In this document: positions 1 through 64,000 of the stretch, in pieces | Numbering within the stretch: position 1 is the first letter of the stretch | Layout: the number at the start of each line of letters is the position of its first letter | Assembly: GCA_965198005.1 (NCBI GenBank) | Contig: CBDAOI010000004.1 | Location: 256,001-320,000, forward strand | Reading direction: 5' to 3' | Source: Spirochaetia bacterium | Lineage (GTDB): Bacteria; Spirochaetota; Spirochaetia; SZUA-6; Bin103 | Length of the DNA: 64,000 nt | The notes under the pieces: generated by a model | What the model saw: only the letters and a program-made list of their open reading frames with translations | Databases searched by the model: none | What the model was told of the DNA's origin: nothing | Program-made: the position numbers and the translations under genes

Positions 1-1080
1 GCGGCGGATGAAGGCCAGCTTGAGGCGGTAACTCTCGCCGGCGTTGCGGCGCCGCGCCGCCTGATCGGTGGCCGGCAGCGCCGCGGCATCGCGCCGCAGA
101 CTGGCCGCCAGCTCCGCCGACACGCCGTGGACGTGCTCGGAGCTGCTGAGCTCGGCGGACAGCGCGTCGACCGCACGCAACAGCTCCTGCAGCGCGCGGT
201 CGTGCTGCAACTCGAGCACGGCCGTGGTCACCTCCGCCGTGACCAGGGGGTTGCCGTCGCGGTCGCCGCCGACCCAGCTCCCGAAGCTCAAGGGGCGGGC
301 GTGGGCCGGCAGCTCGACGCCGACGCGCGCGAGCTGGGCGTCCAGCTCGTCGAACAGGTCGCCGCTCACCCCGCGCAGCAGCTCCTCCAGGTAGTAGATC
401 GCCGCCCGTGCCTCGTCGGTGGGGGTGGGGCGGTGGACGCGCAGTTCGTCGGTCTGCCAGATCAGGTCGATCGCCTCGGCGAGCCGGCGCCGGATGCGGG
501 CTTGGTCGACCGCGGTCTGGCGCGGATCGGCGCGCTCGTACAGCAACTCGCCGACGCGCTGCAGCTTGGTGAGCACGGAGCGACGCGCCGCCTCGGTGGG
601 GTGGGCGGTGAACACCGGCCGCACGTCGAGGCCGGCGGCCACTTCGCGCACGGCCGCGCGCCGTGGCGGGTCGACCTCGACGTGGTCGAACAGGGCGCGC
701 AGCCGGCCGCGGGCGATGCCGCTGCGCGGTCCGTGCTCGTCCACCCGATGGGTCTGCTCGGCGACGTTCGCCAGATGAAAGAAGGTGGAGAAGGCGCGCA
801 CCAGATTGGTGGTGTCGGCGATGTCGAGCCCGGCCAGCAGCGCGTCCAGCTCGGCACCGGCGCGGTCATCGGCGCCGGGATCGCGGGCCTGCTTGCTCAG
901 GGTGCGCACCCGCTCGACCAGCTCCAGCACGTCCCGGCCGTGCTGCCGCACCAGGGTCTGCCCGAGCAGCTCGCCGAGCAGCCGGATGTCGGCCCGCATC
1001 GCCGCGTCGCGGCCCGCGCCGCGCCGGCCGCCGCCACCGTCAGTCGCCGTCATCTCCCCGGTCGGCGTCGTCACGCTCAT
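1..1080 (-). CDS. ppc: Phosphoenolpyruvate carboxylase, 5' part (runs off window edge)
   Basis: Not in the ORF track. Manual minus-strand translation from ATG at 1080 gives MRADIRLLGELLGQTL, PVFTAHPTEAARRSVL, SFGSWVGGDRDGNP and ESYRLKL, all hallmark PEPC motifs. Confidence 0.95.
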   Translation of the reverse strand, partial: MSVTTPTGEMTATDGGGGRRGAGRDAAMRADIRLLGELLGQTLVRQHGRDVLELVERVRTLSKQARDPGADDRAGAELDALLAGLDIADTTNLVRAFSTFFHLANVAEQTHRVDEHGPRSGIARGRLRALFDHVEVDPPRRAAVREVAAGLDVRPVFTAHPTEAARRSVLTKLQRVGELLYERADPRQTAVDQARIRRRLAEAIDLIWQTDELRVHRPTPTDEARAAIYYLEELLRGVSGDLFDELDAQLARVGVELPAHARPLSFGSWVGGDRDGNPLVTAEVTTAVLELQHDRALQELLRAVDALSAELSSSEHVHGVSAELAASLRRDAAALPATDQAARRRNAGESYRLKLAFIRR

Positions 1081-1089
1081 CGCCCGGCC

Positions 1090-1355
1090 ACCGAAGGATG
1101 CCATTTAGCCAGTCACGTGTGACAGGAACGCGGTCACGTCGCCGGTGGGCACGCGCTGCCCGCCAGTCGGGCGGCTCGAAGTGCTCGGCCAGATCGAAAA
1201 TGAGCAAGTGAAGATTGGCTCGCTTCAGGTCCACGCGGCCGTTGCAACCGATGATCCACAGCGCCCCGCAGGCGCTCTTCCCAGTCCTCGACGCGTCGCC
1301 GGATGTGACCCGCGTCGATTCTTTCGTCGGTAACGTCGTCAAGAACAGTGCTCAT
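1090..1355 (-). pseudogene. Internally deleted hypothetical gene remnant
   Basis: Two protein-like pieces lie in different frames (MSTVLDD...RRVEDWEERL and LWIIGCNGRVDLKR...VTRDWL). Confidence 0.45.
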
Positions 1356-1405
1356 GGACCCACCCCGGTCGATCGATCCCAGACTGCATCATCCCTCGAC
1401 CGAAT

Positions 1406-1873
1406 TCAAGCACTGCTGCTGGGTCTCCTGTTCCGCGCGCTTGCGCCGATGAGAAACCGTGCTAACATGCGTGCCGTAGTCGAGGGCATTGGTTCGTCCT
1501 GCACGAACTGCTCCCGAAGAAGGCTTCCGACACGGCAACATTGCAGGTCTGAAAGAACGCCGGCACCGATCGCGACGGCGGCGATCAGGCAGTCGATCAG
1601 CCGCCGCACCGTCTCGCCTTCACGGCGGCAGCGGCGGTACAGCCTCGCCGCCTCGTCGTAGTGCGCAGGTTCGGTGGGTAACACGCTCGCCCGCACGAGC
1701 AGTCCTCGAAGCGCTTCAAGGTGGCTCTCGTCTCGCGCGCCAGCGAGTACTTCCATACGGATCGCATCGCAGATCGCGATGTCGCCGTCCAGCTCGGCGT
1801 CGACCCGCGCACTGATAACCGACCCGGTGTCGCGGAGGAACTCCACCCACGCCGAAGTGTCGATCAGGATCAC
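1406..1873 (-). CDS. vapC: VapC PIN-domain toxin, C-terminus probably truncated or replaced
   Basis: MILIDTSAWVEFLR, EVLAGAR and IDCLIAAVA are present. The usual final H-x-D-x-D-F segment is missing. Confidence 0.85.
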   Translation of the reverse strand: MILIDTSAWVEFLRDTGSVISARVDAELDGDIAICDAIRMEVLAGARDESHLEALRGLLVRASVLPTEPAHYDEAARLYRRCRREGETVRRLIDCLIAAVAIGAGVLSDLQCCRVGSLLREQFVQDEPMPSTTARMLARFLIGASARNRRPSSSA

Positions 1874-2073
1874 GTTGTGCTACTGCCGCGCATCTCCTCC
1901 AGATCACCTTCCCAGCCCGATCCGCGCAGGCGCCGGGCCGCCGCTAGGCTCAGGGGGCCAGCCGCGAGCGTGCGCAGCGCGAGGTTGACCGCCTCCCGCT
2001 TGGAAACCAACCGGTAGCGACACATGATCGCCGCGCAGGCCTCGTCGTCGATATCGATATTGGTGCGTGCCAT
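1870..2073 (-). CDS. vapB: VapB antitoxin
   Basis: MARTNIDIDDE...SKREAVNLALR...GSGWEGDLEEMR; overlaps the vapC start by 4 nt. Confidence 0.88.
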   Translation of the reverse strand: MARTNIDIDDEACAAIMCRYRLVSKREAVNLALRTLAAGPLSLAAARRLRGSGWEGDLEEMRGSSTT

Positions 2074-2294
2074 ACACCAACCATACACCTTTGGAGCGAG
2101 TCTGGCCCAAGCGGTCGAGAGCGGCGACCTATACCGATCGCGGAAGATCATCGACCGATTCGAGAAGATGGGTGAGAATCTCGGGGAAGCTCTGCGCGAC
2201 CAGGACTATGAAAGCGCACGTGACTTGATCGACGAGTTGGAGGGCAAAGAGGACGAGTGAATTACCCGTGACAGTGGTAACGTAAATATTCGGT

Positions 2295-2880
2295 CTACTG
2301 GTTGGGGTGAGGATCGAGCGGGGCGCAGAGGCGGCGGCGGAAATCCCGGCGGAGCGGATAGAGCCAGATGTCCTTCTTGGGCAGAGCGTGTTGGTTGTGG
2401 ACATCGAGTTTGCCGCGGCCTTGGGTTTGCCCGACGTGGATCCAACATCGAGTTTGCCGCGGCCTTGGGTTTGCCCGACGTTGGCGGCACGGTAGCAGGA
2501 AGCGGGCGTTGTTGACCACGAGGGGCAAGCGGGCCTCGCGTTGGGCCGCACTCCAGCCGATGAACCGGTCGCGCGGCGCCACCTTCCAGGCGCAGGCGGC
2601 AAACCCCAGCACGGCGAGCACCTGCGGCCCGCTGAGCACCAGATAGCGCAGTTGTGCTCCCGCCAGCGGGGTGTAGCCGAGGTCACGGTGCATGCGCAGC
2701 AGGGCGACCCGGCAACTCATATCCTTCAGTCCCCCGTTGGGGCGCCGCCAGTCGAGCCGTTCGCAGACCAGCCGCGACAGGGCCAGCCGATGGTGGCCCG
2801 GATGCTCGGCCATGAGGCTGCGGATCAACTCCAGCTCCTGCGCGCTGAAGGTGCGCCCGCAGTAGCGCACCAGCGTCAGG
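2295..2880 (-). pseudogene. DUF4338 (DruA-like, IS-associated) gene remnant with internal deletions
   Basis: RYCGRTF...LSRLVCERLDWRRPNGGLKDMSCR and LGFAACAWKVAPRDRFIGW...VVNNARFLL; also a 37-bp duplication at 2401-2437/2445-2481. Confidence 0.75.
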
Positions 2881-2939
2881 CGGCGCGCTGCGGGGCAGCC
2901 CCTGGCGGGGCTGGCGAGGCGCGCGGTGCTTGCCCGTCG

Positions 2940-3022
2940 CGGCGCGGTTCCAGGGCAGGAAGCGCTCAAAGTCCTCCGGCACCCGACTGCCGGCGGCGGC
3001 GCATGCATTCAGGTACTCGGTC
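2940..3022 (-). pseudogene. IS66-type transposase C-terminal remnant
   Basis: EYLNACAAAGSRVPEDFERFLPWN resembles the IS66 TnpC C-terminal 'LPWN' motif. Confidence 0.55.
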
Positions 3023-3150
3023 AGCCAGTCTCTGCGCCAAGTCGGTGGTGCGGGAGTAGAGCACGCGGTAGCCGTTCTCGACCAGGGCCAAGCCGATGGC
3101 GGCCGACAGGTGGCTCTTGCCGCCGCCAGGCGGACCGATCAGGATCAGGT
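3023..3150 (-). pseudogene. istB: IS21 IstB ATPase fragment, downstream half of the split gene
   Basis: NLILIGPPGGGKSHLSAAIGLALVENGYRVLYSRTTDLAQRL contains a Walker A motif. Confidence 0.85.
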
Positions 3151-3217
3151 TGAGGTGGTCCTGGAAAATTGGACAGGAGGTTAAGGTGTATTCGAGGCCA
3201 TGAGGAGGGCCAAGGAG

Positions 3218-3502
3218 ATGGCGACGACACGACGTCGATTCACAGCGGAGTTCAAGGCACGGGTAGTGGTGGAAGCGTTGCGCGGTGACCGCACGATCCA
3301 GGAGATCGGGGCCAAGCACCACGTCCATCCGAACCAGGTGAGCGGCTGGAAACGGCAAGCACAGGATGGTCTGCGGGAACTGTTCGCGGACGGCGCCAGC
3401 CGCCGGCAGGCGGATCACGAGGCGACCATCCACGAGTTGCACGCGAAGATCGGCGAGTTGACGGTGGAGCGGGATTTTTTAGCACGCGGGCTCAAGCTCT
3501 GA
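3218..3502 (+). CDS. IS3 transposase OrfA (HTH)
   Basis: RRRFTAEFKARVV...HPNQVSGWK...LHAKIGELTVERDFL; T-run at the orfA/orfB overlap. Confidence 0.9.
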   Translation: MATTRRRFTAEFKARVVVEALRGDRTIQEIGAKHHVHPNQVSGWKRQAQDGLRELFADGASRRQADHEATIHELHAKIGELTVERDFLARGLKL

Positions 3503-3522
3503 GACGGGACGAACGACGGAAG

Positions 3523-4357
3523 ATGATTGAACGTGACTACGAGAACTTGAGCTTGAGCCGGCAGTGCACCCTGCTTGGACTGAGCCGCTCGGCGTTGTAC
3601 TACACGCCGGTCGGCGAGAGCGCGGCGAACTTGGCGCTGATGCGGCGCATCGATGAGTTGTACCTGCAGTACCCGTTCTACGGCGCTCGGCAGATGGTAC
3701 GCCATCTGGCGCGTGAGGGGGTGACCGTCGGTCGGCACCGGGTGCGGCGGCTGATGCGGCTGCTGGGCTTGGAGGCGATCTACCGCAAGCCGCGGCTCAG
3801 CGTCGCGAACCCGGAGCATCGGGTGTATCCCTATCTGCTGGCGGGGGCTGACGATCGACCGCGCGAATCAGGTGTGGTGCGCGGATATCACCTACATCCC
3901 GGTGCAGGGCGGGTTCCTGTACTTGGTGGCGATCATGGACTGGGCCAGCCGGCGGGTGCTGGCGTGGCGGCTGTCCAACACGTTGGACACCCGGTTCTGT
4001 GTCGAGGCACTGGAGGAAGCGCTGGAGATGTACGGCACCCCGGAGATCTTCAACACCGATCAGGGGAGCCAGTTCACCAGCATCGCGTTCACGGAGCTGC
4101 TGGAGGCAGCGGGCGTGCGCTGTTCGATGGACGGTCGCGGTCGTTGCCTGGACAATGTGTTCATCGAGCGGCTGTGGCGGTCCCTGAAGTACGAAGCGGT
4201 CTACCTGCACGAGTTGGCGGACGGCTTCGTGGCGCAGCGGGTGATCGACGAGTGGATCGAGTTCTACAACGAGGTGCGACCGCACTCGGCACTCGGTGGC
4301 CGGACGCCGTCCGAGGCCTACCGCGGCGTCGCGGCGCCCGGACGGGAGGTGGCGTAG
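3523..4357 (+). pseudogene. IS3 transposase OrfB (DDE) with a +1 frameshift near 3841
   Basis: WCADITY, NTDQGSQF and DNVFIERLWRSLKYE are present; there is an extra G relative to the intact copy 2 (ctgctggcggggg vs ctgctgcggggg). Confidence 0.85.
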
Positions 4358-5255
4358 CGGACATGAGGAGCAGGTGGCAATTGCGGGTTCCGAGGTCAGA
4401 GGGCGAGCGGGTGTGCGATCCGGTGCGGGGAGTTATCCACAATGTCCACAGGATCAAGCCCCCCCTCCCCCAGACCCCCACCCCCTGTTACCGCCACCTG
4501 TTTTTGACAGGGAGGGGTGGGTTGACAGACAACGGAATACACCTTAACTTACCCCCCGGGCTGTCCAACCAACCGGGACCACCTCAGATGAAGCGGCGGC
4601 ATGACGTGGCAGCGCTACCTATCACGCCACCACGATCCGGTCGGGCACCACCGGCCAACCGTCACTACCGGTTGGCCCGCGACATCAGCACAATGGCGAT
4701 ACCTGCGATCCGGCAAAAGGGGCCATTGGGCGATTCAGAGGGAGCGCGAAGGCCCCTTCGACAAGCGGAGTGCAGACCAACCTCGGCCTGCTCTTCGTAG
4801 CGATGCGCCATCCTTCCTTGGTCTCCTGTCGCGCCAGAGCACGACGCCGACTGACGTTTTTGTCAGCGTCGCTCGGCCGCGAGCGCCACTTCTCTGCGAT
4901 GGCCCGTAGTGTCCGGTCACGGGGCCCACGAACGGACGACGCGTCAGTCGTGTGATGAGTTACCCGTGCACTTCGCCGACTGGGTCTGCGGTGCCCGATG
5001 ATGCGCAGACACTACGATGCCAGGCGCTGCTTCGAGTTGACCGGCCAGGTCACGCCCATCCACCGCCCGGCGCTCGTGGACCTGGTCGGCCGCGTTCCGG
5101 GCGCGCCTCCGGAATAGCCAAGTCGCTCCCAGCCCACGACGTCCTGTCGCGGGGCCAGGAGCTGCATGCCACCCGTGGCGCCAGGGAGGGTGCCACGGGT
5201 GGAGGTCACCGTTCCTCCGGCGTGACACCGGGTCCGGAGCCGCATGATCGCTCTC

Positions 5256-6188
5256 TTAAACCGACCTGGCGGCAACGGCACCCAGACGTCCACCACCGCC
5301 CCGCAGCCGCGGGTCGAGCAGGTCCCTTAGTGCATCGCCGAACATGTTAAAAGTGTAAACGACAATCGTCAGGCACAGCCCCGGCCAGAGCGCCAGCCAT
5401 GGCGCCACCTCCATGTACTGACGCCCTTCCCGGCTGAGCAGCCCTCCCCAGCTGGGGATCTCGGTCGGCAGACCGAAACCGAGGAAGCTCAAGGAAGCCT
5501 CAGACATAATCACCGCACCGATGTTGATGCTGAATATGACGATTACGGTAGGCGCAATATTGGGCACGACATGTCGAATAAGTACTCTCAGTTTTGTATT
5601 GCCAATCACCTCTGCCATCTGAAAATAGGCATTCTCCTTTACACCAATAACAGCGCTTCTAATTAATCTCGAGCCGCCGATTCCTCCAGATATCCCCAGC
5701 ACCAGTATTATCTGTAACAGCCCCCGGCCGGCTATGGACATTATGGTCAATAACACCAGAAGTCCTGGGAAGGCCATCCAGGCATCGACGAATCTCTGCA
5801 CGACCAAGTCGAATTTGCCACCGAGGTACCCCGAAGTGCCGCCTATCATGACAGCCACCACAACATTGAGAGCAGTCGCCGCGAGACCGACAGTCAGCGA
5901 AAGACGAGCTCCGTAGATAAGGCGGCTCAACAAATCTCGCCCCAGCTGGTCGGTACCCAGCAGATACTGGGCTGATGGGGCTTTCAGCCTGTCTATCATG
6001 TGCACTTCAAGGAATCCGTAAGGAGCCAGAATATCAGCAAAGATAGCAACCAGAATCAATATCAATATGATAATCCCGCTGGCAGTACCTAGCGGCTTCT
6101 CCCTCCACAGCCTGACTAAGAAACCGAGCGGCCCCGCATATCTCTCTGATTGGCTTACTGCGGATGGTATCCCTTTGGCGTCACTCAT
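5256..6188 (-). CDS. Peptide/nickel ABC transporter permease (DppC/OppC type)
   Basis: LLGTDQLGRDLLSRLIYGAR, EASLSFLGFG and GDALRDLLDPR. Confidence 0.93.
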   Translation of the reverse strand: MSDAKGIPSAVSQSERYAGPLGFLVRLWREKPLGTASGIIILILILVAIFADILAPYGFLEVHMIDRLKAPSAQYLLGTDQLGRDLLSRLIYGARLSLTVGLAATALNVVVAVMIGGTSGYLGGKFDLVVQRFVDAWMAFPGLLVLLTIMSIAGRGLLQIILVLGISGGIGGSRLIRSAVIGVKENAYFQMAEVIGNTKLRVLIRHVVPNIAPTVIVIFSINIGAVIMSEASLSFLGFGLPTEIPSWGGLLSREGRQYMEVAPWLALWPGLCLTIVVYTFNMFGDALRDLLDPRLRGGGGRLGAVAARSV

Positions 6189-6204
6189 GCTGGTTGTTTC
6201 CCCT

Positions 6205-7224
6205 TTAACTATAGCGGACCCTCGGGTCCAAATAGGGATAAATCAGGTCTATCATGAGATTGATTCCCACAACCGCGGTGGCGAACAACAGGTTTACTCC
6301 GGAGACCACCGGGTAGTCTCTTTCACTGAGCGCGATCACCATAAGACGACCCAGACCCGGCAGGTTGAATATGTTCTCCATGATAACCGAGCCACCTACC
6401 AGGATAGGCAACTGCATGCCCACCAGGGTAACAATCGGCATGAATGCATTCTTGAGGGCGTGTCTCATGATGACTACCCTCTCCTTCAATCCCTTGGACC
6501 AAGCCGTCCTGATATAGTCTTGCCTGAGCACCTCCAGCATCATCGTACGCGTCATCCGCATGGTGGCAGCGGACATGGCCGTCCCCAGAATAAGGCTGGG
6601 AATGATGAACACCCGCACATTCCCCAGCGGGTCTTCGGTCAAAGGAATCCACTCCATCGGCGGTGACCAACCCCACCAGATCGCAGGGAAGATCATGACC
6701 ATAATTCCCAGCCAGAAGTTAGGCGTGGCCAGGCCGATGATGGCGACCGAGCGCCCCAGGTAGTCGGCGGGCGTATCCTGGCGAATCGCCGAGTAAATGC
6801 CCACCGGCAGGGCTATCACCAGCCCGATTACGATTGCCATGACGCCAACCTCAATGGTTACCGCCAATCTACCTACTATATGCTCCTCTACCGAAAGAGG
6901 GCTGAACAGAGATTGGCCAAGGGTGCCTTGGAGGAGACCTTTAAAGTGCGACTCACCGGTAAACCAGTCAGGGATCGGCAACACTCCCATCCAGCGTCCA
7001 TACTGCACCCAGACAGGCACGTCTAATCCCATCATACGTAGAAGAGCTTCACGGTCTATCGCCGACTCCGACCACCCGGGGCCACCAGCAATGGAGTCCA
7101 CCCGAGCTTGAATTACGTCTATTACATCACCGGGAAGGAAGCGGACCAGGAGAAAGACCAGGATGGTCAATATGAAGAGGGTGGGAATTATCAGCAATAA
7201 CCTCCTGATGATATAGGCTCTCAT
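6205..7224 (-). CDS. Peptide/nickel ABC transporter permease (DppB/OppB type)
   Basis: MRAYIIRRLL, QDYIRTAWSKGL, ENIFNLPGLG and DLIYPYLDPRVR. Confidence 0.93.
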   Translation of the reverse strand: MRAYIIRRLLLIIPTLFILTILVFLLVRFLPGDVIDVIQARVDSIAGGPGWSESAIDREALLRMMGLDVPVWVQYGRWMGVLPIPDWFTGESHFKGLLQGTLGQSLFSPLSVEEHIVGRLAVTIEVGVMAIVIGLVIALPVGIYSAIRQDTPADYLGRSVAIIGLATPNFWLGIMVMIFPAIWWGWSPPMEWIPLTEDPLGNVRVFIIPSLILGTAMSAATMRMTRTMMLEVLRQDYIRTAWSKGLKERVVIMRHALKNAFMPIVTLVGMQLPILVGGSVIMENIFNLPGLGRLMVIALSERDYPVVSGVNLLFATAVVGINLMIDLIYPYLDPRVRYS

Positions 7225-7253
7225 GTCACACTCCTCGTTGCACTCTCTCCCCC

Positions 7254-7467
7254 GTCATTGCGGTGAAAACCGCAATCCACTCAGACCATCCCCTTGCCCG
7301 GCTGGCGCGGCACTCTCTAAGGTGCGGATCACTCGATAGCACACCGGTAGCCCATCCTTGGTGACGGCCCCATCCCCCCGCCTGCCAAAGCCTTGTGCGG
7401 CCTGCCTGCGCTAAAGCTTCAGCGAAGGCAAGCGGGGAGGCTCATCGCTGACGCTCCTCGCAATGAC
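7254..7467. repeat. REP/REPIN-like palindromic unit
   Basis: Bounded by inverted GTCATTGCG (7254) and CGCAATGAC (7459), with internal short hairpins. Confidence 0.5.
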
Positions 7468-7476
7468 AACGGAAAT

Positions 7477-7513
7477 GGGAGCTGGGAAGCCTGAACCTCC
7501 CAGCTCCCTTTTT
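7477..7513. terminator. Strong hairpin / possible intrinsic terminator
   Basis: 11-bp perfect stem gggagctggga/tcccagctccc followed by T5 on the + strand. Confidence 0.55.
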
Positions 7514-7681
7514 CCGCTGAGGTCAGCCACAAGGGGTGGCCGGGTAGAAGCGCGGACCAGCTCGCTCTTTCGATTGCGAGGCAGGTCACTACGTACCCAA
7601 ACTGGCGGTGCGCCGCCTGCGATAATTGATACGGCCGGTCCTTCCCCGGCTGGAATGCAGTCTTGTCGGCTGCTCGAAACC

Positions 7682-9514
7682 CTAATGACCCATTGCTTCC
7701 TTCAGCGCACTATCAATCCAGAGGCGGGCGAAGACAACATGGTTTTGGGCTGTTCCAAAGCCGCCTTCGGCGTTATAACCTTTCACCCACGGCTGGTGTA
7801 CGCTAAACACTGGGGCCAAAGGTCCCCAGAGGAACCAGTGCTGCTCTACGATGCGCATGTCCATCTCTTTAGTCAGCCTCATCGCCTCCTCTATCGTGGT
7901 AGCCTGTAAATTGGCTTCATAAAAGGCGTCATATTGCGCGTCGGAGACTCCAGAAAAACTCCGTGCAGTGGCCGAGTAAAACTGTGACTGTGCCCACAAT
8001 GGGTAGAACGGATCAGCCTTGATGCCCGCATTCCACCAGGCCATATCATAGTCTGCCGCGCCTATTCGAGCCCCATATTCTGCACCACTTGAAGGTACCT
8101 CAATAACCACATCAACGCCAATCTCACGCCAGTATGCTGCCTGTAATTCTGTCCAGCTCAAATCCTCCGCGGGGTGGAGCACAAACGTGGCCTTGAATCT
8201 AATGCCGTCAGCGCCACGAGCATATCCAGCCTCATCAAGCAACGCTTCTGCCCTTGCCTGGTCATAGGTATAGTATCCCTTAAGCTCTTGGGGCCACTCT
8301 TCAAATGGTACGTGCCACCCCTTGAAGTCCCTGGCGATCAGCCCCCGAGGTATCGTATCCGCCTGACTCTTATAGTAGGTAGCATTCATCGTCTCGAGGT
8401 CCAGTGCCATCTGCAGTGCGTGGCGCACCCTGATGTCGTCCCCCCAGAGCGGCCTGCGCTGGTTCAAACTGACAGAAGTATTCGACCGTTCTGACCACGT
8501 GTGGAACACGAGTTCGGGGTTGGTCCGCATGATGCTCTCTGCCAGGTCTAGAGCCGTTAATTGAGAGGCGCCCGGCCAACCTATGAAATGGATCCTTCCA
8601 CTGCGCAGTCCTGCCAGAACTGTTGCGTTTTCCGTGATAGAGAGGCTCTTTAGCTCGTCAATATACGGCAGGAGGTTCTCCGGGAATTTTTCGTCGTAAC
8701 CCCAGTAGTTGGGATTCTTGGTGAAGGTCATAGAGCTGCCCGGCACCAAGTCAGTTAGCATAAAGGGGCCGGTGCCGACCACGCTCTGCCACTCCCAATC
8801 GGCCCCGTATTCCTCGAGTAGCTCGGGGGGCTGCACAACCGCATTGTTCCAGTCCAAGATAAGGCCCAGGCCACGGAGTCTTTGCTCCTTCAGCTTCATA
8901 ACGACCGTATATTTGTCGGTGGCCACTATCGATTCCCAAGGCAAATCTAGAAGGTTACCTCCTCCTGGGGAAGGTTCGGCTTCACTGAACTCGGTCCCTG
9001 TCAATTTATTTCCCAACAAGCGGTGAAAGGAATGTTCTACATCCTCGGCAGTTAGCTCCCGACCGTTCACCGGCGGCTTATCATGCCAGTGAACGCCCTG
9101 GCGGATGTGGAAGATATAGGTTGTGTCGTCAGGCTGTTCCCAGCTTTCCGTCAGCGCCCCCCGTAGGGCGTATACAGGTGTAAGGTAGCCGCCGACAAAG
9201 GGATATGTGTCCCTATCTATTGCCCAGTTCGTCATGGCCAGTTTCTCTATAACGCCACTGAGAATGTTTAGCGTTCCCCCACCGCCAATATGGGCATCCG
9301 GTCGACGGCTGGCGGGATCCAATCTCATGACCTGGGTCATTGTCCCGCCATACTCTGGCGCGGGCACCACCTGACCTGTGCTGGGGTCGGTCACATACTT
9401 CTTGTCGGCAGCGGCTGCCGGCTCCTCTTCTGCGCCAGCGGCCCAGAGGCCGGTCGCGGTCATTACGAGGACCAACGCAACCGCGAAGGTCTTCGTCATT
9501 CGTACAATATTCAT
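7682..9514 (-). CDS. ABC transporter family-5 substrate-binding protein
   Basis: Signal-like N-terminus, ESWEQPDDTTYIFHIRQGVHWH, VGTGPFML and DIRVRHALQMALD. The start at 9514 follows a GGAG RBS. Confidence 0.9.
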   Translation of the reverse strand: MNIVRMTKTFAVALVLVMTATGLWAAGAEEEPAAAADKKYVTDPSTGQVVPAPEYGGTMTQVMRLDPASRRPDAHIGGGGTLNILSGVIEKLAMTNWAIDRDTYPFVGGYLTPVYALRGALTESWEQPDDTTYIFHIRQGVHWHDKPPVNGRELTAEDVEHSFHRLLGNKLTGTEFSEAEPSPGGGNLLDLPWESIVATDKYTVVMKLKEQRLRGLGLILDWNNAVVQPPELLEEYGADWEWQSVVGTGPFMLTDLVPGSSMTFTKNPNYWGYDEKFPENLLPYIDELKSLSITENATVLAGLRSGRIHFIGWPGASQLTALDLAESIMRTNPELVFHTWSERSNTSVSLNQRRPLWGDDIRVRHALQMALDLETMNATYYKSQADTIPRGLIARDFKGWHVPFEEWPQELKGYYTYDQARAEALLDEAGYARGADGIRFKATFVLHPAEDLSWTELQAAYWREIGVDVVIEVPSSGAEYGARIGAADYDMAWWNAGIKADPFYPLWAQSQFYSATARSFSGVSDAQYDAFYEANLQATTIEEAMRLTKEMDMRIVEQHWFLWGPLAPVFSVHQPWVKGYNAEGGFGTAQNHVVFARLWIDSALKEAMGH

Positions 9515-10662
9515 AACGAACTCCATAGAGTAGTTTCTTGAGAGTATTGCGTAGCGGATTACCGCTCCCTGGCTACTCTCGGGCCCGCAACGCGGACGGC
9601 CAGTCTGAGTCAGATTCACTAAGCGCGCGGCGTGTGACTCAGCGGGTTCACCCCGGCTCACGCCGCGCGCGCGTGCGGTTCTTTGAGTATCATTCGAACC
9701 TCCTTCTTCTCTAGATCTACGTCGGGATCTGCGTTACAATCCCACGCGGGGCGGTGGCCGGCGAAGCAGCGAGTCTGAATGGCCGGCAACGCCGGCGGTG
9801 AGTCTTGCCGGCAGTCAGTCGCAGGCGGGGATCCGGGACGGTTGCGATCGCCGGGAAGGGCGTGGCCGGTCCGCATGCCGGTTTTGCGATGGACCGAGCC
9901 GGCGCAACCGATAGCTATAGCTACGGCGGTGGTGAAGGCGCCCGCGTGCGCGGGGTCGCGTACGCGGCGATCAGCCGGGGCGGTTAGTTGTTTGTCGGTT
10001 CGAAAAAGTGTGTGTGGGGGGGGGGACTCCTCACCATTAAGCAAGCGCGCCGCGAGCTGATTTTCAGCAAATCTCGGCGAGCGGCTGTCAGGGGAACAGA
10101 GTGTCATAAGCGTTGACGTGTTATAGGTCACTCAAGCCCTCCGCAGGTGAGGCACAGCCCTACCCAGATGTAGTCGCGATGTCGCGATTGACTGCATCCC
10201 ACCCTAGAATAACCTCCGCTCCCGTGGACGTCAACCACGAATGATGGCCTGAAGAGACAGTCTGGGGGGCCCACCATTTGTCAACCCCCGCCGCGAAAGG
10301 ATTTCCGGGGAGGGGGGGATGGGCAAGGGTAGGACACGCCGGCTGCGCTGCCGCTAACCGGTGGCAGCGCTGAGTAGCGTTTTCAGCCATCTTTTGCATC
10401 CGTTCAAACCTGAGACTCTTAGTATACCACCTCTGCGGCAACCAATCAACAGAAAAAAACAGGCGAATTGAAGGTTTCTTGAGATTTCTTTCAGGCAGCC
10501 GCGGCAGCCGAGAGCCCCTCGCGGCGCCGACTCGGGCGCATCGCCCCTCCGGAGCCGTCATTCGCCGGCGATGTGGCCGTCCCCAGGCCGTTCACCGTCC
10601 ACGTCGGCCTCACAGCGGCCCGCTGAGGGCCTTCCAGCCCCTCGGGGGTAAGCCTGGGGTAC

Positions 10663-12573
10663 GAGCGCCAGGCTAACTGGCATATGACAGAGGGTGAAAG
10701 TCCCTCGGAACGAAGGAGCAGCCAATCCACGTTTCTCCGCGAGCCGTGCGTTGGCACCTGCGAGGGTGCAGGCGAAGCGTCGGCAGCGGTGCGTGCGGGC
10801 AGAGTTATGGAGCGCCGCAAAATACGACATCTGGAGTGCCGAGACTCTGTACTCGGTCGAAGGCAACACCGGTCGAGCCAGTATGGTGAGGATCGACCGG
10901 GCTCCACGGCGTCGAAGAACTCAGGCACGTACGTACGTCATATACCGGGACCTGGGAGGTCTTCGGGTCGTCCCGGCGAGTCGTCGCCGGGACCGCGGAG
11001 GGAAGGCGTGAGGCTGGACCAAAGATGAACGACCCGAAGGAGTCGGACATGGGCATAGTAGCGGCGAAGCCGGCGAACAAGGGAGCGCAAGCGACTGCGG
11101 AGACGGTGGAGCGAAGGCCCATGACCAACGGGAATTCGCAAGGCCAAAGCACGGGCCGGACGCAGAGTCGGGCAACCGTGACACAGGCGGCCGAGCGGAT
11201 ACGGCAATTCGTAAAGAGAGAACCGCAGGAGAAACTCACTGCGCTGCTGCACCACGTGACGCCGGAAGCGCTGGGTGGCCTATTACGCGCTGAAGCGCGA
11301 AGCGGCCCCGGGGGTGGACGGGATGACGTGGCGGGAGTACGAGACGGGGTTGGAAGTGCCTTGCACGACCTGCACCGGAGAGTACACACAGGAGCGTACC
11401 GAGCGACCCCGGTACGGCGGGTCAACATCGACAAGCCGGACGGAGGCACACGACCGCTGGGGGTGGCCGCGCTGGAGGACAAGATCGTCCAGAAGGCCGT
11501 GGTGGATGTGATCCTGACACCGATCTATGAGGAGGAATTTCTCGGGATCAGCTATGGGTTTCGACCGGGGCGAGGGGCACACGATGCGTTGGACGCACTG
11601 GCCTACGCCATCGAACGGCGCAAAGTGAACTGGATATTGGACGCGGACATTCGCGGCTACTTCGATTCGATCTCGCGGGACTGGTTGATCAGATTCCTGG
11701 AGCATCGGATTGGAGATCGGCGGGTACTGCGGCTGATAAAGAAGTGGCTGCGCGCTGGGGTACTGGAAGAAGGCCGACAGATCGACGCGGGGCGGGGTAC
11801 AGCGCAAGGGTCGGTGATTTCACCGATGCTCGCGAATATATACTTGCACTACGTGTTGGACCTGTGGGTCACCAAGAAGTGGCGGCCGCAGGAGGCGCGC
11901 GGAGACATGATCATAGTGCGCTACGCAGATGACTATGTCGCCGGGTTCGAGCATCGTGACGATGCGGAACGCTTCCTGCGGGAACTGAAGGAGCGATTCA
12001 GAGGCTTCGAGCTGGAACTGAACGCCGACAAGACCCGACTCCTCGAGTTTGGACGGTATGCCGAAAGGAACCGCCTGGCGCGCGGAGAAGGGCGACCGGA
12101 GACGTTCGACTTTCTGGGTTTCACGCATTATTGCAGGAAGGACAGGAAAGGACGCTTCGGGCTGGGGCGGAAGCCAATTCGGAAGCGGATGAATCGTACC
12201 TGAAGAGGATCAAGATCGAGCTCCGCAGACGCATGCATGATGACGTGATGGAAACCGGGCGCTGGCTGGGACGGGTACTGCGCGGATGGCTCAACTACTA
12301 CGCGGTACCCACCAGCTACCGCTACCTGTTCGATTCGTGTGGCGTCTGCGAGGAATCTGGGTAAAGATTCTACGCCGGAGGTCCCAGAAGGACCGATTCT
12401 CCTGGGCTTGGATGCTGGCGATCAGCATCAAGCTGTGGCCCCAACCCCGAATCGTACACTCATGGCCGGACCGGCGATTTGCCGTCAACCACCGAAGGTA
12501 GGAGCCGGATGGTTTAACGACCACGTCCGGATCTGTGCGGGGGGCGCCGGGTAACCGGCGTTCCTACCGCGCC
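10663..12573 (+). mobile_element. Group II intron, bacterial class E-like (copy A)
   Basis: The boundaries are defined by comparison with inverted copy B. Domain V (gagccggatg...gtccggatc, AGC triad) and domain VI lie at 12502-12573; the RT ORF is internal. Confidence 0.93.
11025..12501 (+). pseudogene. ltrA: Group II intron reverse transcriptase/maturase, no endonuclease domain, with several small frameshifts
   Basis: APGVDG, RPLGV, SYGFRPGRGAHDAL, QGSVISP, RYADD and FDFLGF are present. Indels near 11274 and 11359 are seen versus copy B; frame breaks also occur near 12200 and 12330. Confidence 0.88.
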
Positions 12574-12771
12574 CCCCTGCAACACCCGTCAACGCCGATT
12601 CCCGGCACCGCTGGCTCCGTATTGACCGCGCCGCCACCGCCCGCAGCCCAGCCTGGTCGGGTCGCAGCCACCTCCAGGACCAGCTACAGGAGTCTGTCGG
12701 ATTGCGACAGACTCATAGCGGTCGGACGGGATGGGCCAAAAGCGGCGCCCCGGCGGTTTTGGGGCGCTAGG

Positions 12772-13028
12772 CGACGGCAGACCTCCTCGAGCGTCAAGCC
12801 GCCGCTCCGTCAGTCGCCGCGCGCGGGGGGAATGGGCCGTTGCTGCGGCCGTCGCGGCGCTCCGGAGGTGCAACCGCGAGCCGCTCGTCGGTTGAGTTCG
12901 AGGCTGCTCGGACAGGAGCGGCAGCACGAGCGCCGCCGCGGCGACGATCTCGGCACTCGGACCCGTTCAGGGCCGGCATTCACCGCCGATTGGCCGGCCC
13001 CCTGAGGGCCTTCCAAACCCAGGGAGGT
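12772..13028 (+). repeat. Non-coding repeat unit, direct repeat of 14072-14363
   Basis: About 225 bp of near-identical sequence (cgacggcagacctcctcgagcgtc...gattggccgg) plus a shared ggccttccaaacccagggag. Confidence 0.85.
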
Positions 13029-14071
13029 GCTCACCGGGGCGCGCATCCGTGAAGACCTGCAGGGCTGCGACGGGCTGCGCTGGATCACGACCTTGCGCGT
13101 GCCTACCATCCGCAAGCTGATTGCGAACGGTCAGGTGGCGCAGTCGATGTTCGACCAGCGTGATCTGGCCGAGATCAGCTCACCCGACTTCCCCCGCGAG
13201 CGGCTGATCGTGTGCCGCAACCCGGTGTTGGCTGACCAACGCCACCGCAAGCGGCTGGAGTTGCTGGCCGCCACCGAGGACAAGCTGGCCCCCATCGTGA
13301 GAGCCACGCAGCGTGCCAAAGATCCGCTGCGCGGCGCCGCTGAGATCGGTATGCGGGTGGGCAAGGTGATCAATCAGCACAAGGTGAGCAAGCATTTCAT
13401 CACCACGATCACTGAGGACTCATTCACCTATGAACGTGACCTCGAGAAGATCGCTGCCGAAGAAGAACTGGACGGGCTGTACATCGTCCGCTCCAACGTC
13501 GAGCCGGAGTTGTTCGACGCCGATCAGACGGTACGCGCGTACAAGGACCTGTCCAAGGTAGAGCGCGCCTTCCGCAGTATGAAGACGGTGGATCTGAAGG
13601 TGCGCCCGATCTACCACCGGCGCGCTGACCGGGTACGGGCGCACGTACTGTTGTGCATGCTGGCCTACTACGTGGAGTGGCACATGCGCAGCGAGTTGGC
13701 GCCGGTGCTGTTCGATGACCACGATCCGGAGGCGGCACAGCAGCAACGGTCATCGGTGGTGCGACCGGCACAGCGGTCGCCCCGGCGGCACAGAAGAAGG
13801 CGGCCAGGAAGCGCACCGCTGACGATCTGCCGGTGCACAGTTTTCGCAGCCTGATGAACGACTTGGGGACTCTGACGGTCAACAAGATGCAACTTGCCAA
13901 GGCAGGGAGCACGTTCTTGCTGCCGACGCAGCCGACACCGGTGCAGCAGCGCTGCTTCGAGCTACTGGGGGTATCGCCCCGGATGTAGCCACGCACGGCA
14001 CATGCCATTTTGAGCGTAACTATATGACCCCTCGTGACTTACCAAGCATTTGGCTCTGGAACTTCGGGCTA
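13027..14071 (+). mobile_element. IS1634-family element, 5'-truncated, with frameshifted transposase (stop at 13988)
   Basis: ERLIVCRNP, LDGLYIVRSNV, YKDLSKVERAFRSMKTVDLKVRPIYHR and RVRAHVLLCMLAYY; right end ...gaacttcgggcta. Confidence 0.85.
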
Positions 14072-14726
14072 CGACGGCAGACCTCCTCGAGCGTCGAGCC
14101 GCTGCTCCGTCAGTCGCCGCACGCGGGGGGAGGGGCCGTTGCTGCGGCCGTCGCGGCGCTCCGGTGGTGCAACCGCGAGCCGCTCGTCGGTTGAGTTCGA
14201 GGCTGCTCGGACAGGAGCGGCAGCACGAGCGCCGCCGCGGCGACGATCTCGGCACTCGGACCCGTTCAGGGCCGGCATTCACCGCCGATTGGCCGGCAGC
14301 GGGCCGCTCGGCGTCCGAGTCGGCCTCATAGCGGCCCCCTGACGGCCTTCCAAACCCAGGGAGGGCGCGGTAGGAACGCCGGTTACCCGGCGCCCCCCGC
14401 ACAGATCCGGACGTGGTCGTTAAACCATCCGGCTCCTACCTTCGGTGGTTGACGGCAAATCGCCGGTCCGGCCATGAGTGTACGATTCGGGGTTGGGGCC
14501 ACAGCTTGATGCTGATCGCCAGCACACCGACCCTTGCGCTGTACCCCGCCCCGCGTCGATCTGTCGGCCTTCTTCCAGTACCCCAGCGCGCAGCCATTAT
14601 GGGCCCCCCGCTAATATGGGAACCTGGGCGCCATGAGCCGTTGCGTGGCAAGCGGTTAGGGGCTGAACAGGTTCCCATAACGTGCTGTCATCTCCCGGTG
14701 GTTTCTTACCACGAAGGAGATGAATC

Positions 14727-16274
14727 ATGGTCCTACCTTTCCGGCCCCATGCCTCACCCGGGGTCATCCAAGCGCTGGGGGAACGGGTCCTTCCGCCCTA
14801 CGAAGCGCATTTGAACGATCAGGGCTGTTCACCCGGCCTCTTGCACCGGTCGACAGCCACAGCCCGCCACATGATTGCGTGGCTGACGATCAACGAATCG
14901 GAGGTTGCGACACTCGACATCCGCGGCGTGTACCGCTTCCTGCGCCACGACTGCCACTGCCCAGCCGATGTCCGCAACCAGTCGGCCGCGCCGTCACCAT
15001 GGCACGCGCATCGTTTCCTCGGTTACTTGCTCGAAACCGGGCAGGCCGCGGTTCCCGCCTCGATCGTCACGGGCGGCGGACTGGTGGAAGCGTTTGCGGC
15101 CACCCTGGTGGCTCAAGGCTACCGGGAAGGGACCGTTCGCGGGGTGCGCAGCTCCTGTCGCCACCTCGTCGTCTGGCTGTACCGTTCGGAGCTCGCGTTG
15201 GGAGAGATCGAGGACCGCGTTCTGCAGCGGTTTCTCGACCATCGCTGCGATTGCGAGCACCCTGGATTCTTCGGCCGGTCCAGTGCATTCGCTGGAAGCC
15301 GCCGCACCCAGGCGGAGATCGCCAAGTTTGCCAGCTTCCTGATCGACCGGGATGTGGTTGCCGACTGGCGGGAGCCACTGCCGAAGGCCAGCGGCGGGGC
15401 CCATACCGACGCCTTCCTCCGCTGGCTGCGCCAGCACCGTGGTGTCCGCGACACCACCCTGAAGGCATACCGCCAATCCCTGCAAGCCCTGTTGCCGTTG
15501 CTGGGCGATGCCCCGGGCGCCTATGACGCCGCGTCGATCCGCGCGGTCATCCTGGGCCGTGCACAGTCCGGCTCCCGCAACACGGCCGAGGGCAGTGCCC
15601 TGCGATCGTACCTGCGCTTCTTGGCAGTCCAGGGGCTGTGCCGTCCGGGGCTCGTTGCTGCGGTCCCTACGATCCCGCGTCGGACCGCCTCGCAGTTGCC
15701 CCGGTATGTCGAGCAGGAAGACATCGAGGCCCTGATCGCGAGCTGCGACACCGCCACTTCCATCGGATTACGGGATCGGGCCGTCCTGCTGCTGCTGCTG
15801 CTGGCACGGCTCGCTCTGCGCCCCGGAGAAGTTGCCGCCTTGAGGCTCGACGACATCGACTGGGAGCAGGCGTTGGTCGCGGTCAGCGGGAAGTCGCGCC
15901 GCAGCGCAGCGCTGCCGTTGCCGCAGGAGACCGGGGACACCCTCAAGGACTACATCCTGCGAGCGCGACCGCGCACCGCCTGCCCGACGGTGCTTCCGCG
16001 ATTCCGTGCTCCGCACGGCTGCCTGTCCGCCTCCGCGGTCAGCGCAATCGTGCGCCGGGCCATGCAGCGGGCCGGGATCGACGGCGAGGGCCTCCCGGCC
16101 GCCTACGTGTTCCGTCACTCGAGAGCCACCCATCTGCTGCGCAGCGGAGCTGCGCCGGAGGCCGTCGGCGCCCTCCTGCGCCACCAGTCGGTGAAGACGA
16201 CCGCACTCTACGCTCGCGTGGATGCTCCGATGCTGCTCGCTGTGGCGCAGCCCTGGCCGGGGGAACCCCGATGA
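14727..16274 (+). CDS. RIT tyrosine recombinase A
   Basis: RDRAVLLL, LALRPGEV, VFRHSRAT and LLRHQSVKTTALYA. Confidence 0.9.
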   Translation: MVLPFRPHASPGVIQALGERVLPPYEAHLNDQGCSPGLLHRSTATARHMIAWLTINESEVATLDIRGVYRFLRHDCHCPADVRNQSAAPSPWHAHRFLGYLLETGQAAVPASIVTGGGLVEAFAATLVAQGYREGTVRGVRSSCRHLVVWLYRSELALGEIEDRVLQRFLDHRCDCEHPGFFGRSSAFAGSRRTQAEIAKFASFLIDRDVVADWREPLPKASGGAHTDAFLRWLRQHRGVRDTTLKAYRQSLQALLPLLGDAPGAYDAASIRAVILGRAQSGSRNTAEGSALRSYLRFLAVQGLCRPGLVAAVPTIPRRTASQLPRYVEQEDIEALIASCDTATSIGLRDRAVLLLLLLARLALRPGEVAALRLDDIDWEQALVAVSGKSRRSAALPLPQETGDTLKDYILRARPRTACPTVLPRFRAPHGCLSASAVSAIVRRAMQRAGIDGEGLPAAYVFRHSRATHLLRSGAAPEAVGALLRHQSVKTTALYARVDAPMLLAVAQPWPGEPR

Positions 16275-17197
16275 CGCTGGCCGACCACGTTCTGACCTAT
16301 GCCGCGTTCAAGCGCGCCACCGGCCTGGCCTTCCGGGAACAGGAGCGGCTGCTGGCCAGCTTCGCCCGGCACGCCGAAGCGCGGGGCGAGCGAAGCGTGC
16401 GCGTCGAGACTTGTCTCGACTGGGCGTCGCAGTCTGCGTCACCGCATAAAAAACAACAGCGGCTGCACCTCGTCTGCGGGCTGGCAGCCTACTTGCATGC
16501 CGAGGACGAACGCCACGAGGTGCCCCACCGCGATGCACTCGGTCGCCAGAGGTATCACCGCCCGCCGCCGCGGCTCCTGTCGCTGGAGCAGATCTGCCAA
16601 GTCATGGATGCGGCGCTGGAGCTGCCTCCCGCCGGCTCCATCACCCCCGTGACCTTCCATTACCTGATCGGGCTGGTCGCGGCGACCGGCCTGCGCCGCG
16701 CGGAAGCCACGGGCCTGCGGCTCGATGACGCCGCTGCGGACGGATTGCAGATCCGCCACGCGAAAGGCGGCAAGCAGCGGCTCGTGCCCCTCCACGGGAG
16801 CGTGCGGACCGCACTGAACCGGTATCTGCAGATCCGCGGGCGATGCGGCAGCCCCAGCGACCGTCTCTTCGTGCTCGCCGGCGGCCGGCCCGTCCAACCG
16901 GACTACCTGTCCCATACCTTTGTCCGACTCGCGCGCCAGATCGGCCTGCGTGGGGGCCCGGGCGAGCCCGGCCCGCGCCTGCATGACCTTCGTCACAGCT
17001 TCGCGACGCGTGCCCTGGAGACCGCTGTGTCCGGCGGTCGGGCAGAGACCAGCCGGCACCTGCTCGCGCTGTCCACCTATCTCGGCCATGCCAACGCCAC
17101 TGATACCTACTGGTACCTCGAGGCAACCCCGGTCCTGCTGAACCAAGTGTCGGCAGCCACCGAAAGACTGCATGCGGGGAGGGGGGACGATGACTGA
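16271..17197 (+). CDS. RIT tyrosine recombinase B
   Basis: TGLRRAEA, PRLHDLRHSFA and LSTYLGH...TYWYL; ATGA overlap with A. Confidence 0.92.
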   Translation: MTLADHVLTYAAFKRATGLAFREQERLLASFARHAEARGERSVRVETCLDWASQSASPHKKQQRLHLVCGLAAYLHAEDERHEVPHRDALGRQRYHRPPPRLLSLEQICQVMDAALELPPAGSITPVTFHYLIGLVAATGLRRAEATGLRLDDAAADGLQIRHAKGGKQRLVPLHGSVRTALNRYLQIRGRCGSPSDRLFVLAGGRPVQPDYLSHTFVRLARQIGLRGGPGEPGPRLHDLRHSFATRALETAVSGGRAETSRHLLALSTYLGHANATDTYWYLEATPVLLNQVSAATERLHAGRGDDD

Positions 17198-18014
17198 GCT
17201 CGCAGGGCCGCTGGCGGCCTTCCTCCAGGAGCACCTGCCGCGCGACCGCGGCGCCAGCCCGCATACCGTGGCGGGCTACGCCGCCAGCTTCAAGCTGCTG
17301 GCGGTCTTCGCGGCGGAGCGTCACAAGCTCCGGCCGTGCCGGCTGCAGGTCGGACATCTCGACATCCCGACGCTGCTCGCCTTTCTCAACCACCTCGAGA
17401 CGGACCGCGACAACGGCGTGCGGACCCGCAACGCCCGCTTGTCTGCGATCAAGTCCTTCTTCCGCTACCTGGAGTTCCGCCACCCGGAATGCTTGGATCT
17501 GGCGGCACAAGTGCATGCGCTGCCCCAAAAGAAAGCCGATCTGCCCCCGCTCGACTACCTCGACCGCGACGAGGTCCGGGCGCTGCTCGAGGCCCCCGCC
17601 ACCCACACGGTCACCGGCCTGCGGGATCGCGCCATGCTGTGCCTGGCCTACAATGCCGGCCTGCGCGTCTCGGAACTGGTCGGCCTGGCCCTGGACGACC
17701 TCCAGGCACCGGGACTCGACCGCATCCGGATCCTGGGCAAGGGCCGCCGCGGCCGCGTCCTGCCGCTGTGGAAGGAAACCCGCGGCGCGCTGCGCACTTG
17801 GCTCGGTGTCCGGCCGGACTGCCCCGACCGGCATCTGTTCCTGAACGCCTTCAAAACCGGCCTGACGCGACGCGGCTTCGCCAAGAGACTCGCCTTGCAC
17901 GCCAAGGCCGCGGCACGCGCAGTACCTTCGATCGCGGGCAAGGCCATCACGCCACACGCCCTGCGCCACGCCTGCGCACTTCATACGCGTTATGGGAACC
18001 TGCTCAGCCCCTAA
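17190..18014 (+). pseudogene. RIT tyrosine recombinase C, 3'-truncated (lacks the LGH...Y catalytic tail)
   Basis: YNAGLRVSEL, GKGRR and TPHALRHACA are present, then the frame runs into the terminal repeat. Confidence 0.8.
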
Positions 18015-18099
18015 CCGCTTGCCACGCAACGGCTCATGGCGCCCAGGTTCCCATATTAGCGGGGGGCCCATAATGGCTGTTACCGGAACGTTCCGATAA

Positions 18100-18828
18100 C
18101 AGCCACTTCTTTATCAGCCGCAGCACCCGCCGATCTCCAATCCGATGCTCCAGGAATCTGATCAACCAGTCCCGCGAGATCGTGTCGAAGTAGGCGCGAA
18201 TGTCCGCGTCCAATATCCAGTTCACTTTGCGCCGTTCGATGGCGTAGGCCAGTGCGTCCAACGCATCGTGTGCCCCGCGCCCCGGTCGAAACCCATAGCT
18301 GATCCCGAGAAATTCCTCCTCATAGATCGGTGTCAGGATCACATCCACCACGGCCTTCTGGACGATCTTGTCCTCCAGCGCGGCCACCCCCAGCGGTCGT
18401 GTGCCTCCGTCCGGCTTGTCGATGTTGACCCGCCGTACCGGGGTCGCTCGGTACGCTCCTGTGTGTACTCGCCGGTGCAGGTCGTGCAAGCGCACTTCCA
18501 ACCCCGTCTCGTACTCCCGCCACGTCATCCCGTCCACCCCCGGGGCCGCTTCACGCTTCAGCGCGTAATAGGCCACCCGCAGCGCTTCCGGCGTCACGTG
18601 GTGCAGCAGCGCAGTGAGTTTCTCCTGCGGTTCTCTCTTTACGAATTGCCGTATCCGCTCGGCCGCCTGTGTCACGGTTGCCCGACTCTGCGTCCGGCCC
18701 GTGCTTTGACCTTGCGAATTCCCGTTGGTCATGGGCCTTCGCTCCACCGTCTCCGCAGTCGCTTGCGCTCCCTTGTTCGCCGGCTTCGCCGCTACTATGC
18801 CCATGTCCGACTCCTTCGGGTCGTTCAT
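18100..18828 (-). pseudogene. ltrA: Group II intron RT, N-terminal half (copy B)
   Basis: Open frame MNDPKESD...RVLRLIKKWL, cut by the RIT insertion. Confidence 0.88.
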
Positions 18829-19379
18829 CTTTGGTCCAGCCTCACGCCTTCCCTCCGCGGTCCCGGCGACGACTCGCCGGGACGACCCGAAGACCTCCCA
18901 GGTCCCGGTATATGACGTACGCACGTGCCTGAGTTCTTCGACGCCGTGGAGCCCGGTCGATCCTCACCATACTGGCTCGACCGGTGTTGCCTTCGACCGA
19001 GTACAGAGTCTCGGCACTCCAGATGTCGTATTTTGCGGCGCTCCATAACTCTGCCCGCACGCACCGCTGCCGACGCTTCGCCTGCACCCTCGCAGGTGCC
19101 AACGCACGGCTCGCGGAGAAACGTGGATTGGCTGCTCCTTCGTTCCGAGGGACTTTCACCCTCTGTCATATGCCAGTTAGCCTGGCGCTCATACCCAGGG
19201 CACCCCCCGGAATCCCGCAAAATGCCCGTCAAAGCCGTTTCCCACCACCGCCGACACCGCTGACACCGCGCGGTCCGCCACCCGGCTCCCGTGTGCCACC
19301 TCGAACATCAATCCGAGACCGGCACTGATCAGCGCTTGCAGGTCAGGAACGACGTGAGGTGCGGGCTGCGGAACCCCCC

Positions 19380-19661
19380 TCAGTCGCGCCCATACCCGCG
19401 CGGCGGCTCGACGCTCTCCAGTTCGGCAAGATCAAGCCCGCACATCGCCTCCAGCCGCTGTGCGACCGCGGACTCCTGGAGACTGTCGGGCAAGTGGTCG
19501 AGCCACGCTTGATACTCACCCTGGAGGTCGAGCAGGGTGCCCACCGCATCCTGCCAGCGCTGCGGTCGGGACCTGCGGTCTTGCGGCCTGCGGTACTGCA
19601 CCCGGGGCTGCGCTGCCTTGCGGCGCTCTCGATAGCGCCGTTCCGCGTTACTTACCGCCAC
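19380..19661 (-). CDS. Small helical hypothetical protein, MGE-associated
   Basis: 93 aa with a basic N-terminus, RWQDAVGTLLDLQGEYQAWLDHLP and a PPRGYGRD end; co-oriented downstream of the IS110 gene. Confidence 0.7.
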   Translation of the reverse strand: MAVSNAERRYRERRKAAQPRVQYRRPQDRRSRPQRWQDAVGTLLDLQGEYQAWLDHLPDSLQESAVAQRLEAMCGLDLAELESVEPPRGYGRD

Positions 19662-19828
19662 TGCTCTACTTCCCGTTACGCTCCGTTACGTAACAGGTTA
19701 AAAGTTCGGATTTCCGTGCACCGGTGCCGGTTCGCGCCGAGCAGTCTCACCGCGCCTCCTGCCGGGTCTCCGGTCGCTCCCGTGAGCGGCGGGGACGACG
19801 CTTCCCGCGCCCGGCCCACCTTCCCCCA

Positions 19829-21091
19829 TCAGGCGGTCAGCGGTCGCGGAGCCCGGTGCTGTGGATCAAACTGCGTGCGGTCACGCAGCATCGCGCACGC
19901 CACCGCGAGCAACCGGTCCGCGACCGTACGCAGCGCCCGGCCATGGCGCTGCCCGCGCGCGCGCAGCGCCGCATACCGCTCCCGACTCACCGGATCGTGC
20001 TGGATCGCCACCCGCGCCCAGTGATACATCGCGTTGCTCAGCCGCTGGTTGCAGGCACGGCGCATGCTCACCTGGCAACTCTTCCCCGACCGCTTGGTCA
20101 CCGGCGCCACCCCGGTCAGAATCCGCAACCTGTGGTAGTCTCGCTCAGCCAGCAACTGTGAGGCCTCCGCGAACAGCGTGGCGAGCACGATCCGACCGAC
20201 ACCGGGCATCGAACGCAGGATGACGGCGTCACGCTGCTCTTCTGGTTCACCCGAGTCGTCGGCGGCCACAATCTCGGCCAGCAGTTCGTCGAGCCGGCTG
20301 TGCGCCTGTTTGAGTTGCTGGTCGACCAGCTTCAGCCGGGCGATGACGCTCGCGATGTGCGCCGTAGCCGCCGCTATCGTCCCGCGGCCCACCTCAAGCG
20401 GCTGCTGCCGCAGGATGCGCAGCACACCGGCAGCAGCGTGGCGCCGGATGCGGTTGCGCTTCAGGATGGCCGCGACCGACGCCTTCCGGACCCGCGCTGC
20501 CTCCGCCGGCGTCGGCGCCTTCTCCCACAACTCCAGAACCCAGCCCGCGCCGAGGTCACCGCCCAGCTCGATCAGCTGCGGGTAGTAGCGGCGCAGTTGC
20601 TCGCGCATGCGATTGATCAGCCCGTTGCGTTCCTCCTGCAACTCGGCAGTCAGGCGCGACCATTCCCGCAACTCGATCACCGGCGGTGCCTGCACCTGCA
20701 ACTGACGAAAGCTGCGTCGGTCGGTGCGCAGCGAGTCTGCCAACACCCGCGCGTCGCGCCGGTCATCCTTGGCGCCGGCCACCGTAAACCGGTCACGAAA
20801 TCGATCCAGCTGCTTCGGATTGATCGCGTACACCTGCACCTCCCGCTCCAGCAGCATCTCGACCACCGCGCCATGCGGCACCTCGATCCCCGCGTGCACG
20901 CGCTCCGGGTGCCCGCCGGATAGCTCGTGCAACCACGCGCACAAGTCGGCGATGCCGGCGCCGCTATGGGCCACCTGCCGTTCCGCGACCACCTCCCCGT
21001 CACCCTCAAGCACACAGATCTGATGTTGCTGGGTCGCCCAATCGATACCCACGAACCACTGTTCGGTCTGTTCGGTCTGTTCGGTTGACAT
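19829..21091 (-). CDS. IS110-family DEDD recombinase/transposase
   Basis: WFVGIDWA, GIEVPHG, AKDDRRDA, PGVG and the catalytic-serine motif PVTKRSGK; GGAGG RBS upstream. Confidence 0.95.
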   Translation of the reverse strand: MSTEQTEQTEQWFVGIDWATQQHQICVLEGDGEVVAERQVAHSGAGIADLCAWLHELSGGHPERVHAGIEVPHGAVVEMLLEREVQVYAINPKQLDRFRDRFTVAGAKDDRRDARVLADSLRTDRRSFRQLQVQAPPVIELREWSRLTAELQEERNGLINRMREQLRRYYPQLIELGGDLGAGWVLELWEKAPTPAEAARVRKASVAAILKRNRIRRHAAAGVLRILRQQPLEVGRGTIAAATAHIASVIARLKLVDQQLKQAHSRLDELLAEIVAADDSGEPEEQRDAVILRSMPGVGRIVLATLFAEASQLLAERDYHRLRILTGVAPVTKRSGKSCQVSMRRACNQRLSNAMYHWARVAIQHDPVSRERYAALRARGQRHGRALRTVADRLLAVACAMLRDRTQFDPQHRAPRPLTA

Positions 21092-21094
21092 CCT

Positions 21095-21345
21095 GTCACC
21101 TCCCGAGATTGTGGAGCTCGGCTGCCACGATGTCGTTCCACCCCTGTACTGGTGCTCCGGTGCTCCGGTGCTCCTGGCACCTTCCCACCTGGCACTACTC
21201 CTCACTGGGTATCCATCGCGGCACTCCTACCGGGGCACATGTCCCCCCCGGGCGCTCTACGGCGCGGGGGGCTCAAGGTTGCTCCCGGTAGGCTGCCTTG
21301 CCCGCCTGGGATTCTAGCAGTCCCTGGCGAACTATCTAATCTCTA
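21095..21345 (-). ncRNA. Putative IS110 bridge RNA
   Basis: Structured non-coding leader. Two 9-nt segments match the left arm and complement the right arm of the junction at 21352-21371. Confidence 0.75.
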
Positions 21346-21418
21346 TAAAGGGTACAGGGGGGACTCCTCACCATTTGTCAACCCCCGCGAAACGAATTCT
21401 TGGAACTCCCGCCGGGGG

Positions 21419-21962
21419 GGGCGCAGCGAGGCTAGCTGCTGAACTTGCGGGTGTAAGTCCCGCCGGCGCAAATCCCAGTGTGGCGCCGTAGTTATATCCG
21501 GCAGTCGACAGGGGCGACTCTGACGGCTGAAAGCCCGGAAGTAAACGTACTCAGGGGAGGGCGTGAGCCCGACCGACCAACCTAGGAGGCTAACAACCAG
21601 AAGGGCCGTAGCGAGAGCGAACGGACTAATCGCCGAAAACCTCCCCAGCGGGAAGTTGGTTGCTGGATCTCGGAGTGCCAAGGGTTTCCCCCTCCTACCC
21701 GATGGCCAGTGCTGCTGCGGAAGAAACTGGGAAGTGCACGCGGTAGGCTCCCGGCGGAAGTTGAAGGCGGCAATTCTGGATAGTTCAGCAGTGAAAGCCC
21801 GGAAGGTGTGCTGCTCAGGCAGGATGATCCTCGAATGCCAAGGACCGGACCTATAACCGCTGGATGGCGGGAAGTGGAACGGAGAGCAGCAGACTGGCGG
21901 ATGAGGCCACCAAGCGACGATGGCCGCGACAACATAACGCGGCTGGAGCGAGGGCCTCAGGG
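21419..21962 (+). mobile_element. 5' fragment (about domains I-III) of a second, different group II intron, cut by IS3
   Basis: GGGCG start, gcgggtgtaagtcccgc hairpin and a DIII-like gacaacataacgcggctggagcgagggcc segment; no RT ORF or domain V. Confidence 0.65.
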
Positions 21963-22029
21963 TGAGGTGGTCCTGGAAAATTGGACAGGAGGTTAAGGTG
22001 TATTCGAGGCCATGAGGAGGGCCAAGGAG

Positions 22030-22314
22030 ATGGCGACGACACGACGTCGATTCACAGCGGAGTTCAAGGCACGGGTAGTGGTGGAAGCGTTGCGCGGTGA
22101 CCGCACGATCCAGGAGATCGGGGCCAAGCACCACGTCCATCCGAACCAGGTGAGCGGCTGGAAACGGCAAGCACAGGATGGTCTGCGGGAACTGTTCGCG
22201 GACGGCGCCAGCCGCCGGCAGGCGGATCACGAGGCGACCATCCACGAGTTGCACGCGAAGATCGGCGAGTTGACGGTGGAGCGGGATTTTTTAGCACGCG
22301 GGCTCAAGCTCTGA
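22030..22314 (+). CDS. IS3 transposase OrfA
   Basis: Identical protein to 3218-3502. Confidence 0.9.
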   Translation: MATTRRRFTAEFKARVVVEALRGDRTIQEIGAKHHVHPNQVSGWKRQAQDGLRELFADGASRRQADHEATIHELHAKIGELTVERDFLARGLKL

Positions 22315-22334
22315 GACGGGACGAACGACGGAAG

Positions 22335-23168
22335 ATGATTGAACGTGACTACGAGAACTTGAGCTTGAGCCGGCAGTGCACCCTGCTTGGACTGAGCCGC
22401 TCGGCGTTGTACTACACGCCGGTCGGCGAGAGCGCGGCGAACTTGGCGCTGATGCGGCGCATCGATGAGTTGTACCTGCAGTACCCGTTCTACGGCGCTC
22501 GGCAGATGGTACGCCATCTGGCGCGTGAGGGGGTGACCGTCGGTCGGCACCGGGTGCGGCGGCTGATGCGGCTGCTGGGCTTGGAGGCGATCTACCGCAA
22601 GCCGCGGCTCAGCGTCGCGAACCCGGAGCATCGGGTGTATCCCTATCTGCTGCGGGGGCTGACGATCGACCGCGCGAATCAGGTGTGGTGCGCGGATATC
22701 ACCTACATCCCGGTGCAGGGCGGGTTCCTGTACTTGGTGGCGATCATGGACTGGGCCAGCCGGCGGGTGCTGGCGTGGCGGCTGTCCAACACGTTGGACA
22801 CCCGGTTCTGTGTCGAGGCACTGGAGGAAGCGCTGGAGATGTACGGCAACCCGGAGATCTTCAACACCGATCAGGGGAGCCAGTTCACCAGCATCGCGTT
22901 CACGGAGCTGCTGGTGGCGGCGGGGATACGCTGTTCGATGGACGGTCGCGGTCGTTGCCTGGACAATGTGTTCATCGAGCGGCTGTGGCGGTCCCTGAAG
23001 TACGAAGCGGTCTACCTGCACGAGTTGGCGGACGGCTTCGTGGCGCAGCGGGTGATCGACGAGTGGATCGAGTTCTACAACGAGGTACGACCGCACTCGG
23101 CACTCGGTGGCCGGACGCCGTCCGAGGCCTACCGCGGCGTCGCGGCGCCCGGACGGGAGGTGGCGTAA
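22335..23168 (+). CDS. IS3 transposase OrfB (DDE)
   Basis: WCADITY, TDQGSQF and ERLWRSLKYE in one frame. Confidence 0.93.
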   Translation: MIERDYENLSLSRQCTLLGLSRSALYYTPVGESAANLALMRRIDELYLQYPFYGARQMVRHLAREGVTVGRHRVRRLMRLLGLEAIYRKPRLSVANPEHRVYPYLLRGLTIDRANQVWCADITYIPVQGGFLYLVAIMDWASRRVLAWRLSNTLDTRFCVEALEEALEMYGNPEIFNTDQGSQFTSIAFTELLVAAGIRCSMDGRGRCLDNVFIERLWRSLKYEAVYLHELADGFVAQRVIDEWIEFYNEVRPHSALGGRTPSEAYRGVAAPGREVA

Positions 23169-23397
23169 CGGACATGGGGAGCAGGTGGCAATTGCGGGTT
23201 CCGAGGTCAGAGGGCGAGCGGGTGTGCGATCCGGTGCGGGGAGTTATCCACAATGTCCACAGGATCAAGCCCCCCCTCCCCCAGACCCCCACCCCCTGTT
23301 ACCGCCACCTGTTTTTGACAGGGAGGGGTGGGTTGACAGACAACGGAATACACCTTAACTTACCCCCCGGGCTGTCCAACCAACCGGGACCACCTCA

Positions 23398-23522
23398 GGT
23401 TGGCGCCCTCAGCGAGCCACTGGTCGCCGGCCGTGAGGGCCATCACGTGCGCCTTGGAGACCATGGGAACCACGCTGAAATCGAAATTGGCGAGGGTCTT
23501 GCCGGGTGGCAGGCGCGCCTGG
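23398..23522 (-). pseudogene. istB: IS21 IstB fragment, upstream half of the split gene
   Basis: QARLPPGKTLANFDFSVVPMVSKAHVMALTAGDQWLAEGAN continues in frame into the 3023-3150 fragment. Confidence 0.85.
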
Positions 23523-23613
23523 TTTGCGCGTATTGTCAAGCCCCGTTACATTGGGGAGCGTAACAACCGTGCCGGGCGACACAGAGACTAGGCACGACGT
23601 AAGGACGGTCGAA

Positions 23614-23859
23614 ATGAGCGACATTCTCCAGACCGAGAAGGACTATCTCAAGACCAAGCAAGCAGAGCTGGCCAAGGAGCACCCCGGCAAATACCTGGTG
23701 ATCCGGAAGGGAGAGGTGATCGGAGCGTACGATTCGTACGACGAAGCTGTCGAGGCGGCCGATTCTCTCGGTATTGGACCGTTCCTCGTCAGGTCGGTCC
23801 ACCGTCCCGAGGACGATCCAACACTCGTCGTACCAGCCCTGGCGCTTGGCCTCCTGTGA
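23614..23859 (+). CDS. Small DUF5678-like protein
   Basis: YLKTKQAELAKEHPGKYLVIRKGEVIGAYDSYDEAVEAA; GTGA overlap with the protease gene. Confidence 0.7.
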   Translation: MSDILQTEKDYLKTKQAELAKEHPGKYLVIRKGEVIGAYDSYDEAVEAADSLGIGPFLVRSVHRPEDDPTLVVPALALGLL

Positions 23860-24371
23860 TACTCAACAGCCGCTACGAACCGGGCAAAAGCAAGGCCAAC
23901 GGCGGCGACAAGATGCTCCCGCCCCGAGTGGGGCTGCGAGAATTCGGTCCCCGCGTCAGGGTCAGCGTTTCACCAGTCGGGCGTCCGGGAGCAAACCTAG
24001 TACATGGTCACGCGCTGGTGGATACAGGGGCGGCCATCACATGCATCGACCAGAACGCCGCCGAGAGAGCCGGCCTTACTGTCGTCGGGAGCGGACCCCT
24101 GTCTTCCGCTACCCACTCTCAAGAGACGGTCCCGATATTCGCCGGGAAACTGGATGTCGTGGGGTTCGGAGCCGTAACGCTCAGGCGTGCCTACGGGGTC
24201 AAACTCGCTTCACAGGACATGGCCGCGATCATAGGGCGGGATCTCATGGAAACTGTGCAATTTTGCCGGCATTGGGGTATGCACTTCCGGGCCGGCCATC
24301 GTGGCGGCGATTGCGTCCGGCGGATGCACCGGAGCGCCGTCGCAGCGAAGGGCGCTCTCAGGGTAGGTTGA
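23856..24371 (+). CDS. Retropepsin-like (clan AA) aspartyl protease, C-terminus possibly aberrant
   Basis: ALVDTGAAITCID and IIGRDL motifs. Confidence 0.8.
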   Translation: MILNSRYEPGKSKANGGDKMLPPRVGLREFGPRVRVSVSPVGRPGANLVHGHALVDTGAAITCIDQNAAERAGLTVVGSGPLSSATHSQETVPIFAGKLDVVGFGAVTLRRAYGVKLASQDMAAIIGRDLMETVQFCRHWGMHFRAGHRGGDCVRRMHRSAVAAKGALRVG

Positions 24372-24375
24372 GCGC

Positions 24376-24804
24376 ATGCCGGTCAAGGAAAGTCCCGACT
24401 TCGTCTATCCGATCACCGTGCGGCTGCACCACACCGACGCCGCGGGCGTTCTGTTCTGCTCACGGCTGCTGGAGCTGGCGCACGAGGCGTACGAGGCGCT
24501 GCTTGAGCGGGCCGGGCTGAGCGTGGCCCGGATCCTGGCGGACGGCGAGGTGCGCCTGCCGGTGGTGGCGGTGGAAGCGGAGTTCGCCCGGCCGATCCGC
24601 GTGGGCGACCGGTTGTTGGTGGAGCTCACCGTGACCCGGCACGGCGACCACTCCTACCAGGTGGCGTACCGCTTCCGCGACTCGGCTGGCGAGGAAACGG
24701 CTCGGGCGATAACCCGCCACGTAGCGCTGGACGGCACCCACGGAAGGCCGACCGCGTTGCCGGAGGCTCTCTGCCGCGTCGTGGATGGCGCCGCGTCAGG
24801 GTAG
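24376..24804 (+). CDS. Hot-dog acyl-CoA thioesterase (4HBT/DHNA-CoA type)
   Basis: VRLHHTDAAGVLF, HEAYE and AEFARPIRVGD. Confidence 0.85.
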   Translation: MPVKESPDFVYPITVRLHHTDAAGVLFCSRLLELAHEAYEALLERAGLSVARILADGEVRLPVVAVEAEFARPIRVGDRLLVELTVTRHGDHSYQVAYRFRDSAGEETARAITRHVALDGTHGRPTALPEALCRVVDGAASG

Positions 24805-24902
24805 CTGACACAGCTCAGCTTCGACGTACGATACTTGCGATTGGCGGTCAGTCGTGGGTCTTCCAATCGCAGCGCAGGACGTGCTCGACGGTGGCCTTCA
24901 CG

Positions 24903-25361
24903 TCAGGGTGCGGCAGATCGTAGTTGGAGCCGAGATCCACGCAGTGCCCGCTTCTCGTACCTCGCCATCACCTGCTCGAGGTGCTTGTCGTCGGGGTCGC
25001 GATGGTGCGCCAGCCACGCCGCCATCTCGTCGTTGATTTCACGCTCGAATTGGCGCCAGGCGGTCTCCCGCACTTCCGACACGATGTCCTGCTCGCGCAG
25101 AATGACGTAGTCCTCGTCGTCGTAGTGATCCTCCGCCAGCGGCTCCGTGATGATGATCACCGACTCCGCTCCGGCGCCTTCGTCATCGAGTTGCGCGGCG
25201 ATTTCCGTGTGCTTGGCGTCCCACTCCGCGTCAGTCCAGGAGTAGCCGCCGAACCGATCCAGGGGGTCTCCGGGAGCGGTCGCCGCGGACCGTTCGATGG
25301 GATACTCCTGCTCGACTCCCCGTCCCCAGACCCGGATCGAAATCAGTTCCCCATAGCTCAT
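24903..25361 (-). CDS. Acidic hypothetical protein
   Basis: 152-aa ORF with a GGAGG RBS, directly downstream of the GmrSD-like gene. Confidence 0.55.
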   Translation of the reverse strand: MSYGELISIRVWGRGVEQEYPIERSAATAPGDPLDRFGGYSWTDAEWDAKHTEIAAQLDDEGAGAESVIIITEPLAEDHYDDEDYVILREQDIVSEVRETAWRQFEREINDEMAAWLAHHRDPDDKHLEQVMARYEKRALRGSRLQLRSAAP

Positions 25362-25389
25362 GGGCGTTCCTCCGGCATCGCGCGATCGG

Positions 25390-27117
25390 TCAAGCATCGA
25401 TGCGCCAGATGGTGGTGGCTTGGCGGGCCATCCATGCCTGGCGCGCGCGAATCTTGTCCGGGGTCCAGGTGTCGTAGTCTTCGGCGAGCTTGCGGGTGAT
25501 GGCGAACTCGCTGTTCCGGTAGATTGGCCGCTTTTCAGGGTAGCCGGCATTGCCGGCGTCGCGATTGCGGCTGGCGGTCAGCAGCGTGAGGTTGCCGAGG
25601 CGATAGGTGGCGGCTGCGCGCTGTTGATCGTCGAACTGTTGCCAGTCATCGCCCGGGTGCTCGGGCAGCACGTGCTCCAGGTCGTATCGGGCACTCTCGA
25701 AGTCGAAGCTGCGGCCGGAGGCACGCCGCTCGAACTGGAACAACACGAGGCGGGCCACCTTCCTGTTCCGGCTGCTGGTGGTGCGCAGCGTCTTGTCGGT
25801 AAACGCCGCCCGGAACTCGGCGTCTTCCGGATAGACCGGGCGCAGTTGCGCGATCGCCGCGCCCGGAGTCGTGACACGCTGCTCTGCTATCGCCACCGCT
25901 ATCTGGTTGTAGACCGACTCCTGCTCGTTGCTCTGCCGCCCGCAGATCACGTTGTACCGGAGCGAAACCACGGCTACCGCGCGCAGCAGACGCGCGAACC
26001 CGGTCCGGTCCGCTTCCGAGAACCGGTCGAACGCCGCCAGCAGCAGCGCCAGCGGCTGGCGCACGTTGAACATCTGCAACTGCGACAGGCCGGCGTGTTC
26101 CTCGGCGGTCCACGAGCCGTCGTCCGCATTGCGCAGCGCCGCGTACACCCGCGCCTGCCGGTCGAGGTCGCGAACCAGCGCGAACGCGCCGGAGCGGTCG
26201 TCGATGACGCCGCGAATGGTCTTGAACAGATCGGCCTTGCGCACCAGGCGATGGCGGCTGTTCCAGTACACGCGCAGGAACTCGGGCAGGCTCTCGCTGC
26301 CGAGCAATCCGACGATTCCTTCCCAGCGGCGTTCCAATGCCTCGATTTCCGACTCGTGAGCACCACCGCGGGCGACCACCGAGAACAGGTAGTTCTTGAG
26401 CAGGTCGGTGGCCGAGAGGCGTACGCCGCGGGCGTTCAGCGTTTCGAAGACCTTGAACGCGTTCAGCTCGTCGGTGACCGTGATCACGGTGAAGAACAGC
26501 TTGTCGACCGCTCCATCGACGAAGCTGGCGACCGCGGTTCCATCGTCGGCCGCCCGCTCCTTGATGCGCTCCTTGAACCAGGAGAACGCGTGCCGCAGGA
26601 GCTGCTCGGAGGCGTTCAGTCCCCGCCGCGGCAGCCGCTCCAGCGGCACCAGGTAGTCCTGGTAGAAGCTGTCGTTGTGGCGATTGAGCGTGAGCTTCGA
26701 CCGCGGCACCAGGCTGACCGGGTCCAGGTAGCCGACGTAGCTGGCGCGCAACTGCTCCGCGCGCCGCGTCTGCGGGTCGCGCGGATCATCCGGCGCCGCC
26801 AGATCCGACAGATGGGACACCGCCGCGAGCATCAGCAGGCTGAGCGTGGTCATGCGCTGCTGGCCGTCGATGATGTCGAATGCCCGGTTGTCGGCGGACT
26901 GCAACACCAGGTAGCCCATGTAGTGCGCGGGTTCCGGGTCGGCGTCGAACAGGGCGACGAGGTCCCGCCACAGGTCGTCCCACTCGTCGGGGCCCCAGGA
27001 GTAGTCGCGCTGGAACAGCGGCACCCGGTAACTGAGCCCGTTGCCCATCAGTTGGCGGAACGTGTTGTTGGTGGTGTTGAAGTTCATCCCCGGAACACCC
27101 GATGCGTCACCCGCCAT
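25390..27117 (-). CDS. DUF262/DUF1524 GmrSD-type modification-dependent restriction endonuclease (alternative start 27087)
   Basis: PLFQRDYSW, DGQQR, FETLNARG and HNH-like EHVLP...LGNLTLL...N. Confidence 0.9.
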   Translation of the reverse strand: MAGDASGVPGMNFNTTNNTFRQLMGNGLSYRVPLFQRDYSWGPDEWDDLWRDLVALFDADPEPAHYMGYLVLQSADNRAFDIIDGQQRMTTLSLLMLAAVSHLSDLAAPDDPRDPQTRRAEQLRASYVGYLDPVSLVPRSKLTLNRHNDSFYQDYLVPLERLPRRGLNASEQLLRHAFSWFKERIKERAADDGTAVASFVDGAVDKLFFTVITVTDELNAFKVFETLNARGVRLSATDLLKNYLFSVVARGGAHESEIEALERRWEGIVGLLGSESLPEFLRVYWNSRHRLVRKADLFKTIRGVIDDRSGAFALVRDLDRQARVYAALRNADDGSWTAEEHAGLSQLQMFNVRQPLALLLAAFDRFSEADRTGFARLLRAVAVVSLRYNVICGRQSNEQESVYNQIAVAIAEQRVTTPGAAIAQLRPVYPEDAEFRAAFTDKTLRTTSSRNRKVARLVLFQFERRASGRSFDFESARYDLEHVLPEHPGDDWQQFDDQQRAAATYRLGNLTLLTASRNRDAGNAGYPEKRPIYRNSEFAITRKLAEDYDTWTPDKIRARQAWMARQATTIWRIDA

Positions 27118-27419
27118 GGTATCACACAACGGAATCGGGCAGGCGGCGTGGCGTGACTCGAACCGGTGCAAGCGGATGCGGAGATCGTGCGCGCCGCGAG
27201 TGCCATCACGCTCATCGGCCCCGCCATTGTGCATTGATTGTGCATTGTTTGGCGCCGTTCGGTACGCTGGCGCCATGCCGGGTCCGGAACCGTGCGGCTG
27301 CACCACACCGACGCCGCGGGGGTGCTGTTCTACGCGCGGCTGCTGGCGCGCTTGGCGCGCATGGCCGACGGCGCCGGCTGCGCGTAAGTTGCCATGACGC
27401 GAATGAGACGAGACCCAAC

Positions 27420-28259
27420 GTGCTGACCGAGCTGTCCTTGAGCGGCTTTCTGGCGTTCGCCACGGCGTATCCGTTGTGCTTCTGGGCCAACGCCGGGAGC
27501 ACCATCGAGCGCGGGTTCTACCGCTTCAACCTGGGGGTGAGCTGCTTCATTCTGAGCCTGGGGCTGTTCGCGCTGCTGTTCGCGCCGGCGGTGCCGGCGG
27601 GCGGCCGCTGGCACGCCGGCGGCGCCACCGGTGCGGCGGGGCTGCCGGCTGCGGTGCTGCCGGTGCTCGCCGTGGCCTGGCTGCTTGCGCTGCTGGGGGT
27701 GACCTGGGCGCAGTGGGAACGGGCGCGGCCGCGGCTGGCGCTGGTGACGCTGCCGTCGCTGGTCGGGGTGGTGGTGACCGCGGCCGTGGCCGTGGCGCGG
27801 GCGCCGCCGCCGGCGGCGCCCGTCTGGGCGGCGGCGCTCACCCTGCTCGGCGGCGTGACGCTCGCCCTGGCGCTGTACGCCATGGTGCTGGGGCACTGGT
27901 ACTTGAACGTCACCAAGCTGCCGATCGCGATTCTGGCGCGCGCGGTCGCGGTGTACGCCGGGTTCCTGGCCGTGCGTCTGGTCTGGGACGGGCTCGCCCT
28001 GGCCACGCACAGCGTGCCGTACCAGGGCTTCCCGCTGCCACTGTACGCTTTCGTCGGCACGCTGGACGGCTTCCTGGTAGCGGTGGCGGTGTTCTTCGGC
28101 ACGCTGTTTCCGCTGGCCGCCACCTGGCTGGTGCAGCGCACCCTGCAGGCCAAGTCCACCCAGGCCGCGACCGGCATCCTCTACGTGGTGGTGATCGCGG
28201 CGATCATCGGCGACTTCTCGTACCGGTTCTTCCTGCTGCGCTACGGGGTGGTGCTGTGA
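27420..28259 (+). CDS. Polytopic membrane protein upstream of the cox cluster
   Basis: Multiple hydrophobic segments, MVLGHWYL and STQAATGILY. Confidence 0.75.
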   Translation: MLTELSLSGFLAFATAYPLCFWANAGSTIERGFYRFNLGVSCFILSLGLFALLFAPAVPAGGRWHAGGATGAAGLPAAVLPVLAVAWLLALLGVTWAQWERARPRLALVTLPSLVGVVVTAAVAVARAPPPAAPVWAAALTLLGGVTLALALYAMVLGHWYLNVTKLPIAILARAVAVYAGFLAVRLVWDGLALATHSVPYQGFPLPLYAFVGTLDGFLVAVAVFFGTLFPLAATWLVQRTLQAKSTQAATGILYVVVIAAIIGDFSYRFFLLRYGVVL

Positions 28260-28747
28260 AGCCGGCCGCGCCGGCCGGCACCGTGGTCGAGTTGCGCGCG
28301 CACTGCGACCGGTGCGAGGCGCCGCTGGTGCGCGCCGGCCGGCCGGATCTCCTCGCGTGCGACTCCTGCGGTCGCCGCTACGCCATCGACGAGGCGGCGC
28401 AGCGCCTGGAGCAGTGCCCGATTTGCGACTGCCGCCGCTTCTTCCGCCAGAAGGCGTTTCCGCGCGCGCTCGGCATCGGGCTGGTGGCTGCCGGCGCCGT
28501 GCTGGTGCCGTTCACCTACGGCGTCAGCCTGATGGTGCTGGCGCTGGTCGACCTGATCATCTACCGGCGGGTACCGGTGATGGCGGTGTGCTACCTGTGC
28601 CGGGCGGAGTTCCGCGGCGTGCCGGTGCCGGCCCGCATCCTGGCGTTCCGCCACCACATGGCCGAGGGCTACGAGAAACGGCGCGAGCGGCGACGGCAGC
28701 CGGGCGGATCGGACGGACAGGGCGGATCGGGCGGACAATCGGGTTGA
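28256..28747 (+). CDS. Multi-CxxC (zinc-ribbon) membrane protein
   Basis: CDRC, CDSC, CPIC and CYLC flank two TM helices; GTGA overlap. Confidence 0.75.
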   Translation: MKPAAPAGTVVELRAHCDRCEAPLVRAGRPDLLACDSCGRRYAIDEAAQRLEQCPICDCRRFFRQKAFPRALGIGLVAAGAVLVPFTYGVSLMVLALVDLIIYRRVPVMAVCYLCRAEFRGVPVPARILAFRHHMAEGYEKRRERRRQPGGSDGQGGSGGQSG

Positions 28748-28882
28748 CAGTGCCCGCGCCGATGGCTTAGGTTCTTGCACGGTTGCGGGATGCAACGCTG
28801 GCGCAGCCCCGGTGCCGATTTCAGACGATTTCAGACGATTTCAGAAATGCTTGATTCAAGCCGTTTCCCCGAGGAGGCCTGC

Positions 28883-29734
28883 ATGCGCACCAGCCATATG
28901 CGCTTCGTTCCCATACTCTCGTGGTTCACTCCACGCGTCCGCCTCGCCCTCGCGGGCGCCGGGCTGGCGGTGGCGCTGGCCGCCTGCGGCGGCGACGGTG
29001 ACGACGGCACGGCGGAGGCGGCCGCCGGCAGCGACCAGGGCGGCGCCCAGGAGCAGGCGGCCGCGGCGGTCGAGGACACCAACGACGCCTCGATCAGCGG
29101 CACCGTGACCTTCAGCGGGGACGCGCCGGAGATGACGGTGCTGGACATGGCGGCCGATCCGGTGTGCGACGAGAAGAGCCAGGCAGACCCGAAGCGCCGC
29201 CAGGCGTTGGTGCTCGGCGACGATCAGCGGATCGCCAACGTGCTGGTGCAGATCAAGGGCAACGTTCCTGCCATGGAGCACGCGGTGCCCGACGCGGTCG
29301 TGGAGTTCGATCAGAACGGCTGCCAGTACAGCCCGCACGTGTTCGCGCTGCAGGTCGGCCAGACCCTCAAGATCCTCAATCCCGACGGCACCCTGCACAA
29401 CGTGCACGTCTTCGCCAAGGTGAACGCGGAGTTCAACGAGGCGATGCCGCAGTTCCGGACCGAGTTGGAGAAGGTGTTCGACAAGGCGGAGCCGACCCCG
29501 TTCGCGTTGAAGTGCGACGTCCATCCGTGGATGAACGCCTGGGCGGCGGTGTTCGATCATCCCTACTTCGCGGTCACCGGGGCCGACGGCAGCTTCACCA
29601 TCGGCAACCTGCCCGCCGGCACCTACGAGGTGGAGATCTGGCACGAACGCCTGCCGGCGCAGACCCACACGGTTACCGTGGGAGTGGGTGAGAGCGCCAC
29701 CATCGACGCGGTCATGGAGGTGCCTTCGAGCTGA
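28883..29734 (+). CDS. Lipoprotein with cupredoxin-like and carboxypeptidase-regulatory-like domains
   Basis: LAAC lipobox, HNVH...CDVHPWM and a GTYEVEIWHE tail; GAGGAGG RBS. Confidence 0.8.
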   Translation: MRTSHMRFVPILSWFTPRVRLALAGAGLAVALAACGGDGDDGTAEAAAGSDQGGAQEQAAAAVEDTNDASISGTVTFSGDAPEMTVLDMAADPVCDEKSQADPKRRQALVLGDDQRIANVLVQIKGNVPAMEHAVPDAVVEFDQNGCQYSPHVFALQVGQTLKILNPDGTLHNVHVFAKVNAEFNEAMPQFRTELEKVFDKAEPTPFALKCDVHPWMNAWAAVFDHPYFAVTGADGSFTIGNLPAGTYEVEIWHERLPAQTHTVTVGVGESATIDAVMEVPSS

Positions 29735-29790
29735 GCCGCGACCGGACGGACGCGGCCGCGCACGCGGGACGAGCAGCAGGCACAGGCGGA

Positions 29791-31602
29791 ATGAGCACGG
29801 CAGACGGCCAGCACCACGGACACGACGGCGGCGCGCACGGCGACGGCGGCCACGGCCATGGAGGCGGCGGCCACGGCGACGGCCACGGGCCGCCGGAAAG
29901 CTTCATCCGCAAGTACGTCTTCTCCACCGACCACAAGGTGATCGGGATCCAGTACGGCATCACCGCGCTGGTGTTCCTGCTGCTCGGCTTCACCTTCATC
30001 CTGCTGATGCGCTGGCAACTGGCCTACCCCGAGCAGGCGCTGCCGGTGATCGGCCGGTTGTTCGGCGCCACGCGCATGCCCGAAGGGGTGATGCTGCCGG
30101 AGTTCTACAACCAGCTCGGCGCCATGCACGGCACCATCATGGTGTTCCTGGGCGTGGTGCCGCTGGCGGTGGGCGCCTTCGGCAACTACCTGGTGCCGCT
30201 GCAGGTGGGGGCGCCGGACATGGCGTTCCCGAAGCTCAACGCCGCCAGCTACTGGCTCTTCTTCGCCGGCGGCGTGGTGATGCTGATCAGCTTCTTCGTG
30301 CCCGGCGGCGCCGCCAAGTCAGGCTGGACCTCCTACCCGCCGCTGGCGGTCATCGAGACCGCGGGCCAGACCTGGTGGCTGCTGGGGATGGTGTTCCTGA
30401 TCAACTCCTCGCTGCTCGGCTCGATCAACATCATCACCACCATCGTGCAGCTCCGCGCCCCCGGCCTGCAGCTCATGCGCATGCCGTTCCTGGTGTGGGC
30501 CCAGCTCGTCACCAGCTTCCTCCTGGTGCTGGCGTTTCCGCCGCTGGAGGTGGCCGGCTTCATGCAGCTCCTCGACCGCGTCGTCGGCACCAGCTTCTTC
30601 ATGCCCTCCGGGCTGGTGGTGAGCGGCGTAGCCTATCCCGGCAGCGGCGGCGGCAGCGCCTTGCTGTGGCAGCATCTGTTCTGGTTCCTGGCCCATCCCG
30701 AGGTGTACGTGCTGATCCTGCCGGCCATGGGCATCGTCTGCGAGATCCTGGCCAACAACTCGCGCAAGCCGCTGTACGGCTACCGCGCCCTGGTCTATTC
30801 GTTGGTGTTCCTGGGCTTCATGTCGTTCATCGTCTGGGCCCATCACATGTTCCTGACCGGCATGGGCACCGCCATCAGCACCTTCTTCCAGCTCACCACG
30901 ATGATCATCTCGGTGCCGTCGATCGTGATCCTCACCGTCATGATCATCTCGCTCTGGGGCGGGTCGATCCGGTTCACCACGCCGATGCTGTTCGCGCTGG
31001 CGTTCATTCCGATGTTCGGGATCGGTGGCCTGACCGGCCTGCCGCTGGGACTGGCGGTGGCCGACATCCATCTGCACGACACCTACTACGTGATCGGCCA
31101 CTTCCACTTCGTGGTCGCGCCCGGGACGCTGATGGCGCTGTTCGCGGGCATCTACCATTGGTATCCCAAGGTCACCGGGCGGCGCATGAGCGATACCCTG
31201 GGCCGCTGGCACTTCTGGCCGACCCTGGTGTTCATGTTCGGAACCTTCATGCCGATGTTCTGGCTCGGCATGGCGGGCGTCTCGCGCCGCCTGTACGACG
31301 GCGGCGCCACCTACGCGCACGCGCAGGACGTGCTGTGGATCAACCAGCTCATCACCTTCTCGGCGTGGGGGCTGGCGCTGGCCCAAGTGTTCTTCATCAT
31401 CAACTTCTTCGTGAGCCTCAAGCGCGGGGAAAAGGTGGACGACAACCCGTGGCAGGGCACCACCCTGGAGTGGGCCACCACCTCGCCGCCGCTCGGGCAC
31501 GGCAACTTCCCGCAGCCGGTGCAGGTGTTCCGCGGACCGTACGAGTACAGCGTGCCGGATGCCGCGCGCGACTACTCGCCGCAACACCTGGAACGGGTCT
31601 GA
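29791..31602 (+). CDS. ctaD: Cytochrome c oxidase subunit I (A-type), with His/Gly-rich N-terminus
   Basis: STDHKVIG, HGTIM, GWTSYPPL, HPEVY, VWAHHM and HFH. Confidence 0.97.
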   Translation: MSTADGQHHGHDGGAHGDGGHGHGGGGHGDGHGPPESFIRKYVFSTDHKVIGIQYGITALVFLLLGFTFILLMRWQLAYPEQALPVIGRLFGATRMPEGVMLPEFYNQLGAMHGTIMVFLGVVPLAVGAFGNYLVPLQVGAPDMAFPKLNAASYWLFFAGGVVMLISFFVPGGAAKSGWTSYPPLAVIETAGQTWWLLGMVFLINSSLLGSINIITTIVQLRAPGLQLMRMPFLVWAQLVTSFLLVLAFPPLEVAGFMQLLDRVVGTSFFMPSGLVVSGVAYPGSGGGSALLWQHLFWFLAHPEVYVLILPAMGIVCEILANNSRKPLYGYRALVYSLVFLGFMSFIVWAHHMFLTGMGTAISTFFQLTTMIISVPSIVILTVMIISLWGGSIRFTTPMLFALAFIPMFGIGGLTGLPLGLAVADIHLHDTYYVIGHFHFVVAPGTLMALFAGIYHWYPKVTGRRMSDTLGRWHFWPTLVFMFGTFMPMFWLGMAGVSRRLYDGGATYAHAQDVLWINQLITFSAWGLALAQVFFIINFFVSLKRGEKVDDNPWQGTTLEWATTSPPLGHGNFPQPVQVFRGPYEYSVPDAARDYSPQHLERV

Positions 31603-31625
31603 GCGACGAGCGCGGACTGACGGAC

Positions 31626-32231
31626 ATGGTGGAGATTCCCTACGATCAAGAGAACCATCCGGTTACCGGGGTCTACAACGGCAAGCTCGGCATCTGGCTG
31701 TTCCTGGCCTCCGAGGTGCTGTTCTTCGGCGCCTTCTTCTCCTCCTACATCCTGCTGCGCATCGGCGCCGGCGGCATCGCGGGGAGCTGGCCGTACGGGG
31801 CCGACTTTCTCAACGTCACCCTGGCCACCATCAACACCGCCATCCTGATCGGCTCGTCGCTGACCATGGTGATGGCCTGGGCGTCGCTGAAGCTGGAGCG
31901 GTTCGTCGCGTTCCAGGTCTACTTCGGCCTGACCATTCTGCTGGCGCTGGCGTTCCTGGTGATCAAGGGGTTCGAGTACGGCGAAGAGTTCGCCCACGGC
32001 CGCTTCCCCGCCACCAGCACGTTCTTCGCCATCTACTTCACGCTGACCGGCGTGCACGGCCTGCACATCCTGTTCGGGGTGGTAGTCAATCTCTACCATT
32101 TCTTCTCGGCCCCGGGCCTCTACCGCGAGAACCCGGAGAAGATGGCCAACCGCATCGAGATCGCCGGGCTCTACTGGCACTTCGTGGACCTGGTGTGGAT
32201 TTTCCTGTTTCCCGTGTTGTATCTCTTGTGA
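31626..32231 (+). CDS. ctaE: Cytochrome c oxidase subunit III
   Basis: GIWLFLASEV, LTGVHGLH and YWHFVDLVW. Confidence 0.95.
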   Translation: MVEIPYDQENHPVTGVYNGKLGIWLFLASEVLFFGAFFSSYILLRIGAGGIAGSWPYGADFLNVTLATINTAILIGSSLTMVMAWASLKLERFVAFQVYFGLTILLALAFLVIKGFEYGEEFAHGRFPATSTFFAIYFTLTGVHGLHILFGVVVNLYHFFSAPGLYRENPEKMANRIEIAGLYWHFVDLVWIFLFPVLYLL

Positions 32232-32252
32232 TGGATTGTCGGGAGTGAGAGC

Positions 32253-32603
32253 ATGAGCGCCGAACATACCGCCGAACACGTCCAGCAGCAGGTCCGCACC
32301 TACTTCATCGTGTTCATTTCCCTGCTGGTGCTGACCGTGGTGACCGTGGCCGTGAGCCGTTTGCATCTGCCGGTGGCGGCCGGCGTGGTCGTGGCCCTGG
32401 CCGTGGCCGGCCTCAAGGGGACGCTGGTGGCGGGCATCTTCATGCACCTGTTCTCCGACAAGTTTCCGTTCGTGTTCCAGGTGCTGACCTTCGCCGCGGT
32501 GTTCTTTGCGGTGATGATCGCTCTGTTCCTGTTCGGATATTTCGATACGTTCGCCAGTGAGCGGGTGGAAGTAATGCCGCCGGCGCTCGACGACCACCAC
32601 TGA
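32253..32603 (+). CDS. Cytochrome c oxidase subunit IV family
   Basis: YFIVFISLLVLT...KGTLVAGIFMHL. Confidence 0.88.
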   Translation: MSAEHTAEHVQQQVRTYFIVFISLLVLTVVTVAVSRLHLPVAAGVVVALAVAGLKGTLVAGIFMHLFSDKFPFVFQVLTFAAVFFAVMIALFLFGYFDTFASERVEVMPPALDDHH

Positions 32604-32803
32604 TGTCACTCAAGGTTGCCCACGTCGTGTTCATTGCCTGCGCCTGCGTCGGGCTGGCGGTGCTGTCGGTCTGGTGCTTCGTCTACTACGCCCACCGCAA
32701 TCCGGTGCTGGCGGTCGGCGGCGGGGTGGCCGCGGCGCTGGGCCTGTTGGGCGTGCTGCTGTGGGAGCGGCGCGTGTTGGCGACGCTGAAGGACGTGCGG
32801 TGA
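32603..32803 (+). CDS. Small two-TM protein
   Basis: 66 aa, translationally coupled (TGATG). Confidence 0.7.
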   Translation: MSLKVAHVVFIACACVGLAVLSVWCFVYYAHRNPVLAVGGGVAAALGLLGVLLWERRVLATLKDVR

Positions 32804-33069
32804 TGCGCGGCAGGTTGTCCGCGGTCGCGGCATCGCCGGCGTTGTCCGTGGCGCTCGCCCTGGCGTGGCTGACCCTGGCGCCGCACCCGGCGGCCGCCTG
32901 CGCGGTGTGTTTCGGCGCCGCGGAAGGAGCGGAGGCGGCCGGGTTGCGCGCCGGAATCCTGCTGCTGCTGGGCATGGTGGCGCTGGTGTTCGCCGGCGTG
33001 GGCGGGTTTCTGGTCGCGGCGCGGCGGCGGCTGCAGCGGTTGCAGGCGTCCACGGAGGTCTCCGGATGA
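32803..33069 (+). CDS. Small membrane protein with a CxxC (ACAVCFG) motif
   Basis: Signal-like N-terminus, CAVC and a C-terminal TM helix; coupled to both neighbours. Confidence 0.72.
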   Translation: MRGRLSAVAASPALSVALALAWLTLAPHPAAACAVCFGAAEGAEAAGLRAGILLLLGMVALVFAGVGGFLVAARRRLQRLQASTEVSG

Positions 33070-33848
33070 TCGAGTTCGCGCGCTCCCTCGGGCTGCCGGC
33101 GGCGGCTTCCGCGCACGCCGGTCAGGTAGATGGCCTGATCGGGTGGGTGCACCTGCTGATGCTGGTGCTGTTCGTGGGCTGGGGCGCGTTCTTCTTCTAC
33201 GTGCTGGTGCGGTTCCGGAAACGCCGCCAGCCGCGGGCCAACTATCACGGCACCCACAGCCACCTGTCGCGCTACCTCGAGGGAGTGATCGCCGTGATCG
33301 AGATCGCGCTGCTGTTCGGGCTGTCGGTGCCGGTGTGGGCGCGGCAGATAGCCAATCCGGTGGCGGCCGAGGAAGCGCATACGATCCGGGTGGTGGGCCA
33401 GCAGTTCGCCTGGAACATCCACTATCCGGGGGCGGACGGCATGTTCGGGGCCACCTCGACCGAGCTGGTCGATGCCGAGGTCAACCCTCTGGGGGTGGAC
33501 CGCGACGACCTGTTCGCGAAGGACGACATCGTCACGGTGAACCAGCTCCACATCCCGGTGAACACCCCGATCCGGATCGAGCTGAGCAGCTTCGACGTGG
33601 TGCACAGCTTCTCTCTCCCGGAGATGCGGGTGAAGCAGGACGCCATCCCCGGCATGGTGATCCCGTTGAGCTTCACCGCCACCGCTACCGGTGAATGGGA
33701 GATCGCGTGCGCCCAGCTCTGCGGCCTGGGGCACTACCGCATGCGCGGCTTCTTCACCGTGCACGACCAGAGCAGCTACGACGCCTGGATGGCCGAACGC
33801 GTCGCCGCGCTGGAGGCCGCCGCCCAGCCCAAGGGATTCTTCGACTAG
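33066..33848 (+). CDS. ctaC: Cytochrome c oxidase subunit II
   Basis: GQQFAW, DVVHSF and the CuA motif CAQLCGLGHYRM. Confidence 0.95.
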   Translation: MIEFARSLGLPAAASAHAGQVDGLIGWVHLLMLVLFVGWGAFFFYVLVRFRKRRQPRANYHGTHSHLSRYLEGVIAVIEIALLFGLSVPVWARQIANPVAAEEAHTIRVVGQQFAWNIHYPGADGMFGATSTELVDAEVNPLGVDRDDLFAKDDIVTVNQLHIPVNTPIRIELSSFDVVHSFSLPEMRVKQDAIPGMVIPLSFTATATGEWEIACAQLCGLGHYRMRGFFTVHDQSSYDAWMAERVAALEAAAQPKGFFD

Positions 33849-33906
33849 CCAAGCGCGGCCCGGAGCGCGGCCGGTCGAAGTCGGCATCGTCAGGCGATCT
33901 GAAAGT

Positions 33907-34443
33907 CTACACCTGCACCAGACTGTGGCAGGGGCGCTCGCCCATACGTTCGCGCCCGTTGAAGTCGGCCAGCTCGATCACGAACAGGGCGGCCGCCACC
34001 GTGGCGCCGAGCTGTTCCACCAGCTCGCAGGCGGCGGCCGCGGTCCCGCCACTGGCCAGCAGGTCGTCGACCACCACCACCTGCTCGCCGGCGCGGCAGG
34101 CGTCGGCGTGGATCTCCAGGGCGGTGGCGCCGTACTCCAGCTCGTAGTCGAGGTGCAGGGTGGTGTGCGGCAGCTTGCCCGGCTTCCGAATCGGCACCAG
34201 CGGCAGCTGCAGCCGGGCGGCCAGTGGCGCACCGAACAGAAACCCGCGGCTCTCGATGCACGCGATTCGGTCTGCCGGCGTAGCGGCGCACCGGTCCGCC
34301 AGCCAGCCGACCACCTGCGGGAACACTGTGCTCGCCGCCAGCAGCGGAGTGATGTCGCGGAACAGGATGCCTGGAGTCGGAAAATCCGGCACCGTTCGCA
34401 GCACCGCACGAACCTGCGCGCGCAGGGACAGATCATCCACCAC
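33907..34443 (-). CDS. apt: Adenine phosphoribosyltransferase
   Basis: PDFPTPGILFRDITPL, IESRGF, YELEYG and VDDLLASGGT. Confidence 0.96.
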   Translation of the reverse strand: MVDDLSLRAQVRAVLRTVPDFPTPGILFRDITPLLAASTVFPQVVGWLADRCAATPADRIACIESRGFLFGAPLAARLQLPLVPIRKPGKLPHTTLHLDYELEYGATALEIHADACRAGEQVVVVDDLLASGGTAAAACELVEQLGATVAAALFVIELADFNGRERMGERPCHSLVQV

Positions 34444-34631
34444 CTATCCTCCCCGTGGACCGTCGGGATTTGGCGTACGACCGGTACGACCGGTATGACC
34501 CGGGACAGTCGCGCTTGAGAACCGGCGGCTCCTCCGCTATTTTAGACCAAGGCGCGAGTGGCTGCCCGTCAGGGTCTGTTCGGGCCCGTGCAGGCCCATC
34601 CGGGGGCAGCAATCCACTTTGCAGGGGGAAA

Positions 34632-34836
34632 CGTGGCTAGACGTTCGAAACACAGTGCGCAGAAGAGACGCCGAGAGCTTGCGAGAGCCGAACGACGGGA
34701 GCGGAAACGCGAACGACGGGCCAACCCGGTCGAGCACGACGCAGAGACCCTGATCGCCGAGTACCGCGGGCTCAACCTTCCCGGCGACGTGCCGGACGAG
34801 GAAGAGGAGGACGAGGAGGAGCAGGAGGCGCAGTAA
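34632..34836 (+). CDS. Small basic/acidic hypothetical protein
   Basis: GTG after GGGGGA; MARRSKHSAQKRRRE...EEEEDEEEQEAQ. Confidence 0.5.
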
Positions 34837-34926
34837 CGGGCGCCGGTGGCGTGTGCCGTTGGCGCGGATAGGGGCCGGATGCGAGAGAGTTGAAGCGGCA
34901 GGCATCCGGCGACCGTTGACGGAGGC

Positions 34927-36471
34927 GTGGAAGCCGACTACTGCCGAGAGGTAGCGCCCGATCCGCTCAACGCGCTGGCTGCGCGCCACCTGGGCATCTC
35001 CTACCTGTTCCCCTACCAGCGGCTGGTGGTGGCCAACCTGCTGGAGGGACGCAACCAGATCGTGGTGCTGCCGACCGGCTCCGGCAAGTCGGTGTGCTTC
35101 ATGTTTCCGGCGGTGGTGCTGGAGGGAGTCACGCTGGTGGTGCTGCCCCTGCTGGCCCTGCTGGAGGACCTCAACCGGCGGATCACCGCCGCCGGGCTGC
35201 CGGTGGTCGTGCTGCGCGGCGGCCAGAGCCGCGAGGAGCGGGCGCAGGCGCTGGCCGCGGTGGGCGACCGCCGCGCGCGGCTGGTGCTGACCACGCCCGA
35301 AGCCGCTCTGACCGAGCGGCTGCTCGGCGCCCTCGCCGCGGCCGCCACGATCGAGCACCTGGTGGTGGACGAAGCGCACTGCATCAGCGAGTGGGGGGAC
35401 ACCTTCCGGCCCACCTACCTGCGTCTGAACGAGCTGGTCGTGGCCCTGCAGCCGCGGCTGGTCACCGCCTTCACCGCCACCGCCACGCCGCCGGTGCTGC
35501 GCCGCATCCGCGAGGTCCTGTTTCCCGCCGGCGGCGCCCATCTGGTGGCCGGCAATCCGGACCGGCCCAACATCCGCTACGAGGTAGTGCCCACGGCCGC
35601 GCCGTTGCGCCGGCTCAGCGAGCTGGTGGCAACCCGCGCGCGGCCGCTGATCGTGTTCGCCCGCAGCCGGCGGGGAACGGAGGCGGTATGCTGGCAGATC
35701 CGAAAACACCACCCCGAAATCGACTGCCGCTTCTACCACGCCGGTCTCAACGCCGCCGAGCGCCAGCGGCTGGAGCGCTGGTTCCTGACCAGCACCGGCG
35801 GGGCGCTGATCGCCACCTCGGCCTACGGCATGGGGGTCGACAAGCCCGATATCCGGACCGTGGTCCACCTGGAGCCGCCCGAGTCGGTGGAAGCGTACCT
35901 GCAGGAAACGGGGCGCGCGGGCCGCGACGGCGCCCCGGCGCAGGCGCTGTTGCTGGCCTATCAGCCGGTCGCGGCGCGTGCCCACCGGGCCGGGGCCCGG
36001 TCCACGACCGCGGGGCAGCGGCCGGCGCCGGTGCGTGCGGCCGCGCTGCGGGGCTACCTGGCCGACGCCGCCACCTGCCGCCGCGTGCAGCTCCTGCGTT
36101 TCTTTCGGCGGGAACGGGTGGAGTGCACCGGTTGCGACGTCTGCGACCACCGGGTGGCGCTGCTGCCGGCGGTGGAGCGCCGCCTGCTGCAGGTGCTGCG
36201 GCGCGGGACGCGCCGGTTTACGGTACGCGAGTGGCGCCACCTCCTGCGCGGCGGGAACTCATACCTGATCGAGCGCCACCGGTTGCGGCGGGCGGCGGGA
36301 TTCGGGTTGCTGGCGGGCTGGCACCCCGCGGAGGTGCGGGAGGCGTGCCACGCCCTGGTGGCGGCCGGTCTTGCCCGGGTCCCGGCGCGCGGCCCGTGGC
36401 GCGGCCGGCTGGTCGTCAGCCGGGCCGCAGTCGCCGCGCTGCCGCGCGGTGGTCCATCGGCGATCAGCTGA
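34927..36471 (+). CDS. recQ: RecQ-family DNA helicase
   Basis: PTGSGKS, DEAHCISEWG, TATAT, YHAG, GMGVDKPD, QETGRAGRDG and Zn-binding CRR...CTGCDVC. Confidence 0.92.
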   Translation: MEADYCREVAPDPLNALAARHLGISYLFPYQRLVVANLLEGRNQIVVLPTGSGKSVCFMFPAVVLEGVTLVVLPLLALLEDLNRRITAAGLPVVVLRGGQSREERAQALAAVGDRRARLVLTTPEAALTERLLGALAAAATIEHLVVDEAHCISEWGDTFRPTYLRLNELVVALQPRLVTAFTATATPPVLRRIREVLFPAGGAHLVAGNPDRPNIRYEVVPTAAPLRRLSELVATRARPLIVFARSRRGTEAVCWQIRKHHPEIDCRFYHAGLNAAERQRLERWFLTSTGGALIATSAYGMGVDKPDIRTVVHLEPPESVEAYLQETGRAGRDGAPAQALLLAYQPVAARAHRAGARSTTAGQRPAPVRAAALRGYLADAATCRRVQLLRFFRRERVECTGCDVCDHRVALLPAVERRLLQVLRRGTRRFTVREWRHLLRGGNSYLIERHRLRRAAGFGLLAGWHPAEVREACHALVAAGLARVPARGPWRGRLVVSRAAVAALPRGGPSAIS

Positions 36472-36710
36472 TCCGTTCTGCGGTGGGGGAGAGGCAGTGG
36501 CAGGGCCAAGGCGAGCATCACGTTCGCGTCGACCACGACGGTCATGGCCACGAGCGCTCCGCCTCTCGTTCTTCTCGTGCCTCGCCAACCAGGTCGACCG
36601 TGACCGGGCCACTGTTGCTGCGGATACTCGCCCTGAGGGCGCGCAGTTGGACCAGAGCCGGCTCCCGGGCGGCCCAGGCGGCGCTCTGGTGCGCGACCAA
36701 CAGTGGCATG
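36470..36710 (-). pseudogene. Remnant antitoxin plus PIN toxin start
   Basis: MAMTVVVDANVMLALALPLP is a PIN-type start that aborts after about 20 aa. Confidence 0.45.
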
Positions 36711-36777
36711 AGTATGAGTGATTTCCGGTTGACCTGAAAAGAGTCATGAGTATATTCTGGTACACCTGAAAATACTC

Positions 36778-37938
36778 ATGCCATCGCCCACGCTACCAAA
36801 GACGCCCAGGTACCTCGCCGAGAGCGTGACCGCGGACCTTGCAGAGCGCATGGTGTTCGTCGGTGGTCCGCGCCAAGTGGGCAAGACGACGTTCGCTCTG
36901 TCGCTGTTGGAGGACGGGAGCGACGAGTCGTCGCCGGCCTACCTGAACTGGGACTATCTCGCCGACCGCGAGGCGATCCTCGCCGCGCGATTGCCGCCGC
37001 GGCAGCGGCTCCTCATCTTCGACGAGATCCACAAGTACGCGGCGTGGCGCGGCCTGATCAAAGGACTCCATGACAAGCACCGGTCATCGGTCTCGTTTCT
37101 GGTTACCGGGTCCGCCCGTCTCGACTACTACCGGAAGGGCGGCGACTCCCTGCAGGGACGGTACCACTACTACCGCCTGCATCCGTTCACCCTGATGGAA
37201 AGCGGTCAGCCCCGGGCGGCTGACGCGGTCGCGCATCTCCTCCGGTTCGGCGGCTTCCCGGAGCCGTTTCTGCGCGGCGAGGAGCGGTTCCACCGCCGCT
37301 GGTTGCGCGCACACGCGGCGCGGGTGGTGCATGAGGACCTGCGCGATCTGGAGCAGGTGCGCGAGGTGTCACGCTTGGATCTGCTGCTCGCCCACCTGCC
37401 CGCCGGCGTGGGATCGCCGCTCTCGGTCAACCGTCTGCGCACCCTTCTCCAGGCGTCGCACGAAAGCGTCGAGCGCTGGATCGCCGCGTTCGAACGGCTG
37501 TACCTCTGCTACCGGCTGGCGCCGTTCGGGACACCGCGCATCAGAGCGGTGCGCAAGGAACAGAAGCTCTACTTCTGGGACTGGTCGCGCGTAGCTGACC
37601 CCGGGGCTCGCTTCGAGAACCTGGTGGCTGCACATCTGCTGAAGTACTGCCATCTGGTCGAAGACACCGAAGGCTACGCCATGGAACTGCGGTTTCTGCG
37701 CGATACCGACGGACGCGAGATCGATTTCGTCGTGCTCCGCGACGGCCGCCCCGAGTTCGCGGTCGAATGCAAGAGCGGCGGGCGCAGGGCCTCACCCGCC
37801 TGCCGCTACGTGCGTGCGCGCAGCGCCATTCCCCGCTTCTATCAGGTGCACCTGGGCACGGCCGACTTCGGCGATGAGACTTCCGACACGCGCGTGCTGC
37901 CGTTCGCGACCTTCTGCACCGAGTTGGCGCTGCCGTAG
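36778..37938 (+). CDS. AAA_14 ATPase with DUF4143 (PD-(D/E)XK-like) C-terminus
   Basis: GPRQVGKTT, FDEIHK, TGSARL, GGFPE, ENLVA and EIDFV...ECK. Confidence 0.92.
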   Translation: MPSPTLPKTPRYLAESVTADLAERMVFVGGPRQVGKTTFALSLLEDGSDESSPAYLNWDYLADREAILAARLPPRQRLLIFDEIHKYAAWRGLIKGLHDKHRSSVSFLVTGSARLDYYRKGGDSLQGRYHYYRLHPFTLMESGQPRAADAVAHLLRFGGFPEPFLRGEERFHRRWLRAHAARVVHEDLRDLEQVREVSRLDLLLAHLPAGVGSPLSVNRLRTLLQASHESVERWIAAFERLYLCYRLAPFGTPRIRAVRKEQKLYFWDWSRVADPGARFENLVAAHLLKYCHLVEDTEGYAMELRFLRDTDGREIDFVVLRDGRPEFAVECKSGGRRASPACRYVRARSAIPRFYQVHLGTADFGDETSDTRVLPFATFCTELALP

Positions 37939-38019
37939 CCCCCTATGGGCCGGCCGAGTCGCCGGATGGTTGACCCGTTGCGCGGGTCCGTGGCGTACTA
38001 CGGTCGAGTGGAGGATGAA

Positions 38020-38862
38020 GTGAGCGGGCGACTTGAGGGCAAGGTTGCGATCATCACCGGCGGCACGAGCGGGATCGGCCGGCGCACGGTGGAGATCTTC
38101 GTGGAGCACGGCGCGCGGGTGCTGATTGCGGCGCGCCGCACGGAGGTGGGGCAGGAGCTGGCCGAGCGGCTCGGCGCGAACGCGTGTTTCGTGCGCACCG
38201 ACGTCACGCGCGAGCAGGAGGTGCAGGCGATGGTGGCCGCCGCCGTGCAGCGGTGGGGGCGGGTCGACTGTCTGTTCAACAACGCCAGCGCCGGCACCTC
38301 GGACGCGCCGGTGGAGGAGTTGTCGTACGCAAACTTCACGGCGGCGCTGGAGTTGCAGATCGGCTCGGTGTTCCTGGGCATCAAGCACGTGGTGCCGGTC
38401 ATGAAGCGGCAGGGCGGCGGCAACATCATCAACAACGCCTCGATCGCGGGGCTGAGCGTCGGCTACGGTTCGATGACCTACTCCACCGGCAAGGCGGGCG
38501 TGATCCACATGACCCGGTGCCTGGCGATCGCCCTGGGCGAGCACCGCATCCGCCTCAACTGCATCTCACCGGGCGGGATCATGACCCCCATCTTCCTCGG
38601 CGGCCGGCAGCACGAGATGGCCGAGGCGGAGGTGACGCGCGCGATGGAGCGGTTGACCGCGCTGTATGATGAGCGGATTCCGCTCAAGCGGGCGGGTACG
38701 CCCGACGATATCGCGCACGCTGCGGTGTACCTGGCTTCCGACGAGGCCCGCCACGTCACCGGCGAGAATCTGGTGGTGGACGCGGGCACCTGGCTCGGCC
38801 GCAACGCCCAGTATCAGGCGCAGTGGGCGGCGTGGCGGCAGGCGGCGCTGTTCGGCGAGTAG
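38020..38862 (+). CDS. Short-chain dehydrogenase/reductase
   Basis: TGGTSGIG, NNA, YSTGK and NCISPG. Confidence 0.93.
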   Translation: MSGRLEGKVAIITGGTSGIGRRTVEIFVEHGARVLIAARRTEVGQELAERLGANACFVRTDVTREQEVQAMVAAAVQRWGRVDCLFNNASAGTSDAPVEELSYANFTAALELQIGSVFLGIKHVVPVMKRQGGGNIINNASIAGLSVGYGSMTYSTGKAGVIHMTRCLAIALGEHRIRLNCISPGGIMTPIFLGGRQHEMAEAEVTRAMERLTALYDERIPLKRAGTPDDIAHAAVYLASDEARHVTGENLVVDAGTWLGRNAQYQAQWAAWRQAALFGE

Positions 38863-39122
38863 CGGCGGGCGGGGCCGGACCGCGGCATCCAGCCGGAGAG
38901 CCACCCGCGTAGCCGACGTCGGCCAGCGCGCGCGCCACCGCGCCAAGTCGATGCAGCCATCGCCGGGCACGGTGAACACGCCGGCCAGCACCGCGTCCAG
39001 CGCGCGCCGCGACGGTTTGACAGGGGGCGCCGCCGGTACTACAATCCGTACCCGACTTTGTTACCTACTTTGTTACACTACATCCAATTGCGTGACGGGG
39101 CGCGGGCCCCGCACGGGGTTGC

Positions 39123-40667
39123 GTGAAGGACTTGGTGGCCGGTCGCCGCGAGCAGCGGCGGCAGATGCTGGCCGGCGGCGGGCCCGATCGTATCGCGGCC
39201 CAGCACGAGAAGGGCAAGCAGACCGCGCGCGAGCGGCTGGACCTGCTGCTCGACGAGCGGTCCTTCATCGAACAGCAGCCCTACGTGACGTTGCGCGCCA
39301 CCGACTTCGGGCTGGAGCGGCGCCGGAGCCTGGGCGACGGCGTGGTCACCGGCAGCGGACTGATCGCCGGGCGGCAGGTGTTCGTGGCCGCGCAGGACTT
39401 CACGGTCAACGGCGGCTCACTCGGCGAAATGCACGCCCGGCGCATCGTCGCCGCGCAGGAGGACGCGCTGATGACGCGCGTGCCGTTCATTCAGATCAAC
39501 GACTCCGGCGGCGCGCGCATTCAGGAAGGGGTGCTCTCGCTCGACGGCTACGCCCGCATCTTCCGGGCCAACACCGCGGCCTCGGGGGTCATCCCCCAGA
39601 TTTCCGTGATCCTGGGACCGTGCGCCGGCGGTGCGGTCTACTCGCCGGCGATTACCGACTTCATCTTCATGGTCGACGGCGTGAGCAACATGTTCATCAC
39701 CGGCCCGCAGGTAATCGCCACCGTGACCGGCGAACAGATCAGCCAGGCGGACCTGGGCGGACCGGCCGCGCACTGCGACCGGAGCGGGGTGGCGCACTTC
39801 CGCCACGCGACCGAGCAGGAGTGCCTGCAAGCGGTGCGCGCGCTGCTGGCCTACCTGCCGGCCAACAACGAGGAAGACCCGCCGCGGGTGGCGACCGGCG
39901 ATGACGTCGACCGCGCCACGCCCGAGCTGCTGGAGGTGATCCCGGAGGACGCGCGGCGCGGCTACGACGTCAAGGGGGTGATCGAGGCGCTGGTCGATCG
40001 CGGCAGCTTCATGGAGGTGCACGCCGGCTTCGCGGCCAACGTGGTAGTGGGCTTCGCGCGGCTGGCGGGCCGGACCGTGGGGCTGTTCGCCAATCAGCCG
40101 CAGGTGTACGCGGCGTCGCTGGACATCAATTCGTCGGACAAGGCGGCCCGCTTTCTGCGCTTCTGCGATGCGTTCAACGTCCCGATCATCTCGCTGGTGG
40201 ACGTGCCGGGGTTCCTGCCGGGCGTGGCTCAGGAGCACGGCGGGATCATCCGCCACGGCGCCAAGATCCTGTATGCGATCGCCGAGGCGACGGTGCCCAA
40301 GGTGGCGGTGATCCTGCGCAAGGCCTACGGCGGTGCCTTCATCGCCATGGCCTCCAAGTCGCTGGGCTACGATCGGGTGCTCGCCCTTCCGGGCGCCGAG
40401 GTGGCGGTGATGGGGGCGGAGGGGGCCGCCAACGTCATCTTTGCGCGCGACATCAAGGGCGCCGACGACCCGGACCAAATGCGTGCGCAGAAGATCGGGG
40501 AGTTCCGCGAGACGGTGATGAATCCCTACATCGCCGCCGGTTACGGGTTCGTGGACGACGTGATCGATCCGGCCGCGGCGCGCGCCGAGCTGGTGCGGTC
40601 GGTTGAGATGTTCGCGCGCAAGCGCGGGTCGCGGCCGGCGCGCAAGCACGGCAACATTCCGCTGTAG
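39123..40667 (+). CDS. mmdA: Acyl-CoA carboxyltransferase (methylmalonyl-CoA decarboxylase alpha subunit)
   Basis: DSGGARIQEG, GPCAGGAVYSPA, DVPGFLPG, RKAYGGA and KHGNIPL. Confidence 0.88.
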   Translation: MKDLVAGRREQRRQMLAGGGPDRIAAQHEKGKQTARERLDLLLDERSFIEQQPYVTLRATDFGLERRRSLGDGVVTGSGLIAGRQVFVAAQDFTVNGGSLGEMHARRIVAAQEDALMTRVPFIQINDSGGARIQEGVLSLDGYARIFRANTAASGVIPQISVILGPCAGGAVYSPAITDFIFMVDGVSNMFITGPQVIATVTGEQISQADLGGPAAHCDRSGVAHFRHATEQECLQAVRALLAYLPANNEEDPPRVATGDDVDRATPELLEVIPEDARRGYDVKGVIEALVDRGSFMEVHAGFAANVVVGFARLAGRTVGLFANQPQVYAASLDINSSDKAARFLRFCDAFNVPIISLVDVPGFLPGVAQEHGGIIRHGAKILYAIAEATVPKVAVILRKAYGGAFIAMASKSLGYDRVLALPGAEVAVMGAEGAANVIFARDIKGADDPDQMRAQKIGEFRETVMNPYIAAGYGFVDDVIDPAAARAELVRSVEMFARKRGSRPARKHGNIPL

Positions 40668-40684
40668 GGCTGGGTACGGCTGCC

Positions 40685-40945
40685 GTGGCTCAGAGCTCGC
40701 TGGCCTACGCCGGCGTGGTGACCATCCTCGGGATGGGCGTGGTGTTCTCGTTTCTCGCCCTGCTGAGCGCCGGGATGATGGGGCTGCGGCGGTTCAGCCG
40801 CGCCGCCGGGGCGGTGGATGGCGGCACGGCTGCGCGCCACGACGCACCCTGGGTCGCGGCGGCGGTGGCGGCCTATCTGGCCGGTACCGGCGAGCTGGGC
40901 GAAGTGAGCGCGGCGCCGTGGGACCCGGCGCGGAGACACTGGTGA
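40685..40945 (+). CDS. OadG/MmdD-like membrane subunit
   Basis: TILGMGVVFSFLALL...VAAAVAAY. Confidence 0.8.
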   Translation: MAQSSLAYAGVVTILGMGVVFSFLALLSAGMMGLRRFSRAAGAVDGGTAARHDAPWVAAAVAAYLAGTGELGEVSAAPWDPARRHW

Positions 40946-41430
40946 CGCAGACGGTTGCGTTTCGGTACGAGGGCCGGTCCTACACCGTGCAGGTGGAGCG
41001 CACCGGCAATGAGCTGGTGATCGAGCACGATGGGCAGTGCTACCAGGTGACGCTGACCGCCGCCGGCATGCGGGCGAATGCGCAGGTTGCCGCTTCGGCC
41101 GCGGCCCCGGTCACGCTGCCGCCCACGGCATCGGCAGGTGCGGCCGTTGCGCCTGCCCCTGCGCCGGCCGCCGCACCCGCCGCCAGTGCCGCCCTCGCCG
41201 CGTCCGCTCCCGCGCCGGGCGCGGTGGTGGCGCCGATGACCGGCACCATGCGCGAGGTGCGCACCGAGGTCGGCGCGCAGGTGACGGAGGGGCAGGTGCT
41301 GTTCATCATGGAAGCGATGAAGATGGATATCGAAGTGCCGGTCGCCGGCGCCGGGTCGGTGGCCGCGATCGCCGTGCAGGCCGGCGACAGCATAACCGAG
41401 GGCCAGGTGCTGGCGCGCATCGGCGGCTGA
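40942..41430 (+). CDS. Biotin carboxyl carrier subunit
   Basis: Ala/Pro linker and EAMKM biotinylation site. Confidence 0.92.
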   Translation: MTQTVAFRYEGRSYTVQVERTGNELVIEHDGQCYQVTLTAAGMRANAQVAASAAAPVTLPPTASAGAAVAPAPAPAAAPAASAALAASAPAPGAVVAPMTGTMREVRTEVGAQVTEGQVLFIMEAMKMDIEVPVAGAGSVAAIAVQAGDSITEGQVLARIGG

Positions 41431-41433
41431 CCC

Positions 41434-42606
41434 ATGCCGCTGGGCGTTCTGATCCGTGACTTCTTCGCCAGCAGCGGCGTGGCCGGACTGGCCGCGCTGG
41501 GACCGGACTGGTGGCGCCCCCTGGTGATGCTGGGCGTGGGCGGCCTGCTGATCTACCTGGCCATCGCCAAGGAGTACGAGCCGCTCCTGCTGATTCCGAT
41601 CGGGTTCGCGGCGATCCTGGTCAACCTGCCGCTGACCGAGCTGTTCCACGGCACGGTGCCGCTGCTCGACCAACTCCTCGGCGGGGCGGACGCCGGGCTC
41701 CTGGACTACGTCTTCTTCGGCCTCTCCACCGGGGTGTTCCCACCGCTGATCTTCCTCGGCCTGGGGGCGATGACCGACTTCAGCCCGCTGCTGGCCAAGC
41801 CGCAGACATTCCTGCTGGGCGCGGCCGCCCAGTTCGGGATCTTCGGCACTCTGCTGGCCGCGCAGGGGCTGGGCTTCACCTTCCCCGAGGCCGCCTCCAT
41901 CGCCATCATCGGCGGCGCCGACGGCCCGACCGCAATCTACCTCACCTCGCGCCTGGCCGATCATCTGCTGGGCGCGGTGGCGGTAGCGGCCTACTCGTAC
42001 ATGGCGCTGGTGCCGATCATTCAGCCGCCGATCATCCGGCTGCTGACCACGAAGCGGGAGCGGGCGGTGGTGATGTCGGAGGTGCCGCCGGTGCCGCGCA
42101 CCATCCGCATCCTGTTCCCCATCGCCATCACCCTCGCCGCGGCCCTGCTGGTACCCCCTTCGACGCCGCTGATCGGCATGCTGATGTTCGGCAACCTGCT
42201 GCGCGAGGCGGGCGTGGTGGAGCGGCTGTCCAAGGCGGCCCAGAACGAGCTGACCAACCTGATCACCATCTTCCTCGGGCTGGCGGTGGGGTCCAAGCTC
42301 ACCGCGGCCGAGTTTCTCACCACCGACACCTTGCTGATCATCGGCCTCGGGCTGGCCGCGTTCTCCGTCGGCACCGCCTCGGGGGTGCTGCTCGGCAAGC
42401 TGCTCTACCTGCTGTCCGGCGGCAAGGTGAACCCGATGATCGGCGCCGCCGGCGTATCGGCCGTGCCGATGGCGGCGCGCGTGGTGCAGCGCATGGGCCA
42501 GCGCGAGAACCCGAGCAACTTCCTGTTGATGAACGCCATCGGCCCCAACTACGCCGGCGTGATCGGCTCCGCGGTCGCCGCCGGCGTCCTCATGGCGATG
42601 GCCTGA
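41434..42606 (+). CDS. Na+-translocating decarboxylase beta subunit (OadB/MmdB)
   Basis: EPLLLIPIGF, GAMTDF, IIGGADGPT, AAYSYMALVP and GVSAVPMAARV. Confidence 0.95.
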   Translation: MPLGVLIRDFFASSGVAGLAALGPDWWRPLVMLGVGGLLIYLAIAKEYEPLLLIPIGFAAILVNLPLTELFHGTVPLLDQLLGGADAGLLDYVFFGLSTGVFPPLIFLGLGAMTDFSPLLAKPQTFLLGAAAQFGIFGTLLAAQGLGFTFPEAASIAIIGGADGPTAIYLTSRLADHLLGAVAVAAYSYMALVPIIQPPIIRLLTTKRERAVVMSEVPPVPRTIRILFPIAITLAAALLVPPSTPLIGMLMFGNLLREAGVVERLSKAAQNELTNLITIFLGLAVGSKLTAAEFLTTDTLLIIGLGLAAFSVGTASGVLLGKLLYLLSGGKVNPMIGAAGVSAVPMAARVVQRMGQRENPSNFLLMNAIGPNYAGVIGSAVAAGVLMAMA

Positions 42607-42619
42607 GCGGACCGGCACG

Positions 42620-43882
42620 GTGCCTCTCGACCCGCGCGCCATCATCACCAACGGCGAGAACGCCAAGACCGAGTTCAAGCGCGACGACCGCAACCTGCGC
42701 CCCGAGCATCTGGCCCGCGCGATCGTCGCCTTTGCCAACATGAACGGCGGCATGCTCGTGCTCGGGGTGGACGACGATGGCACGGTTTCGGGGGTATCCC
42801 GAACCAACCTCCAGGCTTGGCTGATGGACACCGTGATCGGGCGCTACGTCGATCCGCAGCTCATCCCCGACTACGAGGAGTTCGTGCTGGACGGCAAGCC
42901 GATCGCCGTCGTGACTGTATCCGCGGGGGCCGCCAAGCCGTACGGCGTGCGCCAGCAGGACCGGATCGATTACTACCTCCGACTCGGCGACACGGTCCAG
43001 CGCGCCGGCCGCGAGCAGATGGCACGCCTGTTTCAGTCCGGCGGCCTGGTGTCGGTGGAAAAGATGCCGGTGCACGGGAGTTCGTTGGCCGATCTCGACA
43101 TGCGCCGCCTGGAAGACTACTTCCTGAACATCCTGGGCGAGGACGCGGTGGACGATTGGCCGCGGACTCTGCTCAACCGCGACCTGCTGATTGCCGACGA
43201 GTGGCGGCCTGAGGTGAGTTGCTGTTCTTTCGCCGCGTGTGTGCTGTTCGGGCGGGAGCCCCGGCGCCGCATGCCGCAGGCCGGAATCCGGCTGCTGGTG
43301 TTTCCCGGAACCGACCTGGACTACGACGCCAGCCTGGACGAAGTGCTCGACCTCCCCTTTGTTGGCCTGAAGGAGCGCCGGGAGCGGGAGTTCATCGAGC
43401 AGTCGCTGCCCAGCCGCGTGCTCAGCTACCTGCAACCCCACGTCAGCCGCGAGCGCCTGGACGGAATGCAGCGGCGCCGGCATTGGGACTACCCCAAGGA
43501 AGTCATTCGCGAACTGCTGGTGAACGCCTTCGCGCACCGCGATTGGACCCGCCCCACCGACGTGCAGCTCACCGTGTTCGCCGACCGCCTCGAAGTGCAC
43601 AGCCCCGGCGCCCTGCCCAACGGCGTGACGGTGGAGAAGGCCACGGAAGGCCTGCGCGTCCCGCGGAACCCCAACATCGTCAACATCCTGCGCGACTACG
43701 AGTTCATGGAGCACCGCGGCATGGGCATCCGCCGCACGGTAATTCCCCTGACCCGCGCCCACAACGGCACCACCCCCGACTTCGAGGCCACCGAAGACTA
43801 CTTCAAAGTCACCCTCCGCAAGGGCGCGCGCCCCGAGGGTGCCGGTAGCGGCGTACGGGCGGGTTACGGTACCCTTCCGTAA
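42620..43882 (+). CDS. AlbA_2 (Schlafen-like) plus RecG-C/HATPase-like protein
   Basis: EFKRD, AFANMNGG, ELLVNAFAHRDW, SPGALP and RNPNI. Confidence 0.87.
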   Translation: MPLDPRAIITNGENAKTEFKRDDRNLRPEHLARAIVAFANMNGGMLVLGVDDDGTVSGVSRTNLQAWLMDTVIGRYVDPQLIPDYEEFVLDGKPIAVVTVSAGAAKPYGVRQQDRIDYYLRLGDTVQRAGREQMARLFQSGGLVSVEKMPVHGSSLADLDMRRLEDYFLNILGEDAVDDWPRTLLNRDLLIADEWRPEVSCCSFAACVLFGREPRRRMPQAGIRLLVFPGTDLDYDASLDEVLDLPFVGLKERREREFIEQSLPSRVLSYLQPHVSRERLDGMQRRRHWDYPKEVIRELLVNAFAHRDWTRPTDVQLTVFADRLEVHSPGALPNGVTVEKATEGLRVPRNPNIVNILRDYEFMEHRGMGIRRTVIPLTRAHNGTTPDFEATEDYFKVTLRKGARPEGAGSGVRAGYGTLP

Positions 43883-43893
43883 CGGGCGAATCC

Positions 43894-45285
43894 ATGAAGT
43901 TTCGATTCAAGAACCTCGGCCCAATTCAGGAGGCCGATCTGGAGCTCGGAGACCTTACCATCATCGCCGGCCGCAACAACACCGGCAAGACCTACCTCGC
44001 GTACGCTCTGTACGGCTTCCTCAAACGATGGCAATGGCCGTCGGCGAGCGTTTCTGATCTCCTGCGCCAAGAGGGCATGGAGCGCCACTTGGGTTCATCA
44101 GCATTCGCAGCCTTCCACAGGGGCTATACGATGAGTGCAGTAGATCGGCGTGAGCTTGACAAGCGGCGATCGGACGTGGCAAGAGCAATGGCTCGTGCAT
44201 TCTCACAGTCGGAATTAGCCCAAGTATTCAGTTCGGAGCGCGGCAGATTCGAAGGTGCTTCAGTCGAGTTGAGATCTGGCCTTCCTGAAGACGTACTACC
44301 AGCACATCTGCGTGATTCGTCCGGCGTCAATTATCGGATTCACTGGGAAGACGACCAGATCACCATATCAGTCGATGCTCCGCAGGGACAGCGGGTCAAG
44401 AAGGGACCAGCCATATTCGCCTTGGAGATGCTCTATTACAGATTCCTGTTTCCGGAGCTTGAAATCGAGCCATTCGTACTGTCATCCGAGCGCTTCGGTA
44501 TCTCCTTGTTTTATCGAGAGCTCGACTTCACCAAGAACAATCTGGTTGATCTGCTGCAAAGGATGCGTGATGAGAGCAACCCGGACCAATCCGATCCATT
44601 CCTTCTGATAGACAGGACGACCAGCCGATATGCCTTGCCCGTGAAGGACAACATCGACTACACGCGAAGTATCCCGGACCTCCAAGGCGCAAAGAGTGAA
44701 CTCTCCGAGCACAAACTGCCGACCGAACTGAGACGGCTGACGAACGCGTCCTACAAGAGCTCTGGCGATAGCATTGCGCTCACGTCGACCGCCCGCGGCC
44801 GGCGGCACTTCAGCATACCCCTGCACTTGGCATCCTCGTCAGCCCGTGGGTTGTCCGATCTCTACTTCTTCCTCCAGCACGTCGCTCGCGACAATCACCT
44901 GCTGATCATTGATGAGCCAGAAAGTCATCTTGATACGAAAAACCAGATCCTGATGGCCCGTCTGTTGGTCCGTTGTGTGCATGCAGGCCTGAAAGTCCTG
45001 ATCACTACCCACAGTGACTACCTCGTGAAGGAACTCAACAACCTGATCATGCTCAGCCGCGATTTTGAAGGCAAGGAAGACTTGCTCAAGAAGCTCAAGT
45101 ACGACCCTGACGATGTTCTGGACCCAAGTCAGATTCGTGCCTATGTTGCTGAAAAAGGTGCCTTGACCGCCTGCAGCGTAGACAAGTTCGGCATGGATAT
45201 GCCGAACTTCGATAGTACCATAGACGACATCAATCGAGTAACGAATGAGATCTCGTCGCGGATCTTCGACAGCGAGGAATCGTGA
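43894..45285 (+). CDS. ABC-type (AAA_21/AAA_15) ATPase
   Basis: GRNNTGKT, ASSSARGL, IIDEPESHL and ITTHS. Confidence 0.9.
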   Translation: MKFRFKNLGPIQEADLELGDLTIIAGRNNTGKTYLAYALYGFLKRWQWPSASVSDLLRQEGMERHLGSSAFAAFHRGYTMSAVDRRELDKRRSDVARAMARAFSQSELAQVFSSERGRFEGASVELRSGLPEDVLPAHLRDSSGVNYRIHWEDDQITISVDAPQGQRVKKGPAIFALEMLYYRFLFPELEIEPFVLSSERFGISLFYRELDFTKNNLVDLLQRMRDESNPDQSDPFLLIDRTTSRYALPVKDNIDYTRSIPDLQGAKSELSEHKLPTELRRLTNASYKSSGDSIALTSTARGRRHFSIPLHLASSSARGLSDLYFFLQHVARDNHLLIIDEPESHLDTKNQILMARLLVRCVHAGLKVLITTHSDYLVKELNNLIMLSRDFEGKEDLLKKLKYDPDDVLDPSQIRAYVAEKGALTACSVDKFGMDMPNFDSTIDDINRVTNEISSRIFDSEES

Positions 45286-45854
45286 GCGTAAGATTGAACG
45301 ATCAACTGGAGGCGATCCTTCTTGTCGATCGGCTGCGCAGCGTCGCATCGAACCGCGTAACTCTCCGCGAACGTCGTGCGAACATGTCGATCGAGGTAAC
45401 CGGTGTAGAATGGCGTGCCACGACGATCAACATCCACAGGCTCGGCGGCTTTTCCGGGTTAAGCAAAGGTGATTGGAACCAGAGATGTGACTACCTCATA
45501 GTGGTTGACAAGGGAGCCTCATACAGCGCCGCGTTCATCGAGTTGAAGAAGAACCTGGACGAGGCCTGCAAACCACTGGAGCAACTGCGTCGGTCTTTAC
45601 CGTTCCTGGAGTACCTGCGCTCGCTGTGCTGCATCCATTTCGGAGATGCCGCTCCGTCAGATGTCGAGGTCCGCTACGCGGTGATCGGGGAAAGGGGGCA
45701 ACTGCGACTGGACAAGCAGGCCGTGAAGGCGAGACCGGGACAGCCCGCTTGGACCAAGCCGCATCGTGGGATTTCGGTGTCAGCCTTCCTCGGGCCGACC
45801 GTTCCTCTGGCGGCCCTGGTCGGCGTTCAGGGGTCTGAACGGGCCGGACAATGA
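45282..45854 (+). CDS. Hypothetical protein with PD-(D/E)XK-like motif
   Basis: RCDYLIV...FIELKK...EQL; GTGA overlap with the ATPase. Confidence 0.7.
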   Translation: MSVRLNDQLEAILLVDRLRSVASNRVTLRERRANMSIEVTGVEWRATTINIHRLGGFSGLSKGDWNQRCDYLIVVDKGASYSAAFIELKKNLDEACKPLEQLRRSLPFLEYLRSLCCIHFGDAAPSDVEVRYAVIGERGQLRLDKQAVKARPGQPAWTKPHRGISVSAFLGPTVPLAALVGVQGSERAGQ

Positions 45855-45879
45855 GTGAGTCGCCGATAAAGCCGCGGCT

Positions 45880-46010
45880 TCATCGACGATCCGGAGTTCG
45901 TGGCGATTATCCGCCGCGATCTCGAGAAGGGTCAGCACCGGGGCGTCCCCGGAACCACCCAGTACTTCACCACGGCGTTCTTTCACCGCCCGGACGAGCT
46001 CGCCGCCGCC
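45880..46010 (+). pseudogene. SAM-dependent methyltransferase fragment
   Basis: DDPEFVAIIRRDLEKGQHRG...YFTTAFFHRPDELAA. Confidence 0.45.
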
Positions 46011-46280
46011 TCTCACTTCGCCGCCGTCGCCGCCCGCGTCCGTTGACCAATCGCACATCACGCCTTAGCCTGGAAACGTGGTGGTGGTGGACCGACCGCC
46101 TGACGTTCTCCCCACGCGGACGGGTCAGGCGCTGTTTATGCGCCTGCGACCGGCGTCCCGGGTTCGTTCTGCGCCTGGCTGCAATTCGGGAACCCGCGTA
46201 GTGGGAACCCGACCGTCCATGATGTCCGAGTGCAACGACTTGCGAGCGTTGCGATAGAAGAGCTGTCCTCAACGAGCGAT

Positions 46281-49238
46281 ATGCGGAGTATTCGTCATCC
46301 GATCCATCGCCGTTTCGACGCCGAGGACCTCGTGCGACTCCGCCGGTCATCCGAGCGACGGCGGTACGCGGCATCGCAACGGCTGGGGCGCATCGATCCC
46401 AACCCACACCAGATCGACGCGGTGATGTTCGCCCTGCGGCGGATACCCGAGGGCGGCTGTATTCTCGCCGACGAGGTGGGGTTGGGCAAGACGATCGAGG
46501 CCGGTCTCGTGGTTGCCCAGCTCATGGCCGAGGGCGCCGATCGTATCCTCATCGTCGTTCCCAAGCCGCTCCTGGGCCAGTGGCAGGAGGAGCTCTACAC
46601 CCTGTTCGGCATCTCCGCCCGCGAGGCTGCCGACACGGTATGCGACGTCACGGCGCCCGGCGTGTTCCTGGTCGGGCGTGAGTACGCGGGCAGCGTCACC
46701 GGTTCGGGACGACTGGCGACTGCGCCGCCGTTCGACCTGTGTGTCATCGACGAGGCGCACGAGATGTTCGCCGGCATCTACAAACGCTTCGACCGCTTTG
46801 GCGCGTACGACGAGAGCAGCGCCGCGGCGCAGACGGCGCACCGGGTTCGCAAGCTGATCGGTCCGGCGCCGGTCCTGCTGCTGACGGCCACGCCGATTCA
46901 GAACTCGCTCGCCGAATTGTGGGGGTTGCTGCACTACGTCGAGCCCACCGGGACGCTGGTGGGCTCGTTGGCGACCTTCAAGGCGCTGTTCTGTGCAGGG
47001 CAGGATGGTCGGCGGCTGGTTCCCGAACAGGCACCGGAACTCCGGCGACGGCTTGCCGAAGTGGTGCAGCGGACGCTTCGCCGCCAGGCGCAGGAGTTCC
47101 TGGACAAGCCCTTCGTCGGCCGCCGCGCCGAACTCTACGAGTACTCGATGAGTCCCGACGAGAAACAGCTCTATGACGACGTGACGAACTACCTCTTGTC
47201 CCCCAGCCTCAACGCGTTCCAGGGTCGTTCGCGGCAACTGTTGCTGATCGGTTTTCATCGGCTCATGGCGTCGTCCACCGCGGCGTTGGCGAACAGTCTG
47301 GAACGGGTGGCAGACCGACTGCGGCGGATGCGTCAGGGGTCGCCTGCTGCCGAACCTGCCCGCGTCATCGAACCGCTTACCAGCGATCTCGATGACGATG
47401 AACTGTCGGCAATCGAGGATGATCCGGTCGTCGAGAGCGCGACGACGATCGGCCGCGAGCTGACCCTGGTCGAGGACTTCGTTCGCCGCGCCCGCTGTCT
47501 CCCACACGACAGCAAGGCGCATAGCCTGGTCAAGGTCGTGCGCTCCATCGGCGACCGGCGCGGCGGGAACGCCAAGCTCGTGGTGTTCACTGAATCGCTG
47601 ACGACGCAACAGTATCTTCGCGACTTGCTGATCGAACACGCCGCACTCGACGAGAGCGAGATCACCTTGTTCCGCGGCCACAACGACTCGCCGCGCGCGC
47701 GGCAGGCGCTGCGTCGCTGGCAGGAAGAGGTCGGCAGGCACCTTCCGGCGCACCGTCTACCGAGTCCGGACATCGCCGTGCGGCTGGCGCTAGTGCACGA
47801 GTTCAAGACCCGTTCGCGCGTGCTCATCGCTACCGAAGCGGGTGCCAAGGGCCTCAACCTGCAGTTCTGCGACACCATCGTCAACTACGACCTCCCGTGG
47901 AACCCACAGCGCATCGAGCAACGGATCGGCCGCTGCCATCGCTACGGTCAGAAGCGCGACGTGACGGTCGTCAACTTCCTGGCCAAGGACAACGAGACAC
48001 AGCGGCTGACGCTGGAGATACTGACGCAGAAGCTCGACCTGTTCGGCGACGTGCTGGACATGTCCGATTCGGTGCTGCACGAGGCGCGGTCGAACCGGTC
48101 GGAGGAATTGACCACCGCCCTGGGCGCGGACTTCGAGCAGCAGCTCAACCGAATTTGGGAGCGCGCCCGTTCGGTCGACGAAGTCGAGGAGGAACTGCGC
48201 CGCCTTCGGGAATGCATGGAGGACCGGCGCCGGGAACTGGACCGGATGCGGGACCATACGACCGGCCTCATCGAGACTCGTTTGGATGACTCCGTGCAGC
48301 AGGTGTTCCGGCGCATCGCCGACGAACTGCCCGCCACGCTCGCCGCATTGGATGCCGACCTTGAGCGGATCGTTACCGACTACCTGCGGGCCAACGGAGT
48401 CGACCATGCCACCGAAGTTCAGAAACGGAGGCGGCTGATCCGCATCCCCGCTTCCGAGCGGCTTCCCGGTGCGCTGTCGGAAGGACTCTCGGTCGCGGCC
48501 GGCCAGGCGGATGCGTTGCAAGAGGTCGATGCCCTGCACGTCGCCCATCCGCTCGTGCAGGCTGCGATTGACGATGCTCGACGGAGAGGAGCCGGAACGT
48601 TTTCGGTGCGGTTCCGTCTCACGGCGCAGGCGCCGGAGGTGCTGAAGCAGCGCCGAGGGTCACGGGGACGCTTGGCGTTGAGCCGCATCTCGCATCGGGG
48701 TTTCGAGCGCGAGGATCGCTTGGTAGCGACCGCCGTGTTCGAAGATTCGGCAGTCCTGCGGCCGGCCGAAGCAGCGCTGGAGTTGCTCGGTATGCCGTGC
48801 GAAGATCTGCCGGCTGCGCTCGGCGACCTGTCCGTGGCCGCCGGCGACCTGGACGAAGTGGTAGACGAAGAACTGTTCTCCGATCAAACACATGCCGCCC
48901 ACGCGGAAACGAAGGCATTCTCTCGTGCTCTGGACCAGCTCGACCAGTACGTCGAAGATCGACTGCTGGTGCTGCGGCGCGGTCAGCGGGAAATCTCGGA
49001 TCAGCTCAAGCAGGCCGAGGAACGGCGCGACGCAGCGTTGGGCGCCGATGCTCGCAGCCGAGCCGAGGACCGCATCCGGCGCCTGGAACTCGAGCTGAGC
49101 GACGCCGAAGATCGGATCGAACGGCTCGCGGCCCGAGATGACAGCGACTATGAGCGTTGGCGGTCGGCCGCCCACCGCCGCCGGTACCAACCGCCGCAGG
49201 CTGCACGGCTGTTCGACCTGGAGTTCGTCATCGCATGA
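46281..49238 (+). CDS. SNF2-family helicase with long C-terminal extension (ORF open from GTG 46230)
   Basis: LADEVGLGKT, DEAH, LTATPIQN, TEAGAKGLNLQF, NYDLPWNP and QRIGRCHRYGQ. Confidence 0.94.
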   Translation: MRSIRHPIHRRFDAEDLVRLRRSSERRRYAASQRLGRIDPNPHQIDAVMFALRRIPEGGCILADEVGLGKTIEAGLVVAQLMAEGADRILIVVPKPLLGQWQEELYTLFGISAREAADTVCDVTAPGVFLVGREYAGSVTGSGRLATAPPFDLCVIDEAHEMFAGIYKRFDRFGAYDESSAAAQTAHRVRKLIGPAPVLLLTATPIQNSLAELWGLLHYVEPTGTLVGSLATFKALFCAGQDGRRLVPEQAPELRRRLAEVVQRTLRRQAQEFLDKPFVGRRAELYEYSMSPDEKQLYDDVTNYLLSPSLNAFQGRSRQLLLIGFHRLMASSTAALANSLERVADRLRRMRQGSPAAEPARVIEPLTSDLDDDELSAIEDDPVVESATTIGRELTLVEDFVRRARCLPHDSKAHSLVKVVRSIGDRRGGNAKLVVFTESLTTQQYLRDLLIEHAALDESEITLFRGHNDSPRARQALRRWQEEVGRHLPAHRLPSPDIAVRLALVHEFKTRSRVLIATEAGAKGLNLQFCDTIVNYDLPWNPQRIEQRIGRCHRYGQKRDVTVVNFLAKDNETQRLTLEILTQKLDLFGDVLDMSDSVLHEARSNRSEELTTALGADFEQQLNRIWERARSVDEVEEELRRLRECMEDRRRELDRMRDHTTGLIETRLDDSVQQVFRRIADELPATLAALDADLERIVTDYLRANGVDHATEVQKRRRLIRIPASERLPGALSEGLSVAAGQADALQEVDALHVAHPLVQAAIDDARRRGAGTFSVRFRLTAQAPEVLKQRRGSRGRLALSRISHRGFEREDRLVATAVFEDSAVLRPAEAALELLGMPCEDLPAALGDLSVAAGDLDEVVDEELFSDQTHAAHAETKAFSRALDQLDQYVEDRLLVLRRGQREISDQLKQAEERRDAALGADARSRAEDRIRRLELELSDAEDRIERLAARDDSDYERWRSAAHRRRYQPPQAARLFDLEFVIA

Positions 49239-49272
49239 CCGGACCGACGTGAACGGGCACAAGGGAGTGAAC

Positions 49273-50397
49273 GTGGCACTCAAGATACTGCACACTGCCG
49301 ACTGGCATCTCGGCTTGCGATTCCCCGCAGTGACTCCCGAGCAGGAGCAACGATTGACGCGGGCGCGCCTCGAAGTGGTGGGGCGGATTCTCGATCTCGC
49401 CGAGAGCCGTGGAGTAGACGCGGTGCTCTGCGCCGGCGATCTGTTCGACGAGCCGCGACCGGACGAGGAGTGGTGGCAGGGACTGCTGTCCGAGTTCCGG
49501 CGGAGGTCGTGGACGCGGCCCGTCATCCTGCTCCCGGGAAACCACGACCCGTTGACGCCGAACTCGATCTATGCACCAGGAGATCCGTTCCGGCGCGCAC
49601 TGCCCGGCTACGTTCACGTGGTCGATTCCGATGAGTTCGAGTTGCCGCTGGGGTCTGCCGCGGTCGTGTACGCGAGGCCGTGCCGGTCGCATGCGGGTCA
49701 GACCGGCTTGGCGGCCAGCCTTCCGGCGCGTGCCGATGGGGATGAGCGGATTCGCATCGGGCTCATTCACGGCCAGACCTTCGACCTCGAGGATCATCAG
49801 ACCACGTTCCCGATAGAACGGAATGCGGCGGTGGACCGCGGACTCGACTATCTCGCGATCGGCGACACGCACGGTTATCGCGACGTGGAGCCCGATGCCA
49901 AGGCTCCGACCATCTATCCGGGAGCACCCGAAGCGACCAAGTTCGGGGAGAGCGATTCCGGCCACGTCGCCGTGGTCTTCTTTCCGCGCGACCGGGCGCG
50001 GCGGGCTCTGGTCGAACGAGAAGCGGTCGCGGCCTGGTCGTGGCGGGAAGAGACGTGCCGTTCCCTTGCGGAGCTGCGGCGGTTGCGCGACAAGAACATG
50101 AGAAAGACCGTGCTCAGACTCACGCTGGAGATGCGACTGCCACTGCACGAATACGACGAGGCTGCGCGCATACTGACGGAGCTGGAGGGGTCGTTGTCGT
50201 CCCATCCCAAGGTCGGCGTGCTGATCGCCGACCGCAGTCGGCTGCGCCTCGACGCGGCCGATTCGGCGCAGTTTACGGAGGACTGGCCCGAGGTGCTCCG
50301 GTCCGCTGTCCAGCGGCTCACGGAGCGTGCAGCGGACGATCCGGAGAAGGCGGAGCGTGCCCTGCATCATCTCTACGGATTGGTCCGGGAGCCATAG
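49273..50397 (+). CDS. Mre11/SbcD-like metallophosphoesterase nuclease
   Basis: HTADWHLG, AGDLFD, PGNHD, HG and YLAIGDTH. Confidence 0.93.
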   Translation: MALKILHTADWHLGLRFPAVTPEQEQRLTRARLEVVGRILDLAESRGVDAVLCAGDLFDEPRPDEEWWQGLLSEFRRRSWTRPVILLPGNHDPLTPNSIYAPGDPFRRALPGYVHVVDSDEFELPLGSAAVVYARPCRSHAGQTGLAASLPARADGDERIRIGLIHGQTFDLEDHQTTFPIERNAAVDRGLDYLAIGDTHGYRDVEPDAKAPTIYPGAPEATKFGESDSGHVAVVFFPRDRARRALVEREAVAAWSWREETCRSLAELRRLRDKNMRKTVLRLTLEMRLPLHEYDEAARILTELEGSLSSHPKVGVLIADRSRLRLDAADSAQFTEDWPEVLRSAVQRLTERAADDPEKAERALHHLYGLVREP

Positions 50398-50399
50398 CG

Positions 50400-53300
50400 A
50401 TGTGGATCAGGCAGATCTCCGTGCGGCACTTCGCCGGAATCCGCTCCGCCGAAGTCTCCTTCGAACACGGCCTCAACGTCCTCTACGGACCGAACGAGAT
50501 CGGCAAGTCGACGCTCGTGGATGCCATGCGTGCCGCCCTGCTGCTGCAGCACGGCGCAACGGCCGCCCGCGACTTCGAGGATTGGCATACCGATCAACCC
50601 CCGCAGGTGAAACTGACGTTCGAGACCGAGCCACAGCGCATCTGGCGCGTGCGCAAGAGCTTCGGCAAGGGGTCGGATGGGTCGAGCTACCTGGACTTCT
50701 CGCGTGATGGAAAAACCTTCACTCAGGACGCCAAGGGCCGGGAGGTGGACGGCCGGATTCGAGATCTGCTGCGCTGGGGCCTGCCGGCACCAGGCGGCAA
50801 AGGGAGCCCCAGGGGATTTTCCGAGTCGTTCCTGGCGACCACCCTGCTGGCCGATCAGCGCGCCGTCGCCGCCGTGCTCGACCGCAACCTCGACGATGAC
50901 TCCGACGAGTCAGGAAAAGGACAACTGACCGCCGCGCTGCAGGCGCTCGCCGAAGACCCGGTGTTCCGAGCCGTCGTCGCCCGCACCCAGCAGCGCGTGG
51001 ACGAGGCGTTTACGGGCACCGGGCAACGGAGCCGACGTCGGGGATCTCCATGGATAAACCTTCGAGACCAGCGTCAGGCCGCCGACCAGCGCCGAACCGA
51101 GATTCGCCGCCGCGTTACCGAGAGTGACGATGCCCGCACCCGGGTCGACAAGCGCCGCGAGGAGCTCGACGAAGCCCGCAGCCAATTCGACAACGCGCGG
51201 CGGCGTCACAAGCGGATCGACGCCGCCTGGGAACGGCAGCAGGCGAGAGCCGCCGTCAGTGCCGAAATCGCCGAGGCAGAGCGCGAACGAGACCGGATTC
51301 AGGGTCTTCATGACGACCTGGACAAGGCCGGACGGGAACTGTCCGCTGCCAAGGAAGCGGTCAGCGCAGCCGACAAGGGCATGGAACAGGCGGCCGAAAC
51401 AGAGCGGCGCGAACGCGACTGCCGCGAAACCGCTCGCAAGCACTTGGCCGAACTGGAGAGTGGCGACGCCCAGCAGAAGCGAACGATCCGCAAGCAGGAG
51501 ATCGAGAATCTCCGGCTCAAGAACAAGAATCGACGAACGGAAGTCGAACGCGTCGAGGCGGAAGCGTTCGGAGTTCGAGACCTGGAGACCGCGACGCAAC
51601 GGCTGCGTGCGGATCTGACGGCCAAGTCACGGCAGCTCACCGCGACCGCGTCGCGCGTGCAGCAGGCTCAGGAGCAAGTCCGGAAGGACGATGCTGAAAT
51701 CAGTCGAATTACCGAACGTGCCATGGGTCTGAAACTGCTGGAGCTGCGGAGGCAGCTCGCCGCGATCGACGAGTCCGTTCGCCGCGCCAAGGAATTGCAG
51801 TCACGGGCGCAGGCGAAGTCGGAGCGGGCGAATGCGCTGCGCACGTCGGTAGAGGATCTCTTCTTGCCCGATTCGGAACAGGTGGAAACACTGCGAGCGT
51901 TGCAGACGGATCTCCGGGTTGCGGAAGAGACTTTGCAAGTGGGAGTTTCCGTCGAGATAACGCCGCTCCGGCCGATACCCCTCACGACCCGCGCCGACGG
52001 GGGACCACCCCGGACGGACGACCTGACTCGGCCGGTTGCGGTCGAAGCGGCCGCGCGCCTCCGTCTGGAGCTGGAGGGTGTCGGTCAGATCGAGATTCAG
52101 GGCGGTCGCCGCGACTCCCGTCAGCGAGCTTCGCGGCTGCGAACGGAGTGGGCCGACGCGACGTCCGGACTGTTCCAACGCCTCGCAGTTGACAGCCTGG
52201 AAGAGGTCTTTGCGAAATGCCACGCCGGCGAAAAGACGCTGGCCGAGGCCGACGGTCTGGCTCGCGAAGCCAAACAGGAAAACGAGAGAGCCGCGGCTCT
52301 GATTCATGATGACGGGTTCATCGCCGAGCGCGGGCGGGAGCTGCAACGGCTTGAACGACAGCTCAGGTCTGGTCTCGGCGAACGCGACCTTGAGGAGTTC
52401 GTTCGCCAGTGCGCGTCCGGCGACGGACTCGACGCGGCTTCGCTGGAAGAGCAGCTCGAATCCATTCGTGCTGACCGTGATCGCAGAACAGGGCGAATCG
52501 CCCAGCTTCAACGGGAAGTTTCCCGGGCCGAGGGAAGCATCGAGCCCCGGCAGCAGGAGCTGGATAAGCAGGAAGCCGCGCTCGAGGAAAAACGGGAGGC
52601 TCTCGACGCTTCCTGGGAGTCGGCTCTGGGACATGCGGAAACGGAACTCGAGATCCTGAGAGAAGAAGCCCGGAGTCTGCAGACGGAGCTCGAAACGCTG
52701 GAGACCGGGGCCAGCAACGAGATCGAACAAGCCCGAACCATCGCCCGGCAGGGTGCGCAGCGGCTTGCGGTCGCCGAGTCGCGCAGCACCAAGTGTAGAG
52801 AGTCGGTCCAATCGGCGCGGGAGGCACGCGACCGGCTGGCGGGCAGGGTCGATGAGCGCGCCGCTCTGGTGCAGCGCGAAGATCTTGCAACCGCACACGC
52901 GCACGTCGAGGTTCTACACGCCAAGTTCACGGAACTGCCCGTACCCGAGATGAAAGTCACCGAACAGGACCGCGAGCAGGCAGGGGAAACCGTGCGGCTT
53001 TTGACCGAAGAGTGCAACGCCGGGCACGCTGAGCTGCAGCAGGCGGAAGGCGCGCTGCAACAGGTTGGTGGTCATTCCGTCCAGGAGCAACTCGAACAGG
53101 CAAACGAGGCCGTGAAGGCGATCGAGCGACGCGAGGGCGAGATCGAAATCGAATATGGCGCCTGGAAGCTGCTGCTCGAAACGCTTCGGGAAGCCGAGGC
53201 CGAAGATGCCGTGCACCTCGGGAAGGCGCTCGTCGACCCCGTATCGCGACGAGTCTCCGAACTGACCGGCGGAGCGTACGGCGAGGTCTCGATCGCGCCG

Positions 53301-53618
53301 ACGCTGTCGACTCGGAACATCGAGGTCGCCGGCAGTGAACGGGAGCTCTCGCGGTTGTCGGTCGGGACCCGAGATCAGCTTGCAACCGTGCTGCGTCTCA
53401 CCATCGCGGAGAAGCTGGGCAGCACCGTCGTCCTGGACGACCAGCTCGTGCAGAGCGACGCATCGCGCATGCGCTGGCTGTACGAGTTCATGCTGCAGTG
53501 CGCCAAGGAGTTTCAGATTCTCGTGCTCACCTGCCACCCCGAACACTATGCGCGCGCCGATCGACGCCCGCTGCGCTCGATCGACCTCACGCAACACGTC
53601 GAGCGCACGCGACCGTAG
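50400..53618 (+). CDS. Rad50/SbcC (YhaN-like) coiled-coil ABC ATPase
   Basis: GPNEIGKST, long coiled coils, LSVGTRDQL, VLDDQLVQSD and LTCHP. Confidence 0.92.
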   Translation: MWIRQISVRHFAGIRSAEVSFEHGLNVLYGPNEIGKSTLVDAMRAALLLQHGATAARDFEDWHTDQPPQVKLTFETEPQRIWRVRKSFGKGSDGSSYLDFSRDGKTFTQDAKGREVDGRIRDLLRWGLPAPGGKGSPRGFSESFLATTLLADQRAVAAVLDRNLDDDSDESGKGQLTAALQALAEDPVFRAVVARTQQRVDEAFTGTGQRSRRRGSPWINLRDQRQAADQRRTEIRRRVTESDDARTRVDKRREELDEARSQFDNARRRHKRIDAAWERQQARAAVSAEIAEAERERDRIQGLHDDLDKAGRELSAAKEAVSAADKGMEQAAETERRERDCRETARKHLAELESGDAQQKRTIRKQEIENLRLKNKNRRTEVERVEAEAFGVRDLETATQRLRADLTAKSRQLTATASRVQQAQEQVRKDDAEISRITERAMGLKLLELRRQLAAIDESVRRAKELQSRAQAKSERANALRTSVEDLFLPDSEQVETLRALQTDLRVAEETLQVGVSVEITPLRPIPLTTRADGGPPRTDDLTRPVAVEAAARLRLELEGVGQIEIQGGRRDSRQRASRLRTEWADATSGLFQRLAVDSLEEVFAKCHAGEKTLAEADGLAREAKQENERAAALIHDDGFIAERGRELQRLERQLRSGLGERDLEEFVRQCASGDGLDAASLEEQLESIRADRDRRTGRIAQLQREVSRAEGSIEPRQQELDKQEAALEEKREALDASWESALGHAETELEILREEARSLQTELETLETGASNEIEQARTIARQGAQRLAVAESRSTKCRESVQSAREARDRLAGRVDERAALVQREDLATAHAHVEVLHAKFTELPVPEMKVTEQDREQAGETVRLLTEECNAGHAELQQAEGALQQVGGHSVQEQLEQANEAVKAIERREGEIEIEYGAWKLLLETLREAEAEDAVHLGKALVDPVSRRVSELTGGAYGEVSIAPTLSTRNIEVAGSERELSRLSVGTRDQLATVLRLTIAEKLGSTVVLDDQLVQSDASRMRWLYEFMLQCAKEFQILVLTCHPEHYARADRRPLRSIDLTQHVERTRP

Positions 53619-53757
53619 CCGCCTCAGCCAGCGGAGCGCGGCCGCAAATCGCGAACCTGACCCGCCAACCACGACACCACGATCTCCCGCGTTGCCGATC
53701 CGGGCGCAAGGGCAGTATGCTGGCGCGAGGAGGTGCGGCGAACACACCGGCTTATTC

Positions 53758-54200
53758 ATGGGACGCATCGTTAGCTCCGTGATCGTGGAGAACGTGCCTG
53801 CAACCCGCGCCGTCCGAATCGACGCGTCGGTTGATACGGGCGCCGCGACTTGAACATTGATGAGTCGGTTTTCGAGCGGCACGTGCTCCTCGTCACGGCA
53901 ACGCCGCACAGCGGCAACGAGGATGCGTTCCGCTCCCTGCTGAGCCTGCTCGATGAGGAGATCGCCGACCTGCCGGCGGACCTGGACGGAGCGGAACGCG
54001 AAGGCGCCCGCCGGCGGCTCGCTCGTCACCTCGTGCAGCGCCGCCGCGGTGACATCCGCCGGTACCTCGAGGGGCTGCGCGGCGGCGTCGAGCGCGCACT
54101 TGCCATCCTTGGCGCCGGCTTCACCGGCCATCCCAAGAACGAGGTGTTGCGCGAAGCGGTACGCTCCGGATCGCTCACCCCGACGGGGTGTCTCGAGTGC
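53758..54200 (+). pseudogene. Fused fragments: aspartyl protease start, DISARM DrmD-like helicase and a methyltransferase-like piece
   Basis: [24 protein letters not shown]...[33 protein letters not shown]. Confidence 0.65.
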
Positions 54201-54365
54201 CGAGTAGAGGGCGCTGGACGGCACCGAGTGGCGCCTCGGCTGGGCCACGATGTTGAGATTAAGCGCCTTCCAATACGTTGGCAGCAGAGGCCGGAGTGGC
54301 GATGAGCCGCATGATGTAACTGCCGTGACGGACGACCGGCCGATTAGGAATCCCGGGGCAAACAC

Positions 54366-54770
54366 TTACGCTTGAATCTCTCCAAGCCACGTGAAACCGA
54401 GGTGTTGCCGAGTAAGCGAAATGACGAACGGTGGGGGCATGTGGAGAGTAAGGGCCAGGACCGAATTTCGATGCTTGTCGATGACCTGAGCCGCCTCCTC
54501 TTCGGTGGATAGCCGAGCGGCGATTACCACCAGCCCCAGCCGGGCATGCTGTATTGCCTGTAACTCTACCAGTCTGCGTCGAAGTTTCTTGTCGCCGCTC
54601 ACGGCAATCCAACGCCGCTTCGCTACATTCGGGATCCAATCCACGTCGCGATCACCCGATTCGATGCCAGGCACATCGCGATAAGTAACAGCGTGCACGT
54701 TCATCTTACGCAGCAAGCTGACAAGTCGAGGACCGTACGTCTCGTCCACATAGAAGGTGGGAGGCGTCAC
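54366..54770 (-). CDS. VapC45-like PIN toxin
   Basis: FYVDETYG, DVDWI and AVSGDKKLR. Confidence 0.8.
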   Translation of the reverse strand: MTPPTFYVDETYGPRLVSLLRKMNVHAVTYRDVPGIESGDRDVDWIPNVAKRRWIAVSGDKKLRRRLVELQAIQHARLGLVVIAARLSTEEEAAQVIDKHRNSVLALTLHMPPPFVISLTRQHLGFTWLGEIQA

Positions 54771-55459
54771 GCAGCGCGGCTCGATTTCTCGTAGCTGATC
54801 GCGCTCTCCACTTCGGCCACGGGGCGTTCGTATACCGCGGCAAGCTGCGCTGCCTCTTCGCCGGCGCGCCAGCGTTCATGGATGATCGCCGTGGGGATAC
54901 CGGTCCCTGGGATTCGTGGTTGCCCAAACCTGATCTCCGGGTCCACTTCTGCCGCCACGACAGATCCGTTGTTGGGGTCGAGGAGCCGGAGTCGGTCCGG
55001 GAGTCCGTCTACTCCGCGGTCGACCTGCATCATGCACCGCAGTAGTTGCGCCTTCATTTCGAACTGGCCCGCTCGGCTGATGTTGAGATACTCGCCCGTT
55101 TTCTCAACAAACACGTCTGAGCGGTCAGTGAGGAGATCACAGTCAGCGAGAGGATGGTCGGTTTGGGCGGTCTCGCGGAGATAGGCGATAGCGCTCCGGA
55201 CGTTCTTGAGCGGCACGGCGTGGAGCGTGCGAAGCGACGAGAGCACATACAACTCCACTAGATTCCGGAACGACAGATACGGTGGACGAGCCGGCACGAT
55301 GGGAGGCCAGAACCGCTTGCCGGCGCTCGTGCTGTAGCGCGAGCCACGTGTCCAGGACCGCACCGTCGAAACCGGTCGCCTGATGATCCGCGCAGCTTCG
55401 GTTGGTGAGTATGCGGGAACCTCGGCGGGGCGCACGCCACCGTGGATGTCATCCGCCAT
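54767..55459 (-). CDS. DUF433 antitoxin (VapB45-like)
   Basis: PAYSPTEAA, LSFRNLVE and DPEIRFGQPRIPGTGIPT...AISYE. Confidence 0.88.
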   Translation of the reverse strand: MADDIHGGVRPAEVPAYSPTEAARIIRRPVSTVRSWTRGSRYSTSAGKRFWPPIVPARPPYLSFRNLVELYVLSSLRTLHAVPLKNVRSAIAYLRETAQTDHPLADCDLLTDRSDVFVEKTGEYLNISRAGQFEMKAQLLRCMMQVDRGVDGLPDRLRLLDPNNGSVVAAEVDPEIRFGQPRIPGTGIPTAIIHERWRAGEEAAQLAAVYERPVAEVESAISYEKSSRAA

Positions 55460-55605
55460 GTGGAGAATATGAGTCAACCCAGTGCAACTGTCCAGACGTT
55501 CCCGCGCGTTCCTGCCGCGGCGCAGGTCGTCACCAACAGCGCGGTCTGCACGGCGTTCGGCAGCGTGAGCGGGGCAGGGTGACAGCCACGCGGCATAGCG
55601 CGCCA

Positions 55606-56105
55606 ATGGCGGCCGTGCGCACGTTCAACACCGCGGGCCCGGTCCGGGCGGACCGGCACTACCAGATCGCGCCGCTGGCGCGGATCGACCTTGAGGAAGT
55701 GCTCGGTCTGATCCGCGACGAGAAGTACTTCGTGCTGCACGCGCCGCGGCAGGCCGGCAAGACCTCCGCGCTGCTGGCGTTGCGCGACCTGCTGAACGGC
55801 GGGCAGGCGGGTGATTTCCGCTGCCTGTACGCCAACGTCGAAAACGGTCAGGCGATGCGCGAGAACGTGGCCGAGGGCATGCGCACCGTGCTGGCCGAGC
55901 TGGCGTACCAGGCGAGCGTGACGCTGGACGACGAGACCCTGGAAGAGTTGTGGCCGGCGCTCTGGAACGGGTCGGACCGGCGCAGGCGCTGCGCCAGGCG
56001 TTGGCGCGCTGGTGCATGGCAGAGCCGCGCCCGCTGGTGATCCTGATCGACGAGGTCGACGCGCTGGTGGGCGACACGCTGCTGTCGGTGCTACGGCAGC
56101 TGCAC
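55606..56105 (+). pseudogene. 5' fragment of an AAA ATPase paralogous to 61933-63534
   Basis: About 0.5 kb of high nucleotide similarity, frameshift near 55960, truncated after LRQL. Confidence 0.88.
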
Positions 56106-56109
56106 ACCA

Positions 56110-57304
56110 ACCACCGTCATCACCGACTACGCGCAGGTCGCGTTGCTGCTGCACAGCGTTCGGGAAGACCACAGCGGGGCATACCTTGCCGCGCTCGCGG
56201 CCAAGGGCATCCCCGCGTTCTGTCCGCGCGCCAGGGCGCTCTTCGAGATAGCGGAGATCGGTTAGCTGGTCGCCTGCTACGCGGTTCTGTTCGGCTGGCA
56301 CGGCGCCGGCCGCGGCGCGGTGCGCGGTGGCGCGGCTGGCACGCTACGTGGATCGAGCCATCGTGCAACTTGCCCGGCGCCTCGGCGATCCGCACCCGCT
56401 CGCGCAGGCGCTCCAGGGGTGGACGGCGCAAATCGCCGCGCTGCGAGCGGGAGAGACCCTCAATCTGCGCCCAGCCGACTACTTCTACCGTCTCCTTGCG
56501 CTGGAGCCGTTCCGGAGGGCCGTCCGCAACGTGCTGAACCTGGGAAAGTACGAGCGGCACTACTGGCAGGGCGTTACGTTCGGCGGGAAGGATACAAGAC
56601 CGGTTACCGAACAGGCGCTCTACGAGTACCTTGCCTTTATACTCTTATACTCAAACTCTACGGCGCGCAGCCGTTGCCGGGACTGACGCACCTTCACGGC
56701 AAGCGACACACCGCCATGGTGCACATCGGGGCGGTGGACGCGCCGGTCACCATCGACGAGATAGACGCGGCGGTGGATGAATGCCGCACGCTCCGGCAGA
56801 AGGAGCTGCACGTGCTGGGCTGGGAGTGGGAGATGGGGCTGTACGATCTGATGGTGGACGCGGCGAAGGCAAAGGGGCGTAAAGCTCCTGCTTCTGCAGA
56901 TACCGCGCGAGGTGATGGAGCAGCAGGCGGCCGACAAGGGCGACGTGCCGTTCTTCGAACTGGCCTACCTGGAAGCGGCGGTCGAGCGTGGGGAGGAGAA
57001 GCTCACCGCGCGGGTAACGCTCAAGGACTTCGTGATCCCCAACCCGGAACTGATCCCGGACGAGGTGCGCAGCAAGATCACGAAGTGGTCGGACTACATC
57101 GACTACTGGGCGATCGACCGGGACTTCCGCAGCGACACCTTCATGCAGGGATGGGTGGCGTACCGAACGCGCAAGGAGCGCACTCTGTCGCTCGCCTCCG
57201 ACCGGCACACGTACGAACGGGCAGGCGCGTACCGGGTGCTGGTCAAGGTGATTGACATCTTCGGCAACGATGCGTCGCAGGCGTTCGACCTGGAGGTGCG
57301 GTAA
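56110..57304 (+). pseudogene. Fused fragments: UvrD-like helicase and C-terminal part of a type III-like DNA methyltransferase
   Basis: VALLLHSVRE; NLGKYER, LGWEWEMGL, WSDYIDYWAID and VKVIDIFGND; several frame breaks. Confidence 0.7.
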
Positions 57305-57306
57305 CC

Positions 57307-57642
57307 ATGCTCAACCTCAGTCCCGACGAGCAGACCTGGCTCGACGAGTACCGGAAGGTGCTCCGTGAACGGCACGCCGGTGTAGTGTTGCGCATGGTCA
57401 TCTACGGCTCCAAGGCGCGCGGCGACGCGCACGCGGACAGCGACCTGGACGTGCTCATCATCGTCAGAAACGACGCCGGCGCCCTCAAGCGAACGCTACG
57501 GGACATCGGTTACGACCTGGCTGCCACATCCTGGGCCGTGCCGTCGATTCTGGCCTACACGCAGGACGAGTGGCAGCACCGGAAGGAAAAGGGATTCCCG
57601 TTTCAGCGGGCCGTGGAGCGCGACGCGGTGGCGGTGCTGTGA
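57307..57642 (+). CDS. Minimal nucleotidyltransferase (MNT) antitoxin
   Basis: IYGSKARGDAHADSDLDVL. Confidence 0.9.
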   Translation: MLNLSPDEQTWLDEYRKVLRERHAGVVLRMVIYGSKARGDAHADSDLDVLIIVRNDAGALKRTLRDIGYDLAATSWAVPSILAYTQDEWQHRKEKGFPFQRAVERDAVAVL

Positions 57643-58124
57643 ACCGGGACGTGGTCCTTGGCGAGTGGCGCGCCGAGCCGCTAGAACGCTGTCGGCGGCG
57701 GAGCTGCTGGTACGCGAGGGCTATCCCGAGGATGCCGTCGCTCACGCCTATTACGCAGTCCTCCACGCCGCCAAGGCCGCGCTCTCGGTACACGACGTCA
57801 TGGCCGAGAGCCATTCGTCCGTGCGCGGCATGTTCGGCAAGCATCTCATACTTACCGAGCGGCGCCATCGGCTTCTACTATCCCGACTGGGTGGTCGTGC
57901 AACAGAGCGCCGCCGGCGAAGTGAACTGGATCATCGAGACCAAGGGCCGCGTCTGGGAAGGCACCGAGCAAAAGGACGCTGCCATGCAGGAGTGGTGCCG
58001 GCGGGTCGACCGCGAGTCCGGCGTTCGGTGGCAGTACCGGCGCGTAAACCAGAGCGAGTTCGATCACCGCTGCACGACCCTCGCCGAGCTGGTCGCGGGC
58101 GCCCACAATCCCGGCATGTTGTGA
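57639..58124 (+). pseudogene. Truncated HEPN gene fused to the C-terminus of a type III restriction (Res) subunit
   Basis: AYYAVLHAAKAAL...HSSV, then GFYYPDWVV...IIETKG...KDAA...WC. Confidence 0.75.
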
Positions 58125-58217
58125 TCTCCCCACATCCGGCCGACCTTGGTCGCTGCCAGGGATCGTCAGTAATGGTGGATTCCACCGAAGGCTGCGCCGG
58201 GGCTGACGTTGCAGACG

Positions 58218-60669
58218 TTATGGCGTTGCTCCACCGACTCTCGGCTGAATGACGATACGCTGGCTCACTTCCTGATACACCGGGACTCCCTCTCCGGCTT
58301 CGATCGTCACGGCCAGCCCAACCGCGGGGCACGGACTTGTCCGAAGGCTGCGAACTGCTTCGACTCACGCCGATGCTTTCGTTGAATGTTTCGGGATGGA
58401 TCTCAAGTTTCGCTTGGCGATACGCCCGGTGACGAACGTTCACCGGCGAGAACCACGCAAGTGTCAGCCTAATTGATCGCGGCTTGGTAACTCGTTCGAG
58501 GCTCGGCGGTAGCGGAACTCGATACAGAAGCGCTGTGTCTTCGGCGTGAACCTCGCCGTATCCTACCAGCGTCGCTCAGTTCGCAGCGCAGGTCATGGCC
58601 TGTTCGACGATCGGGGCGCCATAGCCCAAAACACGAGAGATATTGTCCCTGCGTGTTACGTGGGTGCCTCGGCCAGTCGGTCCGTAGATGGCGTCAAGCA
58701 ATTCCCCCAGATCATCCCAACGCGCCCGATGTACCAGAAGCGCCTTGACGACGACTCCGTAGAACAGCGGGTCGACATCGGCAAGTATCCCTCCGTTGTC
58801 CTGATCCGACAACGCACCGAACAGGCGATGTGCCGCCCGTGTCGCCAGGGCCGTAGCGGCGCTCGTCCCGGCCGTCAGTCCCTCCTGGTCGAGTTGCCCG
58901 CCGGCGTCGGGGATCGCGGTCTTCAAGCCGTAGAGCCGTCCGGGCGGCACGTGGCGAATGCTGAGCTGCCCACCGGTGCTCACGATACTGAAGAGTTCTC
59001 GACCTCCCGGCATGAAAATATCGGGCTTGACCACCTTGCGATGTCCCACCCAGGGCAGAGGTAATGTTTGGCCCCGCGTGTACGTATGGTTCGTACACGA
59101 TACCGGACCCGTTCGCGCCGCCCACTGCGTCCTCATTCCATGCCCCCACGGTGATCACGTTCAGTGCTTCTGCCGGCGACAACAACGTCCGCTGGGAGCG
59201 CTGTCCGTCCAGTGCGCTGAGAATCGCTTTCTGTCGATCTGCCGCAGTGGCAGCTTCCAGGTCTGTGGTCCCGGTGAACGTGGGAACCGGCAGGGGATCA
59301 GTGACGTTCCCGGCGCTGACCACGAACAGGATGCCAAACCGCTCCGCGAGGTAGTCGAGCAACCGCCCCCACGGACTCATCGGCCCGGTAAATGGACGGT
59401 TCCGATCCCCGAGGGAGAGGTTCACGATGAACACCTCCGGAGCAGTGGCGTCACCCTGAGTCCCCGATCTTCATTCTCCGGACCGCGCGATAGATGGTAT
59501 CCACCAAGAGACGATCCGGTTGGGGCCGCTCAGATGATCCGTTGCCGGGAGCGTAGAGAACTGGTCGCAAGTACAGCGGACGTCGCAGGGACGGCTCCCC
59601 CCGAACGTTGCGGTCTCCGTGCAGGATCAGCGACGCCATCTCCGTACCGTGACGCCGTTCCGCGACGACGCTGAGCGCGTCGAGATCGTCCGGGTCGTCC
59701 AGCCGGAGGCGCTGGTCCAGCAGCCGGTGTCGCTGCACGGGAATACCGTCGAACAGCGCTGCGATCGGGGGAGTGTCAGCTTCCGGCGACGGGTCGACCG
59801 GAAGCCCGGAACCAAGCGTGGTGACCGCCGTGGGGAACAGAGTGATCGATTGCGGCCGCACGTACATGACCCCATCGCAGATAGCGAGCAAGGTTTCCTG
59901 TCGTTGAATCAGACGCCGGACCTCAGCCGCCGGCAGATCCACCAACGCGGCTTCATAGGCGATCTCCGGGATCGAGCAACGGCGGACCAACTCACCGCCG
60001 GAATCGCGGACCGCCGCCTCCAAGCGGGCATTTGCCCGCCGCTGGTTCTCACGGCTTTGGTGACTCCACAGTTCTATCTCAACGCGTACGGTGGCATCGG
60101 GACGGTCCGCGAGTTGCTCATTGAAGTAGTCGATCGTCTCCTCCGAAATTCGATCGGACGGTCCCCAAGCGCGGAGTTGATGGAGTTGGCGAAACACTTC
60201 GTGCCATGGTGCGAAGCCAGTGTCAGCCGGATGCCCCGCCTGGTAGCGATCCCAGAGACTGACCAACTCGCGGAGTGCCTGCGTATCAGGCATTGCGACA
60301 TAGAGGCGACCGCCAACCGGCTTATCAAGACGAGGCTCACCGTCGCGGCCCTTACGAGTATCCCGTATGGCGAAGTCGGTGTCTGGCTCGAACTCCGTTT
60401 CCTCGTCGCCGAGCAGTTCCAGTCCGGGAACGCGGCGCACAGCCTCATGAAACTTGTCGATCATGCCTGCGACTTCAAGCACCAGCGCCCACTCCGGCGC
60501 GATGCCGGCGGGGTCTTCACACAGGGTCAGCGGGTCGCGTTCTTCGTCGAAGACGGCGCGGAGGCGCTGGAAGACCGGCCCCAGCCTGTGGCCCTGCCGT
60601 GTCCGGTCAGGTAGCTGCAGCCTGCCTCCGCCGCCTGAGCCCGGCGGGCGTCGACGGAAACTCCGCCAA
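58218..60669 (-). pseudogene. S8 subtilase (IetS-like), multiply frameshifted and deleted
   Basis: Catalytic triad pieces ALFDG, HGTEMASLILHG and GTSAATAL are spread over at least four reading frames. Confidence 0.85.
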
Positions 60670-61657
60670 CCGATGTCTCCTGGCGTGCGGATGCGTGCGA
60701 CCGCTCAGCCCAGAGAGTCAACCGGTCGGTGACGATGGCCCTGAGCGGCTGTTCCCCCGGCGCGAGGGTGCTGCGTCGCCGCACGTCTCTGCAGAACTCC
60801 TCAGCTTCCGCGTAGCTGATGGCGCCAAGAGACTTTGCGATGGTCTCCGCGGTGCGACCAAGCGGCTCATCGAGGGTAGCGGCGAAACGTGCGATATAGG
60901 CGGCGAGCTCTCGCCGCGTCGGTGGGTCGAGCAGGAGGCGCACCTGAAACCGGCGCCACGCCGCGCGATCAAGGAGCTCGGCGTGGTTGGTGGCGGCTAC
61001 CACCACGGTATAGCTGGGCAGATCGTCCACCTGCATCAGGAGCGACGTTACGACGCGTTTGATCTCTCCGGTCTCGTGGACGTCACCTCGCTCCTTGCCT
61101 ACCGCATCGAATTCGTCGAAGAACAGTACGCACGGGGTCGTGCGGGCGTAGTCGAAGACTCGCTTCAGACGGGCCGCGGTCTCCCCGAGAAAGCTGCCGA
61201 TCATCGCTTCATAGCGCACCACGAAGAACGGAACGGCCAACGCTTCGGCTATCGCCTCTGCGAGCGACGTCTTGCCGTTGCCGGGCGGTCCCACCAGCAA
61301 TACTCGGTGTCGCGGCTCCAGCGAGTGCGCCCGCAGCAGCGGGGCCCGGTGCTGTTCCTCGATCAACTCGTCGCACGCGCGCCGGGCAAGATCGGAGAGG
61401 ACCAACTCCGCGATCCGCCGGCGAGGGGTCAACTCAAGAAGAAACTCCCGATGATGGCGCTGGCCGTCGCCGGCGAATCTCGCCGCGGCAGGTCTTGCCC
61501 CGTTTGCGCGCATCGCCTCGGTCAGGCGCTCGGCAAGCACATTGTGCTGTTTTGCGCGTTCCTCGGCGATGATCGCTTCCGCAACGGAGCGGGCGCGCGT
61601 CGCGTCGCCGCTCGACCCGGCCTTCACCAGCGAAACGAGGAGGTCGCTCCGCGCCAT
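60527..61657 (-). CDS. AAA+ ATPase (IetA-like); true stop probably lost in the deletion at the ietS start
   Basis: GPPGNGKTS, SFLGET, FFDEFD, ETGEIKRVV and AATNH...LDRAAWRRF. Confidence 0.9.
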   Translation of the reverse strand: MARSDLLVSLVKAGSSGDATRARSVAEAIIAEERAKQHNVLAERLTEAMRANGARPAAARFAGDGQRHHREFLLELTPRRRIAELVLSDLARRACDELIEEQHRAPLLRAHSLEPRHRVLLVGPPGNGKTSLAEAIAEALAVPFFVVRYEAMIGSFLGETAARLKRVFDYARTTPCVLFFDEFDAVGKERGDVHETGEIKRVVTSLLMQVDDLPSYTVVVAATNHAELLDRAAWRRFQVRLLLDPPTRRELAAYIARFAATLDEPLGRTAETIAKSLGAISYAEAEEFCRDVRRRSTLAPGEQPLRAIVTDRLTLWAERSHASARQETSVGGVSVDARRAQAAEAGCSYLTGHGRATGWGRSSSASAPSSTKNATR

Positions 61658-61932
61658 GACAGTACCCCCGTGTTCCGAACTGCTCCGGATTGGAGCACAT
61701 TTTCCTCATGGTATGCTGCCAGGCACGGAACGTCCACCAACCGACGGCACCGGAGATCGAGGACGTCCGTCCGCCGACCGCCTCGTGATTGGACGGCCCG
61801 CCGCCGTCGCCGGATCAGGACGCGACGATCAGTTCGGTTTCGCCCGCTCCCGTGCCTGGCCGTTGCCGCGCTCGCGCAGGCGCGCCTCCAGTTCGGCCAC
61901 CCGTGATGACAGCCGCGCCACATAGCGCGACG

Positions 61933-63534
61933 ATGGCGGCCGTGCGCACGTTCAATACCGCTGGGCCGGTGCGAGTGGAACGGCACTACCAGATCGCGCC
62001 GCTGTCGCGGATCGACCTTGAGGAAGTGCTCGGCCTGATCCGCGACGAGAAGTACCTCGTGCTGCACGCGCCGCGGCAGACCGGCAAGACCTCGGCGCTG
62101 CTGGCACTGCGCGACCTGTTGAACGGCGGGGAGGCCGGTGACTTCCGCTGCATGTATGCCAACGTCGAAAACGGTCAGGCGATGCGCGAGAACGTGGCCG
62201 AAGCGATGCGCACCGTGCTTGCCGAGCTGGCGTACCAGGCGAGCGTGACGCTGGACGACGAGACCCTGGAAGAGCTGTGGCCCGCGCTTCTGGAACGGGT
62301 CGGGCCGGCTCAGGCGCTGCGCCAGGCGCTGGCGCGCTGGTGCATGGCCGACCCGCGTCCGCTGGTACTCCTGATCGACGAGATCGACGCGCTGGTGGGC
62401 GACACCCTGCTCTCCGTGCTGCGACAACTGCGTACCGGGTACGTCGACCGCCCGCGGGGCTTTCCGCACAGCATCGTCCTGTGCGGGCTGCGCGACGTGC
62501 GCGACTACCGCATCCACTCGTCGGCGGAGAACCGCCTGGTGCTCGGCGGCAGCGCGTTCAACATCAAGTCGGAGTCGTTGCGGCTCGGCGACTTTAGCGA
62601 GCAGGAGACGCGTGCCCTGACCGCGCAGCACACGGAACAGACCGGGCAGGCGTTCACGGAAGATGCGCTGGAGTTGATCTGGCAGCGCACCGCCGGCCAG
62701 CCGTGGCTGGTGAACGCGCTGTGCTACGACGCCTGCTTCCGCCATAAGCCGGGCCGCGACCGTGCGCGCCCGATCACGGCGGCGGCCGTGCTGGAGGCGC
62801 AGGAGCGGCTTATCCTGCGTCGTGACACGCACATCGACGACCTGGCGCACAAGCTGCGCGAAGAGCGTGTGCGGCTTGTCATCGAACCGATCCTGGCCGG
62901 CGCCGACGAGATCAGATTCTCCGAGGAGGATCTAGCCTACACCTGCGACCTGGGGCTGGTCGCGCGGGCCGCCGACGGGCCGCCGCACATCGCCAACCCG
63001 ATCTATGCGGAGGTGGTGCCGCGCCACCTGAACTACGTGGTCCAGGAGACGCTGCCGCAACGGATGGCGTGGTACGTGGACGCTCAGGGCGCCCTGGACG
63101 TGGCGGGGCTGATCGCGGCATTCCAGGCGTTCTTCCGGCAGCACTCCGAGCACTGGGTGCAGCGCTTCGAGCGGTACCACGAGGCAGGGCCGCAGTTGCT
63201 GCTGCAGGCGCACCTGCAGCGGGTGGTGAACGGCGGCGGCCGGATCGAGCGGGAGTACGCGCTGGGGCGAGGCACGACCGACCTGCTGATCGCGTGGCTG
63301 CAGGGTGGGCGCGAACGGCGCTGGGTGGTGGAGTGCAAGCTGCGGCGCGGCGACCTGGAGCGTACCATCGCGGAAGGACTGGCGCAGACGCGCGCCTACG
63401 TGGACCGGTGCGCTGCCGAGGCGGGCCACCTGGTCGTGTTCGATCGCTCGCCGGGGCGGACCTGGGAGCAGAAGATCTTCCGCCGCGAGGCGCCGCCCGG
63501 CGAGGACGCCTCGGTCACGGTCTGGGGCATGTAG
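61933..63534 (+). CDS. AAA-like ATPase with C-terminal PD-(D/E)XK domain
   Basis: FNTAGP, HAPRQTGKTS, LIDEID, TAGQPWL and IEREYALGRG..DL...ECK. Confidence 0.9.
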   Translation: MAAVRTFNTAGPVRVERHYQIAPLSRIDLEEVLGLIRDEKYLVLHAPRQTGKTSALLALRDLLNGGEAGDFRCMYANVENGQAMRENVAEAMRTVLAELAYQASVTLDDETLEELWPALLERVGPAQALRQALARWCMADPRPLVLLIDEIDALVGDTLLSVLRQLRTGYVDRPRGFPHSIVLCGLRDVRDYRIHSSAENRLVLGGSAFNIKSESLRLGDFSEQETRALTAQHTEQTGQAFTEDALELIWQRTAGQPWLVNALCYDACFRHKPGRDRARPITAAAVLEAQERLILRRDTHIDDLAHKLREERVRLVIEPILAGADEIRFSEEDLAYTCDLGLVARAADGPPHIANPIYAEVVPRHLNYVVQETLPQRMAWYVDAQGALDVAGLIAAFQAFFRQHSEHWVQRFERYHEAGPQLLLQAHLQRVVNGGGRIEREYALGRGTTDLLIAWLQGGRERRWVVECKLRRGDLERTIAEGLAQTRAYVDRCAAEAGHLVVFDRSPGRTWEQKIFRREAPPGEDASVTVWGM

Positions 63535-63535
63535 C

Positions 63536-64000
63536 GCCATCGTCTACCCGATGAACGCCCTCGCCAACAGCCAACACGAGGAGCTCGCGAAGTTCGAGGA
63601 CCGCGAGGTGGTCAGAGCGGCACAAGGGCTCCGGTTCCTGGTGTTCGACGAGTTGCATACGTACCGGGGCCGCCAGTGGGCCGATGTCGCGCGACGAGTA
63701 CCACCGTGTGTTGCTGGAGCGCCTACACGGGCAACATCGATGGGAGAACGAGCCTGTCCCGGACTGGACGGTCGACGACCTTGATGCGAGTGAGATCACC
63801 CGCACCATTGATGAAGCGATCCGCCGTCGTCGGGCCGAAGATCCCGGAACACGTGATCCCACGGAACTACTGCGCGCATTCGGCCTGATCCGCGGCGACC
63901 GGCTACTCCGCGCCGCGATCGTGTTGTTCGGCAGATCCGAGCGGGCGGGCGCCGAGTATCCACAGTGCATGCTACGCGTAGCGAGATTCCGCGGCACCGC
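63536..64000 (+). pseudogene. Fused fragments: DEAH helicase and RecG-like ATP-binding protein (runs off edge)
   Basis: YPMNALANSQ, DELHTYRGRQ; then DDLDASEITRTI...RAAIVLFG...LRVARFRG. Confidence 0.7.

Follow-up and report, generated by a model that had tools for sequence, protein, structure and literature searches.

The classical composite transposons are Tn9 with direct copies of IS1, Tn5 with IS50 and Tn10 with IS10, and in both Tn5 and Tn10 one of the flanking IS copies is passive. IS911, IS2 and IS3 move by a copy-out-paste-in mechanism, and the textbook slippery site of the IS3 family is A AAA AAG. Composites of circle-forming IS families have been described with ISApl1-mcr-1-ISApl1 (Tn6330; PMC5821093) and Tn6518 (PMC7104195). 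As far as these accounts describe it, a circle of one IS plus cargo was proposed or detected by PCR, and the expected fate of such a unit is that one IS copy is lost or decays (PMC5821093; PMC7104195).

Here we describe a 20.25-kb span in a window of 64,000 nucleotides, i.e. the whole stretch of DNA analysed, which is probably an IS3-family composite (compound) transposon that moved as a unit into an istB fragment (Table 1). Two IS3-family copies, IS_L and IS_R, bracket 17.4 kb of cargo; they lie in direct orientation, are 99.3% identical and have the same terminal inverted repeats. The initial annotation had placed them at 3151-4586 and 21963-23397, with GGT on both outer sides and GAT and GGG on the inner sides. 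These coordinates hold, and all flanks read the same on re-examination: the outer flanks are GGT/GGT at 3148-3150 and 23398-23400, and the inner flanks are GAT beside IS_L (4587-4589) and GGG beside IS_R (21960-21962). The same IS is thus found twice around the cargo with its outer ends intact, one duplication of IS-typical length surrounds the whole unit, the target is continuous without it, and the inner flanks do not pair with the outer ones and come from separate earlier insertions.

Like Tn9, Tn5 and Tn10 the locus carries one IS twice around unrelated cargo, with a single IS-length target duplication around the unit. As in classical composites one flanking IS also appears degenerate and the other would supply the transposase. 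The locus differs from Tn9, Tn5 and Tn10 in its IS, which is of the IS3 family, and in its cargo, which consists of a peptide ABC importer without ATPase and of nested mobile elements with no resistance gene; we found no evidence that the present unit moved more than once. Direct IS copies around cargo are shared with Tn6330 (PMC5821093) and Tn6518 (PMC7104195); as described there, those units are short (2.6-8.4 kb), occur in pathogens and carry colistin resistance. The present locus is a tidy but unremarkable case of a type of mobile element already known, and it brings no new mechanism.

Table 1. Features in and around the putative composite transposon (positions in the window)
Feature	Position	Strand	Details
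Truncated, internally deleted IS66-family copy, left neighbour of the relic	2279-3027	-	DruA/DUF4338-domain end; Pfam DruA
istB relic, C-side piece	3026-3150	-	Walker A motif (LILIGPPGGGKSH...); IstB_IS21 E 1.5e-7, profile 95-130; istB similarity stops at 3026
Target duplication, left GGT	3148-3150		Flank reading and istB homologues
IS_L, IS3-family copy, 1436 bp	3151-4586	+	orfA 3200-3502 intact; orfB frameshifted by extra G at 3840; IS positions 954-1126 mosaic
Non-coding multi-copy repeat beside IS_L (inner flank), starting GAT	4587-5255		GAT native to the repeat
ATPase-less ABC importer module of the peptide type	5256-9661	-	Permeases 5256-6188 and 6205-7224; family-5 solute-binding protein 7682-9661; BPD_transp_1, OppC_N, SBP_bac_5
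Group II intron A	10643-12579	+	RT/maturase ORF 11025-12203; RF02005 169.5 bits; RVT_1, TIGR04416
Repeat block with IS1634-family transposase fragment	12573-14359	+	Fragment 13027-13854; NF033559, profile 228-434 of 483
Group II intron B, 3' part	14360-14596	-	Without 596 bp present in intron A
RIT element inserted in intron B	14597-18099	+	Three tyrosine recombinase ORFs 14727-16274, 15638-17197 and 17172-18014; Phage_integrase in all three
Group II intron B, 5' part	18100-19209	-	RF02005 at 18932-19156, minus strand
IS110-family transposase ORF	19829-21205	-	DEDD_Tnp_IS110, Transposase_20; NF033542 160.7 bits
Different group II intron, first 548 bp, cut by IS_R	21415-21962	+	RF02003 at 21445-21616; ends GGG
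IS_R, IS3-family copy, 1435 bp, apparently intact	21963-23397	+	orfA 22012-22314 (21997-22314 where its overlap with orfB was read); orfB 22335-23168; HTH_Tnp_1, HTH_21, rve
Target duplication, right GGT	23398-23400		Flank reading and istB homologues
istB relic, N-side piece	23398-23520	-	(...LPPGKTLANFDFSVVPMVSKAHVMALTAGDQWLAEGAN); IstB_IS21 E 0.2, weak, profile 54-85; similarity stops at ~23520

Both IS copies end in TGAGGTGGTCC...GGACCACCTCA, which is of the TG...CA type. OrfB of IS_R scored 285.3 bits against NF033516 (cut-off 160) over profile positions 94-368, OrfA spans positions 1-81 of the same profile, and the Pfam domains of IS_R include HTH_21, rve and rve_3. With a DDE (rve) transposase above the model cut-off, HTH domains, orfA and orfB overlapping in the -1 frame, TG...CA ends and 3-bp duplications the element has the features of the IS3 family (NF033516). 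The orfB frame of IS_R is open from 22101, and the candidate -1 slippery heptamer in its overlap with orfA (T TTT TTA, 22287-22293) differs from the textbook site. IS_L, on the other hand, looks defective. Its ORF at 3523-4797 has HTH_21 and lacks rve because of the +1 frameshift; the apparent extra G responsible was absent from every public-run contig compared. Given the frameshift and the mosaic patch, intact OrfA and OrfB are therefore found in IS_R only.

The two copies differ at ten positions, all of them within IS positions 690-1216. The alleles 246C and 850T are unique to IS_L and IS_R among the copies compared (five cover position 246 and eight cover 850). Within the patch, IS_L shares 954A, 964C, 965G, 967G and 1126G with the partial copy C2:679760-680453, so recombination between IS copies has occurred here. 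The genome contains many IS3 copies and fragments. A solo copy at C4:1029598 is flanked by AGG/AGG, and among the 16 related full-length loci examined perfect 3-bp duplications occurred in 6 of the 11 evaluable copies. A 3-bp duplication is thus normal for the IS of this locus, in agreement with the original claim that GGT/GGT fits an IS3 element. One full copy, C3:30212-31659, has no duplication (flanks CAG/CCA).

The target was a single istB sequence. Read on the minus strand, the right piece has ...DQWLAEGAN at its end and the left piece starts (L)ILIGPPGGGKSH, and deleting the span together with one GGT restores a single frame, so the proposed continuity of the IstB frame was confirmed. 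For comparison we used seven intact IS21 istB loci, one each from seven related genomes. The C-side piece showed 77-86% DNA identity to these seven genes and the N-side piece 79-83% to intact istB genes; as Pfam returned an E value of only 0.2 for the N-side piece alone, the DNA alignment to homologues was used instead. In all seven cases the two pieces met on the intact homologue with an overlap of 3 bp (blastn). The overlap triplet was a single GGT in six of the intact genes and CGT in the seventh, and in one (L017) the right-piece alignment ended one base before the end of the piece. A chance match of two 3-mers is expected in about 1 of 64 cases if bases are equally frequent, and in G+C-rich DNA in about 1 of 50. 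That the two pieces abut to the exact base in a conserved gene carries far more weight than the matching triplets. It also argues against an origin of the two pieces from different IS21 copies, a possibility that the initial annotation had raised. Its description of a split istB gene has to be narrowed: an istB sequence is indeed interrupted with a GGT duplication, but what was interrupted is a 245-bp internal fragment (profile positions ~54-130 of 238) and not a gene. No istA was found in the flanks, and there was no further IS21 similarity in 1-3150 or 23398-25400.

On its left side the relic adjoins an IS66-family remnant, which matches just the last ~1.05 kb of 2.7-kb full copies such as C4:696023-698721; a full copy additionally encodes a DDE_Tnp_IS66 transposase. 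The composite as a whole belongs to an island of mobile DNA, 23 kb long, that is bordered by ppc on one side and by a thioesterase gene on the other. This island is missing from four same-genus genomes that have the flanking genes, and as they are without the entire island they are uninformative as empty sites for the relic.

For both inner flanks there are uninterrupted copies of the element that holds them. In 6/6 related repeats the sequence is ...gcggcc/gatgaagcgg, and in 5/5 uninterrupted copies of the intron it is ...cctcaggg/ctcaggagg. As GAT and GGG are therefore native to two unrelated elements, each is the retained half of a separate earlier IS3 insertion. We found no ATPase ORF for the ABC module in 4587-5255. 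The module is one among dozens of paralogues, the closest of which are 85-88% identical; a home locus in relatives was looked for among these, and with a best identity of 88% none was clearly orthologous. Modules of the type SBP-permease-permease show a very large paralogous expansion in the genus. Intron A has more than 15 genome copies at 98-99%. In the repeat block the IS1634 fragment is located between 227-bp direct repeats (12772-12998 and 14072-14297), the RIT element has inverted repeats at its termini (14591-14682 and 17988-18079), and the IS110 element covers ~19190-21361 by the extent of its repeats. The suggestion that the cargo came as one unit may fail for some of these elements: intron A and RIT are missing from a paralogous block on contig C1, and parts of the cargo may thus have entered after arrival. 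A stretch of the same contig, C1:202049-213052, can be read as colinear with the cargo in circular form. This is likely a coincidence, as ABC paralogues abound on C1 and the identity of that part is no more than 81%.

From this arrangement we infer the following order of events. Two sister IS3 copies would have inserted independently in a donor, one at the GAT of the multi-copy repeat and the other at the GGG of the group II intron, and being in the same orientation they would have bracketed a stretch of donor DNA. The transposase would then have treated the left inverted repeat of IS_L and the right inverted repeat of IS_R as one element, presumably transposing it by copy-out-paste-in via a circle. 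The whole block would have been pasted into the IS21 istB fragment with duplication of the 3-bp target GGT. IS_L may have gained its frameshift and converted patch before or after arrival and would now act as a passive end. Transposition as a unit with the outer ends, following two independent IS3 insertions, appears to be the most parsimonious route.

The initial annotation had named arrival as one unit and recombination into a resident IS3 as alternatives. The second of these is possible but doubtful in our view. Here a solo IS3 would first have inserted into the istB relic with its GGT duplication, and a circle of IS3 plus cargo, looped out of a composite-like array elsewhere by recombination between its two IS copies, would then have recombined homologously into the resident copy. 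This yields the same structure and the same flanks as observed, and the many IS3 copies and fragments in the genome offer substrates. Furthermore the mosaic of IS_L includes a patch common to another IS copy, the confinement of all ten differences to 690-1216 could stem from a crossover between copies that differed slightly, and the missing duplication at C3:30212-31659 shows that IS3-mediated rearrangements happen. The same copy lacks the expected donor flanks, however, and its CAG/CCA do not fit the scar of an excised circle either. As the inner flanks derive from two unrelated elements, an earlier composite array is still required, and the count rises to at least five events (two insertions, excision, solo insertion and integration) against two insertions and one move for the unit route, which is favoured for this reason. 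The whole block between the halves of one istB sequence and parsimony both speak for movement as a unit, though the two routes are not decisively separated.

Searches for intermediates of either history came back empty. The 4 full and 8 partial IS3 copies examined in the own genome, the assembly of which is estimated to be 90% complete, all lack flanks of the form ...GAT before the left end of the IS or GGG... after its right end. In exact searches, from which the own genome may be left out, 35-base strings across the inner junctions had 0 matches (IS_L in genome_contigs, IS_R in metagenome_contigs), and so had the right relic piece in genome_contigs and the left relic piece in metagenome_contigs. 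Neither an empty nor a solo-IS allele was found in same-genus genomes or by the exact-string relic searches. The genome has one copy of the cargo, which gives no indication that the unit is mobile.

A very unlikely alternative is a cointegrate, in which replicative or IS-dimer-mediated transposition fused a circular donor with a single IS3 to the chromosome, so that the IS was duplicated and the donor came to lie between direct copies. This model would account for the direct repeats, the outer duplication and the sister relation of the IS copies, and among the copies compared 246C and 850T are exclusive to the pair. The donor IS would, however, have had part of an intron at one end and an unrelated repeat at the other, which is no simple insertion and demands an earlier rearrangement anyway, and no replication or partition gene was seen in the 17.4-kb cargo.

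Misassembly across the IS3 repeats was a further concern. A contig of public run X13 matches 2999-3366 with 0 differences and covers the left outer junction; this is independent support for 1 of 4 junctions, and X13 may stem from the very sample that yielded the genome. Public-run contigs cannot show long-range linkage across 1.4-kb repeats. A contig from another run, X15, stops at 3122, and parts of the region had no cover in the public runs. That wrong flanks were joined, or that GGT match and frame restoration arose by chance, is highly improbable: 1.4-kb repeats at 99.3% identity can mislead assemblers, outside-run confirmation is limited to the left outer junction and the extra G at 3840 lacks a counterpart in those contigs, but the overlap on 7/7 istB homologues cannot be chance, the ten differing positions help assemblers to separate the copies, a swap demands two more IS3 copies with unassigned flanks while none is located at any contig end of the assembly, and a swapped assembly would still leave an IS3 with a GGT duplication in the relic.

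Read as a composite that moved in one piece, the locus records with unusual clarity how a large IS3-bounded unit inserted in nature: homologues allow the target to be reconstructed base by base, and uninterrupted copies reveal both earlier insertion sites. It is of value for annotation and for flagging 1.4-kb repeats where long-read support is needed, and it marks a 23-kb variable island beside ppc. It is also a candidate for testing the natural movement of 20-kb composites by IS3-family elements. A more far-reaching idea, which we regard as quite unlikely, is that the block is a still-mobile IS3 'raft' carrying site-specific elements (two group II introns, RIT, IS110 and the IS1634 fragment) along with the ATPase-less ABC module, and that such composites would be one motor of the expansion of SBP-permease-permease paralogues in the genus. 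The locus illustrates how, in a genome full of introns and IS, mobile elements pile up and hitch-hike.

Two copies of an IS3-family element form the ends of a textbook composite transposon, which lies inserted in a dead IS21 fragment. A repeat search of the window returned two long direct repeats, ~18.8 kb apart, which carry the element termini TGAGGTGGTCC at the start and GGACCACCTCA at the end. For the left (IS_L) and right (IS_R) copies the flanks read GGT/IS_L/GAT and GGG/IS_R/GGT. The window corresponds to C4:256001-320000 of this genome. With IS_L as query, a blastn search of the whole genome found four copies over the full length of the element and ten further matches that were partial or divergent.

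Features of the composite, its surroundings and related copies (C1 to C4, contigs of this genome; other positions refer to the window)
Feature	Position	Strand	Remarks
ppc, 5' end	1 to ~1054
VapB/VapC(PIN) pair	1406-2151	minus	left part of island
Truncated copy of 2.7-kb IS66-family element	2279-3027		also DruA/DUF4338-domain protein
istB relic, left piece	3026-3150	minus	C-side
IS_L	3151-4586		1436 bp; ends read from sequence
Multi-copy non-coding repeats	4587-5255		cargo
Two ABC permeases and family-5 solute-binding protein	5256-9661	minus	cargo; no ATPase gene
Two small ORFs	9658-10561	minus	cargo; no family match
Group II intron A	10643-12579		cargo; RT/maturase; RF02005
Repeat block with IS1634-family transposase fragment	12573-14359		cargo
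Intron B	14360-14596 and 18100-19209	opposite to intron A	cargo; second copy of intron A's intron, lacking 596 bp
RIT element	14597-18099		cargo; 3.5 kb; three tyrosine recombinase ORFs; splits intron B
IS110-family transposase	19829-21205	minus	cargo
Different group II intron	21415-21962		cargo; first 548 bp, cut by IS_R; RF02003
IS_R	21963-23397		1435 bp; ends read from sequence; 99.3% to IS_L (blastn)
istB relic, right piece	23398-23520	minus	N-side
Two small ORFs	23856-24371		right of relic, in island; one aspartyl-protease-like
Thioesterase gene region	24248 or 24335 to ~24800
GmrSD-type restriction endonuclease ORF	25390-27306	minus	GmrSD_N and GmrSD_C; just right of island
Full IS3 copy	C4:1029598-1031032		98.5% to IS_L (blastn)
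Full IS3 copy	C3:30212-31659		97.7% to IS_L (blastn)
Full 2.7-kb element	C4:696023-698721
Full 2.7-kb element	C4:1601411-1604107
Full 2.7-kb element	C4:1787103-1789816
Full 2.7-kb element	C2:161595-164281		

IS_R encodes an OrfA of 100 aa (HTH_Tnp_1) and an OrfB of 277 aa (HTH_21, rve and rve_3; Pfam). OrfB scored 285 bits against the NCBIfam model NF033516 'IS3 family transposase' (cut-off 160) and OrfA aligned with its first 81 positions. Open from 22101, the reading frame of orfB overlaps that of orfA in -1 register, and the heptamer T TTT TTA (22287-22293) lies inside the overlap. This is the usual IS3-family layout, and -1 frameshifting is predicted.

The solo copy on C4 is flanked by AGG on both sides, the C3 copy by CAG and CCA and hence by no duplication. 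We surveyed 16 full-length loci, namely this solo copy and 15 loci of a related IS (78-81% identity) from same-family genomes. Eleven were evaluable (the end filter removed four, and the end of one more was uncertain) and six of these had perfect 3-bp flanking duplications; the footprint of the element is therefore 3 bp. PMC1676026, a general treatment of composite transposons, states that IS3-family members vary in duplication length.

Read on the minus strand, the flanks of the composite are ...LPPGKTLANFDFSVVPMVSKAHVMALTAGDQWLAEGAN (right) and (L)ILIGPPGGGKSHLSAAIGLALVENGYRVLYSRTTDLAQRL (left). The left piece matched Pfam IstB_IS21 (E 1.5e-7, profile 95-130 of 238), the right piece weakly (E 0.2, profile 54-85). 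The decisive test was a DNA alignment: a DNA search found many istB genes in relatives, ~80% identical to the first 123 bases of the right flank, and we reconstructed the target from seven such loci in seven genomes. At all seven the two pieces overlap by 3 bases, the left one beginning two bases before the base at which the right one ends (for locus L017 the right-piece alignment ends one base before the end of the piece). Six of the homologues have ...CAGCAGGTTGGC... here, GGT being present once; in the seventh the triplet is CGT. Thus the two pieces were once one sequence, in which GGT was duplicated by whatever now separates them. IS21 similarity is confined to the two pieces, with none in the rest of 1-3150 or of 23398-25400, and no close DNA copy of the relic was found in this genome. 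The target is a relic of 245 bp rather than a gene. The initial annotation had proposed an IS3 composite with a GGT duplication in a split istB gene; its coordinates and flanks are correct to the base and its composite interpretation stands, with a dead IS21 fragment as the target.

When the four full copies were aligned, IS_L and IS_R differed at ten places, and each time IS_L alone had the deviating state. Nine of these are substitutions (IS positions 888-1216) and one is an extra G at IS position 690, window 3840. This G throws orfB out of frame ahead of the DDE domain, and Pfam finds no rve in the ORF that remains. Judged by this reading frame, one end copy of the composite is decayed. When partial copies were added to the comparison, five of these seemingly IS_L-specific states (954A, 964C, 965G, 967G and 1126G) were also found in the partial copy C2:679760-680453, so IS_L is a mosaic formed by recombination or conversion and not by point mutation alone. 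Among the full and partial copies compared, the states 246C and 850T occur in IS_L and IS_R only, and the two are thus otherwise sisters. Tn5 and Tn10 likewise have unequal IS copies at their two ends.

The inner flanks bear on the history of the composite. Where the intron at 21415-21962 is uninterrupted, it runs on as ...cctcaggg/ctcaggagg (5/5 copies), and repeats similar to the sequence from 4587 read ...gcggcc/gatgaagcgg across this point (6/6). This makes GGG and GAT native bases of two unrelated elements that served as targets, and either triplet is what an ordinary IS3 insertion, separate from the other, would show on one side. In the simplest history two such insertions would have bracketed a stretch of DNA, and the bracketed block would then have moved once via its outer ends. 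Alternatively, recombination would have looped a circle out of the same array, a solo IS3 would have inserted into the relic, and a second recombination would have integrated the circle. The product is the same, so that the sequence alone fits either route, but this one adds a loop-out, a separate solo insertion and an integrating recombination to the same starting array. If a circle with a single IS had formed a cointegrate, an earlier rearrangement would again be needed, and family searches found no replication genes among the cargo ORFs. We found no partner junction in this genome, exact junction and relic strings had 0 matches in two large collections, and there was no evidence for a further move of the unit. 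IS911, IS2 and IS3 transpose by a copy-out-paste-in mechanism. For the composite Tn6518, PMC7104195 describes a circle of one IS plus cargo detected by PCR.

Most cargo elements recur many times in almost identical form at other places in the genome. A 6.7-kb block at C1:202049-208769 is colinear with 9835-10662 and 12573-21361 (95-99.8% identity) and comprises the region of the two unknown ORFs, the IS1634 fragment, a group II intron and the IS110. It keeps the 596 bp absent from intron B. Since intron A and the RIT are missing from this block, they may have joined the cargo independently, either earlier or later than the move of the composite. At 14591-18105 the RIT, with terminal inverted repeats of 92 bp, lies in the group II intron copy and has six intron bases, equivalent to 11745-11750 of intron A, on both sides; a further 20 bp (18080-18099) lie between its inverted repeat and intron B. 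Peptide-type ABC modules (solute-binding protein and two permeases) form a very large paralogous expansion (70-88% DNA identity), with dozens in this and in same-genus genomes, often followed by an 87-90% identical non-coding repeat equivalent to 4919-5230. No clear orthologue of the cargo module was found in relatives. At C3:704062-707043 an insert whose first 548 bp match the RF02003-type intron breaks another IS3 copy near IS position 1316, with divergent (85%) IS3-like segments nearby. The pairing recurs at C4:2009516-2010536; this intron and this IS3 element recur nested in, or beside, one another.

In the public runs (Logan contigs), a 368-base contig of X13 spans the left outer junction and covers 2999-3366 with 0 differences; X13 may be the source sample of the genome. 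The extra G at 3840 is absent from all covering contigs; as rare variants are lost from contigs and the IS occurs in several copies, this neither confirms nor refutes the IS_L frameshift. In run X1 the IS ends run on into other sequence, so the IS also occupies other sites in other communities.

In four same-genus genomes (G001, G003, G005 and G006) the 5' end of ppc is followed by the thioesterase region after 3 to ~330 bp. Here the two are separated by a 23.2-kb island of mobile DNA (~1058-24247). Because the whole island is absent from the relatives, they do not give the empty-site allele. The 2.7-kb element is present in this genome in four full copies (97-99.7% identical). It codes for a DDE transposase of the IS66 family (550 aa) and, after it, for a protein of 293 aa that has the Druantia DruA/DUF4338 domain. 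G001, a different species of the genus, has parts of the element at 98-99% identity. The DruA-domain passenger in an IS66-like element may merit separate attention. Given the neighbouring mobile elements in the island, the composite landed among mobile DNA that had already accumulated there.

Follow-up and report, generated by a model that had tools for sequence, protein, structure and literature searches.

The question raised by this locus is where an IS110-family insertion sequence (IS) ends. The original prediction noted a motif immediately before the left end that recurs far beyond the recombinase gene, so that either the right end lies 11.3 kb away, with an intron/RIT (recombinase-in-trio) region as cargo, or related elements insert beside each other's ends. 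In the window, i.e., the whole 64-kb stretch of DNA that was analyzed, the 15-mer AATGGTGAGGAGTCC indeed has exactly two matches (10024-10038 and 21361-21375), both on the minus strand and followed there by C10 and C6, respectively; no third match was found in these 64 kb when up to two mismatches were allowed. Two exact repeat pairs join these regions, one of 19 nt (10020-10038 and 21357-21375) and the predicted TTGACA-containing one of 20 nt (10272-10291 and 21369-21388). The reported lack of such a motif just downstream of the recombinase also holds, as the 12-mer GGTGAGGAGTCC, searched in 10000-21960 with up to two mismatches, matches only at 10024-10035 and 21361-21372.

The segment 10026-21356 is very probably a single IS110-group, bridge-RNA-guided IS whose right part has been stretched from about 35 nt, as in compact relatives, to 9.8 kb (Table 1). 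At the right end of this IS110-group element, the terminus is AATGGTGAGGAGT, with a C-run behind it, and the incorporation of other mobile DNA seems to have enlarged the element from about 1.6 kb to 11.3 kb. Both alternatives are supported as being true at once: the right end is at 10026, with the intron/RIT region inside, and the motif at 21361-21375 is the terminus of another element, now a solo remnant lying head to tail. The left end itself calls for a correction, as it begins only after the C-run, with TGTACCC at 21356.

Table 1. Features of the expanded element and its junctions in the window.
Feature	Position	Strand	Evidence or remarks
Whole expanded IS110-group element	10026-21356	-	11,331 bp, from the TGTACCC left end to the right end ...AATGGTGAGGAGT
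C10, right half of the split C-run target	10016-10025	-	C-run after the terminus
Module M2	10026-10242	-	Ends in the working terminus AATGGTGAGGAGT (10026-10038)
Module M1	10243-10450	-	Ends in the internal pseudo-end TTGACAAATGGTG+GG+C6 (10264-10284)
Q, diverged homologue of Y	10451-10662	-	
Full-length group II intron A carrying a reverse transcriptase	10663-12572	+	In the P/Q palindrome, opposite orientation
P, diverged homologue of 'tail'	12573-12687	-	
79-bp dispersed small repeat	12688-12766	-	More than 30 copies; between P and Ya
Second, partial Y/Ya copy	12767-13027	-	Flanks the IS1634 fragment
IS1634-family transposase fragment	13028-14068	+	NCBIfam NF033559
Y/Ya, second half of the repeat unit	14069-14363	-	
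Group II intron B, internally deleted	14364-19190	-	At the tail/Y junction; Rfam RF02005
RIT element inside intron B	14597-18099	+	92-bp terminal inverted repeats; three Phage_integrase ORFs
'Tail', first half of the ~350-nt non-coding repeat unit	19191-19290	-	Ends in a G-rich palindrome, the intron homing site
Right-part segment RE1	19291-19828	-	Contains a 93-aa ORF (19380-19661) that belongs to no known family
Intact IS110-family DEDD/Tnp recombinase of 420 aa	19829-21091	-	PF01548, PF02371, NF033542
Left end of 265 nt, non-coding, with three stem-loops in a bridge-RNA-like transcript	21092-21356	-	Fold and consensus fold
Stem-loop 3, donor-binding loop	21124-21222	-	Guides match both termini
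Stem-loop 2, target-binding loop	21226-21292	-	In relatives, these loop positions correspond to the left flank and to the right flank's complement
C6 with the CC core, left half of the split C-run target	21357-21362	-	C5 or longer before TGTACC at every lineage left junction
Solo right-end remnant, 51 nt	21363-21413	-	Terminus 21363-21375 and TTGACA 21376-21381, between C8 (21414-21421) and C6

Regarding the recombinase, it carries both Pfam domains of the family, PF01548 (2.9e-34) and PF02371 (1.5e-15), and scores 161.2 bits against NCBIfam NF033542, 'IS110 family RNA-guided transposase' (cut-off 140). Its start is the ATG at 21091, preceded by GGGAGG, and not the GTG at 21205 of the longest ORF. 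The residues described as catalytic in IS621 (D11, E60, D102, D105 and S241; PMC11208158), together with the Gly following the Ser, are all conserved in a phmmer alignment to 8wt6_A that is weak (E 3e-8) and split in two stretches.

The left end has the features of a bridge RNA, and all four guides could be placed in it. The single fold reaches -76.5 kcal/mol (z -3.2), and the consensus fold of seven copies has 66 pairs, four of them with compensatory changes; no Rfam family matched the left end at E up to 0.1. The left donor guide, GTGAGGAGT (21197-21205, left-end position 152), is identical to the last nine nucleotides of the far right end, while the right donor guide, GTACAGGGG (21141-21149, left-end position 208), is the exact complement, over nine nucleotides, of the left-end junction. 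In the consensus fold, they face each other across one internal loop, and matches of at least nine nucleotides for both were obtained in 2 of 3000 dinucleotide shuffles. Eight copies of the lineage keep these guides, except that GTGAGGAGT ends in C instead of T in two copies and that GTACAGGGG has one mismatch in the sister genome G005.

The target guides are homopolymers, C6 on the left (21266-21271) and G7 on the right (21243-21249), thus specifying a C-run as the target, in keeping with the C-runs that flank all junctions of the lineage. As C6 and G7 are able to pair with each other, the guides may be partly hidden in the free RNA. The G7 guide is followed by AC, found in 10 of 11 left ends and complementary to the terminal GT of every right end, a pairing that resembles the handshake guide described for IS621 (PMC11208158). 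Recombination would take place at CC, once the recombinase and its bridge RNA have paired the junction of right and left end in an excised circle with a C-run.

Compact relatives from other phyla (1567-1676 bp) have the same layout, and their guides change together with the flanks and termini of each element, with a CC core throughout the family, whose flanks end in CC. In all elements whose right end was covered, the right terminus is a copy of the 9-mer found on loop 3's 5' side. In loop 2, the 3' side is the complement of the right flank over 8 nt in L015 and 7 nt each in L020, L023, L027, L016, the window and G003, and the 5' side equals the left flank over 7 nt in L015 and L017, 8 in L027, 9 in G005 and 10 in L018. 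The match was partial on the left in L016, L020 (5 nt exact) and L023 (4 nt), and on the right in L017 (5 nt) and G005 (4 nt). Right-side matches of at least 6 nt occur in seven of nine elements and left-side matches of at least 7 nt in 5 of 11, with C6 in two more; these counts come from reading the loops by eye, as an automatic longest-match script chose off-loop matches in several rows.

The same boundaries recur throughout the genome. The left boundary, from CCCCCTGTACCC onward, is common to all nine genomic copies, which have seven kinds of left flank, and the right boundary is common to 21 motif copies with at least seven kinds of right flank. These 21 occurrences of the 15-mer plus C-run have 60 nt of upstream sequence in common; 15 stand at the downstream end of recognizable element parts in a fixed order, and six are solo. 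The order left end-gene-RE1-tail-Y-P-Q-M1-M2 is repeated at at least 12 loci with 96-98% identity, compared to just 72-84% for the adjoining transporter genes. The right-end variant of the solo remnant is present in four genomic copies, the other three being at the downstream end of element parts, where one closes a complete copy of 11.2 kb.

In the sister genomes, the 13-mer has a single occurrence each in G003 and G005 and two in G001, the reversed-pattern controls giving none. It lies 3.9 and 2.9 kb downstream of the single IS110 copy in G003 and G005 (6.5-8 Mb), and the IS-linked 13-mers close elements of 3,897 bp (G003), 2,885 bp (G005) and about 2.9 kb (G001) in the same orientation; RE1 is missing from these sister-genome copies. 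Among five further full-length copies in sister genomes, the terminus was not seen in two on short contigs, with 1.4 kb (G004) and 2.9 kb (G006) downstream. Wherever enough sequence is available, the lineage copies all reach to this one distant terminus, giving sizes of 2.9-11.3 kb against the 1567-1676 bp of the relatives. Copies ending at another sequence a few hundred bp past the stop codon, which the original prediction had named as evidence against it, are absent from the lineage; short right ends belong only to the distant compact relatives, which use the same kind of terminus.

Also proposed was the mapping of alleles before and after insertion, for which the nearest case is a sibling copy of 6.5 kb on C1, whose body is common to the window copy and whose left flank is unrelated. 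Its site has an uninterrupted counterpart in G003 (locus L049), where 1054-1395 and 1400-1565, joined by C6, correspond to the left (92.7%) and right (89.2%) flanks of the C1 copy. As the neighboring transporter gene is just 75% identical to that of C1, this is a paralogous or much-diverged counterpart and no proven allele.

The right part seems to have grown stepwise downstream of the gene, first by ~350-nt tandem units and then by the modules M1 and M2, and would have been invaded later by the two group II introns, the IS1634 fragment and the RIT element. Tandem non-coding units of 352 bp are present at C1 19885-21200 and C4 167.6-175.3 kb. Intron A (Rfam RF02005, 169.5 bits; RVT_1; TIGR04416, 290 bits) is missing from the C1 sibling copy, where its site is uninterrupted. 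Intron B (RF02005, 169.5 bits at 18932-19156) has an uninterrupted site at C4 1383120-1383280, and comparing the breakpoints of the RIT element with intron A leaves a 6-nt overlap. The IS1634 fragment scores 143 bits against NF033559, covering profile positions 228-434 of 483, and is present in the C1 copy as well. The intron/RIT region lies inside the element, as predicted, not as a gene block picked up as such but as a stretched non-coding right part with later nested insertions. The 20-bp repeat at 10272-10291 is not a working end: it belongs to an internal pseudo-end, TTGACAAATGGTG (10272-10284), with a one-sided donor match. Since each right end is followed by the rest of its C-run, new copies would tend to land directly behind resident right ends, which would yield the head-to-tail junction at 21357-21375.

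In the lineage, TTGACA is located 13 nt from the right terminus, a place where relatives have TTGACA, TTGCTA or TTGACC. This could be the -35 box of a promoter completed across the point where right end and left end are joined, as in IS621. The candidate -10 box, TACCCT, is 17 nt from TTGACA only if two C separate the ends; at the head-to-tail junction of the window, with six C, the spacing of 21 nt is too long for a sigma-70 promoter.

Genuine ends would also be compatible with another mode of spread for the large copies (window, C1 and C4 165600-176799), i.e., homologous recombination or segmental duplication involving the leader and module repeats, with only small parts still moving. The genome is full of repeats of 90-98% identity, the window copy and the C1 copy each have a leader-type right flank with an (AC)n stretch, at 86% identity to each other, and a 2026 preprint reports that whole-unit mobility drops with size and that partial mobilization is common (bioRxiv 10.64898/2026.08.14.744561). 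However, the high identity of the window and C1 copies breaks off precisely at the element boundaries: on the left at TGTACC, outside which the flanks are unrelated, and on the right at the terminus. Moreover, both copies have the same nested insertions (IS1634 fragment, 79-bp repeat and intron B), indicating that at least 6.5 kb were copied together as one unit between IS ends, which makes spread by recombination improbable.

It is less probable still that a compact IS110 ends near 19191-19290 and that the distant motif is a host leader repeat of transporter operons favored by the IS. All motif copies are upstream of SBP_bac_5 transporter genes with a common leader, 6 of the 21 have no IS110 part nearby, and module M2 also occurs behind a different upstream module. 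Nevertheless, the left end holds its exact 9-nt copy of the distant terminus at the place where relatives hold their own, two sister genomes have the 13-mer at a single place, behind the one IS110 copy that each contains, no alternative terminus was found near the stop codon in any lineage copy, and the uninterrupted site lacks the whole block and not the gene alone. Finally, chance matching in G+C-rich, repeat-rich DNA, for which the base composition (65.8% G+C) is the sole point, is refuted by the shuffled expectation of 0.08 matches to AATGGTGAGGAGTCC in the window against two observed (reached in 1 of 100 shuffles) and by the 60 nt that its genomic copies have in common.

The element resembles IS621 of Escherichia coli and other IS110-group bridge recombinases, as described by Durrant et al. 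2024 (PMC11208160) and Hiraizumi et al. 2024 (PMC11208158). Both have a DEDD RuvC-like plus Tnp recombinase with aligned catalytic D, E, D, D and S, a long left end whose RNA forms two loops, the target loop preceding the donor loop, guides including the 2-nt core, and no terminal inverted repeats; the -35 box at the right end has a candidate counterpart here. In contrast, the protein is only distantly similar to IS621 (E 3e-8), CC takes the place of CT as the core, the C6 and G7 guides and the C-run target replace a mixed word of 11-14 nt, and the right part extends over 9.8 kb, compared to tens of nucleotides.

In the IS1111 group, the guide RNA is placed in a long right end with subterminal inverted repeats, according to the account in PMC11208160, the opposite of this element, with its guides in the left end and no recognized guide in the long right part. 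Membership in that group was ruled out by the location of all four guides and by the termini TGTACCC and GAGGAGT, which are not inverted repeats, whereas the group has subterminal ones of 7-17 bp. Some IS1111-group elements, e.g., IS4321/IS5075, are inserted into transposon ends. They share with the present element the recombinase family and a location at the ends of mobile DNA already in place. ISPpu10 and other IS110 members are described as targeting REP repeats (bioRxiv 10.64898/2026.03.19.712850; PMC1525189), being likewise aimed at a short multi-copy intergenic sequence, which is a palindromic REP there and a simple C-run at leader-module junctions here.

With 11,331 bp, the element is beyond the compact size of about 1.0-1.6 kb with a short right end and was filed under the expanded form, i.e., the cargo-bearing IS110 loci described by Hu, Xie, Yang and Rubin (bioRxiv 10.64898/2026.08.14.744561). 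Such loci have in common with this element a 3' non-coding region that is extended and akin to host DNA, non-coding units in tandem beside the recombinase gene, more than one insertion into a locus already occupied, an internal boundary keeping only the left-donor match and the same body in different contexts. The 352-bp units and the one-sided pseudo-end were found here, as was the same body elsewhere with an occupied and an empty site, the latter being the G003 counterpart of the C1 site and no proven allele. The interior differs, consisting mostly of other mobile elements (two group II introns, RIT and IS1634 fragment) instead of plasmid or resistance genes, as does the host, an uncultured marine Spirochaetia lineage. 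Given the reported fall of whole-unit mobility with size, the 11.3-kb copy may have lost its movement as a single piece. As growth of this kind is already described in that preprint, the present element is a new example of a known mechanism.

The recombinase of the expanded IS110-group element (window 10026-21356, minus strand, 11,331 bp) is encoded by an ORF at 19829-21205 (-) with DEDD_Tnp_IS110 and Transposase_20 domains, whose start is ATG 21091, with GGGAGG upstream, giving a product of 420 aa. It scores 161 bits against NCBIfam NF033542 ('IS110 family RNA-guided transposase', cut-off 140) and, when aligned to IS621 from E. coli (8wt6_A), keeps the five catalytic positions as named in PMC11208158. 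Regarding the left boundary, a left-end probe finds nine copies in the genome holding the window (G000, contigs C1-C4), all nine alike from CCCCCTGTACCC onward, with upstream flanks of seven kinds; therefore, the boundary is placed at TGTACCC, at 21356, and it is preceded by a run of C5 or longer.

As put forward in the original prediction, the right end lies 11.3 kb from the left end, with the intron and RIT (recombinase-in-trio) region inside, as seen by a fixed order of landmarks, the guides and the relatives. A search of the window for the 15-mer on which that proposal was built, AATGGTGAGGAGTCC, gave two matches on the minus strand, 10024-10038 and 21361-21375 (expected count in the shuffled window, 0.08), and there is an exact 19-nt repeat pair at 10020-10038 and 21357-21375. 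The C-run said to follow each 15-mer is also present directly after both on that strand (C10 at 10016-10025 and C6 at 21357-21362). G000 holds 21 copies of the 15-mer, 17 of them ending a 217-nt module (M2) and four in a short form. A landmark map of this genome gives a fixed order of left end, gene and the successive right-part segments RE1, tail, Y/Ya, P, Q, M1 and M2 at no fewer than 12 loci, which are 96-98% identical to each other; the adjacent transporter genes are just 72-84% identical. The motif closes such an array in 15 of 21 copies and stands solo in six, and four copies of the element have both ends (see the table).

The IS110 of sister genomes of the same genus is 83-86% identical. 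Searches for the 13-mer AATGGTGAGGAGT gave one match each in G003 and G005 and two in G001, against 0 for its reversed control pattern in these three genomes, and the IS-linked 13-mer closes elements of 2,885 bp (G005), 3,897 bp (G003) and about 2.9 kb (G001). A terminus was not found for the G004 and G006 copies, whose contigs hold just 1.4 and 2.9 kb downstream. In addition, the two halves of a G003 locus (L049, 1054-1395 and 1400-1565), with C6 between them, match the flanks of the C1 copy (left 92.7%, right 89.2%), which are 6.5 kb apart in G000. By this match, the locus is the uninterrupted counterpart of the C1 copy's site, not a proven allele, because the adjoining gene is just 75% identical to its C1 counterpart. 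The window copy's own orthologous empty site was sought in the sister genomes, with no ortholog nameable, since the transporter family at its right flank has 34 matches in G000 and the best sister-genome matches reach just 79%. A first reading, taking the motifs as host repeats unrelated to IS110 ends, was dropped on the landmark map, the sister genomes and the guide matches.

The 265-nt left end, the putative bridge RNA, forms three stem-loops (fold z-score -3.2), and the consensus fold of seven left-end copies has 66 pairs, with compensatory changes in four. The third stem-loop has an internal loop, one side of which carries GTGAGGAGT at 21197-21205, identical to the final 9 nt of the distant right end, and the opposite side GTACAGGGG at 21141-21149, complementary to CCCCTGTAC of the left junction; both donor-guide matches reached at least 9 nt in 2 of 3000 dinucleotide shuffles. 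PMC11208160 describes the donor-binding loop of IS621 as having a top-strand-like left guide, a complementary right guide and the core in both, and the window guides have this layout. Scanned against Rfam (E up to 0.1), window 8000-24000 gave matches to group II introns alone, with no match in the left end. Among contigs of public runs, which are blind to transcription, RNA ends and circles, a 172-nt RNA-library contig corresponds to window 21190-21361 with 0 differences, and another contig joins the element's left end to the C1 flank; they covered the stretch without the element's right end.

Relatives from Hyphomicrobiaceae, Bradyrhizobium and Acidobacteriota whose proteins are 43-62% identical are compact (1567-1676 bp), have TGTACC as first bases and end about 35 nt past the stop codon with TTGACA, TTGCTA or TTGACC followed by about 13 nt. 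Every relative repeats, as its own right terminus, the 9-mer that stands in the left-donor position of its left end (GTGGGGAGT or ATAGGAGGT). The 3' side of loop 2, the target-binding loop, is the complement of the right flank over 8 nt in locus L015, over 7 nt each in L020, L023, L027 and L016, and over just 5 nt in L017, while its 5' side equals the left flank over 7 nt in L015, 7 in L017, 10 in L018, 8 in L027 and 9 in G005, matching it poorly in L016, L020 and L023. Off-loop hits of the automatic longest-match table for the window (left), L017, L023, G003 and G005 (right) were left out of these counts. CC is found where the element meets every flank. Judged by this covariation, the compact relatives settle the guide assignment, and the core is CC. 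Moreover, in 10 of 11 left ends the right target guide is followed by AC, which is complementary to the GT that terminates every right end and resembles the handshake guide described for IS621 in PMC11208158.

In the lineage of the window element, the target guides are C6 at 21266-21271 and G7 at 21243-21249, which occupy positions homologous to those of the relatives' guides, and the target is predicted to be a stretch of about 11 C. All junctions in the lineage fit a C-run target, with C5 to C12 before the left end and mostly C9 to C30 behind the right end, shorter in a few copies. G000 has 160 runs of at least eight C or G against 25 of at least eight A or T, and the occupied runs are the joints of upstream repeat modules with a leader shared by SBP_bac_5 (ABC-transporter) operons. 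A target consisting of a C-run split by TGTA, or a core including GT or TGT, was rejected because G000 has no C-runs split by TGT and because the right flanks of the family are CC plus the guide complement, without TGT; C-runs split by TCTC are likewise absent from G000. A match of the left target guide continuing into TGT as a handshake was dropped because the IS621 handshake bases adjoin the right-side guides, as far as described in PMC11208158.

Eleven C-runs at module-leader joints of G000 are split by TGTA, the four bases with which the IS left end begins, with no IS there. They look like footprints of imprecise element loss, in which the CCC within TGTACCC would have recombined with the C-run that follows the right end; events out of register or with a half match are another possible origin.

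The insertion of related elements beside each other's ends, also anticipated, is probably reflected at the left end, where a 51-nt solo right end (21363-21413, TTGACA plus terminus), flanked by C8 and C6, abuts the left end at 21356; the other three G000 copies of this variant close recognisable elements. The pair forms a head-to-tail junction resembling a donor junction, and would arise from a new copy landing in the C-run behind a resident right end. The spacing from TTGACA to TACCCT is 21 nt with six C, and two C would give 17 nt; a promoter may be completed where the right end joins the left end. The exact 20-nt repeat at 10272-10291 and 21369-21388 was confirmed by a repeat search of the window, and its proposed role as an end motif held in part: the copy at 21369-21388 overlaps the solo right end, but that at 10272-10291 is an internal pseudo-end, consisting of TTGACAAATGGTG followed by GG and C6. 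The sister-genome elements stop directly after TTGACAAATGGTGAGGAGT, without M2, which would have been added beyond the pseudo-end.

Regarding the interior, with breakpoints taken from uninterrupted paralogous sites, a non-coding unit of about 350 nt is present in two copies, tail/Y and P/Q, which have diverged from each other. Directly behind IS110 genes (C1 19885-21200 and C4 167600-175300) the unit is arrayed in tandem with a length of 352 bp, and six-frame reading of these arrays gave no convincing gene. The G-rich palindrome at its centre (GGGGTAC/CCC) serves as homing site for group II introns (Rfam RF02005), which enter it in either orientation, and its boundary, GGTGGGAGCC, is similar to the right-end terminus. 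One end of the RIT element bears a 32-nt palindrome (18074-18105); the element's insertion site lies inside the intron's reverse-transcriptase gene, with a 6-nt overlap.

Features of the window element, its two-ended relatives in G000 and neighbouring sequences
Feature	Location	Description
Two-ended copy	window	11.3 kb
Two-ended copy	C1 202238-208769	6.5 kb
Two-ended copy	C4 1718132-1722343	4.2 kb
Two-ended copy	C4 165600-176799	11.2 kb
First unit copy	19191-19290 + 14069-14363	
Second unit copy	12573-12687 + 10451-10662	
Group II intron B	14364-19190	in first unit
Group II intron A	10663-12572	in second unit, opposite orientation
RIT element	14597-18099	inside intron B; three tyrosine recombinases, 92-bp terminal inverted repeats
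IS1634 fragment	13028-14068	between the two units
79-bp repeat	12688-12766	between the two units
TGTA-split C-runs (examples)	C4 2393494, C1 245269, C2 888382, C2 779732, C3 977435, C4 111397, C4 2346612	
IS3-family HTH_Tnp_1 ORF	22012-22314	
IS3-family rve ORF	22335-23168	
IS3-family ends		39-nt imperfect inverted ends

The C1 copy has the IS1634 fragment, the 79-bp repeat and intron B in common with the window copy, is without intron A and the RIT element, and has a left flank unrelated to that of the window. Therefore, a block delimited by IS ends and at least 6.5 kb long was copied, and the window copy would have gained intron A and the RIT element afterwards; the right part has probably grown stepwise. 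A 93-aa ORF of the right part (19380-19661, minus strand), ending in PPRGYGRD, belongs to no Pfam or NCBIfam family, and the sister-genome elements lack the segment holding it. A small FitA-like ribbon-helix-helix ORF (L010 9324-9527; PF22513, 28.7 bits against a cut-off of 27) lies in the right part of the 2.9-kb G005 element, and the start of a related gene is found upstream of one solo M2 copy (G000 C4 1743227). In addition, a G001 locus (L013, C1 4222000-4233000) carries a partial copy of the right part and gene of the G000 type, most segments being 97-100% identical (range 90-100%), whereas the two genomes otherwise differ by about 20% at transporter genes, which suggests a recent element transfer between the two species.

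Beyond the solo right end, a 548-bp repeat (21415-21962, seven copies in G000) has an Rfam group-II-D1D4-4 match on the plus strand (51.6 bits, threshold 49), is 93% identical over 21709-21962 to the interior of the G005 element's right part and is covered at high depth by RNA-library contigs. It is cut off by an IS3-family element (21954-23398). On the other side, the SBP_bac_5 transporter gene (7682-10015 region) belongs to a family that also has at least 30 matches in several sister genomes; in G000, about 50 genes have the shared leader (about 170 nt; window 9850-10015) in front of them, and a C-run nearly always separates it from the upstream repeat modules. Two IS110-family genes of another lineage are present in G000 (C2 198742-199176 and C4 366371-366649), one with a 475-aa open frame.

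Many leader C-runs are landing sites, junctions or putative footprints of the element, which explains much of the modular leader/C-run architecture upstream of the G000 transporter operons. It is conceivable, albeit improbable, that the hypermutable C-run target serves both as spacer of the junction promoter and as leader-module joint of about 20 ABC-transporter operons, acting as a slippage switch, with co-opted remnants and IS-shaped leaders. If so, C-run slippage would turn the expression of bridge RNA and recombinase on and off, the right-end remnants upstream of transporters (TTGACA and a GAGGAG Shine-Dalgarno-like terminus) would be co-opted movable control modules, and an RNA-guided IS would have moulded the modular leaders of an entire gene family in spirochaetes of a sponge-associated lineage.

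The mechanism of the element is that of IS621-type bridge recombinases, and a natural element of this kind is here fully dissected, with four guides assigned and covariation-checked across phyla. Thus, a homopolymer can be programmed into a bridge RNA, RNA-specified ends can still bound an IS110-family element after seven-fold growth, and such growth can come from the nesting of retroelements and RIT elements. A bioRxiv study of August 2026 (10.64898/2026.08.14.744561) describes natural IS110 loci growing to 100 kb, with non-coding extensions on the 3' side, non-coding units in tandem next to the gene, repeated insertions into loci that were already occupied, and internal boundaries where the donor matches are one-sided; on that description, the window element is a member of this expanded kind. 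The recombinase clade may already be in the bridge-RNA models or boundary tables of the 2024 and 2026 studies. At the level of literature listings, no IS110 was found to target homopolymer tracts or to carry such nested elements, and the window element is distinguished by its homopolymer target, its CC core and its interior of nested retroelements and an RIT element.

Follow-up and report, generated by a model that had tools for sequence, protein, structure and literature searches.

Bridge RNAs of IS110-type elements were first described in 2024, and Hiraizumi and colleagues are said to have dealt in that year with IS621 of E. coli and its bridge RNA. In the account of Durrant et al. (PMC11208160), as far as its accessible text goes, the first loop of the RNA binds the target and the second binds the donor, the 3′ side pairs with the top strand over 4-7 nt, and the core is included in the pairing. 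Two further reports, both accessible in part, concern repeated arrangements of such elements. For expanded or tandem IS110 loci, the accessible portion of Hu et al. (bioRxiv 10.64898/2026.08.14.744561) describes complete donor pairs at internal boundaries as essentially absent, and for CazIS110-1 of Caloranaerobacter azorensis tandem repeats are described as experimentally observed, transient by-products of transposition (bioRxiv 10.1101/2025.10.25.684509). Here we analysed a stretch of 64,000 nucleotides of spirochaete DNA, referred to as the window, and all coordinates without a contig name are positions within it. The region 21095-21388 holds a genuine bridge RNA of the IS110 group, for which the support is good; it is a new member of an already known kind, and the clade to which it belongs obeys the bridge RNA rules given in the accessible text of Durrant et al.

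The likeness to IS621, as the available part of its description presents it, extends over the whole design of the element. Both have a DEDD recombinase with a serine-bearing Tnp domain and an RNA encoded in the left end (LE), with the target loop ahead of the donor loop; in each loop the 5′ strand reads like the top strand and the 3′ strand pairs with it, one dinucleotide core is used in target and donor, and a -35 box lies in the right end (RE). The preliminary description of this DNA had proposed the IS110 identity, the loop order and the strand logic, and these agree both with the accessible text of Durrant et al. (PMC11208160) and with the covariation among homologues. The window element differs from IS621 in having a distant protein sequence, of 420 aa as against 328, the core CC instead of CT, a right target guide (RTG) of 7 nt, a left donor guide (LDG) that leaves the core uncovered, a homopolymer target, a long apical extension on the inner hairpin of the donor loop and a promoter-like site in the LE. 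The IS1111 subgroup, with its seekRNA or bridge RNA in the right end, shares the recombinase family and the RNA-guided logic. In the window, however, the RNA lies 5′ of the gene, in the LE, and most homologues have a short RE; this position of the RNA, together with an RE terminus 22-74 nt past the stop codon in nine of the 11 homologues with a located RE, indicates that the element is not of the IS1111 type.

Positions 21359-19829 on the minus strand very probably hold the LE and the recombinase gene of an IS110-group insertion sequence, here called copy 'B'. The gene (19829..21091, minus), assigned by Pfam and by alignment with IS621, has an open frame of 420 aa (ORF 21091-19829) that matches PF01548 (DEDD_Tnp_IS110; E 2.2e-34) and PF02371 (Transposase_20; E 1.3e-15), and the protein contains the DEDD/RuvC-like domain as well as the Tnp domain with its serine. 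In a partial alignment with IS621 chain 8wt6_A (E 3.3e-08), GID, IE, DxxD and SG, which we take to be the catalytic residues, are in register; the protein also aligns with ISCro4 (9t56). The genome of origin (4.9 Mb, 4 contigs) has PF01548 matches at 14 places, four of them with the full domain and an open frame of at least 419 aa. Nine LE copies in this genome have a common start base, CCCCCTGTAC (window 21361), and unrelated left flanks, and the left boundary of the element therefore lies inside what had been described as a junction. The first LE bases of copy 'B', CTGTAC (21352..21357, minus), are the right donor arm (RD) as defined by the nine LE copies and the homologues, nearly all of which keep CTGTACC. 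Two of the LE copies (C3:151425 and C4:2390265) carry a 56-nt insertion right after GUGAGGAG, by which the left donor guide is split, and another (C1:208769) has a 23-nt insertion within the inner hairpin of the donor loop.

Relatives of the recombinase were found at 32 loci, at 44-84% identity and with one partial match at 96% among them, in a scan of one genome per species. They come from metagenome-assembled genomes (MAGs) labelled Spirochaetia, Hyphomicrobiaceae, Acidobacteriota, Gemmatimonadales and Rokubacteria, and also from Bradyrhizobium. Twenty-two homologue leaders were aligned with the window leader, and 18 of these 23 entered the structure test; L043 (interrupted and misaligned) was left out, as were the near-duplicates L048 (of L047), L052 and L053 (of L051) and L058 (of L045). 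The Bradyrhizobium MAG (L042, about 2700-2960) has a copy of the element apparently inside DNA that encodes another copy's left target guide; there the flank, GAGCTGCCTAATCCAC followed directly by CTGTACC, is the guide region, and the element seems to have targeted its own guide.

The 5′ non-coding end of copy 'B' encodes, in all likelihood, a bridge RNA of roughly 190 nt (about 21306-21117), and what carries this reading directly is the sequence, the covariation of the structure and the matching of guides to flanks in relatives. The 271-nt leader folds at -127.3 kcal/mol (z = -4.73), a stability reached by none of 200 shuffles. For the 18 leaders, RNAalifold predicted 34 pairs, 19 of them with compensatory change. 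The four helices that define the loops (28 pairs, in leaders from several phyla) have 96.0% of their cells paired as against 85.4% in shuffles, and 19 of the 28 stem pairs change on both sides as against 10.3, values reached by none of 500 shuffles; sliding the helices by 1-3 columns lowers the pairing to 25-58%. Changes on both sides occur in 10 of the 12 pairs of helix 1, 2 of 4 in helix 2, 6 of 8 in helix 3 and 1 of 4 in helix 4. The LE thus contains a non-coding RNA with two internal loops and conserved closing stems. The motifs listed in the preliminary description were all found where it had placed them on the minus strand, including GTGAGGAGT (21371-21363), CC (21362-21361) and CCCCTGTAC (21360-21352). 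Within the 64-kb window, GTGAGGAGT occurs three times (0.48 expected; three reached in 1 of 100 shuffles) and CCCCTGTAC twice (0.23 expected; two reached in 2 of 100). Covariation across homologues, both of the stems and of guides with flanks (the latter had been named as a check), is a stronger test than these chance tests of 9-mers and fold, and in the relatives the guides do follow the flanks. Rfam had no match over 21095-21388 at E up to 1, and Rfam 15 may hold no bridge RNA model; a scan of 17000-24000 and of two right-end units likewise left leader and units without an RNA family.

A scan for promoters gave a single site inside the LE, as against 0.1 expected in shuffles. This putative promoter (21311..21338, minus) consists of TAGATA, a spacing of 16 nt and TG-n-TAGAAT (extended -10), and in the alignment the homologues have a TAnnnT box at a similar distance 5′ of loop 1. 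From the internal site, read as 21338-21311, the RNA would begin a short way 5′ of loop 1. In one study, three RNA-seq libraries yielded contigs that lie on 21111-21361, which attests presence in RNA libraries and is not proof of transcription. The RNA-library contigs X4, X5 and X11 leave 20922-21106 of the transposase gene uncovered, a gap that proves nothing.

The donor-binding loop (21125..21221, minus), recognised by covariation and guide match, is closed by a stem at 21221-21214 and 21132-21125. Its 5′ strand contains the LDG GUGAGGAGU (21205-21197), which equals the left donor arm (LD) at 21371-21363, and its 3′ strand contains the RDG GUACAGGG(G) (21149-21141; GUACAGGGG in the preliminary description), which is complementary to core plus LE arm, CC-CTGTAC, and in the window to 21360-21352. 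The same relation is seen in the clade. The RE could be located in 11 of 18 homologues, where the 8-nt 5′ guide of the second loop recurs 3′ of the gene as CTTGACAAATGG-guide-CC; the guide agrees with the RE terminus at 8/8 positions in eight of the 11 and at 7/8 in the other three (permutation 0.0012). The RE consensus, CTTGACAAATGG-LD-CC, lies 22-224 nt past the transposase stop in ten homologues and 1373 nt past it in L037. This motif 3′ of the transposase gene confirms that the left arm is a right-end terminus. The 3′ guide, GUACAGGG, faces an LE sequence, CC-CTGTAC, which persists throughout the clade; around the core, the guides of the donor loop agree with the two termini of the element itself. 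In copy 'B' the LDG is followed by A, not C, so that it leaves the core uncovered, and among the 18 leaders three have an LDG that extends over two core bases and several an LDG that extends over one. The donor loop also has an inner hairpin (stem 21195-21192 / 21155-21152), and its apical extension holds three copies of GGAGCACC (21174-21151, minus, by direct reading). The preliminary description was right to place this 8-bp repeat in the donor loop; the repeat belongs, however, to the apical part of the inner hairpin, outside the strands that bear the guides. That apical part is variable, being long in 4, medium in 3 and short in 11 of the 18 leaders.

The target-binding loop (21226..21292, minus) is supported by covariation and flank match and is closed by CCUACCGGG (21292-21284) and CCCGGUAGG (21234-21226). 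The left target guide (LTG), UUGAGCCCCCC, occupies 21276-21266, with the core CC at 21268-21267 by the register of the homologues; a small inner hairpin (21265-21251) follows, and then the RTG, GGGGGGG (21249-21243), which falls within the segment CCGGGGGGG (21251-21243) of the preliminary description. The two strands of this loop, UUGAGCCC-CC on the 5′ side and GGGGGGG on the 3′ side, would specify a target of (TT)GAG followed by a C-run, with CC as core. In homologues, the 3′ guide of loop 1, read as its reverse complement, agrees with core plus right flank at a mean of 6.0 of 7 positions, compared with 3.7 for 102 non-cognate pairs, and for the five non-core bases the observed sum was reached by none of 10,000 permutations. 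The flanks concerned are diverse, for instance CCGCACG (L047), CCACCGC (L051), CCTACGT (L044), CCAGCTC (L050), CCCGCTC (L039) and CCCCCCC (L040). The 5′ guide of loop 1 agrees with the left flank at 5.1 of 9 positions as against 3.8 for non-cognate pairs (permutation 0.0007), the left target guide being scored in strict register; one-base shifts lower the cognate score in L042, L050 and L055. The target-loop guides match the flanks on both sides of a common core. In the window's own genome the non-C part of the 5′ guide (UUGAG) fits most left flanks poorly. The left flank in the window agrees with the LTG at five of nine positions in strict register, all five in the C-run, and at eight of nine when slid by one base (GAGTCCCCC vs GAGCCCCCC, read by eye).

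That the target would be a C-run had been predicted beforehand, and the genome supports it: 17 of 27 RE termini have at least seven C without a break after them, as expected from GGGGGGG, C-rich runs come after the others, and C precedes all nine LE copies. The genome has no exact copy of the predicted target, TTGAG with at least 10 C after it. The nearest empty sites have ...GCGCTTATG and then a C-run (3 sites, 2 mismatches), a flank which also carries two LE copies in the same genome and one in L035. An all-G right target guide is present in 6 of the 18 leaders, which indicates that C-run targeting recurs in the clade. In the papers chiefly about IS110 that a literature search listed, supplements aside, the terms 'homopolymer' and 'poly-C' do not occur.

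The DNA on the left of copy 'B' is itself informative. The left flank in the window, cgcgggggTTGACAAATGG-TGAGGAGT-CC, corresponds to the RE consensus, and the supposed junction is therefore a head-to-tail joint between an RE and an LE. By this consensus, the left partner is a solo RE terminus of the same IS110 family, here called 'A' (21361..21413, minus; 53 nt), which on direct reading has a C-run of 8 C on its outer side (21414..21421, minus) and a -35-like TTGACA (21381-21376, minus). The LD of RE 'A', GTGAGGAGT (21371-21363), is followed by the core CC at 21362-21361. Under the homologues' rule LT-CC-CTGTAC, the six C of the joint (21357..21362, minus) comprise the core of RE 'A' (21362-21361), one target C (21360), the core of copy 'B' (21359-21358) and one RD base (21357), with the register in the homopolymer uncertain by one base either way; six is the count as assembled, assembly homopolymer lengths can be wrong, and among the DNA contigs listed none spans 21361-21421. 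A true donor junction has three C, as follows from the homologues' rule LD-CC-CTGTAC. The intact donor junction of the preliminary description accordingly holds in part, since both arms are real, perfect and adjacent; there are, however, six C instead of three, and the arms are three bases off register. Its remark that two bases between the guides are uncovered does not stand: the appearance is due to the three extra (target) C, and the 3′ donor guide GUACAGGG covers the core. The arrangement of C-run, 53-nt unit and C-run is found at three other places in the genome, there without an LE, and an RE terminus followed by an LE occurs only in the window among the 27 RE termini of the genome and the 32 homologue loci. 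Besides the window's own, no circle or tandem junction was present in the genome and the 32 homologue loci, and two scans of metagenome contigs gave no three-C circle or tandem junction and none with 0-8 free bases. The left neighbour is no complete second element but just the 53-nt solo RE between its C-runs.

Most likely, copy 'B' inserted in the C-run flanking the 53-nt leftover RE 'A' of the same family. An earlier element would have left solo RE 'A' in a C-run, and copy 'B' would then have inserted in the remaining C-run, three bases past the core of RE 'A', an event that would join RE and LE head to tail and leave three C too many. On the model of IS621, the complex of recombinase and RNA would pair the circle junction GTGAGGAGT-CC-CTGTAC with the C-run, and strand exchange would take place at CC. 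What we infer in this account of copy 'B' is that it is transcribed, that it recombines and in what order the events took place. LD and RD are both perfect and adjacent here, the sole case among the 27 RE termini, and the joint might instead be the relic of a true donor junction whose C-run later went from three to six C by slippage or an assembly miscount. Such a relic could go back to a tandem dimer, to an integrated circle or to an LD-only half-match of a circle with a solo RE (LD-CC-RT) through the donor loop. Half-match recombination of IS621 at LD-only sites (bioRxiv 10.64898/2026.08.31.748434) and tandem IS110 modules (bioRxiv 10.64898/2026.08.14.744561) are reported in the accessible parts of two preprints, and the C-runs of this genome do range from 8 to 28. 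We nevertheless regard a relic as rather unlikely: the joint has six C and not three, its left partner of 53 nt with a C-run on the far side fits a pre-existing solo RE such as the three others without an LE, and the joint calls for no further steps if the flanking C-run was targeted in the ordinary way.

It is very unlikely that the RE-LE joint is itself functional, as a resident donor site and junction promoter (TTGACA in the RE, TACCCT in the LE) by which the bridge RNA would be kept expressed without excision. The spacer between TTGACA and TACCCT is 21 nt with six C, as against 18 nt with three, the donor arms are three bases too distant for the register of the homologues, and the one promoter-like site in the scan is the internal site at 21338-21311, with none spanning the joint. 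These points outweigh the conservation of the TTGACA -35 box in the RE across homologues and the rebuilding of a promoter across the core at the IS621 circle junction, as described in the accessible text of Durrant et al. (PMC11208160). It is scarcely credible that the matches are repeats arisen by coincidence, or that they belong to a 5′ UTR structure of the transposase mRNA that does not act as a guide. Guides and flanks covary across homologues whose guides differ, the stems covary strongly and the 9-mers are rare in shuffles; only the absent Rfam match and the absence of direct RNA evidence speak for it. Insertion of copy 'B' next to a leftover RE can also be set beside the two systems introduced above. 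With the loci of Hu et al., within the accessible text of that report (bioRxiv 10.64898/2026.08.14.744561), the window shares non-coding repeat units or partial modules with an LD match beside IS110 genes, repeated insertion at occupied loci and right ends kilobases from the gene; it differs in having LD and RD together, three bases off register. CazIS110-1, in the available part of its description (bioRxiv 10.1101/2025.10.25.684509), also has a bridge RNA with both loops; the joint in the window differs in being fixed in the chromosome and in adjoining a 53-nt remnant.

Motif scans gave no RE terminus near the transposase stop in any copy of the genome, which suggests that copy 'B' may be immobile. 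The nearest same-strand RE termini are 4.2-11.3 kb from the transposase stop, and several copies have none. For copy 'B', the nearest downstream RE-type terminus in motif scans is AATGGTGAGGAGTCC plus 8 more C (10024..10038, minus), a possible right end 11.3 kb off across nested mobile DNA. BLAST walks, motif scans and comparison with L035-L037 gave no right end of 'B' near the gene; the 3′ regions of L037 and of the window are not homologous, save for a 250-nt stretch of L037 that matches 21962-21712, left of the solo RE. Past the transposase stop follow a 93-aa ORF, a group II intron, two tyrosine recombinase genes, a DDE transposase gene and another intron. The 93-aa ORF (19661-19380, minus) has no Pfam family at E up to 1, and the stretch 19642-19377 also stands alone at three other places (87-89% identity). 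The group II intron copies are at 18100-19207 (minus) and 10644-12203 (plus), with an RT ORF and an Rfam hit (RF02005) at 18932-19156; the 5′ end near 19207 is common to at least 17 intron copies in the genome, the one 3′ of the IS110 gene is cut at 18100 by other DNA, and a plus-strand intron fragment lies at 21445-21616. Within the intron-interrupting DNA, 14727-17197 (plus) holds two neighbouring ORFs for tyrosine recombinases that overlap each other (Phage_integrase, E 1.4e-25 and 1.8e-17) and may represent an element of the recombinase-in-trio type. An IS3-family pair (22012-23168, plus), consisting of an HTH_Tnp_1 ORF and an rve integrase-core ORF, lies just past the solo RE. Elsewhere, at C1:19885-21246, three non-coding units of about 350 nt stand in tandem 3′ of an IS110 copy, and units like them are present after other copies; they resemble the 'tandem non-coding repeat units' of expanded IS110 loci in the accessible part of that report (bioRxiv 10.64898/2026.08.14.744561).

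The genome contains 160 C-runs of at least 8 nt (lengths 8-28), and many of them stand before genes for solute-binding proteins. A C-run lies within 1.2 kb upstream, on the coding strand, of 78 of 147 SBP_bac_5-type genes, and a G-run there of none of the 147. Of the 27 IS110 RE termini, 24 sit in C-run joints and point at an SBP_bac_5-type gene within 3 kb. The layout at such genes is a short module (from several repeat families), the C-run, a conserved leader (ACTTTTTCGAACCGAGAAACAACTAACC...) and the gene, as at 10024-10260 and 7682-9661 in the window and also in L031. The upstream C-runs could be phase-variable spacers or recombination joints. An RE unit of 228 nt (window 10024-10251, minus) has about 20 copies in the genome at 93-97% identity; it consists of a promoter-like site (TTGACG, 17 nt, TATGAT), a module homologous to other modules that precede C-runs, and an 85-nt IS110 RE tail ending in AATGGTGAGGAGT-CC, and it has no Rfam match. 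The solute-binding proteins encoded downstream of these units are only 39-53% identical to that of the window.

A homopolymer target has the consequence that insertion leaves the target intact. Together with what is left of the C-run, the RE (GAGT-CCCC...) once more resembles the target guide (GAGC-CCCC...), and elements and RE fragments could pile up at the same joints because the target survives insertion. The homopolymer target and the joint with a solo RE fit the 2026 reports of half-match recombination and of expanded IS110 loci, as far as the accessible text of these reports goes. The bridge RNA mechanism itself was already known. What the window adds is a natural and fully readable case of its logic in a clade far from IS621, in which four guides and four DNA arms are legible across phyla, and which may be of use for choosing new recombinases and for guide rules (CC as the core, 7 nt for the right target guide, and a possible skipping of the core by the left donor guide). 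It also displays the consequences of a homopolymer target, namely right ends that stand alone or far from the gene, and head-to-tail joints. The observation on the C-runs of solute-binding-protein genes may matter more than the bridge RNA itself. The C-run joints of this genome stand between short promoter-like modules and the genes of the 147-member SBP family. We put forward, as a speculation with low odds, that the bridge recombinase, perhaps through LD-only half-matches, moves promoter-bearing RE modules among these genes. If this is true, the bridge recombinase would be a promoter-shuffling system as well as a selfish element.

Follow-up and report, generated by a model that had tools for sequence, protein, structure and literature searches.

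The window, that is, the whole 64,000-nucleotide stretch of DNA analyzed here from a Spirochaetia bacterium, contains three consecutive genes encoding a SNF2 motor, a Mre11-like nuclease and a Rad50-like ATPase. All three lie on the plus strand, are separated by gaps of 34 and 2 bp and have no internal stop codons; their coordinates and gaps are exactly those given in the first-pass annotation. The genes and two regions within them are listed below, with the evidence for each.

46281..49238, plus strand: RapA/DrmD-like SNF2 (SF2) DNA translocase, 985 aa (Pfam, NCBIfam, PADLOC, match to the RapA structure)
48078..49235, plus strand: tail at the C terminus of the SNF2 protein, from residue 600 to 985 (model with pLDDT 85, Foldseek, alignment to DrmD models, complex prediction)
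49273..50397, plus strand: Mre11/SbcD-like calcineurin-type phosphoesterase (nuclease), 374 aa (Pfam Metallophos, subthreshold TIGR00619)
50400..53618, plus strand: Rad50/SbcC/SbcE-like SMC-type ABC ATPase without zinc hook, 1,072 aa (Pfam, Rad50 chains, model and Foldseek)
51861..52109, plus strand: domain at the apex (center) of the ATPase, approximately residues 488-570 (DSSP of the model, alignment)

The first protein consists of an ATPase core (residues about 36-600) followed by a RapA-like tail (600-985). It is clearly a SNF2 protein, scoring 84.9 bits with SNF2-rel_dom (PF00176, cut-off 24.9) and 59.4 bits with Helicase_C (PF00271, cut-off 23.5), and its motifs GLGKT (position 67), DEAH (157), TATP (202) and QRIGRCHRYGQ (547) are invariant in 25 sequences. 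The best named families are DrmD_b (NF038318, E 1e-118) and the PADLOC DrmD model (PDLC02619, E 6e-120), with further matches to BrxH (E 1e-58), HmaA and DpdE, while the best solved relative is RapA (E 9e-24). The protein is an equivalog of neither DrmD (398 bits against a cut-off of 950 for NF038318, 230 against 610 for NF038317) nor RapA (134 bits against 576 for PRK04914). RapA carries N-terminal RNA polymerase-binding domains; here, only about 36 residues precede the ATPase core. As for the tail, which had been proposed from the sequence, the model displays long helices, a β domain and a helical hairpin. This region resembles the C-terminal region of RapA in Foldseek searches (E 1.7e-6 to 1e-5, four chains), DrmD models align to residues 510-961, tail included, and the extreme C terminus carries an invariant H965-x-x-R968...P972 motif.

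The nuclease gene has a GTG start codon, with AAGGGAG 6 nt upstream. Its product belongs to the calcineurin-like/Mre11-type phosphoesterases (Metallophos PF00149, 52.4 bits, cut-off 21.5), with the motifs DWH (10), GD (55), GNHD (89), H166 and GDTH (197). An alignment of 19 sequences shows no variation at D10, H12, D56, N90, H91, H166 or H200. Motif V, GDTH here, canonically reads GHxH. The protein falls short of SbcD, since TIGR00619 (sbcd) gives 67.5 bits against a cut-off of 77.65, over residues 3-93 only, and PRK10966 gives 38.8 bits against 450. Likewise, solved SbcD/Mre11 chains align to residues 3-94 only, and the C-terminal half, which matches nothing among solved structures, is family-specific.

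In the ATPase, the two halves of the head (residues 1-215 and 940-1072) are joined by coiled coils bearing an apical β domain. The motifs are split over the two halves, GPNEIGKS (30) and Q153 in one, LSVG (986), LDD (1012) and D1020 in the other, which, together with the antiparallel coiled coil, places the protein in the SMC-like ABC ATPase superfamily. Walker B thus reads LDD, the canonical form being D-E, and the H-loop position (1046) is a histidine here and a histidine or arginine across the family. Matches were found with the Pfam families SMC_N, AAA_15 and AAA_23, as well as with AAA_27, the YhaN-type N terminus (23.1 bits, cut-off 22, residues 1-47 only); a 90% identical protein is called "YhaN" by one source. 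Rad50 head chains match the protein (E 8e-7), and Foldseek aligns its model with SMC5/6, condensin, MukB, JetC and Rad50 (E 5e-20 to 1e-6), in a whole-protein search dominated by the heads and coiled coils. SbcC/Rad50 membership in the strict sense does not follow, Rad50 models scoring at most 41 bits against cut-offs of 700-1,087, and a TIGR00618 search of the genome did not match the trio locus. As the first-pass annotation had noticed, the zinc hook is missing and the center is rich in β-strands: none of the three proteins contains a CxxC, there is no conserved cysteine in the ATPase apex, and the AlphaFold model (pLDDT 80) shows a helix and six strands (residues 492-567) capping two long coiled coils. 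Within this apical domain, P490 and D533 are invariant and G515, P522 and G569 nearly so in 30 sequences, and an ESM Atlas search with residues 480-600 returned unnamed clusters only. The catalytic motifs, said to be intact, are indeed present in all three proteins and invariant in the homolog alignments.

Structure prediction suggests how the motor and the nuclease might be connected. When the nuclease was modeled together with the SNF2 tail, the median run scored 0.72 (0.69, 0.72 and 0.72) and the best of three controls 0.06. The mark was reached by 58 of the 80 solved complexes used for calibration and by 2 of the 110 mismatched pairs, counts that hold only roughly since alignments made for this analysis were used. 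The runs agree on at least 85% of contacts, with partner pLDDT of at least 73, and bring the nuclease into contact with SNF2 residues 859-896 and 950-971. Several residues of this predicted interface are invariant in the family, namely H965 and R968 of the SNF2 protein and I39-A43 and F236-R244 of the nuclease. The tail is predicted, in the models, to be the docking site for the nuclease.

The trio is kept as a unit well beyond this genome. Gene order and strand are the same in all 17 loci with a Mre11-like protein of 49-69% identity, where the SNF2 protein is 50-62% identical over its full length; these loci are in MAGs of Gammaproteobacteria, Acidobacteriota, Rokuibacteriota, Myxococcota and Verrucomicrobiota (at least five phyla). 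Outside the trio span, no further ORF cluster is common to three or more of the 18 loci compared. The trio-type nucleases form a separate sequence group, in which full-length representatives share at least 40% identity (E<1e-60); the next relatives, beyond a gap, reach at most 39% (E about 1e-37). In one database protein (P0372, 1,338 aa), the nuclease is fused to the ATPase.

In the host's genus, the trio occupies a hotspot, a variable island downstream of the oxaloacetate decarboxylase β-subunit (OAD-beta) gene whose cargo is present in some genomes and absent from others. The closed genome G007 reads OAD-beta, Schlafen and PD-T4-4-like genes followed, about 1 kb on, by an AAA_22 gene, and has no trio, while G001 and G005 carry the trio between these same flanks. 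Of the 10 other species of the genus, 4 have a close homolog, compared with 1 of 13 in the sister genus and 0 of 17 in the order's other families, and the GC3 of the trio is 0.75-0.80 versus 0.92-0.95 in nearby core genes. The defense island that had been claimed around the trio is real: PADLOC identified GmrSD/HEC-06, PD-T4-4_A (E 1.8e-100), IetA (E 2e-146), PDC-S01 and MNT/HEPN among 31 ORFs of the window. The description of most neighbors as shattered stands downstream, where a 156-aa SNF2 fragment (53835-54302) and frameshifted pieces of a type III methylase (56320-57301) are found, but not upstream, where the Schlafen and PD-T4-4-like genes can be aligned over their full length to those of a relative. 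Elsewhere, 7 of the 15 related loci with flanks have defense genes within 10 kb (L003, L004, L005, L006, L013, L016 and L018), counting specific PADLOC matches with E≤1e-15; left out as generic were the matches of ABC-type ORFs to mad3/mad8, those at L013 of the relaxase to RecD and to PDC-M16A, and those at L014 of kinase to PD-T4-6. The other eight have no recognized defense neighbor: L002, L008 and L009 lie amid metabolic genes, and L007 is 1.6 kb from Ku and LigD. Defense genes are thus commoner beside the trio than beside SNF2-less relatives (0 of 11, or 1 of 11 if the L024 helicases are counted), in a comparison of small numbers and related genomes with different ORF cut-offs (110 versus 150 aa).

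How does the trio compare with known systems? Like SbcCD/Mre11-Rad50, it contains a translationally coupled gene pair, for a calcineurin-type nuclease and then for a SMC-like ABC ATPase that has long coiled coils, and it shares the N-terminal nuclease motifs and Rad50-like heads. Unlike these, it has a β-rich apex instead of a CxxC zinc hook, the LDD and GDTH variants described above, an unmatched C-terminal half of the nuclease and an obligatory SNF2 partner, and its proteins do not reach the cut-offs of the curated SbcD, SbcC, Rad50 or Mre11 models. The closest studied pair, SbcE/SbcF (YhaN-YhaO) of Bacillus subtilis, is described as acting in double-strand break (DSB) repair and in transformation/competence and as conserved in Gram-positives; SbcE is a second SbcC-like ATPase, which has a unique central domain and no hook, and its gene adjoins that of a SbcD-like nuclease (PMC2811018). 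In architecture our pair agrees with that description, but it is mobile, patchy and forms a unit with a RapA-like SNF2. The motor itself recalls DISARM DrmD, BREX BrxHII, ARMADA ArmA and IetH, each of which is one module of a multigene locus in a defense island; DISARM I and ARMADA contain RapA-like SNF2 helicases (PMC13463889; 10.1101/2025.09.15.676423) and ietHAS requires a DrmD-like SNF2 (PMC13069673). In contrast to these systems, the trio has no conserved neighbor that is a methyltransferase, YprA/DUF1998 helicase, PLD nuclease or IetAS protein, and the partner of the motor is a SbcCD-like nuclease; SbcC, SbcD and Mre11 are not mentioned in the accessible text of the ARMADA, ietHAS and BREX papers. 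Nor is this class 1 DISARM (DrmA, DrmB, DrmC and a methyltransferase), since only three genes are conserved across 18 loci, and the window ORFs gave PADLOC no match to DrmA, DrmB or DrmC other than a weak one to DrmA (E 1e-6), in a RecQ-like gene (34894-36468). With Lamassu and Wadjet, the trio shares a SMC/Rad50-like ATPase coupled to a nuclease, there used against foreign DNA, and Lamassu is reported to sense viral DNA ends and to derive from repair machinery (PMC12663957). The trio differs in having no LmuA, LmuC or JetABD homologs, a Mre11-type nuclease, coiled coils of full Rad50 length and the added SNF2 motor; it is not a Lamassu system, as LmuB models match weakly (E 1e-9 to 6e-6) and no further gene is conserved. 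Consistent with the expectation that no catalogued system would match in full, the nuclease hit none of the PADLOC families and the other two proteins gave partial or subthreshold matches. Our literature search, which did not extend to the likeliest prior source, a classification survey of ABC ATPases, found no description of a SNF2-SbcD/Mre11-SbcC/Rad50 operon.

Because it moves between phyla and often lies amid anti-phage genes, this self-contained mobile cassette is probably an unnamed immune or repair machine that attacks DNA ends. We give roughly even chances to its being an undescribed, methylation-independent anti-phage or anti-plasmid nuclease, which would guard the cell against incoming DNA that is linear or has ends. 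By homology, the ATPase would dimerize through its heads and apical β domain and form, with a nuclease dimer, a SbcCD-type clamp that closes on ends, hairpins or protein-capped ends upon ATP binding. The RapA/DrmD-like motor, which is predicted to dock on the nuclease through the helical hairpin and H-x-x-R...P motif at its C terminus, might then move on duplex DNA and feed the nuclease, turning end-nibbling into processive destruction. Alternatively, it might strip off proteins shielding the ends, much as RapA displaces RNA polymerase. The cell's own DNA would escape, since a circular chromosome has no free ends. In its fullest form, which we consider somewhat less likely than not, the system would be a new class of innate immunity that does not depend on DNA modification. 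A RapA-type SNF2 motor mounted on the Mre11-like nuclease would drive both the nuclease and a hook-less Rad50-like clamp, and the machine would sense the free or protein-capped ends of invaders and degrade them processively, as a bacterial counterpart of the MRN-SNF2 remodeler partnership. In eukaryotes, MRN and SNF2 remodelers are partners in end resection and antiviral sensing. If the role is defense, the cassette would represent an added mechanistic type, in which immunity has recruited a Mre11-Rad50-like machine that brings its own DNA motor and no methylase, and the RapA/DrmD-like SNF2 module found in DISARM, BREX, ARMADA and ietHAS would gain another effector.

The end-sensing defense system originally inferred for this locus is thus partly supported, by a conserved, uncatalogued unit in a defense context, but the trio is also the sole SbcD-like locus of this genome, and a repair role still competes with it. 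The main rival, since the closest studied pair is a repair complex and four of the six trio holders of the host's family (f1), this host included, lack canonical SbcD, is an accessory module processing DSBs and hairpins: a mobile, SNF2-assisted SbcCD/SbcEF analog for genome maintenance (resection, palindrome cleavage and removal of protein-blocked ends), in which the motor would clear obstacles at ends. We regard it as possible, if rather doubtful. Homology of the pair to SbcCD/Mre11-Rad50 and the SbcE-like features of the ATPase argue for it, as do the proximity of L007 to Ku and LigD and the four Corynebacterium loci, in all of which a related pair has another kind of SNF2 gene, HelZ-like, upstream, so that SNF2 and nuclease are linked outside defense islands too. 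Canonical SbcD (over the TIGR00619 cut-off) is present in 14 of 15 non-holders of the family that are at least 90% complete; its absence from holders fits functional replacement but may rest on one loss event. Moreover, two holders (G001 and G014) have both, and the absence may be ordinary flexible-genome turnover, as the canonical sbcCD of G007 is part of about 30 kb of sequence missing from G000. Also against repair are the patchy occurrence within one genus, in a variable island with defense-gene cargo, the spread to several phyla with identities as high as 69%, and the kinship of the SNF2 protein to the DrmD/BrxH/ArmA group used by defense systems. Although the sole SbcD-like locus of its genome, the trio is no core locus, three closed genomes of the genus being without it, so the notion that it is simply the host's housekeeping sbcCD is half right. 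Break repair by the same chemistry could nonetheless coexist with immunity, the two roles being compatible. If the role is repair, the trio would be the first SbcCD-type complex in bacteria for which a SNF2 partner is obligatory, and a simple model for SNF2 motors that aid end resection, usually studied in chromatin. Either way, the hook-less apex and the predicted tail-nuclease interface offer specific structures to test.

Two further explanations carry much less weight. That the cassette is cargo carried on integrative elements and serving mobile elements instead of the host, for example by processing their own ends, excluding competitors or countering defense, appears quite unlikely. Flanks do differ at every locus compared, L013 lies between a helicase-nuclease gene and conjugation genes (TrwC relaxase, T4CP coupling protein and VirB11-like), L018 and L011 adjoin integrases and L005 a transposase fragment. 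However, most related loci have no mobile-element genes within 10 kb, the genus has a single chromosomal hotspot with no integrase next to the cassette in the 20 kb examined, and 72,556 plasmid and 50,697 phage records contain no close homolog (best ≤35% identity); the distant relatives there, in 63 plasmid records (61 from Rhizobium) and one phage record, are never a trio. We consider it very improbable that the genes are independent neighbors, a stand-alone SNF2 defense helicase beside a SbcEF-like pair. SNF2-less nuclease-ATPase pairs are widespread (63 of the 80 loci retrieved), hence this motor is not required for the pair to work, but short gaps join all three genes in each of the 17 close loci, close homologs of all three occur on contigs of matching length, the trio-type nuclease stands apart in sequence, and the docking prediction, with its margin over the controls, points the same way.

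Finally, an antisense ORF (52914-54365, 483 aa) was rejected as a gene because its "homologs" are all antisense within the ATPase gene and it has no Pfam match. A scan of 45700-54400 found one promoter-like and five terminator-like sites, not in excess of shuffles (0.5 and 4.6), none usefully placed. Cover by RNA libraries is sparse in parts of the stretch outside the trio. Over the trio itself, contigs from such libraries of three studies match with 90-99% identity and run across both gene junctions, although DNA carry-over is possible.

The three ORFs of the trio stand in the same orientation, with gaps of 34 and 2 bp, just as the first-pass annotation had described; they have no internal stops, and the window has a GC of 0.65-0.70:

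46281-49238, trio gene 1, SNF2 protein, 985 aa
49273-50397, trio gene 2, calcineurin-type phosphoesterase, 374 aa, GTG start codon preceded by AAGGGAG
50400-53618, trio gene 3, SMC-like ABC ATPase, 1072 aa

Every catalytic motif listed in that annotation was found, and alignment of 19 nuclease, 30 ATPase and 25 SNF2 homologues reveals these motifs to be invariant. The ATPase indeed has no CxxC zinc hook, CxxC being absent from all three trio proteins. Departures from the textbook motif forms are seen in the nuclease motif V, which is GDTH, in the ATPase Walker B, which is LDD, and in the ATPase H-loop, where residue 1046 is a His in the window and either His or Arg family-wide.

The trio is a real, conserved and mobile unit, unnamed in the libraries and literature searched. 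A locus scan, with each species represented by a single genome, yielded 80 loci, and in all 17 with a nuclease 49-69% identical to ours (L002-L018) the SNF2 gene is directly upstream and the ATPase gene directly downstream, which bears out the conservation that the first-pass annotation had proposed to check. Across these loci, which according to their record titles come from Gammaproteobacteria, Acidobacteriota, Rokuibacteriota, Myxococcota/"delta proteobacteria" and Verrucomicrobiota, SNF2 identity is 50-62%, tail included, and ATPase identity is 31-36% overall and ~50% in the heads; in L004, the ATPase is divided into two ORFs. Among the other 63 loci (nuclease best segment ≤47% identity), a weak match to the trio SNF2 is seen in L042 only. 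All-against-all clustering of 18 loci revealed no ORF cluster common to at least three of them outside the trio span, the additional clusters being alternative reading frames of the three trio genes. When the nuclease was compared to 50%-identity representatives, 111 proteins matched at E ≤ 1e-30, and by our reading of the table ~30 full-length trio-type nucleases (at least 40% identity, E < 1e-60) are set apart from the remainder (≤39% identity, E ~1e-37). One database protein, P0372 (1338 aa), joins a trio-type nuclease (residues 1-269, 60% identity) to a trio-type ATPase (from residue 347), which could be a genuine fusion or the product of a sequencing/read-through error. Homology and this single fused protein suggest that the nuclease binds the ATPase.

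As for family assignment, the SNF2 protein is nearest to DrmD of DISARM (NF038318, E = 1e-118, 398 bits vs. a cut-off of 950; PADLOC PDLC02619, E = 6e-120), followed by BrxH, HmaA, DpdE and RapA, and its best sequence match among solved structures is RapA (E = 9e-24). Since the alignments with further DrmD models reach as far as residue 961, the tail shares the DrmD family likeness. The likeness of the nuclease to SbcD/Mre11 is confined to its first 93 residues (TIGR00619, 67.5 bits vs. a cut-off of 77.65), and no PADLOC family matches it at E ≤ 0.01. Profile matches of the ATPase cover the head domain only (SMC_N, AAA_15, AAA_23 and AAA_27, the last with 23.1 bits vs. a cut-off of 22); it matches Rad50 chains with an E of 8e-7, and GajA/LmuB weakly.

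Predicted structures add to this picture. In the AlphaFold model of the ATPase (30 sequences, pLDDT 80), the head halves correspond to residues 1-215 and 940-1072, helices 217-485 extend outward and several helices return, while the apex (residues 492-567) consists of one helix and six strands, which is the central beta-rich segment noted in the first-pass annotation. P490 and D533 at this apex are invariant in the 30-sequence alignment. Foldseek places the whole ATPase among SMC5/6, condensin, MukB, JetC and Rad50, and the heads with Rad50; look-alikes of the apex in the ESM Atlas are unnamed only. The model of the SNF2 tail (residues 600-985, 18 sequences, pLDDT 85) displays long helices, a beta domain, a helical hairpin and a terminal strand, and its Foldseek matches are four chains of the RapA C-terminal region (E = 1.7e-6 to 1e-5; next best 0.08). 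Complex prediction for the nuclease and this tail gave scores of 0.69, 0.72 and 0.72, the best of three controls reaching 0.06, with at least 85% of contacts common between runs and partner pLDDT of at least 73. Of the solved complexes used for calibration, 58 of 80 reach the mark, as do 2 of 110 mismatched pairs; these counts apply only roughly here because we used our own alignments. Since we are aware of no comparable solved complex, we judge it unlikely that the pass stems from memorization. The prediction thus supports binding of the SNF2 tail to the nuclease, through a putative interface formed by SNF2 residues 859-896 and 950-971, of which H965 and R968 are invariant, and nuclease residues 1-4, 26-47, 234-254, 275-278 and 308-312, of which I39-A43 and F236-R244 are invariant.

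The trio is accessory, and its site is a hotspot in a variable island. In a set of 40 relatives, close homologues (65-93% identity) are present in 4 of 10 congeneric species (G001, G003, G005 and G006), in 1 of 13 sister-genus species (G014) and in none of 17 from the other families; three closed congeneric genomes (G007, G009 and G010) have no close trio homologue. The gene order in G007 is the oxaloacetate decarboxylase gene OAD-beta, a Schlafen-like gene, a PD-T4-4-like ATPase, a 190-aa gene, ~1 kb and a homologue of the AAA_22 gene found at 61789 in the window. In G001 and G005, the trio lies between flanks that stand trio-less in G007, and G009 and G010 have different content downstream of the Schlafen-like gene. 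GC3 is also lower in the trio (0.75-0.80) than in neighboring core genes (0.92-0.95). The window includes a DpdF-like RecQ helicase, PDC-S01, MNT/HEPN and the following:

25393-27525, minus strand, full-length GmrSD/HEC-06 (Orf5) type IV restriction enzyme, E = 6e-224
42620-43882, Schlafen/AlbA_2 and HATPase_c_4 gene, weak pAgo-associated matches
43894-46201, low-GC (0.54-0.56) operon of three ORFs immediately upstream of the trio
53835-54302, downstream of the trio, 156-aa remnant of another SNF2 helicase, DpdE-like, E = 4e-15
56320-57301, downstream of the trio, type III methyltransferase C-terminus in two out-of-frame pieces
59451-60482, minus strand, 343-aa ORF adjoining the IetA-like gene
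60530-61705, minus strand, IetA-like AAA ATPase, E = 2e-146

In the upstream operon, one ORF encodes a PD-T4-4_A-like ATPase (E = 1.8e-100) and another, of 190 aa, matches PDC-M47B weakly (E = 1e-8); both align over their full length in G007 and G005 and are probably a separate, intact defence pair. The remaining ORF, of 116 aa, shows overlapping stop and start codons. The two downstream remnants likely represent a decayed restriction-like system, and the 343-aa ORF could be the IetS partner of the IetA-like ATPase. The Schlafen/AlbA_2 gene adjoins OAD-beta in G005, G007, G009 and G010 too, and the gammaproteobacterial locus L003 has a similar gene next to its trio.

Defence is the best-supported reading of the trio's role, with about an even chance of being right. 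Among 124 ORFs of at least 110 aa beside the 15 related trio loci with flanks, we found specific defence matches (E ≤ 1e-15) at seven loci:

L003, Schlafen/pAgo-associated and Ppl-like
L004, HEC-05 and GajB-like UvrD
L005, type II restriction-modification pair
L006 and L013, PDC-S37/Hhe-like helicase-nuclease
L016, HmaA/HmaB-like
L018, AbiEi, RmrA-like and RloB (RloB via Pfam)

We excluded as generic a mad3 match on an ABC transporter (L002), relaxase-to-RecD and PDC-M16A matches (L013) and kinase-to-PD-T4-6 matches (L014). In a comparison that is rough owing to unequal length cut-offs, few loci and related genomes, 110 flanking ORFs of at least 150 aa from 11 SNF2-less loci gave only mad3/mad8 matches on ABC-type ORFs and two helicases in L024.

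A serious rival, possible if somewhat unlikely, is that the trio is an accessory repair module, and the two roles may coincide. The separate housekeeping sbcCD sought after the first-pass annotation did not materialize: neither SbcC nor a further SbcD-like gene was found in the host genome (90% complete), G007 SbcC and SbcD as queries gave no match there at E ≤ 1e-20, and the trio holds the sole SbcD-like gene. Within the host's family, canonical SbcD (above cut-off) is present in two of six trio holders (G001 and G014) vs. 14 of 15 non-holders at least 90% complete, a pattern that fits functional replacement and could just as well stem from one loss event within one subclade. With almost no host counterpart of the ~30-kb canonical sbcCD stretch of G007 (G007:C1:1861716-1891927; loci L098 and L099), of whose 21 ORFs five have any, scattered on three contigs, canonical sbcCD may be flexible-genome content in the genus. 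Repair is favored by an Acidobacteriota MAG (L007), in which Ku and a LigD complete with ligase, phosphoesterase and primase-polymerase are encoded 1.6 kb downstream of the trio (15970-20600), and by all four Corynebacterium loci (L024, L025, L026 and L042), in which a different, DUF3670-type SNF2, which we take to be HelZ-like, is encoded upstream of a related hook-less nuclease-ATPase pair and on the same strand, with a 229-aa gene between them in L024 (5496-13951). These loci connect this pair family with SNF2 a second time, independently. Furthermore, SbcE/SbcF, the nearest studied hook-less pair, serve break repair and competence according to PMC2811018.

The trio combines known kinds, namely SMC/Rad50-type nuclease machines and defence loci using RapA-like SNF2 motors. 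The RapA-like SNF2 of ARMADA is named ArmA and related to DrmD/BrxHII (PMC13463889; 10.1101/2025.09.15.676423), a DrmD-like SNF2 is required for protection by ietHAS (PMC13069673), and SbcCD homologues are described as nearly universal in jumbo phages (PMC7824862). An SNF2 helicase linked to an SbcCD-type pair is absent from the consulted passages of these papers and of PMC2811018 and PMC12839542, and the terms SbcC, SbcD and Mre11 do not occur at all in the ARMADA preprint, in the BREX diversity paper (PMC12839542) or in that on ietHAS. A full-text literature search returned no description of the trio, an earlier mention in a 2020 ABC-ATPase classification being possible. The first-pass statement that no described system with this trio was known holds for the libraries and papers searched.

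There is a hint of expression, since contigs from four metatranscriptome runs (three studies) align to the trio with 90-99% identity and extend across both junctions between its genes (X23 record 26, 48096-49820; X19 record 6, 50217-50918; likewise X20 record 12 and X23 record 28); such contigs cannot show one transcript, and the libraries may contain DNA. At the other end of the window, 2298-23165 is rich in mobile-element debris, with DruA and IstB fragments, rve integrases, an IS110 transposase, two tyrosine recombinases and two reverse-transcriptase ORFs, one truncated, amid which lies an oligopeptide ABC transporter of lower GC (0.56-0.58).
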